A stretch of 64,000 nt of DNA from Promethearchaeota archaeon (GTDB lineage: Archaea > Asgardarchaeota > Lokiarchaeia > Sigyniarchaeales > SOKP01). A program made the translations under genes and the position numbers. Where the stretch lies: assembly GCA_016840165.1 (NCBI GenBank), contig JAEOSU010000037.1, forward strand, positions 7,022 to 71,021. Reading direction: 5' to 3'. Below the pieces are notes generated by a model. It did no database searches. It worked only from the letters and a program-made list of their open reading frames with translations, and was not told where the DNA came from. Each line of letters begins with the position of its first letter. Positions within the stretch are counted from its first letter, which is position 1. This document shows positions 1-64,000 of this stretch, piece after piece.

Positions 1-107
1 GGAGTAAGAAAAATAAGTAAGATCAAATTTAATCAATTGCTTGTAAAATTTTAACCTTATTTTCTCTTTTTTATTGGGTATTTTGATGTGATAGAGATCA
101 TATAGTT

Positions 108-1256
108 TTATTGATTATCTAAGATGTAATTAATGAGAGTATTTTTGATCTTTTCAAAATGGCCTAAATGAACTTTTAATAGATCTTGAAGAGCCTCTGT
201 CAATCCAATTTTCTCTATCTTCTCGACAATATCAAAATAGGGACTTTTCTTTATAGCTTTCACCAATGCTTTATTTTTTTCCATATCACTTAAAAGAAAA
301 TCTTTTGGTGGAATTTTTTCAGCATTAAGAATTCGTTGAATAATTGCCAGCAACATTGCATCAAATGTTATTCGCAATACAATTTCTCTGTCAAAATCTG
401 ATTTTATTGGAATCAGATATTCTTTAAGCAGAGAGATGGATTGTTTAAATAATTCAATAGAATCTAAACCAAGACTTTCGATTTTTTCATTAAAATCGGG
501 ATTATTGGTGATACTTAAACAAATTGATGAAATAACTTGATATTCGGCAACAAAATGAATGAAGCGTGCTTTCGCATTGAGCATAGTCTCTTGGGAGTCA
601 GCATCATCTAATAAATCTCCTATATTGTTTAGAGCTTTTCTAAAGTAGGAAGAAATCATATAAAATTTTTCAGAGGCGGCTATAAGTTCTTTATTCTTCA
701 ATAATAAAAGCGCTCTTTTCTCCTCTTCTTTATAAAGCTCGTCAAATTTATTTATTTTCATGACAGCTCTTAAGATAAAATCTTTACCGAGATCTTTTGT
801 TTGAGGCGCTTTTTCATATGCTTGACCTGCTTTTAATAATAAAATTGATGCTAGATTGAGATACTCCTCAGGATCGGTTTGAAAAAGATAATCTGATGCT
901 TTACTCCAACTCTCACCAGCAGTCTCCCAGTCATTCATTCGATAGGATATATTTCCAAGTTGAATCAAAAGTTTTGCTGAAATTTCTTCAAGTTTTAGTT
1001 CCTCCGTTTTTCGGATAATCGATTTCAATCGATAAACTGCTTGAATGTTATTTCGGAATTGTAAGATAATTTGAGTAATTCGAATGAATAATTCATCTAG
1101 TTTGAGATAACTTCCTAAATCCAGATAAATTTGGGCTGCTTTTTCGTACACTTTTATTGCCTCATCCCCTTTTCCTTTATCAGCAAGTGTTTCAGCTCTA
1201 TCGATTAATTTAATGGCTTCTATCTGCTTCTCTTCATTGTCGTTATGATTATACAT
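108..1256 (-). CDS. TPR-like helical repeat protein (hypothetical)
   Basis: 382-aa ORF. Repeated ~34-aa Ala/Tyr/Leu-patterned helical units (GKGDEAIKVYEKAAQIYLDLGSY, WETAGESWSKASDYL, LLLKAGQAYEKA). GGTGA lies 8 nt upstream of the ATG. Confidence 0.4.
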   Translation of the reverse strand: MYNHNDNEEKQIEAIKLIDRAETLADKGKGDEAIKVYEKAAQIYLDLGSYLKLDELFIRITQIILQFRNNIQAVYRLKSIIRKTEELKLEEISAKLLIQLGNISYRMNDWETAGESWSKASDYLFQTDPEEYLNLASILLLKAGQAYEKAPQTKDLGKDFILRAVMKINKFDELYKEEEKRALLLLKNKELIAASEKFYMISSYFRKALNNIGDLLDDADSQETMLNAKARFIHFVAEYQVISSICLSITNNPDFNEKIESLGLDSIELFKQSISLLKEYLIPIKSDFDREIVLRITFDAMLLAIIQRILNAEKIPPKDFLLSDMEKNKALVKAIKKSPYFDIVEKIEKIGLTEALQDLLKVHLGHFEKIKNTLINYILDNQ

Positions 1257-1408
1257 TTAGGTATTCACCATAGCAATAGTAAATTTTTAATTTTTCACTC
1301 TAATAGGATGTTAAAAAAATAAACTTTATTTAAGTTTTGGTAAGATAATTAAAATGATGAAAATTATATTCATTTCTCAATACAATTGAAAATTTCTTTT
1401 TTCTTTTC

Positions 1409-2293
1409 CTAGAGTGTTTGAAAAAGTTTAATTTTTAAATCTTGTAGCGTATTTTTAAACGCTCTTGTTTGATATACTGAAGCAAAACATTCTTTTGCAT
1501 CTTCAATAGCTCCATAAAAAATGAAATTAGAAAATAAGCTCGCAATTGTCATAATACTTGCCCTTCGATATCGTGTATGATATTTGGTATTTAGTCTAGG
1601 AGATGAAAATTTGAATAAAAAAAGACTCGGAGCGGTACCAACAGGTAACCTAAGAGACTCACTTATAATCTTCTGAGTTTCGAGAATATGTGCTACGCTT
1701 TCTAAATCAATTACTCCACCATCTATTAAAATCTTTTTTACACCTAATTTTTTCAAGCCTTTAATGATACTATCACCATTTGGTTGATTTTTTTCGGTTA
1801 AGTAAGCAAATCTTTGGGTGGAGGTCATATTATTAGATCCGAGAATTAATACAACTGCATTTTGGATTTTGAATTTCTTTATTGTATCAATTTCTTTTGG
1901 GTTTTTAAGATTGGAGATTGCATTGTAAATAAATTCGTTTGGATCTACCCCATGATCATTTAAGTATCGAAGACCTTCCATTCTTGCTTCAAAAGTACCT
2001 CCTAGTACAAAAGGTGGTTCATAATTATCTAAGTAGAACTTCAGATATTCTGGCATCGAATCAGGTTCATTAGCAGAGATCTCTATCATATGAGGTAATT
2101 TATATTGTTTTGATAAACTTATCTGAGTGTCAATTCGTTTCTTTGCTTTTTCTCTATCGAAAATAGTTGGATTTTTTCGGTCAACCAATGTCTGTCCTTG
2201 ATAAAAAAGAGTGCCAATCATAATAGGGGGGAGGACAAAATCACCATAGCCTAATTTTATTGTTCCAATTGTATAAAATGAATTTTGTGACAT
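1409..2293 (-). CDS. MtrH-family methyltransferase (tetrahydromethanopterin S-methyltransferase subunit H-like)
   Basis: 294 aa. The N-terminal PPIMIGTLFYQGQTLVDRKNPTIFDREKAKKRI matches the conserved MtrH opening (GTIFY.GH..V.D...G.FD...A) recalled from methanogen MtrH. No other mtr subunits are adjacent. Confidence 0.65.
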   Translation of the reverse strand: MSQNSFYTIGTIKLGYGDFVLPPIMIGTLFYQGQTLVDRKNPTIFDREKAKKRIDTQISLSKQYKLPHMIEISANEPDSMPEYLKFYLDNYEPPFVLGGTFEARMEGLRYLNDHGVDPNEFIYNAISNLKNPKEIDTIKKFKIQNAVVLILGSNNMTSTQRFAYLTEKNQPNGDSIIKGLKKLGVKKILIDGGVIDLESVAHILETQKIISESLRLPVGTAPSLFLFKFSSPRLNTKYHTRYRRASIMTIASLFSNFIFYGAIEDAKECFASVYQTRAFKNTLQDLKIKLFQTL

Positions 2294-2333
2294 AATCTTT
2301 ACACTAAATTATAAAGAATTTATATTTAACTAT

Positions 2334-2365
2334 AATTCATAGTTTGAAATAAGATACTATGAATT
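2334..2365 (-). terminator. Perfect 10-bp stem hairpin between the vWA gene stop and the MtrH-like gene start
   Basis: aattcatagt, a 12-nt loop, then actatgaatt, read directly. Located 34 nt downstream of the stop of the 2399-3592 gene. The downstream T-tract is weak. Confidence 0.2.
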
Positions 2366-2398
2366 ACGATAACGTTTAATATAATTTAAGGATGGGAT

Positions 2399-3592
2399 TT
2401 AATATAAATGTAGTTTGACTCCGCAAGTTTTGCAACGGTTATTTCTTAGACTCTCAAAACAATTTCTATGATATAATGTATTACAATTACCACAGCGAAC
2501 TAATTCTTGCCCTTCTTCAAATATAAAATTACATACAGGACAGGACCCAAAAACGTCATCTTCACTTAACTCGTTATATTTAGTTAGTAAGGCTTCTGAA
2601 ATTTCTGGTGTTTTTGGTTCATTATTTCCTTTAATACGTGGTTTAACTAAGCTCGTTAATTTTCTTGCTTGTGTGACTTCCGTTGGAATTTTTAAGAGAT
2701 AAAAACAATGAGGACACCGAACGGTTCCAGCACGTCGCATTTTGCTATCTTTCTGTGAGTCAGCCCATGCTGCTAGACAATGTATATGATATGGAGTTTG
2801 ACAATTAGGACAATACCGACCGCTGACAAAAAAAGAACTTTTGGTATAAGGATTTGTATCGGAGAAACAAATCGAACACTTCTTATAATCTGCTAACCCT
2901 CTTATCTGTAATAAGCGTTGTTCTTGATCTTTAGTAAGATCCTGTACGCGCAATAAATCTGCCGATATTTTTCTTAGAAAAACAGGACTTTCCATTATTG
3001 CGGATTTACTATTTCCATAAGTTTTAATATTAGAATAAGCTAATTCATGTGCCGCTTTCATTAAAGAATCAGGATCGTTATTATAGTAATAGGTACCCCC
3101 TGTAAGATCGCTGATCTTTTTGAGAATGTTCGAGCTGCTTCCAGTCCCTAAGCGAAAAGAATCGATTTGAATATTTAATCCATGCGCCAGTCGAGCCATT
3201 TTTACTGGATCGACTGATAATTTAGTATATTTCCCATCGGAAATCAGTAAAATTTTAGGACTTTTCGCTGCTATCTTCCTTAATTCTGCGATGACCATTT
3301 TTATAGAAAGCGCTAAAGCCTCTCCCAAAGCGGATTTACCAGATAAATTTAATGAATCTAAACCCTCAAAAAGATGCTTCTTTATATTTGTAAACTCTAC
3401 AATCCTTTTAGGTTTGTCTGAAAATTTAACGATAGCAAAATAACTCGAAGGATCTTCTAAATATCGATCATTAATCAACTTTTTGATCGCATTAATACTT
3501 GTTAGTAATCGATTTGGAGGATAATCCTTTCGAGCCATGGATCTCGAAGTATCAATACAAATGATGATATTTTCGGGTAATCGTTCAGACAA
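2399..3592 (-). CDS. vWA-domain protein with two C-terminal C4HC3 (PHD/RING-variant-like) zinc fingers
   Basis: 397 aa with a TTG start. vWA MIDAS-like IICIDTSRSM and LLISDG. Two eight-ligand Cys/His patterns at residues 239-296 and 351-390. Confidence 0.7.
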   Translation of the reverse strand: MSERLPENIIICIDTSRSMARKDYPPNRLLTSINAIKKLINDRYLEDPSSYFAIVKFSDKPKRIVEFTNIKKHLFEGLDSLNLSGKSALGEALALSIKMVIAELRKIAAKSPKILLISDGKYTKLSVDPVKMARLAHGLNIQIDSFRLGTGSSSNILKKISDLTGGTYYYNNDPDSLMKAAHELAYSNIKTYGNSKSAIMESPVFLRKISADLLRVQDLTKDQEQRLLQIRGLADYKKCSICFSDTNPYTKSSFFVSGRYCPNCQTPYHIHCLAAWADSQKDSKMRRAGTVRCPHCFYLLKIPTEVTQARKLTSLVKPRIKGNNEPKTPEISEALLTKYNELSEDDVFGSCPVCNFIFEEGQELVRCGNCNTLYHRNCFESLRNNRCKTCGVKLHLY

Positions 3593-3802
3593 AGAGAAAA
3601 AACCTTTCTATTTCTATTCTTAAATCGGTGCAAGTAATTCTAATTTTTATATGTAACAAAAAGAATAAATAATTATGTTTTTTTATCAAAAGTAAAGCTT
3701 TATTAAATAGAAATTTCATATTAAATAAAACTTTTTTTGCTAAAGAACAGATAAAATAATATAGCAAAAATTAAACCTATTAGGATTCCAGTTGATAAAA
3801 TT

Positions 3803-5011
3803 ATGTCAGAAAATGATGCTAAAAATGTAAAAGTTAAAGACTTTTTCAAAAGAACGGTTATTATTAATGAGATCGATGAGATTCTTAATTTTAAGCCCGA
3901 TACTCTTATTGGTATCGATCAAGTATCTTCTGATAAATTAGGTGAGCATAATGTAAAAAATATTGAGCAATTGGCAGATTTACAGGTCGATAACCTTCCA
4001 GATATTAAGGAGGTCCCTAGTTCGATTCTAATTAAATGGATTAAAATTGCTCAAGTAATAGTTCGAGCTATAAAAGAGCAACTCAAATCACATAAGAAAC
4101 TCTTGATGATCGGTTTAGATAATGGAGGGAAGACATCCATATTAGCCGTACTCCAGGATAGATTTTCAATCATCAAATCTTTATTACCTACAAGGGGAGT
4201 AAAAAGAGAAAAGTTGGATTTCTTTGGATATCCAATAATTTCATGGGATCTTGGAGGGCAAGTGCAGTATCGAGAAAAGTTATATTTCAATAGACCAGAA
4301 TTATTTTTTACGGAAGTAGACTTGGTTTTATATGTGGTAGATACACAAGATACTGAACGGTTTGTGGAATCTGCTAACTATTTCCGTGAAGTTTTAAAAT
4401 CACTTAAAGATCTGAATGAAGCCCCACCAGTTTTAGTGGTACTTAGCAAGAGTGACCAAGATCTCAGAACTACAAGAGAATGGCAAAATAATATAAATGC
4501 GATTAAGACTAAATTTTCCCATATCATTGATGAATATGAGAAATTCACAATCGATTTTGCTGATACTACCATCTATCAAAAAGAAACTATTATGCAAATG
4601 TTTAGTACTGCACTAAAGAAAGTTTCAGACACCTCTGAGATTATTGAGAATATTCTCGAGGATTTTACAAATACTATTGAAGGAAAGGCAACAAGTTTAA
4701 TTTCTATGGATGGATTAATTTTTGGTAGCTATAATACCACTGATACAGATGAAGCTCTGTTGAATAATACCGCATTGATTATGCAAACTCTTTCGAATTT
4801 TCACAACTCCATAGGTTTAATACGGGAAAATACTATCACTTTAGATTTTCCATTGAACAGATTCACTATTCGGGGAGAAAAATTATTTGAGTATTCAGAG
4901 TTAAAGATCCCCGTGTATCTTTGGCTTCTTTCAGAGAATCCTGATTTATTATATGAAAAAATTGATTATTTTCGGGAGCAATTACTACCTTTAATTAATA
5001 TGTTTCTCTAA
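3803..5011 (+). CDS. Arf-like small GTPase with C-terminal roadblock/LC7-like domain and N-terminal helical extension
   Basis: 402 aa. G1 GLDNGGKTS, G2 PTRG, G3 WDLGGQ, G4 variant LSKSDQ. The C-terminal ~125 aa follow the roadblock/MglB pattern (EGKATSLISMDGLIFGSY...ITLDFPLNRFTIRG). Confidence 0.65.
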   Translation: MSENDAKNVKVKDFFKRTVIINEIDEILNFKPDTLIGIDQVSSDKLGEHNVKNIEQLADLQVDNLPDIKEVPSSILIKWIKIAQVIVRAIKEQLKSHKKLLMIGLDNGGKTSILAVLQDRFSIIKSLLPTRGVKREKLDFFGYPIISWDLGGQVQYREKLYFNRPELFFTEVDLVLYVVDTQDTERFVESANYFREVLKSLKDLNEAPPVLVVLSKSDQDLRTTREWQNNINAIKTKFSHIIDEYEKFTIDFADTTIYQKETIMQMFSTALKKVSDTSEIIENILEDFTNTIEGKATSLISMDGLIFGSYNTTDTDEALLNNTALIMQTLSNFHNSIGLIRENTITLDFPLNRFTIRGEKLFEYSELKIPVYLWLLSENPDLLYEKIDYFREQLLPLINMFL

Positions 5012-5235
5012 ACCTTATTTTCTTTTAACCCATCTCTTGCTTCAATAAGAAATTCATTACATTTATCTATCATTGCCATAGCATTCTCTAAATTATTGGC
5101 TACCGCATCATAGCCAAGCTCTAGAGCAATGGTTTTCCACTTTTCAAAATTCTCTTTATGGGAAATATTATGATTTGCCCAATGTTCGCATAATTTCTCT
5201 AATTTTAGAAGTTTCTTATCTATCATTATTCTCAA
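5008..5235 (-). CDS. Small helical protein with a C-x-H-x3-H-x3-H motif (hypothetical)
   Basis: 75 aa, immediately downstream of cdhA. Motif CEHWANHNISH places one Cys and three His on one helix face. No family recognised. Confidence 0.35.
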   Translation of the reverse strand: MRIMIDKKLLKLEKLCEHWANHNISHKENFEKWKTIALELGYDAVANNLENAMAMIDKCNEFLIEARDGLKENKV

Positions 5236-5288
5236 ATAATAAAATAAATAAAGATTAAAAAAAAGAATGAAAAAATAAAAGGAAAAGT

Positions 5289-7640
5289 TTAATTTCTGCA
5301 GAAGCGTTTTAATAAGGTTGGATCAACTATTTCTCTCGGTTCCCAGTTTTTCTCCTTAAGATACTCCATAATTTCATCTTTGAGGTTGATGGGAATATCT
5401 GCTTCTACCCGGATGAATCTATCTAAATCGTTTGGGAAGTTTACTCCCTTATATTTGCGTTCTAAATCGATCCAATGTGAGAGTTTAATCATCCTACCTT
5501 TACTGTTATCAGCAGGTCTTAAACACATTTTTGCCGATAAACAGATTGCTTGCTCAATTGTCTCAGCAGTAGTTAACAGATGTTCTGGTCCAGGACCAAC
5601 TAAATGTCCACTTGTACCATCACGCGCATTCCATACTTTCCAAGTTTCTTCATCATCAGAGCGACCAATATACATTCGTCTATATTCTGCTGAGTGTGGT
5701 CCGCATATTGCCGGAATTCCCATTCCATTACAACTACTGGCAATACTGGCTGCCTTTTGGCTCATTGCTCCCCATGCTACTCCAACAGCTCCGACCCTAT
5801 TTAGGATATAATCAGCTATTTCCTCATAATTTCCACGTAGAGGACGACGTGCGAATATGTTTGCTACTTTTATCGCAGCTCCATTAATATGAGGATTTGA
5901 GACACAGGAACCAACATTTACTAATCCACCACGATCAAAATCTCCTGGAAAGCGGTCATATAGTGTCTTTCCCTCTTCGTCTTTCACTAGACCAATATCC
6001 ATTGCTCCACATCCAGATACAACAACGATATAATTTCTTCTACAAAATTCTTCAGCCATGAGATAGAGTTCTTGAATTTCTTTACCATAGTTTGCACATC
6101 CGATTATAGCGACAATACCTGGAATTTCACCAAGAACAATTGGAGCTCCCACATTGCGAATTTCTGTGTCCATAATAGGCCCACGTCCTGCGCGCATATT
6201 GAACTTCTCATTTCTGATCTTTTCACGTCCAGCATACATTATTAAGGTCAAAGGAGACACGCCCTTCATACAGTCTGATTCACATCTGCCACAATCCAGA
6301 CAAGAATCGAAAGCTTCTGATAAGACTGAAAAATCGCCTTCCTTTACTAGGTTTACTCCTTCTACTAAAGGTAAGTCATTTGGACAATTTCTCTGACAAT
6401 TCCCACATCCATTACAATTCAATGCCATTTGGATACAGCCTTGTTCATCAGGAATTGCACTTTTACCATCCCTTATCGGTTTTATTTTTATAGCAGTTTC
6501 TACAGCTACTTTTCCTGCCTTAATAGGATCAAGGATTAAAACACCATCAACTTTTTGACTAACTAAATCTTCAATTATTTCTTCTGCAGGATCATCTGTT
6601 CTATCGGGCAAACCACCCATAATTTTTTCATTGGTGGCAATAAATGGAGCGTTTACTAACTTTGCTTGCTCATGGGCTCTTAAGTTAACACATTGTTCAT
6701 CAACCATAACAACATCAGCTAAACCAGAACGAATGTAAAACATCTGTCGAGCGAGTGATCCGACAATTTTAGCTCCATCATAATACCTTGTTAAATCTAT
6801 CGCAGTACAGCAAATAGCTCCTACGTCAACCTTATCATCAAATCCTTTTTCTCTCATATAGTCAACTAATTCAATTCCAGGAGCTACATTATGTCCAATC
6901 ATTAAGATGGAAGCTTTATTTTCGGTATCTAAAGTACCCATACCCAACTCAATAAGTGGAACATCAGGATCTCCCATAGGAAAACCATATGCAGCGATTT
7001 GGACAGCATCGGAAATTTCCATCCCTACAGCATCAGCACAACCAGCTAAGAAGGCTTTTGCTTCATAATCAAGATGGCTTGATTCTTGTCCTGTATGTCC
7101 AGAAGCTAAAAGATGTGTGATGGTATAATGCACCCATTCCATTGCGGTCTCTAAGTCTTCTAAAGTCTCGGGTTTCATACCAACAATTAAACGCGTACAA
7201 GGCATCTCAACAGCAATATTATTTCCAAAGTTAATTGGAACATTGCCGTATTTCTCTTTAAGCCAATGAAGTAGATGGTCACCGTGTGCAGAATGACAAC
7301 TGGCACCTATAGCACAAGCAATTTCCACAATTTTTGCGCAAGCTGTTTGAAGATTAATACCACAAGCACCTGTTCGTCCTTTAGAAAGGTTACACTTACC
7401 AAAAGTGCATAAACAACACATATCACAAATTGGCATATAGTATGGTTTGTATCGTTCCATTAGCTTGAAAAACCATGATCTTAGCGTAGGAATATGAGGT
7501 TTTGGTGTGGGCCCCATCGGTTCCCATTCTGACTCATCGCCTTGACTCTTAACCTTACCTGCGGTGAATTCGAATCCTTTTATTGTTCCGAGTGGTCCCT
7601 TATAGGAATCAATTTTAATTTTAGTACCTTTCTCGGTCAT
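5289..7640 (-). CDS. cdhA: CO dehydrogenase/acetyl-CoA synthase complex subunit alpha (archaeal CdhA type)
   Basis: 783 aa. N-terminal Cys cluster PICDMCCLCTFGKCNLSKGRTGACGI. Internal 2x[4Fe-4S] ferredoxin insert CNGCGNCQRNCP and CLDCGRCESDC. Length is typical of CdhA. Confidence 0.9.
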   Translation of the reverse strand: MTEKGTKIKIDSYKGPLGTIKGFEFTAGKVKSQGDESEWEPMGPTPKPHIPTLRSWFFKLMERYKPYYMPICDMCCLCTFGKCNLSKGRTGACGINLQTACAKIVEIACAIGASCHSAHGDHLLHWLKEKYGNVPINFGNNIAVEMPCTRLIVGMKPETLEDLETAMEWVHYTITHLLASGHTGQESSHLDYEAKAFLAGCADAVGMEISDAVQIAAYGFPMGDPDVPLIELGMGTLDTENKASILMIGHNVAPGIELVDYMREKGFDDKVDVGAICCTAIDLTRYYDGAKIVGSLARQMFYIRSGLADVVMVDEQCVNLRAHEQAKLVNAPFIATNEKIMGGLPDRTDDPAEEIIEDLVSQKVDGVLILDPIKAGKVAVETAIKIKPIRDGKSAIPDEQGCIQMALNCNGCGNCQRNCPNDLPLVEGVNLVKEGDFSVLSEAFDSCLDCGRCESDCMKGVSPLTLIMYAGREKIRNEKFNMRAGRGPIMDTEIRNVGAPIVLGEIPGIVAIIGCANYGKEIQELYLMAEEFCRRNYIVVVSGCGAMDIGLVKDEEGKTLYDRFPGDFDRGGLVNVGSCVSNPHINGAAIKVANIFARRPLRGNYEEIADYILNRVGAVGVAWGAMSQKAASIASSCNGMGIPAICGPHSAEYRRMYIGRSDDEETWKVWNARDGTSGHLVGPGPEHLLTTAETIEQAICLSAKMCLRPADNSKGRMIKLSHWIDLERKYKGVNFPNDLDRFIRVEADIPINLKDEIMEYLKEKNWEPREIVDPTLLKRFCRN

Positions 7641-7788
7641 ATTTAGAATTTCACTTTTTTTGGTTTTAAAATATTTTTAATTAATAATTATGCATAATTT
7701 ATTATAATTGAAGATATTAAGAAAAGTATTTTAAATTTTAGAATAAGATTTAAAACCGATAGGAGCAAACAGATTTTAGAAAATTAGT

Positions 7789-7800
7789 GTGAAATTTCAC
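7789..7800. promoter_or_regulatory. Perfect 12-bp palindrome GTGAAATTTCAC upstream of cdhA
   Basis: Read directly. A related GTGAAATTC half-site lies immediately 5' of the cdhA ATG (minus strand, 7647-7655). Confidence 0.2.
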
Positions 7801-7852
7801 TCAATTAGAGATTGTTACAATAAAGTAAGTCAGAGCTCTTCTTCTAGCTTTC

Positions 7853-8593
7853 TTAATCAATCCTACTAGTTGCATATCTCAATTTTCTTTCATATTCATC
7901 TAGATATGGAAATTTTCGAAGCTTTGCAATTCTCAGATTTTCATTTAGATCATAGGGTATTCTCCTAATAAGAAATTGTATTTCGCCATTATCTCTAATT
8001 TCTAAGATACCATAAGACGCTCTTGGCTCCCCGTCCATAGGAGCTCCAACACTCCCGGGATTAAATATCATTTTATTTTCAATTACTCGATTAGTTGAAA
8101 CATGAGAATGTCCACAAAGTATAACCTCTTCTTCTACACCTTCTATCATTTGAAGAATCTCATAATCATGTACCTCGGAAGTCATAGCTTCCGAAATATT
8201 ACGAGGTGACCCATGAACACATAACACCTTGACATTATTTAATTCAATAGATTCAGAAAAGGGAAGTTTTTTGATAAATTCGATATCTTGCTGGTATAAT
8301 CTTTCCTTAGAAAAGTGGAATAATTCATAAAATTTAATTTCATTAATAGATTTTGGTTCCCATTGTTCATTAATTTCCAAGAACCATTCATCAGTATTAC
8401 CTTTAATCCAGATAACAGGTTTAAGCTTTTTTAATTGATTAAACACTTCTTTTGGAGAAGGCCCATTAATAACTAGATCACCTAAAAAGATCATCTGTTT
8501 AATATTTAGAGATTTAAGATCTTTTATTACTTCAGATAAAGCAATGGAATTTGCGTGAATATCTGAAAGTATCCCTAATTTCATAATAGTCAT
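7853..8593 (-). CDS. Calcineurin-like metallophosphoesterase (YfcE/MJ0936-like)
   Basis: 246 aa. Motifs LSDIHAN, GDLVINGP, GNTDEW, CVHGSP and CGHSHV. Confidence 0.8.
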   Translation of the reverse strand: MTIMKLGILSDIHANSIALSEVIKDLKSLNIKQMIFLGDLVINGPSPKEVFNQLKKLKPVIWIKGNTDEWFLEINEQWEPKSINEIKFYELFHFSKERLYQQDIEFIKKLPFSESIELNNVKVLCVHGSPRNISEAMTSEVHDYEILQMIEGVEEEVILCGHSHVSTNRVIENKMIFNPGSVGAPMDGEPRASYGILEIRDNGEIQFLIRRIPYDLNENLRIAKLRKFPYLDEYERKLRYATSRID

Positions 8594-8635
8594 AAGAGTT
8601 TAAAATATAAAGATTTAAAATCACAATAAGATAAT

Positions 8636-9244
8636 TTAAAGAGACGCTAAAAATTCCGCTACTGCCTCTTCAGAAATTTCTTCATCAACGAGTTTATCAT
8701 CCAGTTCTTCTCCAAGTAAATCGAATTTATAGGAACATTTATCATCTCCTGATAAAATGCATTCAATTTCTTTACCATCAACATCAATTCCTAGCGCTTC
8801 AAATACGCCATTAAAGATACCAAGATATAAGATGCATAAATTTTTAGCCATAATATTGTCGATTTCCTCCTTCGCTAAAGATTCATAAACATTGATAAGG
8901 ATGTGATGCTTTCTAAACTGACCTGTTAAAGCACCATAACCCATAAGAATGAGTGACTCAAGAATACCAAGGACGACTTCTTTTTTAGTCGCCATTTTTT
9001 CACTACTCCAATCTTTATTGTAAAAATATTTTTCCATTAAAGCCTTTCCCAGTGTTTTCCCGACCCAAATAAGAATATCTTCAGCATTAGTACCCGCAAA
9101 TTCGCAAAATTCCATAATTTCATTTGGTCGAAGCATTACAAGGCGAATATCTTTCTTTTTTTCTCCCAGGAAGAGTTGCCCATCTTTTTCTTCAATATTA
9201 ATTTGTAATTCTTTCTTTAATCTTTTAAACATAGTGAAAACCAA
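8636..9244 (-). CDS. V4R-domain protein (4-vinyl reductase / TRAPP Bet3-related fold)
   Basis: 202 aa. C-terminal V4R cysteine pattern NLCILYLGIFNGVFEALG...EIECILSGDDKCSYKF. Start is TTG at 9244 or ATG at 9232. Confidence 0.6.
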   Translation of the reverse strand: MVFTMFKRLKKELQINIEEKDGQLFLGEKKKDIRLVMLRPNEIMEFCEFAGTNAEDILIWVGKTLGKALMEKYFYNKDWSSEKMATKKEVVLGILESLILMGYGALTGQFRKHHILINVYESLAKEEIDNIMAKNLCILYLGIFNGVFEALGIDVDGKEIECILSGDDKCSYKFDLLGEELDDKLVDEEISEEAVAEFLASL

Positions 9245-9352
9245 TAAACATTAATCATTCAGAATCAAATATAATATAATAGAAATTTAATTGACTAAGT
9301 TTATAAATTTAATGATTAAACGATTCGTTTAAGAATTTTACTGGTGTCCAGA

Positions 9353-10381
9353 TCATTTAGCCTCGATTATATGAAATATAGAATCAATTATTTTTGAAAG
9401 ATTATAATTTGTTTTAACCGAACTAAAGATAAATTGCCATGGTCTATTCCCAAGATTAATAAATTCAAAATAATTCATTAGCTCTGTTTTTGTTCTACTT
9501 AGATGTTCATTTTGATTTTGATGATTTAAGTTGAGTAGATCAACTTTGTTAGCAATTATTATAAGTGGAATTTCTTTTGCCTCTTCCCTATTTACTATCT
9601 TCCAGAATTCTTCCTTTGATTCTTTAAAACTACGCTGATTTGAAATGTCAATCATGTAAATAAGGATATTAGTATCTTGAATACCATATAACCAGTTTTT
9701 CCGTAATTTTAAGTTTCCGGGCATATCCCAAATAGCCAATTGACCATCTTCTGCTTGAAGATACTCAATATTGAATTTTTTCGTTGGAGTATAAAAATTT
9801 TCGCTGAAAAGGCCTGTTTTTAGTCGTCTGATTAGAGATGATTTTCCAACATCATCAATTCCGAATAAGAAGACTTTAGTAAATATATCAGAAGATTGAA
9901 ATGCGATTTCGTAATATCTTTCTAAAACCTCCTCTCCATATCTTCGTATATCAATAAATAAAGTTATTAAGAAATTCTCAATTTCTTGTTCATCTTCAAA
10001 AAAGCAACACTCCTCGTTAATGAGCATTTCGTAAGCTAGATCTTCGAAAATTTCCTTATAATCATAAGGATTGTCATCGTCCGCAAAAATCAATCCTATA
10101 ACTATTTGGTTATCAATACCCATTGAAAAAATATTTTGATCCTCTATTTTCTGAGAGATTGGGGTGTCTAACACATATTTTATTGAATCTAATCTAAAAT
10201 TTTCGATATTTTGTTTAGAAATCTTTTCATGACCTTCAATAATTTTCTTAATAAATAAGCTGTCTTCTTTTCCAGAAATATCAAATGGATAGCTATATAT
10301 ATCCAAATGATTCAGATCATCAAAGTTTTTACCCTTAATAAGAAAAATATTGGAAAGCAAAGAACAAATCCTAAAATACAA
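9353..10381 (-). CDS. Small GTPase (Arf/Rab-like) with ~170-aa N-terminal alpha/beta domain
   Basis: 342 aa. G1 GIDDVGKSS, G3 WDMPGN (catalytic Gln position is Asn), G4 ANKVDL, G5-like SSVK. No ATG in the first 86 codons, so the start is TTG or otherwise uncertain. Confidence 0.65.
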   Translation of the reverse strand: MYFRICSLLSNIFLIKGKNFDDLNHLDIYSYPFDISGKEDSLFIKKIIEGHEKISKQNIENFRLDSIKYVLDTPISQKIEDQNIFSMGIDNQIVIGLIFADDDNPYDYKEIFEDLAYEMLINEECCFFEDEQEIENFLITLFIDIRRYGEEVLERYYEIAFQSSDIFTKVFLFGIDDVGKSSLIRRLKTGLFSENFYTPTKKFNIEYLQAEDGQLAIWDMPGNLKLRKNWLYGIQDTNILIYMIDISNQRSFKESKEEFWKIVNREEAKEIPLIIIANKVDLLNLNHQNQNEHLSRTKTELMNYFEFINLGNRPWQFIFSSVKTNYNLSKIIDSIFHIIEAK

Positions 10382-10526
10382 TTAATCTTAATTTTGAAAA
10401 GAACAAATGATTAAAAAAAGTTTGGAATCTCCCTATAAGCACTACTTTTATAGTTTTCGAAAATAATTGGAAGATTATAAGAATGATGCGTTAATCTACT
10501 AATTAGAAATAAGTTATACTTCCTAA

Positions 10527-11897
10527 TTATGAGCCTGCTTCATCCTCATTATCTGAATTATCTTCTGTATTATCCTTAGGAGGTTCCTCTGATTGATCAT
10601 CACCCTTTTCGGGTTCTACTTCCTTTTCGGTTTCATTAACTGGAGTATCACAAATCGGACATTTTTTCCATCCTGGTCGTAAAGCATAGCCACAATTTCG
10701 ACATTCTAACATATCTTCATCTGGTTTCCATTCAGGAATGTTTAATCCACCGCCTCTTCTTTTTTCAGCTAATTCGTGTAATTCTTCTTCTGTCCATACT
10801 TCCATACCTTCTGGGATACCAGATCCTCTATCTTCAGAGTATTTAGATAGTTCATTTTCTGTCCATGTTGGCATGTTAGGTTGAGATTCCATTCGCTTTT
10901 TTGCCTCTTCAGCAAGTTCATTGGCGGTCCATGTTTTCAACTCCTGACCACCAGGGGTTCTTGTAGGTTCAGATTCTTGTATATCTTGAGCGGTCGGAGG
11001 AGAAGGTGCTTGACAACTTGTAGCTGAAAATCTAAGTAGTGCTTCAAAACATTGGCTATACTTTTCTTGAGAATCATTTTCATTAGCTACAATAATTAGA
11101 GTAGTCTTATCAGAAGGAAGAGGAAAAGCAATACTCGAGATAGCTATTTCAGATGAAGTTCTCCCTGAATCCATGCTTGTCCACACCTTTTCCATAGTAT
11201 TTAGTAAATCCTCATTATCCATCAAAAAATCACATATAGGATCTCCATGTCGTTGATAGTCTTCATGATACTTGGCAAGCTGATTTTGTGTCACAACGGA
11301 ATCATAAGATTGTAGAAGTGCACTAATAAAAGGGTAATTATGTGAAATTGGCCCCTCAGAAGCCTCATCAATCTTATAACCTCCTAGATCCAAATTTCCT
11401 ATAACAGGTGCGAATAAGGGATCATTATCCTTAATTTTACCAAACAGTATTGTTTTTCCTAAAACACATTTTATCACTCCATAGTAGGCAATTGCGTGAT
11501 CGTTAAACTCTATTTTCTCATTTATAGTTATTCGAGGGATAGATCGAAAAATAACTTCTTCCCAGGGAAGTTCTTTCACGGGAATAATTGCAACACATGA
11601 TTTTAGGACTAGCTCGGATAATTTTTTCAAATAATCTTTAAGAATTTTTTTGACATCTTGATATTTTTCTTTTTTTAATTCTTCCGTGGCGTTTTTCATC
11701 ATTTGGTCAAATTTTTCTTCATTTTGTTTAACGGATCCTCCAAATGATTTAATTTCTCCTACAATATTGTCTTTAAAAATAAAAGTTGCTTCATCAATGA
11801 TCTCTTTTTGCATATCCGTAATTTCTTCAACCAAGTAATCTTCCACCCGAAATTGAAGATTTTGGATGAAGATGGATATTAATTTTGCTTCAGACAA
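10527..11897 (-). CDS. Zinc-ribbon protein with tandem Trp-acidic repeats and acidic tail (hypothetical)
   Basis: 456 aa with a TTG start. Four W-centred repeats at 22-23-aa spacing. Zinc ribbon CRNCGYALRPGWKKCPIC. Asp/Glu-rich C-terminus. Confidence 0.5.
   Translation of the reverse strand: MSEAKLISIFIQNLQFRVEDYLVEEITDMQKEIIDEATFIFKDNIVGEIKSFGGSVKQNEEKFDQMMKNATEELKKEKYQDVKKILKDYLKKLSELVLKSCVAIIPVKELPWEEVIFRSIPRITINEKIEFNDHAIAYYGVIKCVLGKTILFGKIKDNDPLFAPVIGNLDLGGYKIDEASEGPISHNYPFISALLQSYDSVVTQNQLAKYHEDYQRHGDPICDFLMDNEDLLNTMEKVWTSMDSGRTSSEIAISSIAFPLPSDKTTLIIVANENDSQEKYSQCFEALLRFSATSCQAPSPPTAQDIQESEPTRTPGGQELKTWTANELAEEAKKRMESQPNMPTWTENELSKYSEDRGSGIPEGMEVWTEEELHELAEKRRGGGLNIPEWKPDEDMLECRNCGYALRPGWKKCPICDTPVNETEKEVEPEKGDDQSEEPPKDNTEDNSDNEDEAGS
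10704..10946 (-). repeat. Coding tandem repeat: four Trp-acidic units (KTWTANEL / PTWTENEL / EVWTEEEL / PEWKPDEDML)
   Basis: W323, W345, W368 and W390 of the 10527-11897 protein, read from the translation. Confidence 0.8.
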
Positions 11898-12016
11898 TGT
11901 ATTTACCTTATTTTTTATATACTAATTAGTCTTTTTATAAATATTGAAACGAAATGGATATAAAAATTTATTTAAATCTTAAGTGGAAATTTCCTAAAAA
12001 CTTATTGAGAGTGTGA

Positions 12017-13063
12017 ATGGTTATTATGTATCAAATGGATAAAAAGCAAGATCTAAAGGTATGCTTTATTTCTAATATTCCAGAAAATGTAAAGAATTAT
12101 CTGATAAATGCATTAAAGGATCTTTCAAATGTTAAATTAATATTTCCAAAAACATTATTAAAAGAAAATCTTTTTAAGTTGATAAAAGATGCTCAAGTTT
12201 TAATAGGTTGGCGACCATCTCTCGAATTATTAAAACATGCAGAAAATTTGAGATTTTTTATTAACCCAGGTACAGGAATTCATCATTTACTAATAGACTT
12301 TAAAGAACTTAATAAAAAAAGAGAAGTGATATTAATTAATGGTCATGGGAATTCTTATTTTGTAGCGCAACACACTGTCGCTTTATTGCTTTCTTTTATG
12401 AATATGGTTATTCCACATCATAGTTGGATGAAGAAGGGTAGATGGCGAACGGGTGATGCTGATGCTATTTCTATACCTTTACGTTTCAAAGAGGTAGGAC
12501 TGCTTGGATATGGAGCAATTAATACAAAAGTGCACAAAATGTTGTCTGGATTCGATGTTAACTTTTCAATTTTAAGAAGAGATTGGTCTAAAGCAGAGAA
12601 TAGATTTCCTACTAAAATTAAAAAATATAATTACCACCAACTTCATGATTTTCTTAAAGAAATTAATATTCTGATTATTGCCATACCTTTAACCAAATTA
12701 ACTGAAGATATGATTGGTGAGGAGGAGTTAAATCTGCTTGGAAGCGAAGGAATTTTAGTAAATGTATCTCGAGGTGAAGTGGTTAATCAAAAAGCACTTT
12801 ATTGTGCGTTGAAAAATAAAGTTATTTTTGGAGCTGCAATCGATGTTTGGTATGATTACAATCCTAAAAGTGATGACCAGGGAAGGAAATTTCCATTTAA
12901 GTTTCCCTTCCATGAATTAAATAATATTATATTGTCCCCACATCGAGGTTACTCTCCGTTCAATGATTTATTACGATGGAATGAGGTTATCGAGAATATA
13001 ACAAGAATAGCTCACAATAGAAAAGATCTCCTCAATATTGTAAATCTTAAAAAAGAATATTAA
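12017..13063 (+). CDS. D-isomer-specific 2-hydroxyacid dehydrogenase family protein
   Basis: 348 aa. NAD-binding VGLLGYGAINTKV. Catalytic-region motifs ILVNVSRGEVV, AAIDVW and SPHRG. Confidence 0.75.
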   Translation: MVIMYQMDKKQDLKVCFISNIPENVKNYLINALKDLSNVKLIFPKTLLKENLFKLIKDAQVLIGWRPSLELLKHAENLRFFINPGTGIHHLLIDFKELNKKREVILINGHGNSYFVAQHTVALLLSFMNMVIPHHSWMKKGRWRTGDADAISIPLRFKEVGLLGYGAINTKVHKMLSGFDVNFSILRRDWSKAENRFPTKIKKYNYHQLHDFLKEINILIIAIPLTKLTEDMIGEEELNLLGSEGILVNVSRGEVVNQKALYCALKNKVIFGAAIDVWYDYNPKSDDQGRKFPFKFPFHELNNIILSPHRGYSPFNDLLRWNEVIENITRIAHNRKDLLNIVNLKKEY

Positions 13064-13144
13064 GAATAGGGCTAAAGATTTTTTTTCATAAGTTTAAATA
13101 ATTGAACACAGAAGAAAGTTTAAAACCTAGTGCTATAAATCAAG

Positions 13145-14005
13145 GTGAATGCTGATTCTAAGGGATCCAAATCCCAATCATTTGAACATATGCGAATGAA
13201 GTTATACTTCTATGAAAACATCCCTCTCACAAATGAAGTCACACGCATAGAAGAGGAGTATAAAATAGAAGACCAAATTGTTGATGTATATGCCGAGTTG
13301 AAAAATGGGAAAAAAGTTGCAATAGAGATCCAACACTCTAAAATATCATATACCACTTTGATTGAGCGAACTTCAAAGTACACTAAAAGAGGAATATATG
13401 TTTTATGGATTCTTAATGGAAATTCTTTTAATAAAATTCCCCAAAACCAAGATGGGATAAGATTATCCAATCTCGAACTGCATCTACATAAAATGTATAA
13501 GGGGCGGGTATATTACGTAAATTTAGATTCTAAAGGGCTCTTAAGTGCTGTGTATGCATTAAGCTATGCTCCTTATTTTAATTTAAAAGATGTTGTATAT
13601 AAAAAGAAAGCTAGAAGTAAGAGGAGTGTATATTGCCAACAAATTGAAAGCTTAGGGCTCAAATGTACTTCTAAAAAGTATAAATTAGCTATGTTTAGGG
13701 ATACAGATGTTAAGTTTCAATGTGAAACAGAAATTTATAATATTTTAAAAAAATATTGTAGAGAAACATCCCGTTTAAAATCAAATGAAAAACAAAATTT
13801 CCTTATTATCCCTGTGATAAAAGTCATATCACTACTCAGAGAAAAATATGGTTTCTATTTGGTTTATGATGTCTTAAAAACTTCCAGAAATAATACTAAT
13901 AAGTTAAAAATAATTAGATTTGGATTTATGAAAGATCGAGAGAATAAAGTTAGAGAATGCATTAAACTATCTCTCGCTGATTATATTAATACAGACGAAT
14001 ATTAA
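13145..14005 (+). CDS. CoiA-like PD-(D/E)xK nuclease family protein
   Basis: 286 aa. IVDVYAELKNGKKVAIEIQHSKISYTTLIERTSKYTKRGIYVLWIL matches the CoiA core (DV...aiEiQ.S.is...R...Y...g....Wil). Start is GTG at 13145, or ATG at 13187 or 13193. Confidence 0.5.
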   Translation: MNADSKGSKSQSFEHMRMKLYFYENIPLTNEVTRIEEEYKIEDQIVDVYAELKNGKKVAIEIQHSKISYTTLIERTSKYTKRGIYVLWILNGNSFNKIPQNQDGIRLSNLELHLHKMYKGRVYYVNLDSKGLLSAVYALSYAPYFNLKDVVYKKKARSKRSVYCQQIESLGLKCTSKKYKLAMFRDTDVKFQCETEIYNILKKYCRETSRLKSNEKQNFLIIPVIKVISLLREKYGFYLVYDVLKTSRNNTNKLKIIRFGFMKDRENKVRECIKLSLADYINTDEY

Positions 14006-14451
14006 ATTCTTAAGTAATTAATTTGAATTAAATATCACTCTTCTATTTTATGAATATGGATGAAATGGTAAAGGTTTTAATTGAAAAAATTGTAAAGTTA
14101 TTTCTTGATATTCATAGGAAAAAAATTACATATATAGGATGAATGAAATAATTTTTGAAAAATTTTTATATAAATTAAACAGATATTAAATTTTTTAATA
14201 AGTCGATAAAACAAAATTATATCTGCTTTTTAAACATGGAAAAAAAATTATAAAAAATGCGATAGAGCTTCAAATTTGTACATTTAAAGCCCAAATGTCC
14301 AATTCCGGCCCTAAATGCCCTCAATTAGAGAAATAGGTAAATTTTTAGTTTTTTTTATATATTAATGTGTTAAAAAAAAAGGTTTATATATCAGTTTGCA
14401 ATAAATAATTATATAGAAAAATTTAATGAAAAATACGGTTAAGGCGATTGC

Positions 14452-14742
14452 ATGAAGATTGTGACAGTTAATGTACCCGAAAGTTATATAGATGCGATAA
14501 ATAAGTTAATAGGGCAAAATGGGCTTTATCCCTCCCGATCCGAACTCATAAGATGTGCAGTTCGTGATTTTCTTTTAAAAGAACTTAAAGCTGCCAATAA
14601 TATTGTTCGGTTTAATAATGACGAATTAACCGATTTTGATGAGGAAAATTTTGTTCGAGTACCTAATGAACGCTTAGATGAAAATTCTGAACCTGTTACG
14701 GAATTTAAAACTTGGAAAATTGTTAAGAGATTAGAATTTTAA
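14452..14742 (+). CDS. Ribbon-helix-helix (CopG/NikR-type) DNA-binding protein
   Basis: 96 aa. The N-terminal KIVTVNVPESYIDAINKLIGQNGLYPSRSELIRCAVRDFL fits a beta-strand plus two helices. SD-like AAGGCGAT upstream, and TTTATATA about 62-69 nt upstream of the ATG. Confidence 0.6.
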   Translation: MKIVTVNVPESYIDAINKLIGQNGLYPSRSELIRCAVRDFLLKELKAANNIVRFNNDELTDFDEENFVRVPNERLDENSEPVTEFKTWKIVKRLEF

Positions 14743-14950
14743 TATAAATAAGATTTAATTATAAAACTATCAATATTTCTGGGATATACAAGTTCTTTTC
14801 TTTCTTTCTTTTTTTATGCACTTCTTTGATTTCAGAAAATTTTACATTTAAGTCTAATAATTCAATATTACAAATTTTTCATTTTTTTCTATAATTTCTT
14901 AAACAATAGTTTAAATTAATTAAATATATTTTTGAAGAAAGAGGAAAAAT

Positions 14951-14979
14951 TAGATATGCATATATGAATAGATATGCAT
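14951..14979. promoter_or_regulatory. Direct repeat TAGATATGCAT x2 (18-bp period) upstream of the GalT-like gene
   Basis: tagatatgcat at 14951-14961 and 14969-14979, read directly. Each copy contains the ATGCAT palindrome. Lies about 65-95 nt upstream of the 15045 ATG and downstream of the RHH gene. Confidence 0.3.
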
Positions 14980-15044
14980 TAATACCCGATAATATGAATT
15001 CAATTCCATTTAATAAATTAATATGAGAGAGTAATAAATATACG

Positions 15045-16319
15045 ATGAAAGATAATGAAAGTAAGGAGGAACATTATAAACCAAAATTTATGGAATGGGG
15101 TATCATCTCCAAAGATAATTTTAGTGATATATATGAGATTCCTATTAAACGATGGGATCCGTTATCGACGATTTCTATAACCTCTAATGAATTTGGTCTT
15201 CATAAAAAACTAAAAAGATATCATGGGCATTATTCCTATCTAAGTCCTATACGAGGGAAACGGCCAAAAGGCTATAAAACTATTCATGAAGCTTTTAAAG
15301 GTAAAGATGTCTCTAAAGATGCTGTTAAAGCTTTCAATGATGTATTTACAGCTATAACAGAGGGTAAACCTATTTATGATGAGAATGGAAATCAAATTGG
15401 TGATGGGTATACTATGATAATTACTCAGGATGAAGAAAAGCGAGACAAACCATTTTTAGATACGCCACATAAAGTAGAACGAATTCCAAGCAATTGTAAG
15501 GCCCTGACTTTAATAAATCGATATCCATCTATGGCAAGGGTAATTGATCCAAGTATATCAGATTATATTCAAGAAAACCTTCCTTCTCACTTAAAATTAG
15601 CCAGAGGCATCAATCTTCTAACGATCTCCCGAAACTTGTATCCTTCATCAAATTTTAAATTAATACCAGAAGACATTTTAACGGGGATTTTTTTATCAAT
15701 GAAAGAAGCAATATTGTATTGTATTCTCGAAGCAATCGAAAAAGATTATTATGATATCCCTGTGAATCCTTTCTTTAATATCGGGCTTAAGGCAGGAGGT
15801 TCTCAACCAAGGATACATAGCCAAACGTATATTGATTTGAATGGAGATGGTCATGGAAATCGACTTGAATCATATTTAAATGCCTTTAAAGAGATGGGGG
15901 ATAATTGCCATTTATGTGAAACTACTCATGGAAATAGCGATAGAATCATTATTGCCACTCAATATTGGACATTTTATACCACAGGAAGCCCTGTAAGGAA
16001 TTATCATATTAGATTTCACCCAAATGAGCATATTCGAAGATTTACTCAATTAAAAGTTAACCAAATGGAGGATTTAGCAAAAACTTTAAAGAAGATATTT
16101 ATTGCGTTAGATAATATCGGAATCGATCCTAATCGAAATATAATATTTAATTGCTGTCCGTATGGATATGATGCAAATTTTCATATGTTTGGTGATATCA
16201 TTCCCCATGAGGTCATAGGCGGTGCTGAAATGGCAGACGATATGCGTGTTGCTCGAAAATTACCCCATATTGCTGCCTCAGAGATAAGAGACTCCTTAGA
16301 GGAGGTTTTAAAGAAGTAA
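15045..16319 (+). CDS. GalT-like HIT-superfamily nucleotidyltransferase (galactose-1-phosphate uridylyltransferase-like)
   Basis: 424 aa. SPIRGKRP, LINRYPSMA and QPRIHSQ (the HxHxQ position reads R-I-H-S-Q). A CHLCE pair sits in the second half. Confidence 0.5.
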   Translation: MKDNESKEEHYKPKFMEWGIISKDNFSDIYEIPIKRWDPLSTISITSNEFGLHKKLKRYHGHYSYLSPIRGKRPKGYKTIHEAFKGKDVSKDAVKAFNDVFTAITEGKPIYDENGNQIGDGYTMIITQDEEKRDKPFLDTPHKVERIPSNCKALTLINRYPSMARVIDPSISDYIQENLPSHLKLARGINLLTISRNLYPSSNFKLIPEDILTGIFLSMKEAILYCILEAIEKDYYDIPVNPFFNIGLKAGGSQPRIHSQTYIDLNGDGHGNRLESYLNAFKEMGDNCHLCETTHGNSDRIIIATQYWTFYTTGSPVRNYHIRFHPNEHIRRFTQLKVNQMEDLAKTLKKIFIALDNIGIDPNRNIIFNCCPYGYDANFHMFGDIIPHEVIGGAEMADDMRVARKLPHIAASEIRDSLEEVLKK

Positions 16320-16398
16320 GTAAATATTAATAATAACAAGTTTTAAATTTCACATTATATTAGTTTATTTTTAAATAAGAAAGCATGAGTGGAACTCA

Positions 16399-17547
16399 TT
16401 GAGAGAATGGTCTGCCATAATACTTGCTGGAGGAAAAGGTTCAAGGCTTATGCCGTTAACTTCATTATTACCAAAGCCTCTTGTAAAGGTTACAAATAAA
16501 CCAATGGTAGATTATTCTATTGCACACCTTATATATGCTGATATAAAGCATATAATCCTTGCTTTAGCTTATAAAGGGGAGGAATTAAAAGATCACATAA
16601 ATGCTACATGGACTAAAGACAAACTAGGAGATGTAGAATTAGAGTGTATAATTCAAGAGAGTAAAGGCACTGCTGATGCATATCGCTTACTTACAGATAA
16701 CTTGGACTCTGAAAATGTGGTTGTGAGCATGGCAGATATTGTAACCAATTTACCAATGAAACAGTTCATGGATTTTCATAAACAAAAAGGTGGAATGTCC
16801 ACAATTTCAATGAAGACCAGTGAAAGCCATACTAGTCAATATGGAGTAGTTTTATTGGATAAAAATAGGAAAATTTACCTTTTTTTAGAAAAACCAGCGC
16901 CTATGGAACTTTATTTAAGCAGTATGGCTTCTAGAACAGATCTTTTTTTACATACAAACATTATTAATACGGGAATTTATTGTTTCAAAAAAGATATCGG
17001 GACTATTTTACATGAATCTGGGTTAATTGATTTTGGGGGTGAGGTATTTCCCTACATGCTTGAAAACGATTATGAATTATATGGTTTCGTAAAGAATTAT
17101 TATTGGTTAGATTGCGGAAATTCACAAACATATATGTGGGCAAACTGGGATTTGCTACGCAAATATTCTTGGCCAATTACCCCAAATGGAGAGGAATATG
17201 ATGGAGTGTATGTTATGGGGATTATAAATTCAGGACAAAATGTCACTATTGAAAAGCCTACCTGTTTTGGAGAATGTGTTAAATTAGGCAATAGAGTTAG
17301 GATTAAAGAGTTATCATCGATTGGGAACCAAGCAAGTATAGGAGAGGATACAGTAATCGAAAAAAGTGTTATTTGGGATAATGTAAAAATTGGGGCTGGA
17401 TGTAAAATAATTGAATCGGTAATCTGTAATAATTGTGAAATAGGAAATAATGTTGTCTTAAATAAAGCAATTATAGCCCCAAATTGTAAAATTAGTAATG
17501 ATTCCCAAATTCAAGATAAAACCCTTGACCTTGGTACAATATTCTAA
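16399..17547 (+). CDS. Sugar-1-phosphate nucleotidylyltransferase with C-terminal left-handed beta-helix
   Basis: 382 aa with a TTG start. AIILAGGKGSRLMPLTSLLPKPLV signature. C-terminal hexapeptide repeats (IGEDTVIEKSVIWDNVKIGAGCKIIESVI). Confidence 0.85.
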   Translation: MREWSAIILAGGKGSRLMPLTSLLPKPLVKVTNKPMVDYSIAHLIYADIKHIILALAYKGEELKDHINATWTKDKLGDVELECIIQESKGTADAYRLLTDNLDSENVVVSMADIVTNLPMKQFMDFHKQKGGMSTISMKTSESHTSQYGVVLLDKNRKIYLFLEKPAPMELYLSSMASRTDLFLHTNIINTGIYCFKKDIGTILHESGLIDFGGEVFPYMLENDYELYGFVKNYYWLDCGNSQTYMWANWDLLRKYSWPITPNGEEYDGVYVMGIINSGQNVTIEKPTCFGECVKLGNRVRIKELSSIGNQASIGEDTVIEKSVIWDNVKIGAGCKIIESVICNNCEIGNNVVLNKAIIAPNCKISNDSQIQDKTLDLGTIF

Positions 17548-17568
17548 TATTTTACCCATAAAATCTCG

Positions 17569-20500
17569 TTATGAACTCTTCTCGATTTCTAAAAACTTTT
17601 GTACTTGATAACCGGATCTTTCAGAAATTTGGAGCCAATTTTTTAAACTGAACAGAGCTTTTTGAATTTGGACTTCTTTTAAATCATCCTTTAAGCCGTG
17701 TGATTGAATTAACGTAATTAAAAATAGCCATCGCAAAAAAATCTTAAATCTTTCAGCGCTAAACCATAGAATATTTTGATATCTATTAAAATTGAGATAT
17801 TCTTGAATATCGGGATCGCTCATTAAAATAACCATATAAGAAGGTTCAATATTATCACTGAGAGTAATAGTTTTAAATATATTTTGATATTTGACTAAAA
17901 TTTTAATTAATGAGAGTTTTTCTGAAATCTCACCATCATTTTGAGAAAGAAAACTTTTAAGAACAATTTGGAGATATTTCGAAAGATGCCAATCATCAAT
18001 TAAACTAATAGTGCGTAATTCATAGTTATTCAGAGCAGTTAATTTCCCTAGATTATGAATGAATACCCAGCATATTAAGATTGCTTTTTCAAAATTAGTT
18101 TTAGGAATTAAGTTAGAGATTTCACCGATCAATGTTGGCGATAACTTAATCTTATTTAAATCTTCCGTAAGATTCAAAACGAGATTTAACTTATCTAAAA
18201 TTTCATCTTTTGTGGGTGTGATTTCTCCTTTATAAGCAGAATATTTCTTAGCTTCCCCTAAAAAATCATTTAAACTCGTGTTTATTCTTCGTAGTAGCTT
18301 TTTAGTATTTTTTCCATTAGCAATTAAATCCGAAATAGTTATAGGATTAATAATTTCTTTAAATGGTTGATTTAATGGCTTATATACCATCTCTTGTAAG
18401 GTTTCTTTGATATTATAAACTCCATTCCCCGCCAATAAATCATGAAGTTGAGCATAATGGAAAAATTCGTTATCATAGACAATCTGAAAATCCATGAATA
18501 CAAATCTTTGGTATGCATTTAGTTCTATATAAAGCCCTTTATCAATCAAGTCATTCGTTCTGCGGATATATTCTAAGTTGCTTATATAATCTTTAAAAAT
18601 GCAATACGCATCTTTAGGTAGATCAAGTCCTTCTGAGAGCCTTTTTTGGATAATTGTACTTTCATCACCAATCTTTACTGAAAATCCTACGGAATTTTTA
18701 ATATAACCTTTAGTCTCTCTAAATTTATTATGATATATTACAAGAGCCCTTTCATTTTTGAACTTATTTGAATACGCAAAAACATCCTCATTAACATAAT
18801 TCCCAGTCCAGAAATCGTAAATTAGAAAATTTTTCACTCCAGCAAATAAATATCTCTTCTTTAGGAGGGGAAAGATAGTATCTTTATGATGTTGAAGTAA
18901 ACTCTGATTGACCTCCTCGTCCCAGTAAGGTTTGCGATATTCCATCCCATACTTTTCATTATAACCCTCTACTTGACCATGACCAAACATCGGTAATCCT
19001 GGCATTGTTACCATAAGGGTACAAATGCCAAAGTATTTCTCTCCATCACCAAATTGCTTAATTGCAGTCTCTTCATCAGGGTTATTCATAAAGTTGACAA
19101 ATCTTTTAAGAATTTTAGGATCAAATTCTATTGTATTCCGAATAACTGCTCTATACTTTGCATTATCCTCGTCCCGTAACATATTCATAAAAGCAGAGTT
19201 ATAAACACGATGCATTCCAAGAGTTCTTACGAAAAAACCTTCTAATAACCAAAATGCTTCAGCGAGTAAAAGCGTGTCAGGATTCTCTTTATTTATTCTA
19301 TCAACAACATCTCTCCAAAATTCATTTGGAAAGACTTTCAAATAATCAGCACGAGATATTCCATGTTCTGCTCTTGAAGGGATGGCTCCACCCGTACCAG
19401 GTTCAGGGAACCATAATCTCTGATAATGTTTATGTGTGAGAGTCATTGCAGCATCAAAACGTATGATAGGAAACAATCGAGAGACATGAAGTATCATTTG
19501 AATGACTGCTTCTCTTACATTTGGATTTAAAAAGTTTAATTGAGCCGTATCATTCCATGGAAAACTGGTCCCATCATTACCATGATAAATATATCTCTCA
19601 TCACCATTTCGATAATCAATCCGTTTGAAGGTAACCGCCGCATCAGATCGGGAGAAATATTTATCTTCAAGATAAATACCAATATCTGGAATACCTGATA
19701 GATTCTCTCCAGTATAATTATATGACGGAAATGGGGGATATGGCAATGCTATAAACCAGTCTGGATGTTCAATGACCCATTTTGAAACAATTCCCATATG
19801 ATTTGGTACCATATCACTAGCTAATCGAATTCTTCTCACCCAAGCTCTTTCCTTTAAGTTTTTTAAAGCGTCATGACCCCCTAAATCATTAGCAATAACA
19901 TAATCGTATATTGAGTAAGCGCTTGCTTCTGCCTCAGGATTGCCACACCATCGTTTTATTGTTTTTGAGGCTTGACTGCGTTCCCATACTCCAATGAGCC
20001 AGATTGCATTAAAACCACAATCTCGTAATCTATCTAATTCTTCATTGGGAATTTGATCCAGTTTATTAATTGAACGGTGATATTCTTTGGAAAGCTGTGC
20101 AAGCCAAACATAGATATTTTTTGCAATCATAACCACGTTAGGCATCCAGTCTTTATCAGGGGTAAAATTTTCATACTCTAATTGACTATATTCATAAACT
20201 AATGACTCTCCGGGCCCCAATCCTCTAAATTGTTCCTCTTCTCGAATCAAATCTAAAGCCGTTAATATTTTATAGAGGTTATCTCCTAATAATTCTCCCC
20301 AGTTTTGACTTATATATTCAAGTTGTTCACGGATAGAATGAGGATATTTTTCTGATGGCTCTTTTAGCAAATCGATCAGGTTTTGGTCATTTGGTCCAAT
20401 TTTAGGTTTAGTGTCAAAAAAAGATTCAATTTCATTAATAATTTGGTTGTATTCCGTTTTTTTCTCCAGTGATGCATCATCAAAAAACTCTAAATAAGGT

Positions 20501-20976
20501 GAAAAGGAAGGATTTTCATTTGCGATCCAAAGATTCAGGAATTCTTGTAAAAATTGAATCTTATTTTCAGAATCTTCACTTTTTGTCTCTAAGAAATCTT
20601 CAAGAGGAATCTTATTTTGAAAAATAGGGTCGGGAGGAAAGTCTTCTACTAGTCTTTTTGTACTATCCAGTAGATTCGCCTCTCCAATAGCTTCCGATAG
20701 ATGATCAAATAAATCTTTAAATAAATTACTCTCTGTAAACTTTTTTCCATATTGTTCTATAATATCATTTGATATTTCCCAAATTAGAGCCATTCCGTTA
20801 AACTGGGCCACTTTTACTGCTAATTCAGGATAATTAATTAAATCTTTATTTTGATTTAGTTTCTGAACAAAAAGTCTAACAGAATATATATCTCCATCGA
20901 ATTCTATGTTCCCCTTCTCGTTAAACTTAAAATCCTCTAAATTATACTTTTGACGGGCCTCTCGGGATAATTTCAT
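17569..20976 (-). CDS. Large GH13 (alpha-amylase family) glycoside hydrolase/transferase
   Basis: 1135 aa. GH13 regions ASDMVPNHMG, IIRFDAAMTL, LLAEAFW and FMNNPDE. Shares the FNAIWLIGVWERS motif with the 59299 paralog. Confidence 0.75.
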   Translation of the reverse strand: MKLSREARQKYNLEDFKFNEKGNIEFDGDIYSVRLFVQKLNQNKDLINYPELAVKVAQFNGMALIWEISNDIIEQYGKKFTESNLFKDLFDHLSEAIGEANLLDSTKRLVEDFPPDPIFQNKIPLEDFLETKSEDSENKIQFLQEFLNLWIANENPSFSPYLEFFDDASLEKKTEYNQIINEIESFFDTKPKIGPNDQNLIDLLKEPSEKYPHSIREQLEYISQNWGELLGDNLYKILTALDLIREEEQFRGLGPGESLVYEYSQLEYENFTPDKDWMPNVVMIAKNIYVWLAQLSKEYHRSINKLDQIPNEELDRLRDCGFNAIWLIGVWERSQASKTIKRWCGNPEAEASAYSIYDYVIANDLGGHDALKNLKERAWVRRIRLASDMVPNHMGIVSKWVIEHPDWFIALPYPPFPSYNYTGENLSGIPDIGIYLEDKYFSRSDAAVTFKRIDYRNGDERYIYHGNDGTSFPWNDTAQLNFLNPNVREAVIQMILHVSRLFPIIRFDAAMTLTHKHYQRLWFPEPGTGGAIPSRAEHGISRADYLKVFPNEFWRDVVDRINKENPDTLLLAEAFWLLEGFFVRTLGMHRVYNSAFMNMLRDEDNAKYRAVIRNTIEFDPKILKRFVNFMNNPDEETAIKQFGDGEKYFGICTLMVTMPGLPMFGHGQVEGYNEKYGMEYRKPYWDEEVNQSLLQHHKDTIFPLLKKRYLFAGVKNFLIYDFWTGNYVNEDVFAYSNKFKNERALVIYHNKFRETKGYIKNSVGFSVKIGDESTIIQKRLSEGLDLPKDAYCIFKDYISNLEYIRRTNDLIDKGLYIELNAYQRFVFMDFQIVYDNEFFHYAQLHDLLAGNGVYNIKETLQEMVYKPLNQPFKEIINPITISDLIANGKNTKKLLRRINTSLNDFLGEAKKYSAYKGEITPTKDEILDKLNLVLNLTEDLNKIKLSPTLIGEISNLIPKTNFEKAILICWVFIHNLGKLTALNNYELRTISLIDDWHLSKYLQIVLKSFLSQNDGEISEKLSLIKILVKYQNIFKTITLSDNIEPSYMVILMSDPDIQEYLNFNRYQNILWFSAERFKIFLRWLFLITLIQSHGLKDDLKEVQIQKALFSLKNWLQISERSGYQVQKFLEIEKSS

Positions 20977-21124
20977 AATATTTCATGTAATGTGGATATG
21001 ATTCTTATTATTTCTTCTAAGAATAATAGTACTTAATCATTAAAAACCATTAAAGTTATAAATTTAAAACTACCTACATTAATTATATTTTCCAAATAGA
21101 TAATTCAAAGTATATTTGATCTAA

Positions 21125-22516
21125 ATGGTTGATAATCTTAATAATTTAAATAAAAACGGTAGAATCATCGGACGCGCCAATCATATCTTCACACCAGAGA
21201 TTTCGAGTGTAATAGGCTCTATTCATGGTAGTATGTTCAATGAAAATGAGACTATAGTTATTGGAAGGGATTATCATAACGACAGTCGCATGTTAAAGAG
21301 AGGATATACTTCAGGAGTTATGAGTACAGGGGTAAATATATTAAATCTCTCAGATTGTACTTACCCTTTACTTCAATTCACGATAAGAAGGTTCGGAGCG
21401 AGCGGAGGAGTATATTTTTCGGGGGGACATTTGTATAGTGAGGATGTTGGAGTACGTTTTGTGGATGCAGGTGGAATTGAATTTTCTCCTAATGAAATTT
21501 CGAAATTGATCGCCGCATATAATATTTATCCGAAAAAAGTCAGACGAGTAGAACCCAGTAAAATTGGACAGATTACAGCAATCCCTCAAACTCAAGATGT
21601 CTATATTAAATCATTGGAGCAATTTGTAAGCTCGAAAGAAATTAAGGAGGCTAATCTAAAAATAGTTATTGATTGTTCATATGGACCCACTGGAAAAATA
21701 ACACCATTGTTACTAAATGGTATTGGAATAGAAGTTATTGCCCTAAATACTCACTACCGAGAACGATCAAAAGTACCAGTTCCTTCAATTAACACGATTA
21801 GAAATACTGCGGATATTGTTAAAGCATCAAATAGTCATCTAGGGGTTTGTTTTGATGTTGATGGTTCACGAATATTAGTCTTAGATGAAAATGGATTAGA
21901 AGTGAGTTATGAGGATTTATTAATGCTATTTATAACATTTAATAAAAAGATTCAACAATCCAAATCAAGCCCAATTATTACAACACCTTCTATTTCTCCT
22001 ATTGTGAAGTCGTTTATTGAAGAGAGTGGCTTCCCTGTGGCAAAGGTAGAAAATTATCCCGGTGAAATTTCAAGAAAGATAAGAGATCTTAGGGCATGTT
22101 TTGCAGCTGCTGATACCTTAAAATTCTATTTCCCTAACTTCGGTCCTTATTCGGACGGAAATTTTATTCTATTGAAAGTCATTGAGATAATGGCAAACCA
22201 AAAAGATCTGATTAGCTCTATCATCAAAGGATTTCCTAAAGGAATTAAAATTAATAAAACTATAACGATTTCTGAAGATAACATTGATAATATTCATAAT
22301 CGTTTAATTGAGTACACTGAGGAACAAGGATTCCGCTATCATGATATTATCAATGAACTAAAAATTATTGATGAGGGTGTATATACCATAATTAAGGTTG
22401 ATTTATACCGAAATGCGCTTTTATTGTCATCTGAATCAGAAGATCAGAATTTAGCAAAAAAAATGATTGATGATATAACAAAGACAATTGAAAAATTTGA
22501 AAAAAACAAAAATTAA
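21125..22516 (+). CDS. Phosphoglucomutase/phosphomannomutase-fold protein with degenerate catalytic motifs
   Basis: 463 aa. The phosphoserine loop reads FSGGHLYSEDVGVRF (canonical TASHNP...NGIK). The metal loop reads FDVDGSR (canonical DGDGDR). No GEESG or R.S.TEP motifs seen. Confidence 0.6.
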   Translation: MVDNLNNLNKNGRIIGRANHIFTPEISSVIGSIHGSMFNENETIVIGRDYHNDSRMLKRGYTSGVMSTGVNILNLSDCTYPLLQFTIRRFGASGGVYFSGGHLYSEDVGVRFVDAGGIEFSPNEISKLIAAYNIYPKKVRRVEPSKIGQITAIPQTQDVYIKSLEQFVSSKEIKEANLKIVIDCSYGPTGKITPLLLNGIGIEVIALNTHYRERSKVPVPSINTIRNTADIVKASNSHLGVCFDVDGSRILVLDENGLEVSYEDLLMLFITFNKKIQQSKSSPIITTPSISPIVKSFIEESGFPVAKVENYPGEISRKIRDLRACFAAADTLKFYFPNFGPYSDGNFILLKVIEIMANQKDLISSIIKGFPKGIKINKTITISEDNIDNIHNRLIEYTEEQGFRYHDIINELKIIDEGVYTIIKVDLYRNALLLSSESEDQNLAKKMIDDITKTIEKFEKNKN

Positions 22517-22598
22517 TCTATTTAATATTTAAAAGCTAAATTAATTATATTAATTAATAATAAATAAATTTAAATAAATTAAAAAGAGAGTTTTTACC

Positions 22599-23297
22599 GT
22601 GGCTGTAATAGACATAAATGCAACAATCATATTGGTTACTCTATTTGTAATATATGGGGTGTTTTTATTTTTTGACTTATTTAAAAGGAATGAGAATTAT
22701 GGTTACTTAGCGTATTTAGTGGCACTTGCTCCAATAAACTTTCTATGGTTTTTAAATTTTGATGTATTGGGGATATATCTTGTATTATTTATTTTATGGT
22801 GCATCTGTTTAATTCGAGATCTATGGGGCGTTAAATCTGAAAAGAAAGAGATTAATCAGATAGTTTTATATTTGGTTTTAGCAATAATCGTTCAATTAAT
22901 CCTCTCTGCGATATTACCTGCATCAAATATCAATTTGCAAACAAATACCGAATTATTCTGGTTTTTCTATCTACCTGATATATATGATATTAATTTTGCT
23001 CCAGAAAGTTGGGTAAATCTTGATATTTTGACCGCTTTTCGAATCACTGCAACATTATTAGTAATTTTGGTAATTATTCCATTGTTGGTTGATATTAAAG
23101 GAGAAGAAATTCCTGTTCCTGTGTTTATCATAATAATCGGTCTGTTTATTATACCATTTCTATATTTAGGTTGGATCTGGTTACCGCAGGGTATGGCTGT
23201 ATTAACCTTACTCTTCTCTGTAATCCTTTTTATCGTGCTACTTCTGATTACGCGGTCTGGCAAGGAGGTCCAAGTCCAAGTTAAGAAAAAGCAATAA
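22599..23297 (+). CDS. Multi-pass membrane protein (hypothetical)
   Basis: 232 aa with a GTG start. About 6-7 hydrophobic segments and a Lys-rich C-terminus. Confidence 0.5.
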   Translation: MAVIDINATIILVTLFVIYGVFLFFDLFKRNENYGYLAYLVALAPINFLWFLNFDVLGIYLVLFILWCICLIRDLWGVKSEKKEINQIVLYLVLAIIVQLILSAILPASNINLQTNTELFWFFYLPDIYDINFAPESWVNLDILTAFRITATLLVILVIIPLLVDIKGEEIPVPVFIIIIGLFIIPFLYLGWIWLPQGMAVLTLLFSVILFIVLLLITRSGKEVQVQVKKKQ

Positions 23298-23391
23298 GTT
23301 GACCAATATTATTATTTTTTTATTATAATTTTTATAGATAAATTGAAATACTTTAATGAGATCCAACAAACTAGTAAAAGGTAAATAACGT

Positions 23392-24390
23392 ATGGCTAAG
23401 AAGGAAGAAGATAAAGAAGAGAAGCAAAAAAAGGATGAGAGTAAATCGGAAAAGGAATTCACTTTAGATGATATACCGGGGGTAGGAGAAGCAACTTTAA
23501 AGAAATTAAAGGATGCGGGCATAATTTCAGTAAGGTCACTTGCTGTATATCCTCTAATAAAATTAATGGATGATGCAGGTGTTGGAGAAAAAACAGCACT
23601 TAAATTAATTAAAGCCGCTCAAGATGTAGAAAAAATGGGATTTAAATCAGCAGACGTAATCTGGGAAAAACGACGTCAATTAAACCATTTAACGACATCT
23701 AGCCAAAATCTAGACGATTTATTAGCGGGAGGAGTAGAACCAGGTTCGGTGACAGAATTATTTGGTGAATATAGAACAGGTAAAACACAGATCGCCCATC
23801 AACTGTGTGTCAATGTACAATTACCTTATGAAAAAGGAGGTTTAGAGGGAAATGCACTGTATATAGATACCGAGGGAACCTTTAGACCCGAAAGGATCAT
23901 TCAGATGGCTAATGCATTAGATTTGAATTATTCTGAAATACTCAAGAATATTGTAATTGGTCGTGCTTATAATAGTGACCATCAAGTATTATTAGCCAGA
24001 GAAGCAGCGAGAATAATTAAAGAGAAAAATATTAAATTAGTTGTCGTTGATTCCATTATTGGCCATTTTAGAAGCGAATATGTAGGTAGAGGTACGTTAG
24101 CAAACCGTCAACAGTTGTTAAATAGTCATATTCATGATTTACTAAGATTAACTGAAACATTTGATGAATTAGCGGTGCTGTTTACAAATCAAGTCTCTTC
24201 AAGGCCAGATGTATTCTATGGAAATCCTATAACTCATACAGGAGGACATGTGTTAGCACATGGAGCAACTGTACGAATCTATTTAAGGAAAGGTAAGGCA
24301 AATCAAAGAGTTGCGAAGGTTGTTGATGCGCCTCATTTACCTGAAGAAGATGCGGTATTTTCTATTAATGAAGATGGAATTAGAGACTAA
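23392..24390 (+). CDS. radA: DNA repair and recombination protein RadA
   Basis: 332 aa. HhH IPGVGEATLKKLKDAGI. Walker A GEYRTGKTQ. Walker B LVVVDS. Has a Lys/Glu-rich ~24-aa N-terminal extension. Confidence 0.95.
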   Translation: MAKKEEDKEEKQKKDESKSEKEFTLDDIPGVGEATLKKLKDAGIISVRSLAVYPLIKLMDDAGVGEKTALKLIKAAQDVEKMGFKSADVIWEKRRQLNHLTTSSQNLDDLLAGGVEPGSVTELFGEYRTGKTQIAHQLCVNVQLPYEKGGLEGNALYIDTEGTFRPERIIQMANALDLNYSEILKNIVIGRAYNSDHQVLLAREAARIIKEKNIKLVVVDSIIGHFRSEYVGRGTLANRQQLLNSHIHDLLRLTETFDELAVLFTNQVSSRPDVFYGNPITHTGGHVLAHGATVRIYLRKGKANQRVAKVVDAPHLPEEDAVFSINEDGIRD

Positions 24391-24401
24391 AGGCTATAAA
24401 T

Positions 24402-25130
24402 ATGGATAGTGTAAAAATAACAGTCCTAGTGGATAATATTAATGGTATTACTCCAGGATATATTAAAGACTTTGGATTCGCTGCTTTGATTGAAAAAGAA
24501 GAATTAAAAGTCCTATTTGATACTGGCACCAATCCTAACACCCTCAGCCATAATTTAAGTCAATATGGAATATCTCCTAAATCTGTAAATGCCGTTATCC
24601 TAAGCCATAATCATTATGATCATACAAATGGATTAACCAGTATTATCCAAGAACATCAAAATATCCCCATCTACGTTCATAAATTTTGGAATAAACCAGT
24701 AAGGCATAGCGGAATTGGAATCTCACAATTACAGGTTTTTGTTAATGAAAAAGCTCGCGAATGTACAGAGCTTGCAAAAGGAATTTTTCTAACAAATACC
24801 CAATCATCAGGAGATTATGGGGGAATTCATGAACATGCATGTTATATTCAAGCCAATCAATCATATATACTTTTGTGTGGTTGCTGTCATCCCGGATTGA
24901 ATAAATTCTTATCAGATCGCTCTGATTTAAACATTCCCATCGATGCTCCTCTTCATTTTATCGGGGGCATGCATAGTTTTAGATTTACAGACGCAGAAGC
25001 GGAAAAATTGGATCCGATTGTAAAATCAGTTACCCTCTGCCATTGTACACAAAATGTCAATACTTTTTTTAAGCAATTTCCTAGCAAATGTCAGAAAGCG
25101 ATTCTAGGGAAAACTATTATTTATTCCTAA
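24402..25130 (+). CDS. Metallo-beta-lactamase fold protein (COG1237-like)
   Basis: 242 aa. ITVLVDN opening and the HxHxDH motif SHNHYDHTNG. Confidence 0.7.
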   Translation: MDSVKITVLVDNINGITPGYIKDFGFAALIEKEELKVLFDTGTNPNTLSHNLSQYGISPKSVNAVILSHNHYDHTNGLTSIIQEHQNIPIYVHKFWNKPVRHSGIGISQLQVFVNEKARECTELAKGIFLTNTQSSGDYGGIHEHACYIQANQSYILLCGCCHPGLNKFLSDRSDLNIPIDAPLHFIGGMHSFRFTDAEAEKLDPIVKSVTLCHCTQNVNTFFKQFPSKCQKAILGKTIIYS

Positions 25131-25151
25131 TAATTAAATAAAAAGTAAAGA

Positions 25152-25589
25152 TTAATAGTCAAGATTTACTTTAACATCAATTCCTTCTCGGACAGCTTGA
25201 GTTACAATACAATATTGTTCAAACATCTTTTTACATTGATCTGCCCTCTTTCTTGTTTCCGGATCATCGATATCCATTTTGATTATGACATCAATATTAT
25301 TTACTCTCCAAAAACCCTTGTCATTTCTGGCAATCGAAACTTCAGCTTCTGCCTTTAGGTCACTAAGACTTAAGTTTTTCTTTTTTAGACAAAAGATAAA
25401 ACTAGCACTCAAACATCCCAGGATCGCCATTCCTAACATTCGACTTGGATTGGGGCCCCACATTGCAGCTTCGACATCATGTTCTTCATCAATATAACAA
25501 TCTTTTACTTTCATCTCACCGAGTTCACATTTAAAAATCATTTCTTTTTCTAAGGATAAGCCCACTTTTAATTTCTTAGGTTCACTCAT
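25152..25589 (-). CDS. OsmC/Ohr family protein
   Basis: 145 aa. Size and two conserved Cys contexts (ILGCLSASFIFC, QYCIVTQAV). AGGAG SD about 10 nt upstream. Confidence 0.55.
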   Translation of the reverse strand: MSEPKKLKVGLSLEKEMIFKCELGEMKVKDCYIDEEHDVEAAMWGPNPSRMLGMAILGCLSASFIFCLKKKNLSLSDLKAEAEVSIARNDKGFWRVNNIDVIIKMDIDDPETRKRADQCKKMFEQYCIVTQAVREGIDVKVNLDY

Positions 25590-25694
25590 ATATTACAAAC
25601 TCCTTGATTTTACTTTATAAAGAATTTTTAGTTAATATACTTAAATTCAATTGAAATTCTTAAATTTTTCACATTTAATTTATAAAAAAGTATA

Positions 25695-26297
25695 CTACTT
25701 TTTTTCTTTCTTCTTTAGATGAAAGTGACGAGAGAGATGAAAACCTAATCCTATAAAGTATAAAATGATAAAAAATAGATATTCCAAAGCAAAAATAGAA
25801 ACCACAATCAACATAGCGCAAAATAAGCATATTTCGATAGCAATGCATACACTATTAGTATAGTATTTCGTATCAAAAAATGAACTTGGATTTTTATATT
25901 TAGATAAGTAATGTGGAAGATTCTCACCTTCTTCAAGTGACATTAAAAATTTAAATCCATTTTGTTTTTTAGGAAAATAGAACAAATTTGTCCCCCAATC
26001 GAAGGTGTCAATTATAATATGAAGCATGTAAGACAACCCACCTAGCAATATCACATTATAATTAAAGTATATCATGATGATAATTCCTATAATGATCAAA
26101 ATTGTACTTGGGATTAAAGAATGGGTAAGATAAAGACGATGATTCTGATTTTTTGCTAATTTTGTAAGGAATATATCAAAATCACATACAAATGATAAAA
26201 GCAAAACAATAGAATATTCTATAAAATTAAAGTTAAAGAAATAATGTAAAATTGAAGTAGTAATTATTCCAATTGCAATATGAACGTTAATATGCAT
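25695..26297 (-). CDS. Membrane-bound metal-dependent hydrolase (DUF457/YdjM-like)
   Basis: 200 aa. Multi-TM with His motifs (HINVHIAIG, THSLIPS, HIIIDTFDWG). Confidence 0.45.
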   Translation of the reverse strand: MHINVHIAIGIITTSILHYFFNFNFIEYSIVLLLSFVCDFDIFLTKLAKNQNHRLYLTHSLIPSTILIIIGIIIMIYFNYNVILLGGLSYMLHIIIDTFDWGTNLFYFPKKQNGFKFLMSLEEGENLPHYLSKYKNPSSFFDTKYYTNSVCIAIEICLFCAMLIVVSIFALEYLFFIILYFIGLGFHLSRHFHLKKKEKK

Positions 26298-26325
26298 TGT
26301 TTTTTACCATGATATAATTCTGATT

Positions 26326-27336
26326 TTAAGTAATATAATTTTTCCTTTGGACACGCTGCATGATTTTTTTCTTAGTTTGAACACCATCAGTCCCTTTCTC
26401 CTCAACTAAGAATGATGCAGCTGCGGACGCTATATACCCACTTTTCTCAACTGCGTTCCAACTTTTATCAGAAAGGAGATACTCCAGTAAAAAAATAGCT
26501 AAATATACATCTCCTGCTCCTGTTTCATCTTTTACTCTTTTTGGTTTAAAAGCAGGAATCTTTAGTATCTTTTCTCCATTTTTAACTAGCCATGAGCCTT
26601 GTTCACCCATAGTCATAATAAAAATTGAATTCCCTTTAAAACTTCTAAAAGAATTCATTATTTCATGAGAATCTTCGCACCCTGAAAGAAGTTTCATTTC
26701 TATTTCTGATCCTTTCAAGATTAAACGATTTCCAATTAAATTAATAATATCTTTCATATTAGATATCAGATCTTCATTATATGTATAAGAAACAACTCCT
26801 TTAGAGTCTATTTTCCGAATAAAACCTTGCAAATCAATCCCGATTAGAGTATCAGGAAATAAATCAATTATGTGTGCAATATATTCATACAAGATTTCGT
26901 TACAGAGCGGTACAAGAACAATTATTTGAGGAGATTTTTCTAAATAAGATTTTGGAATATCCTCGATATTTAAATTAGGACTTCTTGATTCTAAAGTCAA
27001 TATTCTGTTATGATCTAAGTAATCGAGTATAAATGTAGTATTATAAGTCTCTGACTTCTTAATTCCACGTAAGTCAATTTGACTTTTTTCTAACTTTCGT
27101 AATAGCTTTTGATTAAAACCAAGATTTCCAATATGGGTTATTATTCCTACTTTTAACTTTGGTTGATATTTAGTTAAAGCTAAAGACCCATAAGATACAC
27201 TACCTCCCAATGTTGGCTTGAAGATCTCATTAAAGCGAAGGATTCTGTCGACAGCTAGGTGTCCAATAAAAATTACTGAAAGGTTCTTATCCATTTGATC
27301 GCGCATCGTTTTTATTGTAAATTTGTTATTCTTCAA
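26326..27336 (-). CDS. PfkB-family carbohydrate/nucleoside kinase
   Basis: 336 aa. ETGAGDVYLAIFL anion-hole motif and N-terminal GHLAVD. Start is TTG at 27336 or ATG at 27306. Confidence 0.75.
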   Translation of the reverse strand: MKNNKFTIKTMRDQMDKNLSVIFIGHLAVDRILRFNEIFKPTLGGSVSYGSLALTKYQPKLKVGIITHIGNLGFNQKLLRKLEKSQIDLRGIKKSETYNTTFILDYLDHNRILTLESRSPNLNIEDIPKSYLEKSPQIIVLVPLCNEILYEYIAHIIDLFPDTLIGIDLQGFIRKIDSKGVVSYTYNEDLISNMKDIINLIGNRLILKGSEIEMKLLSGCEDSHEIMNSFRSFKGNSIFIMTMGEQGSWLVKNGEKILKIPAFKPKRVKDETGAGDVYLAIFLLEYLLSDKSWNAVEKSGYIASAAASFLVEEKGTDGVQTKKKIMQRVQRKNYIT

Positions 27337-27500
27337 AAATATTTCCCATTATTTCTGACAAGCTTAAATTTCTAGTCATATATTTCTGAATATTTGTACA
27401 TCTAGAATTTAAAAAAGATTAGAAAAGGGTTATTATTGTTTTAAAAAAATAATTAAAGTTAAGTATCAGAATAAAATCTCAATTAGATTAAAGATATTAA

Positions 27501-28586
27501 TTAAACTCCACTTAATTTTTTTAGTTCAGTAATTTCGTGGTCTTTTTCTTTAATGGTTAATTTTAATTTATTTATACTTTTTTGTAAGTCATCAACAAGA
27601 CCAGACATTTGACCAGCAGGAATTATTTTTTGCTCTACTTGGTTTAACTTGAGTTCGGTAATGATCTTATCTTTTTCTTGTAATTTGAATTCCAAATCAG
27701 ATATTTTTTCTTCTAAATTTGATAAGTTTATGGAGACACCATCAGTATTTTGTTTAACTTTTAATTGATTTTGTAAAGATTCTATATCATTTTTTAATGC
27801 TTCATTTTCCTGTTGCAAATTTTGGATATCTCCACCCGTGAATTGAATGTCCTTACCTTCTAACGTTGACTTTAACTCTGAATTTTCTTGCTGTAATTTA
27901 TCAATTATTTTTTTATGTTTGTTTAAATCCGTCTGAAGATCTTGGCATAAGGCTTCTAATGGCATTGAGGAACTTTCAGGAGGACTTGGTTTAATAACAG
28001 AGGATTCAGGAGATTCTACAGGTACAACATAATCAATTGGTAAAGATTTCATTTTCTCGACTAATTGTTTTTGTAGTTCTTCATTTTCTTCCTTCTTTTC
28101 AAGAAGATCTCGCTCGAGGTCTGTAATATGTTGTTTGTATTTAGTTAATTCTAATTTTAACTCTTCAATAATAGCAAGATTCACGTCATTTTGATTACCT
28201 TCTTGAAGGTTAGATATTGTAGTATGTAGATTATTGATTTCTTGATCTTTTTCCATATTTAATTGAACCATACTTTTAATCTTATCGCTTAGCTCCGCAT
28301 TTTCAGTTTCCAATTGATTTAATCGTATACTCACTTCTTTTAGGCTTTGTTCGTTTTCTAATCTTAGTTTTTCCTTTTCTTGGGCTGCGTTTTTAATAAT
28401 ATCTTCGGCTTTACTAATTAATTGGATATTCTCAGCTATTTTATCTCTTAATTGCTGGTTTTCTTGTTGAAGCAAATCAAGTTTATTAGTTGTATTGCTG
28501 ATGGACGCTGGTTTATTATTTTCCTGTTCCATTTTCTTTTTCCATAAGCTAATGAAATCTTCTACTTTTTCGTTATCTTCAGACAT
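27501..28586 (-). CDS. Long coiled-coil protein (hypothetical)
   Basis: 361 aa. Heptad-rich Glu/Lys/Gln/Leu sequence interrupted by a Pro/Ser linker (PVESPESSVIKPSPPESSS). Confidence 0.5.
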   Translation of the reverse strand: MSEDNEKVEDFISLWKKKMEQENNKPASISNTTNKLDLLQQENQQLRDKIAENIQLISKAEDIIKNAAQEKEKLRLENEQSLKEVSIRLNQLETENAELSDKIKSMVQLNMEKDQEINNLHTTISNLQEGNQNDVNLAIIEELKLELTKYKQHITDLERDLLEKKEENEELQKQLVEKMKSLPIDYVVPVESPESSVIKPSPPESSSMPLEALCQDLQTDLNKHKKIIDKLQQENSELKSTLEGKDIQFTGGDIQNLQQENEALKNDIESLQNQLKVKQNTDGVSINLSNLEEKISDLEFKLQEKDKIITELKLNQVEQKIIPAGQMSGLVDDLQKSINKLKLTIKEKDHEITELKKLSGV

Positions 28587-28738
28587 TATTCTTAACCTAA
28601 ATATTAATCATATAAATAAAGATTCAATTTATTTAAAAATTCTTTTAGAAGTAAAATTGCATATTCCTTTAAAAAAAATTTTTTGTAAAAATAGTTATTA
28701 AGAGTTTTAAAATTACACTAAAAAAATCATGTAAATTT

Positions 28739-29662
28739 CTATCTAATTATTATCCCAGAAAAATAACCAACTGTCCATGTACCCCCACCAGGAGAGATAT
28801 CTTTGCTGGCATAATACTTCAAAAGCTTAGATTCTTTAGCATTCATATTTTTTCCAATAGAAACCAAAGTAGCAATTGTTTGTCGGCCACATATACTTGG
28901 ACCTCTCTGATCGGCACGAAATTGATCATAGACTTCTTTAGAAACAACATTTTCTGGGTTTAAAATATTCTCTGGTTTAAAAGTAAGAAATTGATCAATA
29001 ACGGTTAGATCAATTTCTTTCAAGGTTTTCATTTGCGATTCATTAATTATGTCATAATGGGACATATCAGATGATGCAACTAATATGATATCTTTATCAA
29101 TCCCATTAATTACAGTTGAGATTTCATTTGAGATAGTTTCCATTTCATTACGATTTATGTGGTTGGTAATCTTTATTGGGAGAATCTTTACATTATTTTC
29201 CCCCGCACAAAATTTTATAAATGGAAGTTGGATTTCAATATTATGTTCTTGGTAGTTTATAAAAGCCGATGTATCCTCGGTGATAATTTTTGCATTGTCA
29301 AGTATTAACTCTGCTAACTCATGATCTATTTCTAAATTTCCTAGTGGAGTTTTCCACACTCCTTTTTGCATTAAACCCACCTTTGAATAATAATGATGGT
29401 GTGTTCCAAGAATGATAATGGTATCTGGGATCCGCTCTTTGAAGAGATTAAAATAAGTATATGCTGCGCAAGGACCAGAATAAGCATATCCTGCGTGGGG
29501 CGAAACTCCCCCAATAATGGTTCGCGACTCTTTATTTTGACACTTCGGAAGTGCTCCGGGACCAAATGTATCATTTTTAAAATGACGCTCTAAATCACGT
29601 TTTAAATCGTCTTTGTTATGTGAATACCAGTGGCCAGCAAAAATCGCTTTTCGTTCAATCAT
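28739..29662 (-). CDS. MEMO1-family protein (AmmeMemoRadiSam system protein B)
   Basis: 307 aa. AGHWY and GVSPHAGYAYSG motifs. Confidence 0.8.
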   Translation of the reverse strand: MIERKAIFAGHWYSHNKDDLKRDLERHFKNDTFGPGALPKCQNKESRTIIGGVSPHAGYAYSGPCAAYTYFNLFKERIPDTIIILGTHHHYYSKVGLMQKGVWKTPLGNLEIDHELAELILDNAKIITEDTSAFINYQEHNIEIQLPFIKFCAGENNVKILPIKITNHINRNEMETISNEISTVINGIDKDIILVASSDMSHYDIINESQMKTLKEIDLTVIDQFLTFKPENILNPENVVSKEVYDQFRADQRGPSICGRQTIATLVSIGKNMNAKESKLLKYYASKDISPGGGTWTVGYFSGIIIR

Positions 29663-29803
29663 GCTTTATATCCTAATTATTATTGAATAATATATTGATA
29701 ACAAGATATAAAACAATTTTTACTAGTTTTGATAATGCCTTACGACTTATTATCTTTTATATAAATTTACAAGAATTCTTAAGGTATAAATCATAATTCT
29801 GTC

Positions 29804-30409
29804 TTGATGAGTGAAGATAAGGAAGCTCTCATTTCTTTAGACGATCTTACAGAAAAGGATATCCCAGAAAAAATCCCCACTAAATTCATTAATTCGAGAG
29901 TTATAGTATTTAATCCGTTATTTGCATCCTATCTTTATGTAAAACAGAATTTTTTTGGTTCTCCTTTAGGAATTAATAAACCGAGATTAGCATATTTCTC
30001 TAAACCTTCAGAATTGAGTTTAATTGAAGCATATTATTTACTTCTAAAGGGAAAAATTACGATTGAAAATCCTGAAAGGAATCAACTAATCTCTCCTGAA
30101 GAATTTTTTGAGAGCGCAAAACAACTCCATCATAAATTTGAAGAGAAATTTATTATCTATAATGATCTACGCGAAAAAGGATATATTCCTCGACCTGGAC
30201 TTAAATTTGGGGCTGATTTTGTTGTATACAAGAAAGGTCCAGGATTAGAACACTCCCCTTTTATTGTCCATGTATTACCTCATGATGCTAAGATTTCTGC
30301 CATCGATATGGTCAGAGCAGGAAGATTAGCAACTTCAGTCAGAAAAAAATTCGTAATCGCAAATCCTTTGACAATAAGTTATTATTTCTTTGAATGGTTC
30401 AAACCTTAA
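29804..30409 (+). CDS. endA: tRNA-splicing endonuclease
   Basis: 201 aa. Catalytic-domain signature GYIPRPGLKFGADFVVYKKGPGLEHSPFIVHV. The likely ATG start is at 29807. Confidence 0.8.
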   Translation: MMSEDKEALISLDDLTEKDIPEKIPTKFINSRVIVFNPLFASYLYVKQNFFGSPLGINKPRLAYFSKPSELSLIEAYYLLLKGKITIENPERNQLISPEEFFESAKQLHHKFEEKFIIYNDLREKGYIPRPGLKFGADFVVYKKGPGLEHSPFIVHVLPHDAKISAIDMVRAGRLATSVRKKFVIANPLTISYYFFEWFKP

Positions 30410-30855
30410 TCTAAAATAGGCTTTCCACAATTAGGACATTTCTTAACAAAGTTAGGAATGATTATCCCACAATAACGACATTTTCGAATTATAGATTTTT
30501 TATACTTAAAATCTAAAGAGATATTATGTCTGGGTTTATCTGGAATTACTGGTCGTTCATACTTTAATTCTTCTTTATACATTTGATAATCTGATTTTTT
30601 CTTACTTTTATCTACCTTCTGAAATAATCTACGATACAAATCTTTTGATATTCCCGTAATTAGCGGTCCAATAACAATTAAGATTAAAAATATTAGAATG
30701 AGTAAAATGATTAAAGGATTCATACCTAAATCAAGAAAAATGCTATATAAATAGAAAAGAAGTATCGTGTACAGTATTATAAATATAATTCGGAAGATAA
30801 TTGATTTTTTACTTCTGCTCTTTTTTCTATTTGAATTGTTTGGTTGATTTTCCAT
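30406..30855 (-). CDS. Two-TM membrane protein with C-terminal zinc ribbon, co-oriented at the end of the ATP synthase operon
   Basis: 149 aa. Two hydrophobic helices and CRYCGIIIPNFVKKCPNCG. The ATG begins 1 nt after the atpI stop. Confidence 0.5.
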   Translation of the reverse strand: MENQPNNSNRKKSRSKKSIIFRIIFIILYTILLFYLYSIFLDLGMNPLIILLILIFLILIVIGPLITGISKDLYRRLFQKVDKSKKKSDYQMYKEELKYERPVIPDKPRHNISLDFKYKKSIIRKCRYCGIIIPNFVKKCPNCGKPILD

Positions 30856-30856
30856 C

Positions 30857-33205
30857 CTATTTCCGATTTAAATATTTATTTTCAATATACTTAACCGCCT
30901 TATCTACTTCTAATTTGGCTTTTTCTGGTTCAATCTCTTTTTGTATCTCTTCAGAGATTAAATCCTTGTCTAAACCCACTTTAAATTTTATTGTGGAATA
31001 ATTATTATCCAAATAAAATGGAAAAAATTCAGTTCCTGTACCTTTGTAAAATTTAAAGAAAAATTCGTAGAAATGAAGTCGAATAGTGTTGATAAAAACC
31101 AATACCCCTTCTAATAAAATTACCAAAAGATTTCCGAATATTGTACCAGTTATCCTTAATATGTCAAATAATAGACCTTCCCCTTGAACTAAGCCAGTTA
31201 GCGCTTGAATTGAAATCATTAATGCTATATGAGCAAGAGCTAGTGCTAACAAACGAATATATGACGCCACATTACTTAAAATGGATAATGCAGTTTCAAA
31301 GGTTTCAACAGTCCCTTCTCCCATAAGAGCACCATATGACTCTTTTTTTAAGTAGGAAATTCCAAAAATTTTACCGAGAGGTTTTAATATTATTAAAAGA
31401 ATGCCAGGGATAATAACAAATAAGATAGGTGGTGGTAACGGAATCGGAACACCAGAAAATGGGAGATATACGGATGTTGGTGATAACCAAGTTCTTAGAT
31501 CTATACCATACTGAAAAATTAAATATGTACCTCCAGTTAATAGACATATTTTCATAAATGAATTTGTAAAAGCTATATACTTTTTCGATTGTCTAGCATA
31601 GTTAATAAATTCAAGAAACCATCCTAGATTAATATGCACGACTCCAATAAATAAGGCAAACATAAATACACTTGTGATATTTTGAAGAGGATCGTAAATA
31701 TTTACTGGTCCCAAGAATGGAAGATATAGAAGTATCGGTTGTAATTGTATCCCCAAGAAATTTTCATAACCAAAAAATTCTCCGTAAAATATTCCTCCCA
31801 AAGTGGCTCCTAATCCACAATAAAATACGATCCAACTAAATTTGCCAATTGATTTCTTTCTAAAAATAATTCCTCCGAGAATGCCAGAGATAATAAGGAT
31901 TAGTCCATGACCAATATCCCCAAACATTAACCCAAAGATGAAAGGAAATGTAAATGCTAAAAAAGGAGTAGGGTCAATTTCAGAATAGGAAGGTACTCCA
32001 TACATTTTCGTGATCATTTCAAAAGGTCTAATGACCCAAGGATTTTTCATAATTGTAGGAGTTTCTTCCTTTATCTCTTCTTTATTGATACTCTCTTCCA
32101 ATTTACTTTGTTCTAAATCATATTCGTTTTCATTTTCTTTTAAAACTTCAATCTTTTCAGATTTAGGTACTAGTCTCTCTTCTTCCTTTATTTCATGAAA
32201 ACGTGGAATATCAATAATATTAATCATTATTTTATTTCTAAATGTTTTTAACAATTGTTGCTTTACTTGTTCTTTTTTCCAAGAAGGTACATAAAATTGA
32301 AATGAAAGAGTATTAGGAGAAATACGCTTAAACTGCCTTTCAGCCCAATGATATTCTTCAATATTCTGAACTACTTCATTTATGGCAGCAAACTTATAAA
32401 TATTTGAGTCTCTTAACTTTTGTCTTTCGGTTTTATATTTTAATAAAGTTGTATTGATGATATTGATTTCGCCTTCGATACGAGTGAAATTAATTCCTTC
32501 TGGAGTTAAATACTTTTTTAAGATTGGAACTTCTTCTGCATGAATAAGATTTAATTTTTCTTTTAATTCTTCCTCCAAATCTTTTGGATAAAAGAGATAA
32601 AAAGTAATTCGATCCTCTAATTTATAGACATTTGGGAACAGTTCATCCGTTTCATGGATATTGGGAAAGTTGGAAAATTTAAATAGAGTATTAAAGTTAT
32701 CAATATTCTTTTTAAACATAGTATAAACTTTAAAACTGATCTTCTTTAAGTCCGATATACTTTCTCTATTTAAATTAAATTGTTCTAAAAATGTATAGCT
32801 AGATTTTATGATTTGAATATTCTCTATTTCAATCTGTGCTTTTGCTATGTATCTATCTAATTCATTTATCCGGTTTGTATAAAAATTTATCTCTTCTAAG
32901 GATTTATTTACTAATTCTGCTAAATCGTGTACTATGAATTCAACTCTATCCTCAGATGGTATTTCTTTTAACTCTTGAAGATTTACTTCATTAATATTAA
33001 GTTTGCTCAATAAAGAGTCTAAATTTTGCCTTAAATTTTTTAATTTTCCTATAAAAGGATCTTTTTCTTCTGATGTTTCCAATTTTTTTTTTTCTTTTGT
33101 CTTTATGTGAGTATTGTTTATATTTGAAAGTGTATTTAAAAGTTGATCCTTATAGTATTCATAAATACCAACTTCGATTAGGCTCATTTGAACTTTATTA
33201 GTCAT
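30857..33205 (-). CDS. atpI: A-type ATP synthase subunit I (a-subunit)
   Basis: 782 aa. Cytoplasmic coiled-coil N-terminal half plus a polytopic C-terminal half with a conserved Arg context (SYIRLLALALAH). Confidence 0.85.
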   Translation of the reverse strand: MTNKVQMSLIEVGIYEYYKDQLLNTLSNINNTHIKTKEKKKLETSEEKDPFIGKLKNLRQNLDSLLSKLNINEVNLQELKEIPSEDRVEFIVHDLAELVNKSLEEINFYTNRINELDRYIAKAQIEIENIQIIKSSYTFLEQFNLNRESISDLKKISFKVYTMFKKNIDNFNTLFKFSNFPNIHETDELFPNVYKLEDRITFYLFYPKDLEEELKEKLNLIHAEEVPILKKYLTPEGINFTRIEGEINIINTTLLKYKTERQKLRDSNIYKFAAINEVVQNIEEYHWAERQFKRISPNTLSFQFYVPSWKKEQVKQQLLKTFRNKIMINIIDIPRFHEIKEEERLVPKSEKIEVLKENENEYDLEQSKLEESINKEEIKEETPTIMKNPWVIRPFEMITKMYGVPSYSEIDPTPFLAFTFPFIFGLMFGDIGHGLILIISGILGGIIFRKKSIGKFSWIVFYCGLGATLGGIFYGEFFGYENFLGIQLQPILLYLPFLGPVNIYDPLQNITSVFMFALFIGVVHINLGWFLEFINYARQSKKYIAFTNSFMKICLLTGGTYLIFQYGIDLRTWLSPTSVYLPFSGVPIPLPPPILFVIIPGILLIILKPLGKIFGISYLKKESYGALMGEGTVETFETALSILSNVASYIRLLALALAHIALMISIQALTGLVQGEGLLFDILRITGTIFGNLLVILLEGVLVFINTIRLHFYEFFFKFYKGTGTEFFPFYLDNNYSTIKFKVGLDKDLISEEIQKEIEPEKAKLEVDKAVKYIENKYLNRK

Positions 33206-33225
33206 AATATTTCATCCAATTCTAT

Positions 33226-33876
33226 TCATTTTCTCTTCTTTTCAATTAAATCTTTAGTTTTTTTTAATCGAACAAAGTTTTCTCTGTCCATTTCTTCCAA
33301 TATTCCTTTAATTTTTCTAATATCATCCGAAAGAGCAGGAATAATTTGATTTTTTAATCCAGTAATTCTTCGATTTAACTTCTTTAAATTAAAAGCTAAT
33401 GAAAAAAATAAATCTTCAAATTCAGCAAAATTAATCATTAATTCGAAAAACTTTTCTAATAACGGCATTAATTCATCAATAAAGCGACTAGTGTTTTCAA
33501 AGGAGTATGCTGGGAGTCTTCCTATTCGATTTAAATCATAATCTATTTTTTGAAATGAAATACCTATATCTTTAGCAAATTTAACGCTAATAGTAGGTTT
33601 ATATTGGATTTTGCTTAAATTACTAATTAAGACAACATCTCTCTTTCCCATTTCTTTATATGCCTCATTCATATAAATTAATGATTTTTTAACAGTTCCC
33701 AAAAATTGCTCCAATTTATCTTGATAAACTTGATTTTTAGACTTAATTTGTGAAATGAGTTGCTCCCGTTTGAATTCTAAAAATGTTGCTCCTTTTTCAG
33801 CAAGAGCTAATTTTTTCTCTAAACTGATTAAATTTGTTTTCGTTGGCTTAATCTCTCGGAAGCTTAATGTAAACAC
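33226..33876 (-). CDS. atpD: A-type ATP synthase subunit D
   Basis: 216 aa with a GTG start directly after the atpB stop. N-terminal KPTKTNLISLEKKLALAEKGATFLEFKREQL is typical of subunit D. Confidence 0.8.
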   Translation of the reverse strand: MFTLSFREIKPTKTNLISLEKKLALAEKGATFLEFKREQLISQIKSKNQVYQDKLEQFLGTVKKSLIYMNEAYKEMGKRDVVLISNLSKIQYKPTISVKFAKDIGISFQKIDYDLNRIGRLPAYSFENTSRFIDELMPLLEKFFELMINFAEFEDLFFSLAFNLKKLNRRITGLKNQIIPALSDDIRKIKGILEEMDRENFVRLKKTKDLIEKKRK

Positions 33877-35265
33877 CTATTTGGTATAATATTTTTCAAT
33901 AAATTCTTGATGAATTCTAAATAATTGATTTTGTGATAAATTTGAAAGGACCTCCCATGCAATTGTAAAGGTTTCATCAAAAGAACGGTTTTCTGTAATT
34001 CCCTGATCCAAGAATTTCTTCTCAAAATCATCTCCAAAAGAGAGTAATTCTTTCTGATCCGGATTTAAACCATCTTCTCCGATAACAGAAAGGATATCTC
34101 GAACTTCTAGAGCATCTGAATATGATGCTAAAAGTTGAGAGCTAATATCAGCATGATCTTCACGAGTGGTACCCTTTCCAATTGAATCCTTCATTAATCT
34201 TGAAATTGATGCTAAAACTTCAAATGGTGGATAAATACCTTTCTTATTTAAATCTCTATTTAAAACTAACTGTCCTTCGGTAATATAACCCGTTGTATCA
34301 GGAATGGGATGTGAGATGTCGTCATTGGGCATAGTTAAAATCGGCAATTGTGTAATTGAGCCTTTCTTTCCTTTTAATTTACCAGTTCTTTCATAAATTG
34401 AAGCTAAATCAGAATAGAGATAGCCTGGATATCCTTTCCTACTAGGTATTTCTTCTTTTGCCGAGCTTAATTCTCTTAACGCTTCAGCATAGTTAGTCAT
34501 ATCAATAAGTACTACGAGAACTTGCATATCTTTTTCAAAGGCAAAATACTCTGCTGTTGTCAAAGCGACGCGAGGAATTATTAATCGCTCCATTATTGGA
34601 TCAGAAGCAAAATTTATGAAAGAAATTATATTTTGGATATTTCCACCTTCTTTAAAAGTATTTAAAAATGTGATAGCCTCATCTTCAATAATTCCAATAC
34701 CGCAAAAAATGATCAAAAAAGGTTCTTCTGTTAGTACCTTGGCTTGAGTGACTATTTGTGCTGCCAGTTTATTATGAGGCAAACCTTGTGCACTGAAAAT
34801 GGGTAATTTTTGTCCACGAATAATAGTAAAAAGACCATCAATTACAGAAATCCCTGTTTGAATTACTTCCGAGGGATACTGCCTTGAAAATGGATTAATA
34901 GGTGAACCATAAATATCTAATTCAAGATCACCTATTATTTCATTCTTTAGAATTTCTTTGGAAAAAATGTTAAGAGGTCTTCCAAAGGAATTAAAGGTTC
35001 TACCAAACATATCATTTTCTGATATTCTTACTTTGAAAGTGTCTTCAGTGAAGAATATTTTAGCGTTTTCACTGGATAAACCTTTAGTATCCTCAAATAC
35101 TTCAATTATGATTACTTCTTCATTTATTTTAATTACTTGCCCAAATCTATCTTTACTATCTTCAGATTGGATTTTTACAATCTCTCCGTAGTGGACCTCA
35201 TGCTGATTTTCCAAGAAAATTAAGGGGCCAATTATTTTCTGAATATTTCTATAAATGATACTCAT
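33877..35265 (-). CDS. atpB: A-type ATP synthase subunit B
   Basis: 462 aa. Motifs [31 protein letters not shown] and [16 protein letters not shown]. Confidence 0.95.
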
Positions 35266-37106
35266 TTTGTTTTCTTCCCACTATAACTTAATTTTATGGA
35301 TTGAATCTCTCTTAACAACTTCGTCTTTATTTCTTCTATTTTTTCAAATTCATCATTTGGAATTGCTTGATTAACTCTTCTTATATCATCTAAAACCTCA
35401 AGAGATTTAATATCTTCAAGCATATATCCCTGATCTAAAAACGTTAACCCTTGTTGGTATAAAAGTATAATTAATTTTACATATCCCAGTAATTTAGTAG
35501 AATTAGTGAATTTATCAATATCATCAAACGCATTTTGAATAAGGAAACTTTCTCTTATTAGTTTTCCAATAAAAATTATGAATTGCTGGTCATCAGGTAA
35601 ATTTTCTTCTCCAATTAATTGGATTATGTTTTTTAATTCATTTTCTTTCGATAGAATAGAATTTATTTCCGCTCTACATTGAGTCCAGTCTTGATCAATT
35701 TCGGACCAATTTATATCTCTTTCATGCCACCATTCTGAGACATATTCTATATAATTTGAGTAGGACGTTAACCAATTTATTGCAGGATAGTGTTTTGAAT
35801 AAGCAAGACTGGCATCTAAAGCCCAAAAAGCTTGAACAAATCGCTTTGTTGTAGCAGTCACTGGTTCACTAAAATCCCCTGCAGGAGGAGAAACAGATCC
35901 TACTACCGTTAATGAACCAAATCTTTTATTTTCAACATCATTACTACCCAATAACTCTACTTTTCCAGCTCTTTCATAAAAGCTTGAGAGTTTTGAAGGA
36001 AGATAGGCGGGATATCCTTCTTCTGCAGGCATTTCCTCTAATAATCCAGAAATTTCCCTCAAAGATTCTGCCCAACGCGAAGTGCTATCTGCAAGAACCG
36101 CTACGTTATAACCCATATCTCTATAATATTCTGCTATAGTTATTCCTGAAAAGATACTTGCTTCACGCGCAGAAACAGGCATATTAGATGTATTAGCGAT
36201 AAGGACTAATCTTTCGATAAGGGGTCGTCCACTTCTTGGATCGATTAATTTTGTAAATTCCTTTAAAACGTCAGCAATCTCATTCCCTCTTTCTCCACAT
36301 CCTACAAATATAATTATATCCGCGTCACACCATTTTGCCAAGGATTGTTGAATAACCGTTTTTCCGGTACCAAACCCACCAGGTACTGCCACCGTCCCTC
36401 CTTTAGCGATAGGAAAAAGTAAATCTATTACCCTTATTCCCGTAATCAAAGGTTCTTCTGAAAGAATTCTCTCTTTATATGGTCTACTCCTTGTTATAGG
36501 CCATTTTTGCAACATTGTTAATGAACTTTCTTTTCCATTTTTTCTCAAGCGATAAATTTCATCTATTATAGTGAAATCTCCTTCTTCAACTATGAAGGAT
36601 AAAACTCCAGAATAATTAGTTGGAACTAAAATTCTGTGTTCTATTAACTCAGTTTCTTGAACTACGCCAACTATTTCACCAGGAATAATTTTATCTCCCA
36701 CGTTCTTTTTTGGTACGAAATGCCATTTAACATCCCTTGATAGAGAAGGAATTTCAGTACCACGTTTCAAAAATGAGTTTTTCGTTTCTTTATGAATTAT
36801 ATTTAAAGGACGTTGAACTCCATCAAATACACTTGTTAGGAGTCCTGGTGCTAATTCCATTGACAAGGGTTCTTGTAGATTAATAATTTCTTGATTTAGT
36901 TTTAAATTATTTGTATTTTCATAGCACTGAACGACGACATAATTTTCATATATTTGAATTACTTCCCCCAAAATATTTTGTTCTGAAATTTTAACTAAAT
37001 CGTGTAATTTAATCTGTTTTTCTATGCCCTTAACATAGATTAGTGTTCCATTTATAGCACTAATATATCCTTTTTCAAAAGTCTCACTAGATTTGTTCAT
37101 ACTCAT
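35262..37106 (-). CDS. atpA: A-type ATP synthase catalytic subunit A
   Basis: 614 aa. Walker [11 protein letters not shown], plus [15 protein letters not shown] and YPAYL. Confidence 0.95.
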
Positions 37107-37809
37107 TTAAGTAATCCTTCATTTCTTCTTTTTTATTTTTAATAAAATTTTCAAAATTAACCTGTAATTCTTTTACTTGTTCTTCAGAAAATACCTGTGA
37201 TAAGTGCTTCTCGATAATAATAATGTTTCGCTCTAATAATGCATTAATAGAATAGTTGTAGTTAATTTTTCCTCCTTGAGAAACAACTTTAAATCCTCCG
37301 ATAAATTCTTCTTCAGATCTAATGATCTCGACATCATTTTTGAATAAAGAGTTAATTTTAGAGGGGTTGGTTTTAATGTTGTCATAATCTTTATCATTTA
37401 ATATAACGATAACTTTTGGTGATTTATCGATAATATGAACTAATTCCTTTATTTTCTCAGTTAAAAATTGTAGATAATGTGAATAATTGTTTGTTATCAA
37501 ATCTTTAATTTTCAACAACAAACTATTATTCAAATCACTTAATATGTTGTTTTTAAGATTTAAAATCGATTCTTTTGCATCAATTAGGGTCGAAGCTAAT
37601 GATTTATTTAAGAAATTCCTATACAAATTTGCAAATTGATCTTTGAGTTTTATCGAATTCTCATTAATACGCCTTAAATAATTTTTTTTTGCTTCTGCCT
37701 TTTGATAAAGCATTTGTTGGTTTAATTCTTTTATTTTTTCTTGAGCACTTTTAATTAAATATATTCCTAACTTTCCGAATTGATCTTTTATAATATTTTC
37801 CTCAGACAA
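37087..37809 (-). CDS. atpE: A-type ATP synthase subunit E
   Basis: 240 aa. Long N-terminal helix and globular C-terminus (GGFKVVSQGGKINYNYSINALLE). Position in the operon supports the call. Confidence 0.7.
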   Translation of the reverse strand: MSEENIIKDQFGKLGIYLIKSAQEKIKELNQQMLYQKAEAKKNYLRRINENSIKLKDQFANLYRNFLNKSLASTLIDAKESILNLKNNILSDLNNSLLLKIKDLITNNYSHYLQFLTEKIKELVHIIDKSPKVIVILNDKDYDNIKTNPSKINSLFKNDVEIIRSEEEFIGGFKVVSQGGKINYNYSINALLERNIIIIEKHLSQVFSEEQVKELQVNFENFIKNKKEEMKDYLNEYEQI

Positions 37810-37823
37810 GTTAATCCCTCACC

Positions 37824-38144
37824 CTAATCTATAATTCTCCTGATACTTTTATTTATTTCTTTAAGAAATACAGTTTGTTCTTCAATTTTTGTTTTGAAGA
37901 TATTAGGTAAATAGAATATAAATGGTTTTAACTTACTTAATTTATGTTCCATTAAGATTTGAATATCTTCATCTAATAAATCTATCGCGATAACAATCAT
38001 ACCTATAGAAGGATCTTCTTTTAATCTGTTGAATTCTTCTAAAAAGTCCCCAGGTTTATTGAGAACTATTCCCTCAATACCTAATAATCCCATCAATACA
38101 ATGATTTCTTCTTCTCCAATAACATAAATTTTATCTTCAGGCAC
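37824..38144 (-). CDS. atpF: A-type ATP synthase subunit F
   Basis: 106 aa. KIYVIGEEEIIVLMGLLGIEG opening is typical of subunit F. Confidence 0.75.
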   Translation of the reverse strand: MPEDKIYVIGEEEIIVLMGLLGIEGIVLNKPGDFLEEFNRLKEDPSIGMIVIAIDLLDEDIQILMEHKLSKLKPFIFYLPNIFKTKIEEQTVFLKEINKSIRRIID

Positions 38145-38460
38145 TAAAATCTAAACCTAGTTTATCTATAATTTTATTTATCAAAACAGTTTTATTTTGG
38201 TTATAACTATGTTCAAATTCAATTAGAATCTTCTCTAAATTCTTTTTAAACTGAGAAATTTCTTTATTAACGTCATTTTGTAGAGAATTTAAAGCTCCTT
38301 TAACTAAATCTTGTTTAGTCTTTTGAGTTTCTTCTAATGATTTTTCATTATTTTTCCGGAGTTCATCGATTTCCTTTAAGTTCTGCTCTTTAGCTTTTTT
38401 TAATAAATCATTATAAACTTCTTCCAAATCCTTGGCCCAGTCAAATATTCTCATTCCCAT
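38137..38460 (-). CDS. atpH: A-type ATP synthase subunit H (peripheral stalk, G-like)
   Basis: 107 aa, fully helical and charged. Overlaps atpC and atpF within the operon. Confidence 0.6.
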   Translation of the reverse strand: MGMRIFDWAKDLEEVYNDLLKKAKEQNLKEIDELRKNNEKSLEETQKTKQDLVKGALNSLQNDVNKEISQFKKNLEKILIEFEHSYNQNKTVLINKIIDKLGLDFSA

Positions 38461-39388
38461 TTTTTAGACTCTCATATTTTTCATGAATAATTCTAATTAC
38501 ATTTGGCATTATGTTAAATTTGATTTCTTTTTCTTTTTTAATTATCAATTCCAATATGCGATAGATTGTAAAATACTCAAAATCATCAATTTTTAATTGG
38601 AATTTTTTAAAATAATAATTTTGATAGATTCCTTCTAAGGACCATCTCAAATGTTTTTTATTTATATTAATAGGGATATATAATTCTTTTAATTCTTTTA
38701 TGGAGTTTAAGAACTTTTGAATTTCCGATATGAATTTATCGATATCATTAATCTCTAATAAAGCATCGATTTTTTCTTGGCTTAAAAATAAGTATTCTCT
38801 AATAAGTAGTTGCGATGTTAAATTCTTATCAAAATGATTAATTATTGCTCGTGATAAAATTCTCAAGTTATAAACTTCTGCTGAATAATCAATAAAAAGC
38901 GATATCATCGCTTTTTCTTTTTTATCATAAAAATGTTTTGTTAATATAAGATTTTCATAATATAATTTATCTAAAAAAGCCTCTAAAATAAAAATTTCGT
39001 TAGTATTTTTAAAATAGAGTATTCCCTCCCTTATGGGCTTGTTATAGCGCGTGTTTTTCATATAAAACTGAATTTCCTCTAAACTAGTGATCTCGAGCAA
39101 ATCTTTAATAAAATCTGAACGCTCCAAATATTCTTCAACTAAATAATTAATCCTTTTAGATTTTTCTGATTTGCTAATACCGATTATTGATCCGAGTATT
39201 ATTTGCTTAATGTTAGAGATTTCATACTTTAAAAGGTAGGCTTTTAAAAAGAGTTTCATATTATCCGGGGAAAAATATAAAATCCTTCCTATTAATTTAA
39301 TAAGGATATGAAAAAGAGCTTGTTCTATTTCCATAATATTATAATCCGAAATTTTGATTTCAGGATAATACGGAGAGATAAATTCCAT
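38441..39388 (-). CDS. atpC: A-type ATP synthase subunit C (d-subunit). The real start is probably upstream of the listed ATG.
   Basis: 315 aa from the first ATG. The in-frame upstream 53 codons (to 39547) encode SYVYTYIKIEFLKKLIIEDNNLSQLKKFDSIKDF, which resembles the conserved subunit C N-terminus. That stretch has no ATG, GTG or TTG. Confidence 0.75.
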   Translation of the reverse strand: MEFISPYYPEIKISDYNIMEIEQALFHILIKLIGRILYFSPDNMKLFLKAYLLKYEISNIKQIILGSIIGISKSEKSKRINYLVEEYLERSDFIKDLLEITSLEEIQFYMKNTRYNKPIREGILYFKNTNEIFILEAFLDKLYYENLILTKHFYDKKEKAMISLFIDYSAEVYNLRILSRAIINHFDKNLTSQLLIREYLFLSQEKIDALLEINDIDKFISEIQKFLNSIKELKELYIPININKKHLRWSLEGIYQNYYFKKFQLKIDDFEYFTIYRILELIIKKEKEIKFNIMPNVIRIIHEKYESLKNGNENI

Positions 39389-39571
39389 GAAATCCTTAAT
39401 GCTATCAAATTTCTTTAACTGTGATAGGTTATTATCTTCAATAATTAATTTCTTAAGAAACTCTATCTTGATATAGGTATAAACATAAGAGGGAATTACT
39501 ATACTCGTAAAACAACACCAATTTATGAAATATTTATTTAGCTTAGTTTACAGATATGTCAAATCAATTGA

Positions 39572-39937
39572 TTATCCTGGCGGAGAGGGTATTTTTGTCC
39601 ACAGAAGTATACCAACAATTAACCCATAAACCGCTAACGCTTCTGCTAACGCTACTACTAAAAAGGCTTTAAAGAAAGATTCTTCTCTTTCTGCGAGTGA
39701 AGAAATTGCTGCGGTTCCTACGGTTTTTATTGCTAATGCACTACCCAATACTGAAGCCCCAACAGAAATTGCTGCTGACATAGCTAGGATGGCTGAGGTG
39801 GCTGTATTGTAATAATCTAACGTAGTTGCTTGGGCTGCTACTAATGTCACTACTCCATTTGTAGAAAAAAATACAATGAATACTAGAACAATTTGAAATA
39901 ATCCAAGTAATAAATAAAATTTCTTTTTGCCATTCAT
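39572..39937 (-). CDS. atpK: A-type ATP synthase proteolipid subunit K (c-subunit)
   Basis: 121 aa. An N-terminal extra hydrophobic segment plus one helical hairpin with a single carboxylate (VVALAEALAVYGLIV). Confidence 0.85.
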   Translation of the reverse strand: MNGKKKFYLLLGLFQIVLVFIVFFSTNGVVTLVAAQATTLDYYNTATSAILAMSAAISVGASVLGSALAIKTVGTAAISSLAEREESFFKAFLVVALAEALAVYGLIVGILLWTKIPSPPG

Positions 39938-40138
39938 TTTTTAACCATTGCAATAATTTATTAATGTTTAAAAGGAATAAGCGTTCACTAGCGTATAAAT
40001 TCTTCGTTTATAAAATTAAAATTTATTAAATATTAAATCAGAAATAGCAAAAAGGAGTTTTTCAAGTTAGAAGTATTAATGTATTATTATTCCGATATGA
40101 AATGATTTTCTTCAATTATTAGTCAAATATTTAACAAA

Positions 40139-40783
40139 TCAAGAATAGATTATTACTCTGATTTGATCTGCAATATCGTGTATTCTATCAGCTAGATTTT
40201 CAAGTAAAACAATACTATCTCTAATTCTAAGTGTCATTCTTATATCCAAATCTGTATTAGAATAAAGATATTCAAGGAATTGCCTATAAATTCTATCAAT
40301 TTTATTTTCTATTTCATGAATTTCAGTAGTGTTATTAAAGACTTTTTCTTGATTATCTCTTAGATTTTTTATAGTTGTTTTTAACACATTTGCCATATTC
40401 ATTATCATGTTAATTAACTTTTCATACCTCTCAAAAATTTCTTTAGAACTATTAACTTTCAATTTAATATTAGGAAGCATATCAACAAATTCGAGAGGAT
40501 AGTTAATTAGATTGTCCATTCGAAGGATTAGAGCTACAATATTTCCCAATTGTGAGTCAATTTCTGCATAGTCTTTTATTATTTTGATTTTAATCTCATC
40601 TGCTTCTTCTTCAACTAATTGCATTTTACTTTTTTTCTTAGTTAAGCTTTTTTTGTTCGATTCATAATTTTCAGACCATCCAGTATAATATACGCCCATG
40701 TCACTGATTACGGAATAGATTAATCTTGAGTGATCTATAAGCAATGTGATTATTTCTTCTTTTATCTTTCTGTTTGATAACAT
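40139..40783 (-). CDS. DUF47/PhoU-like helical protein
   Basis: 214 aa, all-helical. EEEADEIKIKII and LADRIHDIADQI resemble PhoU/DUF47 repeats. Confidence 0.4.
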   Translation of the reverse strand: MLSNRKIKEEIITLLIDHSRLIYSVISDMGVYYTGWSENYESNKKSLTKKKSKMQLVEEEADEIKIKIIKDYAEIDSQLGNIVALILRMDNLINYPLEFVDMLPNIKLKVNSSKEIFERYEKLINMIMNMANVLKTTIKNLRDNQEKVFNNTTEIHEIENKIDRIYRQFLEYLYSNTDLDIRMTLRIRDSIVLLENLADRIHDIADQIRVIIYS

Positions 40784-40980
40784 TTTAAGTTAAACCAAAT
40801 TTGAAATACAATATTAATAATATATGATTAAAATAATAAAAATCATAAGATTCCAAATTACATAAAAGAAAAATAATAAAGAAAAAATATTTATTATCTT
40901 ACGATTAAGACATCAGAAGGAGTTTTGTTAATCACTTCATCTGAGTTTATTCCGTAATTTTTTAAAATCAAATCAGAAGA

Positions 40981-41499
40981 TTAGTGATTAAAGATATTAT
41001 CAAGACGTAATACTAATTTTTTTACAATAATAAAAGTATTCAGTAAAACATGAGTATTTACCTTATCGGGTTGATCTTTCTTAGTATGTGAGCATTTTGA
41101 AGCAGAAGGTGTTGAAAAATCAATTGTTTCTAAAATAAGCAAATGAAAAGGTAAAGAATCAGTAGGAGCTCCTGATAATAAAGTGTGACCCTTGATCTCT
41201 ATTTTTTCTTCTTGAAAAATTTCATCTAATATTGATATAAGTAGGGAAGAACTCTTTTTTTTTGGAATAATACCATATGATTTAATATATTCAACTCTAT
41301 TTTCACCATTTCTACATGAAACCATATCAAAATTGATCTGATATATTTGATTATTAAGTAATTCTTGTTTAAAAAGATCAAGAAATACTCTAGAGCCCAT
41401 TGTACCTATTTCTTCTGCTGAAAACTGGTAAAACCAGATGTTATAATTATTAAGTGGATTTGCTTTAAAATATGAAGATAATCCAAAAACTAAAGACAT
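40981..41499 (-). pseudogene. Truncated M28-family metallopeptidase (C-terminal part only)
   Basis: 172 aa. Retains FSAEEIGTMGS (EE ligands), NFDMVS, SDSLPFH and HTKKD. Lacks the N-terminal His/Asp zinc ligands. Only 95 bp separate it from the next gene. Confidence 0.45.
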
Positions 41500-41594
41500 G
41501 ATTGAGTATTCAAAATTATATGTTTATCATGATAAATTTAATTTCAAATATTATTTTATTAAATTTTATATATTATTAATAATGGCGAATACAT

Positions 41595-42836
41595 ATGAAA
41601 GCTGTAAAAATAGCAGATAAAGTTTTTTGGATTGGAGCAAATGTGCATTCAGAAGATTTATTTGAAGGAATTTGGCCTATACCAAATGGGATAGCTCTTA
41701 ATTCTTACGTAATAAAAGCAAATAAAGTCGCTGTGATAGAACTTGTTAGAGAATGGGGTGGCGCCTCAATGAGTTTTATTGAGAGTCTTAGATCCCTTAA
41801 TCTTACTTTAAAAGATGTTGACTTCATCATACTTAATCATCTTGAGCCAGATCATACAGGATTTGCACATATCCTGAAGTCTCTTTCACCAAAGGCTAAA
41901 TTTGTAACTACGGAAAAGGGTGCAGCATTATTAGATGGTTTTTATGGCATAGATGAGAATATTATGGTTGTGAAGAGCGGAGATAAAGTAGATCTTGGTG
42001 AAAACAAATCTTTAGAGTTTATAGAAATACCACATGTACATTGGCCTGAGACAATGGCAAGTTATGAAGAGGATTCGAAGATATTATTTAGTGGGGATGC
42101 ATTTGGAGCATTTGGGGTCCATCAAGGAAGTATTTTTGACGATCAGACCCCGGAAGTAAATAAACCTTATTGGGAACAAGAAATGTTAAGATATTATGCA
42201 AATATTATTGCTATGTTTTCTCCGAATGTAATTAAAGCAATCGACGCTCTTGCTCAATTTAAAATAAATGCGATCGCTCCTTCTCATGGTTTAATTTGGC
42301 GAGGGAAACCAGAAGTGGTAATAAAAAAGTACTCTCGTTACGCTAATTATAATAAAGATTTTGCTGAACCTGAAATATGTGTTGTATGGGGAAGCATGTA
42401 TGGAAATACGGAAGCGATGTTAAATGCGATCTTAAAAGGTATAGCCTCTGAAGGGATATATATCCATATTCATAGAGTTCCTAATGAAGAACCATCCTTT
42501 ATTCTGGCAGACGCTTATAAATCAGCTGGTTTAATTATAGGAGCTCCTACATATGAATACAGTATGTTTCCCCCAATGAAATATTTATTGGAACTTTTAC
42601 AAAAGAAACATATGTGGCATAAAAAAGTCATATATTTTGGATCATACGGATGGAGTGGAGGAGCTCAAAAGGATTTTAATGCGTTATCTGAACATATGAA
42701 TTGGGATATCATTGAACAACTAGTATTTAAAGGTCATCCAACCGTTCAAGACCTTAACAAAGGAGAGGAGATAGCAAAGAAATTTGCTCAATCAATATTA
42801 GAAATACCTTCTAAAATAAAAGATGAGGATTATTGA
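41595..42836 (+). CDS. fprA: Flavodiiron protein (A-type flavoprotein, FprA-like)
   Basis: 413 aa. MBL-like diiron motif LNHLEPDHTG plus a C-terminal flavodoxin-like domain (VVWGSMYGNTE). Confidence 0.85.
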   Translation: MKAVKIADKVFWIGANVHSEDLFEGIWPIPNGIALNSYVIKANKVAVIELVREWGGASMSFIESLRSLNLTLKDVDFIILNHLEPDHTGFAHILKSLSPKAKFVTTEKGAALLDGFYGIDENIMVVKSGDKVDLGENKSLEFIEIPHVHWPETMASYEEDSKILFSGDAFGAFGVHQGSIFDDQTPEVNKPYWEQEMLRYYANIIAMFSPNVIKAIDALAQFKINAIAPSHGLIWRGKPEVVIKKYSRYANYNKDFAEPEICVVWGSMYGNTEAMLNAILKGIASEGIYIHIHRVPNEEPSFILADAYKSAGLIIGAPTYEYSMFPPMKYLLELLQKKHMWHKKVIYFGSYGWSGGAQKDFNALSEHMNWDIIEQLVFKGHPTVQDLNKGEEIAKKFAQSILEIPSKIKDEDY

Positions 42837-42993
42837 TTTTTTTTTCTTCTTATTAAAAGTTGAGGTATTGAAATGTAATTTATATATCATATGAAGCTAT
42901 AATCACAAAATATTAATTTCTGGAATCCTTTCATAATTTAAAAGTAAAATGCGAGATAGATATAGCATCACTTATAATGATGGGTTGTATTAA

Positions 42994-44475
42994 ATGATAT
43001 ATCAGGGCTTATTTAACATTCTAAGCTTATATCTTGATAATCTAGAATTTTTTTATAATTCTCTTGACCTATATTTTCAAGATAAAATTATACCTTCTCT
43101 GAGTATTGATTTAAAGGGTAAAAAGAACCTTGATCTTGCTTTAGATGAATTAAGAAAGGTAATATCGAAAGCTTTACGAGAAATTGGAGTAAAAGAAATA
43201 GAAGTTGAAAATAAATTATCTGACCCTTTTTTAGAACTTAATCCGGAGGATTACGATAGAATAAATTCTTTAAATGATTTATATCAATATAAAATAGCTC
43301 CTATTATCTATGAAATCTTTTTGGAGGAATTAGTTCATTACATTGCTGAATCCACCGCCAGCGAAATTATTATAAATCTAAAATCGAAAGGTTTTTTAAA
43401 TATTGAGTTTATGGTCGATATTAAGGGCTTAAAAAGCTTATTTGATGAGAATGAGGATAAAAAAGAAAATTTAAAAAAATATATCGAAATTCGAGATACC
43501 TTTATTAAAAATTTAAGTGAGAACAAACGAAGAATAGAGGTTTTAGAAGATTTAAATAACCCGAAGGATAAACTCCAACTATTATATTTGATTTATCGAA
43601 TTATTAATTTTTTTCATTTGCAAAGAAGATTTGATTTTTCTCATATAATTGAGTATATTAAAAATAACGTGGATGATTGGCTAATGACTATCCCATTAGT
43701 TACTTTAAAAAATCCTGATCTTTATTTTTGCGGTTTATATTTAGCTACAAACCTAAAAATTCCATTAGACAAAGAGAAGATTAAAAACTTCCTTATGGAA
43801 TTATATGAAGAAGCTATCGATGAGTTTGAGGCTCCATTAGTGGAAGCAACAGATGGATTGTACTATTTTTTAAAATCAACCAATTTAATGAAGATATGGT
43901 TAGATGACTCCCAGGTAGATAGATTAATTGAAACTGATACAAAATTTTTTGAGCCTAATTATTTAAAAAATTTGGAAACTTCGCAATTAGTCATAATTCT
44001 TAAAATTTATAATTTAGTTAAAAGAAAGGCAACAATGGAAGAGAATATTACTAAAATCATAGCAGAAATAGAAAATAGAATTAGCTCCGATGGTATTGCA
44101 CAATATAGAGAGGGTTTTATATCCTCAGAAGCTACATATTATGTGTTGTTTTGCCGATATATGAATCAGTCGTTAGATAATTTACAGGATTATGAGTTAT
44201 TAAATACTATCGTATCTCGAATTTATAGAAATCTTGAATTATTAGAATTTACAGCCGATATGAATTATGACCTCATATCTGAATTGTTCTATTCATTCGA
44301 AAGTTTAAAATTATTCAACTGCATAGAAACTAAGGAAATGATTATCCTGCTAGCAAATTATTTGTTCCCTCCAAAAGTTGTAGAAAAAATTGAGAGTTCA
44401 AGCGAGATTGTCAAGGCCGATGCTAAATTTCGACATTTGAAAGTAGACAGGATAACGGGCGAGACCATATATTAA
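42994..44475 (+). CDS. Hypothetical helical protein
   Basis: 493-aa ORF with coding-like composition. No family recognised. Confidence 0.3.
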   Translation: MIYQGLFNILSLYLDNLEFFYNSLDLYFQDKIIPSLSIDLKGKKNLDLALDELRKVISKALREIGVKEIEVENKLSDPFLELNPEDYDRINSLNDLYQYKIAPIIYEIFLEELVHYIAESTASEIIINLKSKGFLNIEFMVDIKGLKSLFDENEDKKENLKKYIEIRDTFIKNLSENKRRIEVLEDLNNPKDKLQLLYLIYRIINFFHLQRRFDFSHIIEYIKNNVDDWLMTIPLVTLKNPDLYFCGLYLATNLKIPLDKEKIKNFLMELYEEAIDEFEAPLVEATDGLYYFLKSTNLMKIWLDDSQVDRLIETDTKFFEPNYLKNLETSQLVIILKIYNLVKRKATMEENITKIIAEIENRISSDGIAQYREGFISSEATYYVLFCRYMNQSLDNLQDYELLNTIVSRIYRNLELLEFTADMNYDLISELFYSFESLKLFNCIETKEMIILLANYLFPPKVVEKIESSSEIVKADAKFRHLKVDRITGETIY

Positions 44476-44658
44476 AACCCCAATATTTAATTTACAAATT
44501 TTAAAGTTTTAAATTATCAAAAATTACTCTAAGAAGATCTATGATTTATATTGTAAACTTAATAACGGTGTTAGATTCTGATCTATTAATTAATTTATCA
44601 CAAGATTGATACCTGAAAAGAGATTCAAACAATTGATTTAAAAGAGAGAGGATAGCAA

Positions 44659-45444
44659 ATGGGTCTGAAAGAAACAACTGCAAAATGGAGAAAATATGCA
44701 GAAATGTCTGATTTGGGCATTATTGTTCGGAGAAAGTTTTTTAATAATTGTTTTGATGGAGCATTAACTTGTGCAGGAATTGTAAGCGGTATATTTGTTC
44801 TTTTTTTAGCTGGTATCAGTGAAAACACTCCAGGGAATATTGTTGTGTTAGGATTTTCAACAGCATTAGCGATTGGTATCAGTGGATTGTGGGGCGCCTT
44901 TCTTTCTGAAGAAGCAGAACGAAAAAAAAAAATAATTGATCTTAAAAAAGAGATGGTTATCATTGATCAAGAAGGTGTTAATGATATACTTGAAAAAGAA
45001 AAATTAGACCTGGCAAGAGAAATACTAAAAGAGAGATCCATAGAAAGAGCTATGCTAATTCCACTTAAGAAGAGTAATACGGGGGAAAATGAAAAAGCGG
45101 TCTTGATTCCTATCCAAAGAAGACCTAAAATGAAAAAAAATGATAAAACTCTTATCGAACAAGCAGAAAATTTCGCAACGATAGTAGCTTCTCTTGTGGA
45201 TGGTGGTGCCCCTGCCTTAGGATCAACTCTGCCTCTCATTCCATTTTTCTTTGGAAGCGAATTAGTTATTTTACACTTTTTAATTTCGTATGCGATTCTT
45301 GTTGGTTTACTTATTTATTTGGGGATATTTTTGGGTAATATTTCAGGTCAAGGGAAATTAAAGTATGCTATACATCTTGTAACAGCAGGGGTGGTAACAC
45401 TCTTAGTTTCCTTATTATTAAGTCTTGCAACCGGTAATTTTTAG
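44659..45444 (+). CDS. VIT1/CCC1-family membrane protein
   Basis: 261 aa. FDGALTCAGIVSG, SGLWGAFLSEEAERKK, and C-terminal GAPALGSTLPLIPFFF. Confidence 0.6.
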   Translation: MGLKETTAKWRKYAEMSDLGIIVRRKFFNNCFDGALTCAGIVSGIFVLFLAGISENTPGNIVVLGFSTALAIGISGLWGAFLSEEAERKKKIIDLKKEMVIIDQEGVNDILEKEKLDLAREILKERSIERAMLIPLKKSNTGENEKAVLIPIQRRPKMKKNDKTLIEQAENFATIVASLVDGGAPALGSTLPLIPFFFGSELVILHFLISYAILVGLLIYLGIFLGNISGQGKLKYAIHLVTAGVVTLLVSLLLSLATGNF

Positions 45445-45534
45445 TAAAAAGTTGATTCGAAGATTATAATTTCGTAATATATCATAGAAAAGTTTAAAAT
45501 ATTCCTTTAAAAGTAAATAATTGGAGTATTTCTA

Positions 45535-46245
45535 TTGAAGATAATCGAAAAAGTAAAAACTTATTCTAGGATAACTAACTTATGGGGAGTTGCTCGAAGA
45601 TATTTTGTAAATAATTTCTATGATGGCATGCTTACAGTATTAGGCATTCTTTTAGGATTTTTTGTGGTTTTACTTAAAGAAAATTTAGTTATAATAAATA
45701 GCAATTTAGTTATTCTTGCGGGATCGGGATCATCGATAAGCATGTTAATATCTGGAATCACTGGATCTTATTTATCAGAGAGAGCTGAACAAAAAAAAAT
45801 CAAAGATACTATAAAGAAATCGATGATAATGAATGAAGAATTGGAAATGAATAACATACGCAACCAATCTATTGAAGAAATAGAGAAATCGATGCTTATT
45901 AAAATTGAAAAGAAACGGAATAGAAAGCGAAATATCTCCCAAAAAGAAAAAAAGCAGATAAAAACCATCCAAGAAAAAGCAGAAAGATTCGCTAGCATTG
46001 TTGTTTCTATAGTTAATGGCTTTTCTCCTTTTTTAGGTGGAATTGTTCCTTTAATCCCATTCATGTTTGTTTCAGAGGCGGGATTAATGATTTTTGTTGT
46101 TTCTTTTTTAATTATTTTAATATGTATTATAATGTTAGGCACGTTCTTAGGTTTAGTTGCCCGGGAATCTATTATTAAAAACATACTTCAAATGGTATTT
46201 GCTTTTTTAATTACTATCATTATTACATTGTTTTTCTTAGGTTAA
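45535..46245 (+). CDS. VIT1/CCC1-family membrane protein (tandem paralog)
   Basis: 236 aa with a TTG start. YDGMLTVLGILLG, SGITGSYLSERAEQKK and FSPFLGGIVPLIPFMF. Confidence 0.6.
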   Translation: MKIIEKVKTYSRITNLWGVARRYFVNNFYDGMLTVLGILLGFFVVLLKENLVIINSNLVILAGSGSSISMLISGITGSYLSERAEQKKIKDTIKKSMIMNEELEMNNIRNQSIEEIEKSMLIKIEKKRNRKRNISQKEKKQIKTIQEKAERFASIVVSIVNGFSPFLGGIVPLIPFMFVSEAGLMIFVVSFLIILICIIMLGTFLGLVARESIIKNILQMVFAFLITIIITLFFLG

Positions 46246-46326
46246 ATATCGCTTATTTGATTTATAATAAAATTAAAATCTTGTTAACCATTTTTAAAAT
46301 AAAATTAAAAGGAGCATAACTAGATC

Positions 46327-47100
46327 GTGAAGAATTTTATTGGTATTGATATTGGATCCTTAGCAACGAAGATTGTTCTTATTAACGAGGGGAAATTATT
46401 GGATCATAAAACCGAACGATCCACCTATGATTTTAAAAGAGTTGGTCACAATCTATTTGATGATATATTAAAACAGCACAATTTAGAGAGAAAGGATGTT
46501 TATGTAATGAGTACGGGTTATGGTCGTAATACAATCGATATTGCTGATGACAGAGTGACAGAAATTACAGCTCATGCGCGTGGAGCACAATATTTCTTTC
46601 CAGATGCTGCTTCAGTTATAGATATAGGCGGTCAGGATAGTAAAGCTATTGTAATGTCTAAGAAGACCGGAAGTGTTATAGATTTTCAGATGAATGATAA
46701 ATGCGCAGCAGGAACAGGCAGGTTTTTAGAAGTGATGGCACATGCTTTAGAAGTTCCGATTGATCAATTTGGAGTTTTAGCATTACAATCTAATAAACCA
46801 GCATCGATAAGTTCAACATGTACAGTGTTTGCAGAGAGCGAAGTTATTAGTTTATTTGCCCGGGGGGCTTCTAAACAAGATATTGCGAGCGGCATTCATA
46901 AATCAATAGCCCGTAGAGTAGCAGGGATGGCAAAAAGAATTGGTGTAGGCCCGAAATTAGTTTTTTGCGGTGGAGTTGCTAAAAATGATGCCGTTAAAAA
47001 TTATTTAGAAGAGGAGCTTGGATTTGAAATCATTCGTCCTGAATATCCTCAACTCACCGGAGCAATAGGAGCCGCGATCATTGCAGAAGAAAAAAAATAA
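46327..47100 (+). CDS. BcrAD/BadFG-type ATPase, 2-hydroxyacyl-CoA dehydratase activator (HgdC-like)
   Basis: 257 aa with a GTG start and an AGGAG SD. GIDIGSLATK, GGQDSK and DKCAAGTGRFLE. Confidence 0.85.
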   Translation: MKNFIGIDIGSLATKIVLINEGKLLDHKTERSTYDFKRVGHNLFDDILKQHNLERKDVYVMSTGYGRNTIDIADDRVTEITAHARGAQYFFPDAASVIDIGGQDSKAIVMSKKTGSVIDFQMNDKCAAGTGRFLEVMAHALEVPIDQFGVLALQSNKPASISSTCTVFAESEVISLFARGASKQDIASGIHKSIARRVAGMAKRIGVGPKLVFCGGVAKNDAVKNYLEEELGFEIIRPEYPQLTGAIGAAIIAEEKK

Positions 47101-47175
47101 AGAGTAAGATACAATTTATAATTCTTAGCTCAATTGACTCTTTTTGATTGATTAACTATATATATTCCAATTAAA

Positions 47176-48318
47176 ATGCAAGCATTAGAGATTTTCGAGG
47201 AATTTTCTCTTTATTTAAAAGAGATGAAAAGCAAGGGGAAAAAAGTAATAGCATTTATCTCGCATGATAATATTCCTGAGGAATTAATAGACGCTGCCGG
47301 ATTTATTCCATTACGGTTGATTTTCGCAGGAAATGATGAATTAATGGATGCGAGTCATGATTATTTACCCCCATCTACCTGTGCTTTTGCGCAAACTTGT
47401 ATCGGTCTTTTTGCTTTAAAACCTCGTCAATTTGATTTTTTAGATTTAATAGATTATTTTATCGTATCTAATCATTGTGTATCAGATATATGTGCTTCTG
47501 AAGTTATATGTAAGTATTTTAATATTCCTCGATTAAATTTTTACATCTCTTACATAAGAAATAGCAATAGTGAGAAATACTTTCGGTTAGAAATCTTGGA
47601 ATTTAGAAAGAAATTAGAGGAAATTAAGAATTCAGTAATATCTGATGAGGCAATAATTGAAAGTATTAAGAAATACAATGAATTCAGAAAATTCCTTGAA
47701 ACTTTAAATAATTTAACTATTCAAGGAAGTCTAAAACTAAAACTCATGCAGAAGGCTTTTTTATTTGGACCTAAAATCATCCCAGAACTAAAAGATTTTA
47801 TCAATTCCAATAATAATTTAAGAGCACAATCGTCCAATTCGAAAGATCTCTTACTTACGGGATGTTCAATCTTCATGAACGATATATTAATCGATTTAAT
47901 CAAAGAAGGAGGAGGAAATATTATATTTTTTGATTCTTGGATTGGATCCAATTATTATTCGCAACAATTTGATAATAGTGCTTTTGAGAATACACAAAAA
48001 CCAATTGATTTATTAGCCTCTCGATATATAAACAATATTTATGGCGATCATTGTGTGCCGAATTTTTTAGAAAATAAAATCGCTCAAATTGAACAGATCT
48101 ACAGGAAGTATAAGGAAAAAACGGGGAAAAGATTAGGAGTGATAAACCATATCATAAAATTTTGTGATCATATGTCTCTCATGTCATCCTTTTTTAAAAA
48201 TAAATTACAAGAAAAGGGTATTCAAGTACTAAATATCGAACGTGATTATTCAAGAGCCAATCGAGGTCAATTGTCGACTCGTATTGAAGCTTATTTGGAG
48301 ATGGGTGATTCAGAATGA
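47176..48318 (+). CDS. 2-hydroxyacyl-CoA dehydratase family subunit (HgdB-like)
   Basis: 380 aa. Size and position after the activator. Its stop overlaps the next gene's start (ATGA). Confidence 0.6.
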   Translation: MQALEIFEEFSLYLKEMKSKGKKVIAFISHDNIPEELIDAAGFIPLRLIFAGNDELMDASHDYLPPSTCAFAQTCIGLFALKPRQFDFLDLIDYFIVSNHCVSDICASEVICKYFNIPRLNFYISYIRNSNSEKYFRLEILEFRKKLEEIKNSVISDEAIIESIKKYNEFRKFLETLNNLTIQGSLKLKLMQKAFLFGPKIIPELKDFINSNNNLRAQSSNSKDLLLTGCSIFMNDILIDLIKEGGGNIIFFDSWIGSNYYSQQFDNSAFENTQKPIDLLASRYINNIYGDHCVPNFLENKIAQIEQIYRKYKEKTGKRLGVINHIIKFCDHMSLMSSFFKNKLQEKGIQVLNIERDYSRANRGQLSTRIEAYLEMGDSE

Positions 48319-49667
48319 GTTTAATTGCAGATGAAATCGTTAGATTCTCCTCAGTATTAAAAATAGCTTATAATTTCTTGACAGGAAGAGCATATTTAAA
48401 ACGAAAAAAGTTTAGGGAAAAACAAAAATTAGTGTCAGTACCACTTCCGTTTTCGGATTTGCCTTTCGCTGCGGGAACGGTACCAGTTTTTCCGATCAGG
48501 ATGCATAATTTTAAGATAAATCAATATCTTACCTATTTAGGGACTGCTTCGAATATTTTTGGATGGAAAGGAGTATCGAATTTTTTAAGTTTTGTGAAGA
48601 ACCTTGGGATTAGTGAAGTGAGTAAAATTGTTGATGATATTATCGAAGATGTCATCCGAGAAATTAATGAAAAATATAACGAAATGTATGACATCGGTAT
48701 AGAGGGGGGGATTTCAAGTGATTTCTGTTATGGCCTAAAAAGTCTTGTAGGTATGAATTTATCAAAAAGTCGCAATGTTGACGCGTATATGAATGTCACT
48801 ATTCGATGCAGTGCCTTCAATAAATACTTAGAATCATTAAGTGCTATAAATAATGAACCGCGCCCAATTTGGATCGATATTCCTCCTAGAAATATAGGTA
48901 ATGCTTTAGAATTATTAACAGATAACGTATCACACGCTTTAAGTGATTTTGAGCAGTTAACTGGGAATACCATATCAGACAATATGTTAAGAAATCATTT
49001 TAATATCAGTAATCAAGTAAAGCGTGCTTACAACACCATTATTTATGATATTAGTGCCTCTGATTTTTATCCATGTAATCCTGCAACTTTTAGCGAAATC
49101 ATGTCTTTATTAAACATTACATTTATTGATTATAACTCTAATGCAACTCGTTATAGAGATAATATGAATTCGTTAGTGAATGAGATGCGAGAAAGGATCA
49201 GGAAACATATCGGAATGGATGTCTCTGATATGCCACGAATCTTTGTCACCCCTATCTTTGGTGGATGGGAACCAAAAACTCATGACTATATTTATGAGTT
49301 AGGAGGAAGGGCACTTTACGCTGATTGGGGGCTATTAAAATTACTTGAAGAGTTACCTATTTCACCTAGTAATAATCCAGTAGAAGAATATGCACGATTT
49401 CTTTTGAATGCCACACAAACAGGAATTGGTTGTGATAATGACAAACTGACGGATTCATATCTTCGTATGGCAAAAGAATTGAATGCTGATGGTGTAGTTT
49501 TTATTCAATTGTTTGGTTGTCATTCGATTTCTAATTGTTATCGAATGTTAAGAGACAAAGTAAGAAAAGAATTAGAGATTCCTATAACCGCGATTACTTT
49601 TAATAAAATTGGAGAGAATATCGAACAAGTGAAAACTCGTATTGGGGCTTTTATGGAGATGTTTTAA
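48315..49667 (+). CDS. 2-hydroxyacyl-CoA dehydratase family subunit (HgdA-like)
   Basis: 450 aa, translationally coupled to the previous gene. Close paralog of the 57222-58529 gene. Confidence 0.6.
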   Translation: MSLIADEIVRFSSVLKIAYNFLTGRAYLKRKKFREKQKLVSVPLPFSDLPFAAGTVPVFPIRMHNFKINQYLTYLGTASNIFGWKGVSNFLSFVKNLGISEVSKIVDDIIEDVIREINEKYNEMYDIGIEGGISSDFCYGLKSLVGMNLSKSRNVDAYMNVTIRCSAFNKYLESLSAINNEPRPIWIDIPPRNIGNALELLTDNVSHALSDFEQLTGNTISDNMLRNHFNISNQVKRAYNTIIYDISASDFYPCNPATFSEIMSLLNITFIDYNSNATRYRDNMNSLVNEMRERIRKHIGMDVSDMPRIFVTPIFGGWEPKTHDYIYELGGRALYADWGLLKLLEELPISPSNNPVEEYARFLLNATQTGIGCDNDKLTDSYLRMAKELNADGVVFIQLFGCHSISNCYRMLRDKVRKELEIPITAITFNKIGENIEQVKTRIGAFMEMF

Positions 49668-49759
49668 GAGCAATCTGTCATTATTGTGTTTAGAAGGGAA
49701 TTAATAATTTTTAACAAATCCGAATCTTTACTTGGTAGGTTATTTGGAGATTTTTTCTT

Positions 49760-50149
49760 TTGAATTTAACTATCAGAAAAGGTGAAAAAAGATTGAATGA
49801 TAAAGATACTGAGAGTAAAAATGTATTTGTTTATGGTACTTTACAGCATGGAGAAAGTAGAAACAATGTACTTGAGAATTTAGAATATGAAAAAGCAACA
49901 TTGCCAAAACATAGAAAAGTCTCTCCTCCTACTTTAGGATTTCCATTCATAATTTTTGATGAAGATTGCGAAGTAAAAGGGGAGGTATATTATAATATAG
50001 ATTCAGAATTGCTTAAAACTTTAGATTCGATTGAAGGTGAAGGTTCATTATATCATAGAATTGTTGTTGAAGTCCTAACTCATATGGGAGAAAAGGTTAA
50101 AGCCTATACTTATTATCCATCTGATATATTAGTAAATAAATATTTGTAA
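49760..50149 (+). CDS. Gamma-glutamylcyclotransferase (AIG2/GGCT-like)
   Basis: VFVYGTLQHGESRN signature. The more likely start is TTG at 49793, preceded by AAGGTGA and a 7-nt spacer. Confidence 0.6.
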   Translation: MNLTIRKGEKRLNDKDTESKNVFVYGTLQHGESRNNVLENLEYEKATLPKHRKVSPPTLGFPFIIFDEDCEVKGEVYYNIDSELLKTLDSIEGEGSLYHRIVVEVLTHMGEKVKAYTYYPSDILVNKYL

Positions 50150-50166
50150 GGTGAGAGATTAAATCA

Positions 50167-50898
50167 ATGGAAGAAAGTAATGTAGAAAAAGATGTAGATG
50201 AGAATCAAATCCTACTAATTGATAATTACTCTTATGGTTTTCCCACAGATCGAATAAAGAGGATTGAAACCATTGTTAATGATTGTATGGCGGATGTGAC
50301 ACTTAAAATAATTCATTATAGTCAATTCAACTATGAATCTGCTAAAAATTACATCGGAATTGTTTTATCGGGTTCAGATCTAAATGTTTCCAGTTTTTAT
50401 TACCATAATAAACTTAAAAAACGTTTTGAAGAAGAATTAAAATTAATTCGATGTATTGAGCAAACTCCGATACTCGCTATATGTTTTGGGATTCATTTAG
50501 TTGCTTATACTTATGGTGCTCAAGTCTGCCGAATGAGGATACCAGGCTTAGTTGGAGATATCATCTTCTTAGTAATTAAAGAGACTGATGTATTAATTAC
50601 TCATCTTAATTTTCCGGTAGATCTACATCATCGCGATTTTGTATCTCCTAATGATTGCGAAGTTCAAAAAAACTTTGATATTAAATCAATTTCTAGAACA
50701 AAAGGGTATAGAATTGTACAATATATGTCTCATAAATCCAAGCCCATCTATTCAATCCAATTTCATCCCGAAACCCATAATCCCCTCTACTTTCATTCAG
50801 GTCTCTTTGATGAGAGGATAATAAATAAAGTAAGGATTATTGGCAAAGAAATTATTGAAAATTTCTTATGGATGTGCCTCTATAAAAGAAATTATTAA
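50167..50898 (+). CDS. Class I glutamine amidotransferase-like protein
   Basis: 243 aa. Nucleophile elbow ILAICFGIHLVA and IQFHPE. Confidence 0.6.
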   Translation: MEESNVEKDVDENQILLIDNYSYGFPTDRIKRIETIVNDCMADVTLKIIHYSQFNYESAKNYIGIVLSGSDLNVSSFYYHNKLKKRFEEELKLIRCIEQTPILAICFGIHLVAYTYGAQVCRMRIPGLVGDIIFLVIKETDVLITHLNFPVDLHHRDFVSPNDCEVQKNFDIKSISRTKGYRIVQYMSHKSKPIYSIQFHPETHNPLYFHSGLFDERIINKVRIIGKEIIENFLWMCLYKRNY

Positions 50899-50931
50899 AA
50901 ATTCTTTTATATTGATTTTATTTTCCGAATA

Positions 50932-51936
50932 TTATTTCTCTTCCAATTTTCTTTTTAGCTCTTCCTTTTCTTCTTCAAGTTCTTCAATTTTCTTTTCACG
51001 TCTTTTAATTTTCTGTTGTGCAATGGTAATTCCTTGTAGACTTAATAACTTTTTAACAAAAATAATCGATGCTATAACTATACCTATTAGATAAAAAAGC
51101 TCAGCAGTCCAATAGAAGTTAGAAAGATTAGTATAAACTGAAAGGTTCAAAAATGGTAAGATCAATGTAATTATTCCAATAAAGACCAAAGATATTAGCA
51201 ATGATATTCTTTCATATGCCTTAATCTTGCTTCGAAAGAATATGTAAACTCTTAACCAAAAGATAATACATATCAATGTAATAGGAGTAAATATAATAGA
51301 ACCGATTCCTATTATCAATAGAAAGTTCAAAGCAAACTTTTTTCTCCATAAATCTAATATTTCCTTAGTTGTCATTTGAACTTGAACTTGAGCACTTGCA
51401 TATTCTTTTCTCAATTCAAAATATTTCTTCTTGATTCGTCTCGCGACTCGCTTAGCGCCTTTTTTCCACCAGCTTAATTTGCCTAATTCTGCTGCTTCTG
51501 TAATTTCATCCCTAATTATTGGTAAGATGTAAAGGTTCAATAATAAAGAGAGTATACCATAGAAGTATAATAGCAAATCAAACCAAAACCAAAAGCCTGT
51601 TTGAGTTATAATTGTTTTACTAATGTAACTTATGACGACTTTATACGTAGCATAACCAATTAAAATTAAAGGAACTACAATTTGAATAATATTAAAGATT
51701 GTTAATTCTTTCTCACCAAATTTATCCTTGAATTTTTTTAGAACTATTAAAAAAACATTAGCAATACTCAGTAAGAGTCCAAAACCGGATAAAAATTTAA
51801 CAGCCCAGAAAAAAACTAGCAAGAATGTGTCTAAATAAAACAAGTCAAAAGTAAGGTTTAGTATCATAAAGATTAATGATACCGATAAAGCAATGAAATA
51901 AATTAATCTATATAACTTTTCATTCATGATTATCAC
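50932..51936 (-). CDS. Polytopic membrane protein with charged coiled-coil tail (hypothetical)
   Basis: 334 aa. About 8 hydrophobic segments. C-terminal KIKRREKKIEELEEEKEELKRKLEEK. Confidence 0.45.
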   Translation of the reverse strand: MIIMNEKLYRLIYFIALSVSLIFMILNLTFDLFYLDTFLLVFFWAVKFLSGFGLLLSIANVFLIVLKKFKDKFGEKELTIFNIIQIVVPLILIGYATYKVVISYISKTIITQTGFWFWFDLLLYFYGILSLLLNLYILPIIRDEITEAAELGKLSWWKKGAKRVARRIKKKYFELRKEYASAQVQVQMTTKEILDLWRKKFALNFLLIIGIGSIIFTPITLICIIFWLRVYIFFRSKIKAYERISLLISLVFIGIITLILPFLNLSVYTNLSNFYWTAELFYLIGIVIASIIFVKKLLSLQGITIAQQKIKRREKKIEELEEEKEELKRKLEEK

Positions 51937-52080
51937 TTCTATCTATATTAAAACTTTGCAACAATTAAATATTTAGAAGATTTTTAAAATATTTTAAGAT
52001 TTCAAAAGAAAAGGGTAGAGAGAAAGAAAAAAACATAAAATAATGATTTATTTTAATTATAATAGTAGTAATGAAAATAA

Positions 52081-52266
52081 TTGACTAAAAAAGAGGTGAT
52101 AAATACGAGAAGAGGAGGAAAGGGAAGAGGGGGTGGTCCGTATGCTGCAGGGCCAGGGGGCAATTGTGTTTGCCCAAATTGTGGTTATCAAAAGCCACAT
52201 CAAACGGGTGTACCTTGTATGAATGAAGTATGCCCAAAATGTGGTACAAGAATGACTAGAAAATGA
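52081..52266 (+). CDS. Small Gly/Arg-rich zinc-ribbon protein (two CxxC pairs)
   Basis: RRGGKGRGGGPYAAGPGGNCVCPNCGYQKPHQTGVPCMNEVCPKCGTRM. The start is ambiguous: TTG 52081, GTG 52096 or ACG 52105. Preferred over the antisense ORF at 52057-52332. Confidence 0.55.
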   Translation: MTKKEVINTRRGGKGRGGGPYAAGPGGNCVCPNCGYQKPHQTGVPCMNEVCPKCGTRMTRK

Positions 52267-52390
52267 AAAATACTTAAGGTAATTTTGGAATAGGAATTTA
52301 TCCTTAGTTTCCAAATTAACTAATAATTTCAACAGATTTCAAATCTATATGATTTATTAAATCTACAAAAAAAATAAAAAATTATTAAAT

Positions 52391-52498
52391 TTAATTAGAA
52401 TGGTGCTTTTCGGCATGTTCTTTCATTTTTTTCTTAGCTTCAGCTTCATCTTTTCCCATGAATGACATACCACATTTAGGACATTTTAGTTCTACCAT
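52391..52498 (-). CDS. 35-aa CxxC...HxxxHH micro-protein (DUF1059-like), absent from the ORF track
   Basis: My own translation is MVELKCPKCGMSFMGKDEAEAKKKMKEHAEKHHSN. ATG at 52498, TAA at 52391-52393. Purine-rich AGAGGAAAG about 8-10 nt upstream. Confidence 0.4.
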   Translation of the reverse strand: MVELKCPKCGMSFMGKDEAEAKKKMKEHAEKHHSN

Positions 52499-52722
52499 AT
52501 ACAACACTTTCCTCTTTTATTTATAATATTTTAATTTATTAAATTATCATAGGTTTAATTTCAATTGAGTTTATTAAATATTTTCTACATAAACTATTTA
52601 TAATTTCGAAATTTCAACTCTATTTAATAAGTGGAATTAGAAAAAAGGTATTAGAATCTTTTTTAAAAAAAAAAAAAGAATTTTAAGAAGCTATAAAAAT
52701 AAGTGTATTACAGTTTATTTGA

Positions 52723-53019
52723 TCACTCACCTAAGAGTTCTTGGACTTCTTTTTTTCCGTCTTCAAGCTCTTCTTGTTGTTGCTTATCCAGTTTCAATAA
52801 TAGATATTGGAACTCTCCGACATGCTCTTTTTCTTCTTTTGCGATATCCAAAAGGACCATCTTCAAATGCTTGTTTTCGGTCATGTTTGCCATTTGCTCG
52901 TAAAGATTAATTGCATCTAATTCGGCGAGGATTCCAAACCGCAAAATTTGCTTATCGATATCTTCTTTTCTTACTTTTTCTAACATAATTGGTACATTTG
53001 CCAACGTCATATTGATCAT
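52723..53019 (-). CDS. Encapsulated-ferritin-like (EncFtn/ferritin-like) protein
   Basis: 98 aa. ILAELDAINLYEQM and LLDIAKEEKEHVGEF match the EncFtn Glu/Glu/His iron-ligand motifs. Confidence 0.6.
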   Translation of the reverse strand: MINMTLANVPIMLEKVRKEDIDKQILRFGILAELDAINLYEQMANMTENKHLKMVLLDIAKEEKEHVGEFQYLLLKLDKQQQEELEDGKKEVQELLGE

Positions 53020-53183
53020 CTCGTTATATTGGAAAGTTATATCAATATCTAATATGATTAGGTCTATAATAAAATCTTGTGTTTTAACTCATTAATCACA
53101 TTTCTATAAAATTTATGATTTTTAGGAAATTTTTCGACTAAATTCTTCATAACTAATAATAATCGAAATTGAGTAAAGATTTT

Positions 53184-54287
53184 TTAATTAATTGGTATCT
53201 GTTGTTCAGCTCCCATATTAATTAATTCTTCAGATGTGATTCTTCTCTTAATATATTCTTCTAATTTTAATTTATTAATTGTTCTGCCTAGGCTTTTGAA
53301 ATCCATTCCACAGAGTATTGAAGATAAGTTTATTATGGAATCAATAATAGGTGTATTGATACCTAAAAATTCGGCTAAGGAAGAAATTGTCACTAATCCT
53401 GTTGGTACATCCTCAGTGAAATATCTTGTTACTAATCTTTTAGGTACGATAATATCCTTATATGCTATGATTTCTTGAATTACATCGTACATGCATTTTC
53501 CACTTACGCCATAAGAATTTTTTGCCCATTTACAGAAGTTAATTTGTTTTAGACCTAAAATATGCATAATTTTATTGATTTCTATTTGAATTCTCTCAAG
53601 TACTTCACATGTTCTTTTAGTCGCGCCTTCAGAATAGAATTTAAATTCTTTTCCAATATCTATTATTCCAGAGTTTAAGACTGAAAGAGTTGGATGAAGT
53701 AGCATTCCTATATTATTTAGGGTCATTTCAAGATAATCATCAACGGGAACTAATTGTGGAAAAATCTCATGTAGAGTGTCATAAACAAAAAATGTATATT
53801 TTTCAGGATAAGCCGAAAATTGAACAGAATCCTTGATTTTAAGAATTTGAACCCCATTTTTTTTTAACTGTCTCGAAGTAAATAATAAAGTTTGTGTTTC
53901 CGCGACAAAAACTGGAAAAGAACCGATTTCTTCTTTTATAGTTTGTGAAAATTCAATCGCTCCAAAGGTTCTTCCAGGATTTAAAAGGATGATTTGATCT
54001 TTTGTTAAGAAATGGGCTATTTTTTGAGCGATATCCTTGTGGGCAGAGGCAGGAGTCACCACTAAGATAACATCTGCTTTCTTTAAAGCATAATCTAATC
54101 TTTGGGTAATTATATTTAATGGAAAGTATCCTTTAATTTCTCCTTTTGACTTTACTCCTCCTTTTTTTTTAATATCTGCGATTCTTGAAAAAGACCTATT
54201 ATATAAATTCACAGGATGTCCCTTTGAGGATAAGTATGCAGCAAAGGCACGTCCTCCGTTTCCAGCACCTATGATACTAAATTTCAT
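53184..54287 (-). CDS. NAD(P)-dependent octopine/nopaline (opine) dehydrogenase family protein
   Basis: 367 aa. Rossmann opening MKFSIIGAGNGGRAFAAYLSSKGHPVNLYNR. Length and layout are typical of the family. Its start overlaps the upstream gene by 4 nt. Confidence 0.55.
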   Translation of the reverse strand: MKFSIIGAGNGGRAFAAYLSSKGHPVNLYNRSFSRIADIKKKGGVKSKGEIKGYFPLNIITQRLDYALKKADVILVVTPASAHKDIAQKIAHFLTKDQIILLNPGRTFGAIEFSQTIKEEIGSFPVFVAETQTLLFTSRQLKKNGVQILKIKDSVQFSAYPEKYTFFVYDTLHEIFPQLVPVDDYLEMTLNNIGMLLHPTLSVLNSGIIDIGKEFKFYSEGATKRTCEVLERIQIEINKIMHILGLKQINFCKWAKNSYGVSGKCMYDVIQEIIAYKDIIVPKRLVTRYFTEDVPTGLVTISSLAEFLGINTPIIDSIINLSSILCGMDFKSLGRTINKLKLEEYIKRRITSEELINMGAEQQIPIN

Positions 54288-55999
54288 TTCTCACTCCCCT
54301 GGCGGATAAATCTTCTCTTTCTGAATGGTGAATTAAAAAGACTTAATTCATTAGTTACATTATCAATGTCTTTTATCCTTTCGATTTCCTCATAAATTTT
54401 ATCACGTGCAGAATCCCATGAATAACAAGCTCCATTAATAATCTTCGTTTTGAGTTCTCCTTTAGCAAACTTATTATTTTTCAAATGGGGGGCATCAAAG
54501 ATTCCATACTTAACAATCCTATTTAATATGTTTGGATTAATATAAGGATCTTCAGCTTCTTCTAAATTATTAGCTAAGTTAGGAATTAAGCTTATTATAT
54601 CTTGTGCTTGTGTAATTAGTTGCTCTTTTCTTGCTATAATACTGCTGTTTATAAAATTTAGGTTGCTAGAGAGGGATTTAGTAATAATTTGACTTACAAT
54701 TTTGCAGCTTTCTATGATGTCATTAGGCTTAGCAACATGATCTGCCTCAGAGTAACTCACTATATGAACGATATCCGGTTTTAATGCTAATTGTACCATA
54801 GTAGCTGCTGCGAGTTGTCCTTTTGCTTTATCTAAATCTAATGGAAAACTAGCTAATCCAGTTCTGACTTGTTTAATCACTGAGAAATCTTTATCAACTA
54901 GAGTATTAAGTAATTCGTTTTTCGCTATCATCTTAGCTAAATCCATATCGAGTGTGAGATTTGGTGGAGTATTAAACATATATTGTGCAATAAAATGCTT
55001 GACACCTAATTTCTTAGCAATGATCCCACATAGGTACATATCTGCTACTGCTATTGCATCTGAAGTATCTCGCAAACTCCATTGGTGTGAATCATTTATC
55101 TCAACAGGAATATTGTTTGTAGCGTGCCATTTAATCGCTCTTAAATGTTGTCTAATCGATTCTTTTAATGACAAAGGACCTCTTCCATCCATTTGATTAA
55201 ACCAGAAGATAGGGATTGCTGCCCATGCATTTTTTATAGTTTCAAGAAATAAGCGTCCCAGTTTAATGAAATCTCGCGTACCCGCATAAATTCGAAGCAA
55301 GGGATAATTACCTCGCTTTCTTGCATTATCTATGTTTTTAAAATCCTCTTTTGATCGTAGTGGAACTCCTCCGGCACCGTCTAGATCTTGTTGTTGATCT
55401 TCGGGATGAAAATAATGTGATTGAGTATTCTGATCAGGTGCGATTGAGATTATATCTAAAATTTTAGCTTCAGCAATTTTTTTTATCCCTTTAATTGTCT
55501 CAGATAAATCTGATAGTCCAAAATGAGCTCTTAAGATGGGATAAGGCTTTTTCCATTTAATTCTTGAAATTAAATCCATTGGGGGTTGAAATTTTTTTTC
55601 AGAAGATTCATCAGTATTTCTTAAAATTGAAATAATCTCATATCTAGTTTCACCACCAACAAAATAATAATCAAATTCCCCAATACTTTTTGCGGCTTTA
55701 ACGACTTCAGGAGTTCCAGCAAAAAGTAATTTATTCGGCTTTTTATCTAAAGTATTATAACTTTGAAAAAATCGCTCTAGTAAAGGTATAACTGTTTTAG
55801 GGGTTAATCTATAACTAAGTCCAACTATCTCTGGGTTAGTATTATTGATTTTATCGATAAGATCTGGGATAGGGGTCGCGGGTCCCATAAAATAAGTTTG
55901 AAACCCAAGTTGCCGTGCGATCTGCATAAAGTTGTAACTACCAGCAACATGGACACATTGTCCAATACATGCTATTAAAATAACTTTTTTCTTTCGCAT
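54284..55999 (-). CDS. B12-binding-domain-like N-terminus fused to a TIM-barrel-like domain (possible glutamate-mutase-type isomerase)
   Basis: 571 aa. VILIACIGQCVHVAGSYNF sits where DxHxxG lies in cobalamin-binding domains (His kept, Asp replaced by Cys). Strong SD GAGGGTGAT 5 nt upstream of the ATG. Confidence 0.35.
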   Translation of the reverse strand: MRKKKVILIACIGQCVHVAGSYNFMQIARQLGFQTYFMGPATPIPDLIDKINNTNPEIVGLSYRLTPKTVIPLLERFFQSYNTLDKKPNKLLFAGTPEVVKAAKSIGEFDYYFVGGETRYEIISILRNTDESSEKKFQPPMDLISRIKWKKPYPILRAHFGLSDLSETIKGIKKIAEAKILDIISIAPDQNTQSHYFHPEDQQQDLDGAGGVPLRSKEDFKNIDNARKRGNYPLLRIYAGTRDFIKLGRLFLETIKNAWAAIPIFWFNQMDGRGPLSLKESIRQHLRAIKWHATNNIPVEINDSHQWSLRDTSDAIAVADMYLCGIIAKKLGVKHFIAQYMFNTPPNLTLDMDLAKMIAKNELLNTLVDKDFSVIKQVRTGLASFPLDLDKAKGQLAAATMVQLALKPDIVHIVSYSEADHVAKPNDIIESCKIVSQIITKSLSSNLNFINSSIIARKEQLITQAQDIISLIPNLANNLEEAEDPYINPNILNRIVKYGIFDAPHLKNNKFAKGELKTKIINGACYSWDSARDKIYEEIERIKDIDNVTNELSLFNSPFRKRRFIRQGSEK

Positions 56000-56544
56000 T
56001 TTAAATCACCCTCATATTTTTTGCATAATTGACTTATTGCTCTTTGATGCTCATGAAGTGAAATCGAAAATATGATTATATGCAGATTATAGCGCTGATA
56101 TTGAGCCTATAGCTACAATTATACTATCAACTTTTTAGATTATAACCTATTTACTTATTTGAATGCGTCTGTTATACTCTTATATTGATAACTTATTGAT
56201 ATAAAGATATTTACTTCAGAACTTTCTTTATGTATTTATATCACCTTAGCAATATAAATTTTAGGGTGATTTAAATAGATTAGGCTTTAAACTTTAATTC
56301 TACTAAACTTTATATAAATTTCTTATTCCTTAAGCACTTTTAATTTGGTTATTTAATATCTTTAAATTTTTTATAAATTTATTTTTACTCCCCATCTTCT
56401 AATTTTTCTAATTCTTTAGATATCTGAATATGTAGCTGCTTCCTTTCAATAAAATCGTTGACTATTGGGCTCCTATAAACCTTAATTTTTATATTGAGGG
56501 AGTTAGATACCTTCCTCTTAATTTTTATTATATATTAGTGAGAA

Positions 56545-57000
56545 TTAAAAAATCAATTTTCTTTTTGCGTGAGTGGTTTCGAAATAGCTTTTATACTTTC
56601 TTATCTCATCATGAATTTCTTCTAATTGCTCATTTTCTAACAATTTATTAAAAAAGTTTTTCACTGATAAATATAATTTAGGAACAAAAGTATCAACCTG
56701 AGACATATGGTAAGCTATCTCCATTATTGAGGAATAATCAATTTTAATATCAATCTGCCTTTTGCGAATGTCTTCTATTATTTTCTCTTTAAGCCTTTTC
56801 CTGCTAATGTTGCTCCAAATCAATTCATAAACAAAATAATTAATTGCTTGCACCGATTCAGTGAGAATTGCTGTTCCTGTGGCAATTTCAATACTCCCAG
56901 TTATGAAGTAGGCGGTTAAAGTGCCTAGAACTAAGGTAATTCCTCTATAAATTAGACTCTTGATTAAACTTTCCTTCCATTCTATATTTGGAGTTTCCAT
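56545..57000 (-). CDS. DUF2061-like membrane protein with C-terminal helical domain
   Basis: 151 aa. SLIKSLIYRGITLVLGTLTAYFITGS...INYFVYELIWS matches the DUF2061 two-helix pattern. Confidence 0.45.
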   Translation of the reverse strand: METPNIEWKESLIKSLIYRGITLVLGTLTAYFITGSIEIATGTAILTESVQAINYFVYELIWSNISRKRLKEKIIEDIRKRQIDIKIDYSSIMEIAYHMSQVDTFVPKLYLSVKNFFNKLLENEQLEEIHDEIRKYKSYFETTHAKRKLIF

Positions 57001-57221
57001 AATTGATAATAATATAACATCATTCTTATTTGAATTTGAGTAGAATATTCTTATTCTTTATAAAGACCGCTTATTTTTAAAAAACTGCTCAAAAATTTTA
57101 TTACCTTACCATGATTAAATTAAAAATATATATATTCAGTTAAGAAGTTAAGAACGAAGGAGATGAAGAAGGAACGAGTATCTATGCTGATGATGTTATT
57201 AGCTTTACTTCCCTTTTAAAA

Positions 57222-58529
57222 ATGGCAAATAACTTCTTAACAGGTAGAGAATATTTACGAAGAAAAAAACTTCGAGAAAAAAAGAAGCTCATTTCAGTTG
57301 CTTTAGGTTTTCCTGATTTAATTTTTGCTGCTGGAGGTATACCTGTTTTTCCAATTAGATTAGAATCATTTACTGTTAACCGATATTTAACTGCCCTAAA
57401 TTCAGCGACAAGTGTTTTAGGATGGAGTTTAACCGCCAAATTTCTAGATTTTGCTCGACAATTTGATATATTAAAATTAGTGGATAAAATACTCGAGGAA
57501 GTAATTTCCTCAATCAATCAGAAATACAATCAAATGTACGACTTAGGGGTTCAAAATGGAGTTCCCTCTGATTTATGTTATGGAATCTATGCGCTTTATG
57601 GCATGCATAAGGAACGGAAGCAAATAGATGCCAATTTAAATTTTGCGATGAGGTGTGGAGAATGGAATAAAATCTCCGAATCGCTGAGATCGATTGTACC
57701 AAATCAAATTTGGGTAGATATACCTGCTTTAAATGCAGAAGATGAGAAAGAACGGTTATCGTTAATGGTGTCGAATGTCAATAAGGCTATTGATGAATTA
57801 GAATTGTTAACTGGGAACGTAATATCTGATAATAGCCTTAACAAGCAATTTCGGATAGGTAACCAGGTGAAACGTTTTTATAACACAATCTTATATGAAA
57901 TTAGTGCGTCAAATTTTTATCCATGTAATCCTGCAACTTTTGCAGAAATCCTAGCTCTATTAACAATAACCTTTCAAGATTATAATTCCAATGCTCAGCG
58001 GTTTTTAGAGAATATGAGCCATCTTGTAAAAGAGATGCGAGAACGTATAAAAAAAGGGATTGGAATGGATGTAACAAATATGCCAAAATTACTTTTCTCT
58101 CCAATGTATAGCGGTTGGGAACCAGAAATCCATGAAATTATCTATAAATTGGGGGGACGTGTATTATATGCCGATTGGGAGATCTTAGGCTTACTTGAAG
58201 AAATTCCTGTATCAAAAAATTCAGATCCTATAGAAAGTTATTCCCGATATTTATTAGATGCATCTACTAAAGGTATAGGATGCGATAACGAAAACTTAAC
58301 AAGTTCGTATCTCAAGGCTGCCAAAAACATGGAGGTTGATGGTCTTATTTTCAATCAGGTATATGGATGTCCTTCAATGTCAAACATATATGAGAATCTT
58401 AAGAGAAAAGTTGAATCTGAATTAAAATTGCCTTCAATAGTAATAAAGTTCAAAAAGATAGGAGAAAATATTGAAGAAATTGAAAATCGCTTGAAACCAT
58501 TTATGGAGGAACTTCGAAGTATCGATTAA
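57222..58529 (+). CDS. Orphan 2-hydroxyacyl-CoA dehydratase family subunit (paralog of 48315-49667). The conserved N-terminus extends upstream to 57174.
   Basis: 435 aa from the first ATG. High similarity to the 48315 gene along its length. The upstream in-frame TSIYADDVISFTSLLK aligns with MSLIADEIVRFSSVLK of the paralog. Confidence 0.65.
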   Translation: MANNFLTGREYLRRKKLREKKKLISVALGFPDLIFAAGGIPVFPIRLESFTVNRYLTALNSATSVLGWSLTAKFLDFARQFDILKLVDKILEEVISSINQKYNQMYDLGVQNGVPSDLCYGIYALYGMHKERKQIDANLNFAMRCGEWNKISESLRSIVPNQIWVDIPALNAEDEKERLSLMVSNVNKAIDELELLTGNVISDNSLNKQFRIGNQVKRFYNTILYEISASNFYPCNPATFAEILALLTITFQDYNSNAQRFLENMSHLVKEMRERIKKGIGMDVTNMPKLLFSPMYSGWEPEIHEIIYKLGGRVLYADWEILGLLEEIPVSKNSDPIESYSRYLLDASTKGIGCDNENLTSSYLKAAKNMEVDGLIFNQVYGCPSMSNIYENLKRKVESELKLPSIVIKFKKIGENIEEIENRLKPFMEELRSID

Positions 58530-58544
58530 TTTTTTTTGAAATAT

Positions 58545-59114
58545 CTACTTTTTAAATAAATCTGAAGGTTTCATGAGGTGAGGTTCATCCTCATCATCTT
58601 TCTTCTTTTTCTTTGGCACAAATCCGTATATTTCAGTTTCTTCGCCAGCTTTATTGGGATCAGGGGGCTTTAAATTCATTGCTGCTGTGATTTGTTCTGG
58701 CTGTTGTCCTACAGAGATTTTTTCAGGTATAACTGAGGCTTGAGATATGCCTCCAGTTCCGGTAGCTGCTTTAAGTACCTTTAATTCACTTAAAACCTTT
58801 TCCAAATTCATACTCTGCACACTTTTATTCATTGTATCCATTATCTCTTGAAGTGACTTTGAGGTCTCCCTTAATCCCTTAGGATTAATACCCGTTAATA
58901 ACGAATCTAAGTTGTTATTTATATTCTCATTTAGCTCTTTCAGTGATTCTAAAACAGTAGACCAATGTTTGTTCATTTGAGATTCAATAGCACTAATCAT
59001 CCGGATAGTTTCATTCATGAAATTCACATGAGCTTCGTAACGTTCTTCATCTTTTGCTCTTAAATCAGATATAAGCATAATTAGTTTTCTAAGGGCTTCC
59101 TTTTCTTCACTCAT
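58545..59114 (-). CDS. Hypothetical helical protein with disordered Lys/Asp-rich tail
   Basis: 189 aa. About 120 aa of helical region, then a Gly/Pro/Gln linker and KKKKKDDEDEP. Confidence 0.35.
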   Translation of the reverse strand: MSEEKEALRKLIMLISDLRAKDEERYEAHVNFMNETIRMISAIESQMNKHWSTVLESLKELNENINNNLDSLLTGINPKGLRETSKSLQEIMDTMNKSVQSMNLEKVLSELKVLKAATGTGGISQASVIPEKISVGQQPEQITAAMNLKPPDPNKAGEETEIYGFVPKKKKKDDEDEPHLMKPSDLFKK

Positions 59115-59298
59115 TTTTAATTTAATCCTTAGTTATTTCTTTATATTATTATGATTATTTACTAATTTATATATATTGATTTTAACTTTAGGATGAAATT
59201 AAGCTTTTTTATAGATAATAACAATTTCTTGGTTGGAGAGAATTTATTTTATAAAGAAGGACGGATATTAAATATTATTCAAGATGTGAAATGGTTTT

Positions 59299-60792
59299 AT
59301 GAAAATGAATTGTAATATTACAAATAACCATCCTCTTATTTTTGAAATTAATACTTTTCCATGGTTAAAGACTCTTTCAGATATATTCGGGCACCCTATT
59401 GATTTAAATAATATCCCCATCGAGTTAATTGACCAAGAATTAACAGTTTTTGATGCAATTTGGTGTATGGGTGTTTGGGAAAGAAGTCCAAAAGGAAGAA
59501 ATATCGCACAAAATCGTGAGGACTTACAAAAAGAATTTCAAAAGGCATTAAGATATTATAATACAGATGATGTAATCGGTTCTCCTTATTCTGTTTACTA
59601 TTATCATGTAGATGCTCAAATTGGAGGGACTGAAGGGTTAGAATCCTTCCGGAAAGACATAGCGGAAAGAGATATTTCGTTAATCTTAGATTATGTTCCT
59701 AATCATGTCGCAATAGACCATCTTTGGACATTAGAAAAGTCAAACGTGTTTGTGAAAGGTACAATCGAGGATCTTATGCAAAAACCCTATGAATATTTTT
59801 CTGTAGGTCAGGACGTATATGCCAATGGACGTGACCCTAACTTCCCTGCTTGGACAGATACAGTACAGATTAATGCATTCTCCCCAGAAGCTCGTGAGAA
59901 AGCAATATATACTCTATTAAATATTGCCAATCAGTGTGATGGAGTAAGATGTGATATGGCTATGCTTATGACGAATAAGGTATTCAAACAAACTTGGGGT
60001 GAGAAAGTTGGTGATGAACCAGAGACGGAATTTTGGGAAGACGTCATTCCAGCAATTAAAAAAAAGTTTCCAGATTTTAAGTTTATAGCTGAAGTGTACT
60101 GGAATATGGAATGGGAATTAATGCAACAAGGTTTTGATTACTGTTATGATAAAAGACTATATGAAAGATTAGCAAATGAGAAGGCTGAGAGAGTAGTAGA
60201 GCATCTTCAAGCAGATTGGGATTATCAAAAAAAACTGCTTCGTTTTATAGAAAATCATGATGAACCAAGAGCAGTTTCTGTATTTGGTGAAGAGGCATCA
60301 AAAGCTGCAGCTATAATAGCTTTGACGTTACCCGGGGCAAAATTAATTTATGAGGGGCAAATGCGAGGATATGAAATTAAATTGCCTGTTCAATTAGGAA
60401 GAAATCCAACTGAGGAAGATAACTTAGATATCATGGAATTCTATGAAAAATTGGTAAAAGCTGTACCAGGAAAGAGATATAGTGATGGTCAATGGTCATT
60501 ATGCGAATTGTTCTCAGTTGGTGGAGATGACCATTCTAATAAAAATATAGTGGCATTTCAATGGTGTAAAGAGAACGAGCGGAGAGTCATCGTAGTAAAT
60601 TATAGTTTGAGACCTTCTAAAGCAAATATTCAAATTCAAGGAATAGAATATGGGAATTCAAAATGGCAATTTACAGATCTATTATCAGAGAAGATATATT
60701 CTCATTTTGGCGAAAATCTCAACAAGAACGGTTTATATGTTGAATTAGATCCTTGGAAAGGCTATATCTTTGATATAAAGAAAATGTATTAA
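59299..60792 (+). CDS. GH13 (alpha-amylase family) catalytic-domain protein
   Basis: 497 aa. FDAIWCMGVWERS, ILDYVPNHVA, GVRCDMAMLM, FIAEVYW and FIENHDEPR. Confidence 0.8.
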   Translation: MKMNCNITNNHPLIFEINTFPWLKTLSDIFGHPIDLNNIPIELIDQELTVFDAIWCMGVWERSPKGRNIAQNREDLQKEFQKALRYYNTDDVIGSPYSVYYYHVDAQIGGTEGLESFRKDIAERDISLILDYVPNHVAIDHLWTLEKSNVFVKGTIEDLMQKPYEYFSVGQDVYANGRDPNFPAWTDTVQINAFSPEAREKAIYTLLNIANQCDGVRCDMAMLMTNKVFKQTWGEKVGDEPETEFWEDVIPAIKKKFPDFKFIAEVYWNMEWELMQQGFDYCYDKRLYERLANEKAERVVEHLQADWDYQKKLLRFIENHDEPRAVSVFGEEASKAAAIIALTLPGAKLIYEGQMRGYEIKLPVQLGRNPTEEDNLDIMEFYEKLVKAVPGKRYSDGQWSLCELFSVGGDDHSNKNIVAFQWCKENERRVIVVNYSLRPSKANIQIQGIEYGNSKWQFTDLLSEKIYSHFGENLNKNGLYVELDPWKGYIFDIKKMY

Positions 60793-60795
60793 GAC

Positions 60796-62652
60796 TTAAT
60801 GAACGGTAACTGTTTTGGCGAGATTGAGTGGTTGATCAGGGTCTAAATTATGTTTCAATGCGGCATAATATGAGAGCAGTTGTAGTGCGGGAATAAATGT
60901 AATTGGGCTTATTATATTATAATATTTATTAGCGGGTTGAGGAATTCTAATTGTTCTATCACTTAACTCAGTAATCACTTTATCTGAATCAACTACTACA
61001 GAAATGATGTTACCGCCTCTTGCCTTAAACTCCATAACATTTCCCACCAATCTCTGATAGGTTTCATCAGGAGGGGCAATAAAGATAATGGGGAATCCTT
61101 CTCGAACTAAAGATATGGGTCCATGTTTAGCATGGGCCGCAGAGTATCCTTCAATAAACCTACAAGCTACTTCTTTTAATTTAAGACCGCCTTCTTTAGC
61201 AGTAGCAATAGAAATACCTCGTGCAAGGTAAAAAAAATTTGAGCTTTTATCAAGGTTATTTACTATATCTTTAATGTTTGAAACATTATTTTTTAAATAA
61301 TTATCAATAATATCTGCTGTGGATTTTAAAGCATCATAATACTTGTCAATCTCTTGTTTAGTTATAACTTTCCTATACCTAGCAATTTCTAACGCAATTA
61401 AGGCAAGAGTGAGAACTTGAGTACAATATGTTTTAGTAGCTGCAACTCCTATTTCAGGACCTGCCTGTGTAATGATCGATTCATCTGAGTATCTTGTTAA
61501 TGAAGACCCAACTACATTTGTAATACACAATACTGTTATTTTTTTCTTTAATTTCTCTTTAGCCCATCTTATTGCCTCAATAAGATCAATAGTTTCTCCA
61601 GATTGAGAAACTGCAATAATAACAGAATCTTCTTGGAGCGCATCATCTAATTCTGTTTGGAATTCAGAACATTCAATTGCATGGATATATTTTCCTAAAA
61701 ATTTAGTTATTATATGTTTTCCTGCTAATGAAGCATAAAACGAGGTTCCAGCTGCGGTTATATAGATATTTTTTGCAGACCAAAGAATTTTTGCAAATGC
61801 CTGCAGATTAGTTCGTGGAATTTTCATAGTTCTTCTTAAAGCTACAGGTTCTTCGTAAATTTCTTTAAGCATAAAATGTTCATATCCTCCCTTCTCAGCA
61901 GCATCAATACTCCATTCGATGTTAATAATCTCTTTTTTTATGGGCATATCTGGATCTAAAACATTAAGAAAATTTACAGAACCTGCTTTTAAGATAGCCA
62001 TCTCATTATCTTCAAGAATATAACATTGTCGAGTGTAGGGAAGAAATGCGGGAATATCAGATGCACAATATGTAGTTTTACCTTTTTCAATCCCAATAAC
62101 TAAAGGTGATTCTTTTCTTACCGCAATAATAATATCAGGATAATCGGCATGACATATGACAACTCCGTATGCGCCAATACACTGATTGACTGCATTCACA
62201 ACTGCTTGTATCAAATCATCTCCTTTTTTCATATAGCTTTCAATTAGGTGGGGAATAATTTCAGTATCCGTATCCGATATAAATTTATGTCCTTCTCTTT
62301 CCAACATTTCTTTTAACTCTAAAAAGTTTTCCAAGATACCATTATGAATTACTGCGATTTTCTTACTACAGTCTAAATGAGGATGACTATTTACTTTAGT
62401 GGGTGGACCATGAGTAGCCCATCTTGTATGGGCTAATGCAAGCTTGGATTCAGAAGGAAATTCAGAAAGTTTAAGCCGTTCATTGATTTCATCAATTTTT
62501 CCCGCATCTTTTTTGATAAATAATTGTGAATCATGTAAGGCTACAATACCACATGAATCATATCCTCTATACTCTAAACGTTTAATTCCTTCAAGAGCAA
62601 ATTTTCCGATAGAGATATCTTGATTAGTAATAATTCCAAATATTCCACACAT
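60796..62652 (-). CDS. glmS: Glutamine--fructose-6-phosphate aminotransferase (isomerizing)
   Basis: 618 aa. N-terminal nucleophile MCGIFG, two SIS domains (SQSGET), and a C-terminal LAKTVTVH-type end. Confidence 0.95.
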   Translation of the reverse strand: MCGIFGIITNQDISIGKFALEGIKRLEYRGYDSCGIVALHDSQLFIKKDAGKIDEINERLKLSEFPSESKLALAHTRWATHGPPTKVNSHPHLDCSKKIAVIHNGILENFLELKEMLEREGHKFISDTDTEIIPHLIESYMKKGDDLIQAVVNAVNQCIGAYGVVICHADYPDIIIAVRKESPLVIGIEKGKTTYCASDIPAFLPYTRQCYILEDNEMAILKAGSVNFLNVLDPDMPIKKEIINIEWSIDAAEKGGYEHFMLKEIYEEPVALRRTMKIPRTNLQAFAKILWSAKNIYITAAGTSFYASLAGKHIITKFLGKYIHAIECSEFQTELDDALQEDSVIIAVSQSGETIDLIEAIRWAKEKLKKKITVLCITNVVGSSLTRYSDESIITQAGPEIGVAATKTYCTQVLTLALIALEIARYRKVITKQEIDKYYDALKSTADIIDNYLKNNVSNIKDIVNNLDKSSNFFYLARGISIATAKEGGLKLKEVACRFIEGYSAAHAKHGPISLVREGFPIIFIAPPDETYQRLVGNVMEFKARGGNIISVVVDSDKVITELSDRTIRIPQPANKYYNIISPITFIPALQLLSYYAALKHNLDPDQPLNLAKTVTVH

Positions 62653-62831
62653 TAGGATACATCTTGTTTCAAATAACTACAAAGAATCTTTTTTCTATCA
62701 ATTTTTAATAATGCGAATAACTTAAAAAATAATGGTACTTATTTGAAGATCATCTCAGATTTATTCTAAACTGAAATTTGAGATTCATTTCTTTCTAATA
62801 TTCACAAATTCTATTAAATTATCTAATAAAA

Positions 62832-63962
62832 TTGGAAAAGGCGATTGAATTGAAAAGTAATGAAGATTTTGAAGAGAAAAGTAATTTAGGGTTATTAACA
62901 GAGAAAGAAGTTTATGAAATCCCTTCAGCCTTACATAATGTATTAGATCAAAAAGATTTTCTAAGAGATATAGCAAAAAAACTTATAGAACAAAAGATCC
63001 ATCACTTATTTTTAATTGGTGCGGGAAGTTCCTATCATGCGGGATTCGCAATTTCTTATATGTTCAATAGAATAACTAAAATACCAACTTTTACGGAATT
63101 TTCGATGGAATTCCAGTATCTTATCCAACCAATTCTACAAAAAGACGATTGTGTCATTGGAATTTCTCAAAGCGGAGAGACTAAAGATACTATAGAATCA
63201 CTGAAACTAGCAAAAGAGAAGGGATGCATTACTATCGGAATAACAAATAATTCAAACTCGAATTTAGCTAAAGTTAGTGATTATACCTTGGAGTTGAAAT
63301 GTGGAAAGGAAAAATCGGTTTTAGCTACAAAAACATATCTTGCTGAATTAGCGGTGCTAGTTATATTATCCCTTGAGCTTGGAAGAGCAAATAAGGCAGT
63401 ATCCAATGAGGAATATAATAGAATATGGGTGGAATTAATTAGAATCCCAGATAAAATTCATTCAATTTTACCAAATTTGCATAAAAAAATTAAAGAAAGG
63501 TCTTCATTTTTTAAATCAACTAAATTTTGCTTCATCATAGGAAGTGGCCCTGATTATGCGACAGCAATGGAAGCAGCATTAAAATTAAAAGAGGGAGCAC
63601 GTATTTTTGGGCAAGCTTATTCTACGGCAGAGTTCCCTCATGGGCCTATAACACTTGCAGATGCTGACACATGCATATTAGCAATAATTCCCCATGAAGA
63701 GGACAAAAGAAAAAAGCATCTAATCAATTTATTAGATAGAATTAAAGAGAGGGGCGCAAAGATTTTAGCTATATATGAGTCAGAAGATCCAAAATCTTTC
63801 CCAGAGTCTTCTGATTATGTTATAGAAGTTCCTAATACCTATATTGATTTACAACCTCTAGTTATGATTATTGCAATACAGTTATTAACTATAGAAATCG
63901 CACGGATAAATGGTTTAAACCCTGACACACCAAAATTTTTAACAAAAGTTTCGAATCTTTAA
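62832..63962 (+). CDS. SIS-domain sugar-phosphate isomerase/deglycase (GlmS isomerase-domain-only paralog, AgaS/FrlB-like)
   Basis: 376 aa. GAGSSYHAG, SQSGETKDT and a second SIS half. No amidotransferase domain. Start is TTG at 62832 or TTG at 62850 (after AAGGCGAT). Confidence 0.75.
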   Translation: MEKAIELKSNEDFEEKSNLGLLTEKEVYEIPSALHNVLDQKDFLRDIAKKLIEQKIHHLFLIGAGSSYHAGFAISYMFNRITKIPTFTEFSMEFQYLIQPILQKDDCVIGISQSGETKDTIESLKLAKEKGCITIGITNNSNSNLAKVSDYTLELKCGKEKSVLATKTYLAELAVLVILSLELGRANKAVSNEEYNRIWVELIRIPDKIHSILPNLHKKIKERSSFFKSTKFCFIIGSGPDYATAMEAALKLKEGARIFGQAYSTAEFPHGPITLADADTCILAIIPHEEDKRKKHLINLLDRIKERGAKILAIYESEDPKSFPESSDYVIEVPNTYIDLQPLVMIIAIQLLTIEIARINGLNPDTPKFLTKVSNL

Positions 63963-64000
63963 GACTATAGAATTAAAATTTATTAAGAATGAATTAAATT

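Follow-up and report, generated by a model that had tools for sequence, protein, structure and literature searches.

The window is a stretch of 64,000 nucleotides from the genome of a marine-sediment Asgard archaeon (Promethearchaeota). It contains three genes whose coding sequences appear to begin with an in-frame ACG codon: atpC, which encodes subunit C of an A-type ATP synthase, a gene for a small zinc-ribbon protein, and a paralogue of an HgdB/BcrC-like dehydratase subunit. Each ACG is preceded by a Shine-Dalgarno (SD) or SD-like motif. The genes and motifs are as follows.

38441–39508, minus strand: atpC open reading frame read from ACG, 355 codons plus stop (A-type ATP synthase subunit C, PF01992)
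39506–39508, minus strand: putative atpC initiation codon ACG (start column of orthologues: ACG, ATG or TTG)
39516–39519, minus strand: SD core GGTG, 7 nt 5′ of the atpC ACG, matching the 16S 3′ end GGAUCACCUCCU
39572–39937, minus strand: atpK, proteolipid c subunit (PF00137), directly 5′ of atpC
48315–49667, plus strand: paralogous dehydratase subunit, whose own ATG aligns with the ACG at 57174
52093–52099, plus strand: SD motif GAGGTGA; the same motif in orthologues is followed by ATG (G024) or TTG (G005)
52105–52266, plus strand: small zinc-ribbon protein, read from ACG 52105–52107 by alignment with orthologues, 53 codons plus stop
57159–57166, plus strand: SD-like motif GGAGATGA; GAGATGA is kept in 7 of 7 ACG-bearing orthologues
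57174–58529, plus strand: HgdB/BcrC-like dehydratase subunit paralogue, read from ACG 57174–57176 by start-column alignment, 451 codons plus stop (PF06050)

A preliminary description of this DNA had placed the three ACG codons behind SD-like motifs at starts suggested by homology. The coordinates are correct, and each ACG is in the alignment column that holds the ATG or TTG of orthologues or paralogues. The TTG and GTG starts listed for other genes in the window, and the two examples of SD spacing (at 55999 and 49793), are also as described.

The comparison set for the atpC start column consists of 100 species of the same GTDB family, belonging to 13 genera. The column displays ACG in 80 species, ATG in 13 and TTG in 7; ACA, ACT, ACC or any other codon was not found there in any of the 100. 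In another family of the same order, atpC has an ATG (3 genomes). A Pro codon a few codons 3′ of the ACG is represented by all four synonyms in the same sequences (CCC 20, CCT 19, CCG 8, CCA 25), and ACG makes up 10.8% of Thr codons. Thus the atpC ACG does not behave as an ordinary sense Thr codon. The upstream GGTG matches the 16S 3′ end, the anti-SD sequence is confirmed, and the distance from GTG to the start is 6–8 nt in 79 of 80 orthologues.

Between the TAA at 39550–39548 and the ATG at 39388, atpC contains no in-frame ATG, GTG or TTG. The AtpC amino acid sequence read from ACG matches PF01992 with E = 2.2e-28, and residues 17–330 correspond to profile positions 7–318 of 339. With ATG 39388 as the start, 40 conserved residues of the Pfam domain are lost. 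The AtpC orthologues align from residue 1 on; the sequence 5′ of the ACG is unalignable, with stop codons and indels. A PDB sequence search with AtpC at 1e-3 yielded no match. The operon order is atpK, atpC, a G/H-like gene and atpF. The ACG base is identical in independent assemblies, i.e. Logan contigs of runs X1 and X3 (~12x) and of run X5, which is from a different study. A T-to-C sequencing or assembly artefact, considered at the outset, is excluded by this identity and by the presence of ACG in about 80 separately assembled species.

The start column of the dehydratase paralogue has ACG in 7 of 11 orthologues and ATG in the other four, as well as in two paralogues. The canonical start that follows is ATG 57222, and the 16 N-terminal residues added by the ACG start are conserved, with variation at third codon positions. 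There is also an out-of-frame ATG at position 57163, inside the SD-like motif; it opens an 18-codon reading frame that ends 2 nt before ATG 57222.

In the zinc-ribbon gene the spacer between GAGGTGA and the ACG is taaat. The sequence ACG AGA AGA GGA GGA aligns with ATG AGT AGA AGA GGT GGA of the relative G024. Two in-frame canonical codons are found 5′ of the ACG: GTG 52096, which is within the SD motif, and TTG 52081, which has no SD and is the remaining alternative start for this gene.

A fourth ACG start was found outside the window, in a copy of hisB on contig C102. The ACG column is occupied by ATG in 10 homologous sequences (orthologues of nine relatives and a second copy in this genome) and by TTG in one relative. 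The first canonical start of this hisB is at residue 99, inside the IGPD domain. In all four genes, atpC, the dehydratase paralogue, the zinc-ribbon gene and hisB, the ACG aligns with the ATG or TTG starts of orthologues, and the only codons with which it swaps in the start column are ATG and TTG. This excludes the suggestion that the three sites in the window are coincidences. The SD spacing before ACG is the same as that of ATG genes, where the modal spacer is 7 nt.

Start codons in the whole genome were counted only in the region from the upstream stop to the first canonical start. SD-positioned in-frame ACG was found in 3 of 40 cases, the background being 114 of 7369 (odds ratio 5.2, p = 0.025). 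The enrichment by which the preliminary description proposed to judge ACG use is present, but in this single genome it is weak and marginal on its own. ACG starts are rare, about 4–7 genes genome-wide. Of 585 in-frame ATT codons, 32 are SD-positioned (odds ratio 3.7, p = 1e-8), and CTG is SD-positioned in 4 of 39; CTG and ATA are also enriched genome-wide. ACG is the rare member of a set in which ATT, not listed previously, is the main non-canonical start. One gene with such a start is mptA: in 7 species of the genus its first codon is ATT or ATC, and two other genera of the order have ATG there. In the outgroup genome G026 (1.6 Mb) the ATT odds ratio is 1.6 and not significant, and ACG is found in 0 of 16; the power of this comparison is limited.

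A naive genome-wide count of SD, codon and long open reading frame was dropped; triplets internal to coding sequence dominate it, with GCN and GGN at the top. A change-point scan of dicodon coding potential is weak (0.18 nats per codon) and served merely to rank candidates. About 350 kb of relatives' loci scanned for new ACG starts yielded only the atpC sites, by which the loci had been chosen. An apparent ACG start in a small GTPase gene on contig C78 was reassigned to an ATT three codons upstream. Further weak ACG candidates are present at C72:30653 and C88:9037.

In most of the family, the gene for the initiation factor aIF1 (SUI1) lacks a canonical start. About 30 members have a conserved ATT, ATC or ATA instead, and in most of these an in-frame stop is located 1–4 codons 5′ of it. 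ATT is found in genera g1, g14, g15 and g19 and in one g13 species, and ATC in three g13 species; one g16 species has ATA, and the other four g16 species are ambiguous between ATA and GTG. In the sister families f2 and f4 the start is ATG or TTG. The aIF1 sequence had been put forward as a place to look for relaxed start selection. The start codon of its gene is near-cognate, but a comparison of the aIF1 protein of the family with outgroups showed no obvious loss-of-function or stringency-lowering substitution, and the basic loop KRKWGR is conserved.

The initiator tRNA, whose anticodon loop had also been put forward for inspection, is ordinary: it has the anticodon CAU in the loop CUCAUAA, an A1:U72 pair, and three G:C pairs in the anticodon stem (G29–31:C39–41). 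Its gene is on contig C49 at ~11031–11168 and has two introns. It was located by a BLAST search of this genome with the initiator of the outgroup G026; ARAGORN, with and without intron mode, and two regex scans gave no CAU tRNA. The tRNA-Thr(CGU) is an ordinary elongator with G1:C72.

An essential atpC and a few other genes starting at ACG, together with aIF1 starting at ATT, suggest that the choice of start codon is relaxed in this lineage. Relaxed selection that includes ACG, as first suggested for this lineage, is supported and is extended by the ATT, CTG and ATA enrichment, mptA and aIF1. The trait belongs to a whole family (at least 13 genera) and is not confined to this genome. Probably ACG is a genuine and evolutionarily maintained initiation codon in this Asgard family, i.e. 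a near-cognate codon guided by SD and used under relaxed stringency. To our knowledge ACG is absent as a start from every prokaryotic genetic-code table, and we know of no documented natural, conserved ACG start in bacteria or archaea; the literature searched for archaeal ACG starts and for a near-cognate start of aIF1 yielded none.

We infer that ribosomes initiate weakly at the ACG and insert Met there, with aIF1 taking part. The 30S subunit would be positioned through SD/anti-SD pairing, with an SD of GGTG(A) or GAGGTGA situated 5–8 nt 5′ of the codon. The ordinary initiator Met-tRNA (CAU) would then pair with A1 and G3 of ACG, with the central C–A mismatch tolerated, and the complex would evade aIF1 proofreading often enough to give protein output. 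The ACG may be a deliberately weak start. In atpC it could set a low output of a single-copy subunit directly 3′ of atpK, the gene for the multi-copy c-ring. The start set of the family would be ATG, TTG and GTG, then ATT, then ATA, ATC, CTG and ACG. In E. coli, codons of the class of ACG initiate at only 0.1–1% of AUG (bioRxiv 10.1101/063800), so a high protein yield from ACG would call for initiation machinery that is more permissive, a hypothetical feature here. The near-cognate start of the aIF1 gene itself suggests that stringency is low or feedback-controlled. A wider proposal, put forward tentatively and with more doubt than confidence, is that the family runs initiation at a lowered and possibly feedback-controlled stringency, where aIF1 made from AUU, AUC or AUA sets by its own level the genome-wide use of near-cognate codons (AUU, AUC, AUA, CUG, ACG), and ACG and AUU act as dosage settings, e.g. 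one AtpC per c-ring.

The ACG codons might instead be unused, with translation starting elsewhere (at ATG 39388, ATG 57222 or TTG 52081, or at an ATA or ATT close by) and ACG kept by some other constraint. Canonical in-frame codons are indeed present at two of the three window sites (TTG 52081 and ATG 57222), Met17 of the dehydratase is conserved, the 18-codon reading frame from ATG 57163 could permit reinitiation at ATG 57222, and the downstream ATGs are the ones picked by public gene callers. However, the first canonical codon costs 40 (atpC) or 98 (hisB) conserved Pfam-domain residues, the stretch from ACG to the downstream ATG is conserved in its amino acids and varies synonymously in its codons, codons 3–5 are not consistently near-cognate (GAG is at codon 3 in G009, G005 and G017), and the switch to ATG or TTG takes place in the ACG column only. 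This explanation is therefore considered unlikely. It is harder still to credit that the ACGs are start-loss mutations in decaying or dispensable genes, or products of sequencing or binning. Purifying selection acts on the single-copy, essential and intact atpC across about 100 species, of which 80 have ACG, all four ACG-headed open reading frames are uninterrupted, and the same base is found in independent assemblies. In favour of this explanation, the hisB ACG is found in this genome only, contig C50 carries a second copy with ATG, and the bin has an estimated contamination of 6.3%.

Site-specific C-to-U editing of mRNA, which would convert ACG to AUG and give a normal start as in plant organelles, accounts for two observations. 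The four sites are all exactly ACG, a single transition from ATG, and a genomic ACG at the start alternates with ATG among related species, as it does in plant-organelle genes. ATT, ATC, ATA and CTG, however, are found at start columns of the same genomes and cannot be changed to AUG by C-to-U conversion, so that editing would need a second mechanism anyway. There is no shared context around the four ACGs except the SD, and none of the literature searched turned up editing in archaea. We know of no C-to-U editing of mRNA in archaea and of no editing machinery here. Editing is thus very improbable, and initiation at the ACG itself is the preferred reading.

Near-cognate starts (ACG, CUG, AUU) are known in eukaryotic and viral mRNAs, and involve the same codon as here and presumably the same CAU anticodon with a central mismatch. 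They are weak and serve dosage, as is proposed here, and the fidelity factors eIF1 and aIF1 are homologous. Eukaryotes, however, rely on scanning and Kozak context, whereas the Asgard family uses SD pairing at a fixed spacing. In addition, the Asgard ACG, unlike the eukaryotic near-cognate codons, would be the sole start of housekeeping genes, conserved across an archaeal family. Yeast ALA1 has an ACG start (PMC2909995). In archaea, ribosome profiling of Haloferax volcanii showed about 30% of putative alternative sites to be near-cognate, a precedent for initiation signals at such codons (PMC7261190). Those sites are minor, alternative and were set aside by the authors, whereas the Asgard ACG appears to be the conserved primary start of core genes; in about 80% of the 100 species it is found at the head of an essential ATP-synthase gene.

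Bacteria use AUU as the start of E. coli infC and pcnB, and IF3 autoregulates through the AUU of infC. ACG is not a natural bacterial start as far as we know. The aIF1 gene resembles infC in having a near-cognate start behind an SD on the gene of the fidelity factor itself, here with ATT, ATC or ATA. IF3 and aIF1 are, however, unrelated proteins, and feedback in this family is hypothetical. Dozens of SD-positioned ATT candidates are present in this genome, as compared with two confirmed AUU cases in E. coli (bioRxiv 10.1101/063800). The aIF1 case may be a third instance of a fidelity factor that controls its own suboptimal start, after infC in bacteria and eIF1 in eukaryotes. If true, IF3/infC-AUU autoregulation in bacteria and eIF1 poor-context autoregulation in eukaryotes would have an equivalent in those archaea that are nearest to eukaryotes, which would bear on the evolution of start-site stringency control in eukaryotes.

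Standard gene callers accept no starts other than ATG, GTG and TTG, and the AtpC and dehydratase proteins are consequently shortened in public databases. aIF1, MptA, HisB and the products of dozens of ATT-initiated genes are probably shortened likewise, and such annotation errors pass into comparative and structural work on Asgard proteomes. In the public gene calls AtpC is present only as a 315-aa sequence from ATG 39388, and the dehydratase paralogue as one of 435 aa.

Three genes of the window have an in-frame ACG behind a Shine-Dalgarno (SD) type motif at the position where the protein is expected to begin:

Putative ACG starts of the window
atpC, minus strand: SD core GGTG at 39519-39516, 7 nt, then ACG at 39508-39506
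Zinc-ribbon gene: SD GAGGTGA at 52093-52099, taaat, then ACG (52105-52107) AGA AGA GGA GGA
Dehydratase paralogue, plus strand: SD-like GGAGATGA at 57159-57166, then ACG (57174-57176) AGT ATC TAT

The preliminary description located all three sites correctly, and the TTG and GTG starts and SD examples it quoted for other genes all match the sequence.

The atpC frame is open from a TAA at 39550-39548, and between this stop and the ATG at 39388 there is no ATG, GTG or TTG. A start at ATG 39388 would cost AtpC 40 residues of the family N-terminus. Read from the ACG, the predicted N-terminus is (M/T)SIVIPSYVYTYIK, and the match to Pfam PF01992 begins at residue 17, which corresponds to profile position 7. 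Seventeen species of the same genus were compared: 13 display GGTG, a 5-8 nt spacer and ACG AGT, and the start column has ATG in three and TTG in one. On the 5′ side of this column the sequences cannot be aligned and contain stops; on the 3′ side protein conservation starts at residue 1. In another family of the order, three genomes have ATG in the start column.

The start region of atpC was then compared in 100 species, which represent 13 genera of the GTDB family. The start column has ACG in 80, ATG in 13 and TTG in 7, and no other codon.

Codons in the atpC start column, shown for seven of the genera
g1: ACG 30, ATG 5, TTG 1
g19: ACG 28, ATG 2, TTG 5
g13: ACG 6, ATG 1, TTG 0
g10: ACG 3, ATG 2, TTG 0
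g11: ACG 4, ATG 0, TTG 0
g14: ACG 3, ATG 0, TTG 0
g16: ACG 3, ATG 0, TTG 0

ACG is the rarest threonine codon of the genome (10.8% of Thr codons). A sense threonine codon would drift to ACA, ACT or ACC; since the column holds only ACG, ATG and TTG, it behaves as an initiation codon. A conserved proline codon a few codons 3′ of the ACG is CCC in 20, CCT in 19, CCG in 8 and CCA in 25 of the 72 parseable ACG-state sequences. The ATG and TTG states are scattered over at least eight genera, thus the atpC start appears to have switched repeatedly. A T-to-C sequencing or assembly artefact, which the preliminary description had considered, is contradicted by these data: the same bases are present at 39506-39508 in Logan contigs of sequencing runs X1 and X3 (~12x, one study) and X5 (a different study), and an assembly error is untenable because the ACG is conserved in about 80 separately assembled species.

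For the dehydratase paralogue, the next canonical start after the ACG is ATG 57222. The predicted N-terminus read from the ACG is (M/T)SIYADDVISFTSLLK, and alignments to orthologues begin at residue 1-2 of the protein so read. GAGATGA, 8-11 nt and ACG AGY are found in 7 of 11 orthologues; the other four, together with two paralogues that include the window's own gene at 48315, have ATG in the start column. The 16 residues from the ACG to Met17 are conserved with third-position variation, and therefore this frame is translated. A small open reading frame of 18 codons (57163-57219, plus strand) begins at an out-of-frame ATG within the SD-like GGAGATGA and ends with a TAA 2 nt before ATG 57222. 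In the orthologues of the relatives G007 and G011 it has 13 codons, so its length is not conserved. Although most likely incidental, this small frame might permit reinitiation at Met17.

The zinc-ribbon gene has two in-frame alternatives, TTG 52081, which lacks an SD, and GTG 52096, which lies inside the SD. The orthologue in one relative (G024) reads GAGGTGA-tttt-ATG AGT AGA AGA GGT GGA and that in another (G005) GGGGTGA-tttt-TTG; the ACG AGA AGA GGA GGA of the window aligns with both starts. Of the three sites this one has the least support: three orthologues were found in all, and TTG 52081 is a possible start.

The window (C14:7022-71021) comes from a 3.6-Mb metagenome-assembled genome of 105 contigs with ~30% G+C. 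The 3′ terminus of its 16S rRNA is GGAUCACCUCCU, and the SD consensus is therefore AGGAGGUGAUCC. A 5-mer SD is present in ~13% of genes. In front of first-ATG starts, GGTG, GTGA and GAGG words are most frequent where the spacing from the last G of GGTG to the start codon is 5-9 nt, with a mode of 7 nt.

The genome-wide scan that the preliminary description had proposed was performed on 2,683 stop-to-stop open reading frames of at least 150 codons with an in-frame stop upstream. In-frame codons located 10 codons or more ahead of the first canonical start (ATG, GTG or TTG) were counted, and those with an SD core word 5-9 nt upstream were scored as SD-positioned. Three near-cognate codons are SD-positioned more often than the reference codons, and so, marginally, is ACG.

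SD-positioned codons in the genome scan
Other, non-near-cognate codons (reference): 114/7369
ATT: 32/585, odds ratio 3.7, p = 1e-8
CTG: 4/39, odds ratio 7.3, p = 0.003
ACG: 3/40, odds ratio 5.2, p = 0.025
ATA: 14/484, odds ratio 1.9, p = 0.03

AAG, AGG and ATC show no such enrichment in the same scan. The triplet after strong-SD sites near the 5′ ends of open reading frames is ATG in 228, ATT in 78, TTG in 66 and GTG in 29 cases, against a background of ~40-70 from AT-rich non-start triplets. From the genome-wide SD counts, ACG is a rare start, of ~4-7 genes. The genome scan gave a fourth ACG case, in hisB, and there are two further SD-positioned candidates:

hisB copy, C102:138-743, minus strand: GAGGTGA-attaaa-ACG GAA AGA AAA
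C72:30653-30973, plus strand: GAGGTG-ctttc-ACG; no clear family
C88:8387-9037, minus strand: AGGTGA-gaact-ACG; in-frame GTG inside the SD; product 2-oxoacid:ferredoxin oxidoreductase gamma-like (PF01558)

The hisB ACG is one base after the TAA of the upstream gene. The first canonical start is at residue 99, inside the IGPD domain, which begins at residue 32. The start column has ATG in ten homologues (nine relatives and the genome's own second copy, C50:8048-8353, 76% identity) and TTG in one relative (G016). The duplication may reflect strain mixing; contamination of the bin is estimated at 6.3%.

ATT appears to be a regular start, with at least 30 SD-led genes, and in many of these open reading frames complete conserved domains precede every canonical start. 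Examples are C58:104299-105258 (MptA), a small GTPase on C78, C63:144360-145355 and a Gfo/Idh/MocA-like gene on C58. MptA/FolE2 (PF02649 from residue 6), the one ATT case that was compared between species, begins with ATT or ATC in seven members of the genus; two other genera of the order have ATG instead. A few SD-led open reading frames appear to start at ATA or CTG.

The same scan of 1.6 Mb of a genome from an outgroup family (G026) gave ATT 5/248 (odds ratio 1.6, not significant) and ACG 0/16; an equal-sized part of the study genome gave ATT 13/249 (odds ratio 3.5, p = 4e-4) and ACG 2/20. This comparison, of modest power, is consistent with a lineage-specific near-cognate trait.

The initiator tRNA and the start-codon fidelity factor aIF1 (SUI1), whose inspection had also been proposed, lie outside the window on one contig:

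Initiator tRNA, C49, about 11031-11168, plus strand, two introns
aIF1, C49:34396-34728, minus strand

The introns (26 nt in the anticodon loop and ~33 nt within the T-loop) cause ARAGORN to miss the initiator tRNA. It is entirely canonical: the anticodon loop is CUCAUAA, the anticodon stem is closed by three G:C pairs, and A1:U72 is present. The tRNA-Thr(CGU) is a normal elongator tRNA. Most of the tRNA genes in this genome are interrupted by introns, and only ~20 were detected. In the complete genome of G026, ARAGORN reports a tRNA with an intron and the anticodon CUA, which it labels Pyl (C1:751326-751433, L129-L130); the call could be false, or the tRNA could be a suppressor or a Pyl tRNA.

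The aIF1 protein displays no obvious defect on comparison, and its basic loop KRKWGR is conserved. The first canonical start in the aIF1 gene is an internal TTG at codon 54. Three codons after a TGA the gene reads ATT AAA GAC GAC GAT ATT TGT CCC, which encodes the usual Cys-knuckle N-terminus. Across the family the leader has a conserved AAGGTTGTGA element, 8-9 nt and then the start codon. The near-cognate start is found in ~30 species of the family (loci L080-L091 and L255-L282). The codon is ATT in g1, g14, g15 and g19; g13 has ATT in one species and ATC in three; and of five g16 species one has ATA, and the remaining four could be read as ATA or GTG. Most have an in-frame stop 1-4 codons upstream. 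In seven genomes of the sister families f2 and f4 the start is ATG or TTG.

The best-supported reading of these sequence data is SD-guided near-cognate initiation at ACG. The SD would set the P site over the ACG, and Met-tRNAi would pair with its positions 1 and 3. Single mismatches would be tolerated at the second position (ACG), the third (AUU, AUC, AUA) or the first (CUG and the usual GUG and UUG). The relaxed start-codon selection suggested in the preliminary description is thus supported, and extends to ATT, ATC, ATA and CTG starts and to the whole family. Translation from downstream ATGs in place of the ACG conflicts with the N-termini of AtpC and HisB, which are conserved and belong to the protein domains. 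C-to-U editing of the mRNA could convert ACG to AUG, but it would leave the ATT, ATC, ATA and CTG starts unexplained and is very improbable.

Relative to AUG, initiation in E. coli reaches 1-2% from AUA, AUC, AUU and CUG, and 0.1-1% from the other 57 codons, to which ACG belongs; no more than two natural AUU starts have been confirmed there (bioRxiv 10.1101/063800). Reviews of archaeal initiation give AUG, GUG and UUG as starts (PMC4705826), and ACG and AUU are not mentioned in PMC7531240. In Haloferax ribosome profiling, near-cognate codons made up ~30% of putative alternative sites, which the authors left aside (PMC7261190). A full-text literature search gave no report of archaeal ACG starts or of a near-cognate aIF1 start. 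ACG use here is, judged from sequence, a variant of known non-AUG initiation; distinctive are the codon itself, the depth of its conservation (at least 13 genera of one family), and its association with a fidelity-factor gene that has a near-cognate start. This last feature resembles bacterial IF3 acting on the AUU of infC, likewise a fidelity-factor gene with a near-cognate start, and the poor-context feedback of eukaryotic eIF1 (reviewed in PMC4705826; cited in PMC6237735). By this analogy, a stringency feedback loop through aIF1's own start is plausible.

In gene order, atpK, encoding the multi-copy c subunit (PF00137), comes before atpC, and a G/H-like gene and atpF come after it. A weak start would suit subunit C, present once per complex, after the gene of a multi-copy subunit. 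Near-identical sequence to the window is found in marine-sediment metagenomes. Database entries for the relatives retrieved by an AtpC protein search name them "Promethearchaeota archaeon", Promethearchaeota being the phylum of the Asgard archaea, or in some cases Hermod- or Hodarchaeota. In public collections (NCBI, Logan, IMG, ENA), window positions 38441-39388 are present only as an N-terminally truncated AtpC of 315 aa, and positions 57222-58526 only as an N-terminally truncated dehydratase of 435 aa.
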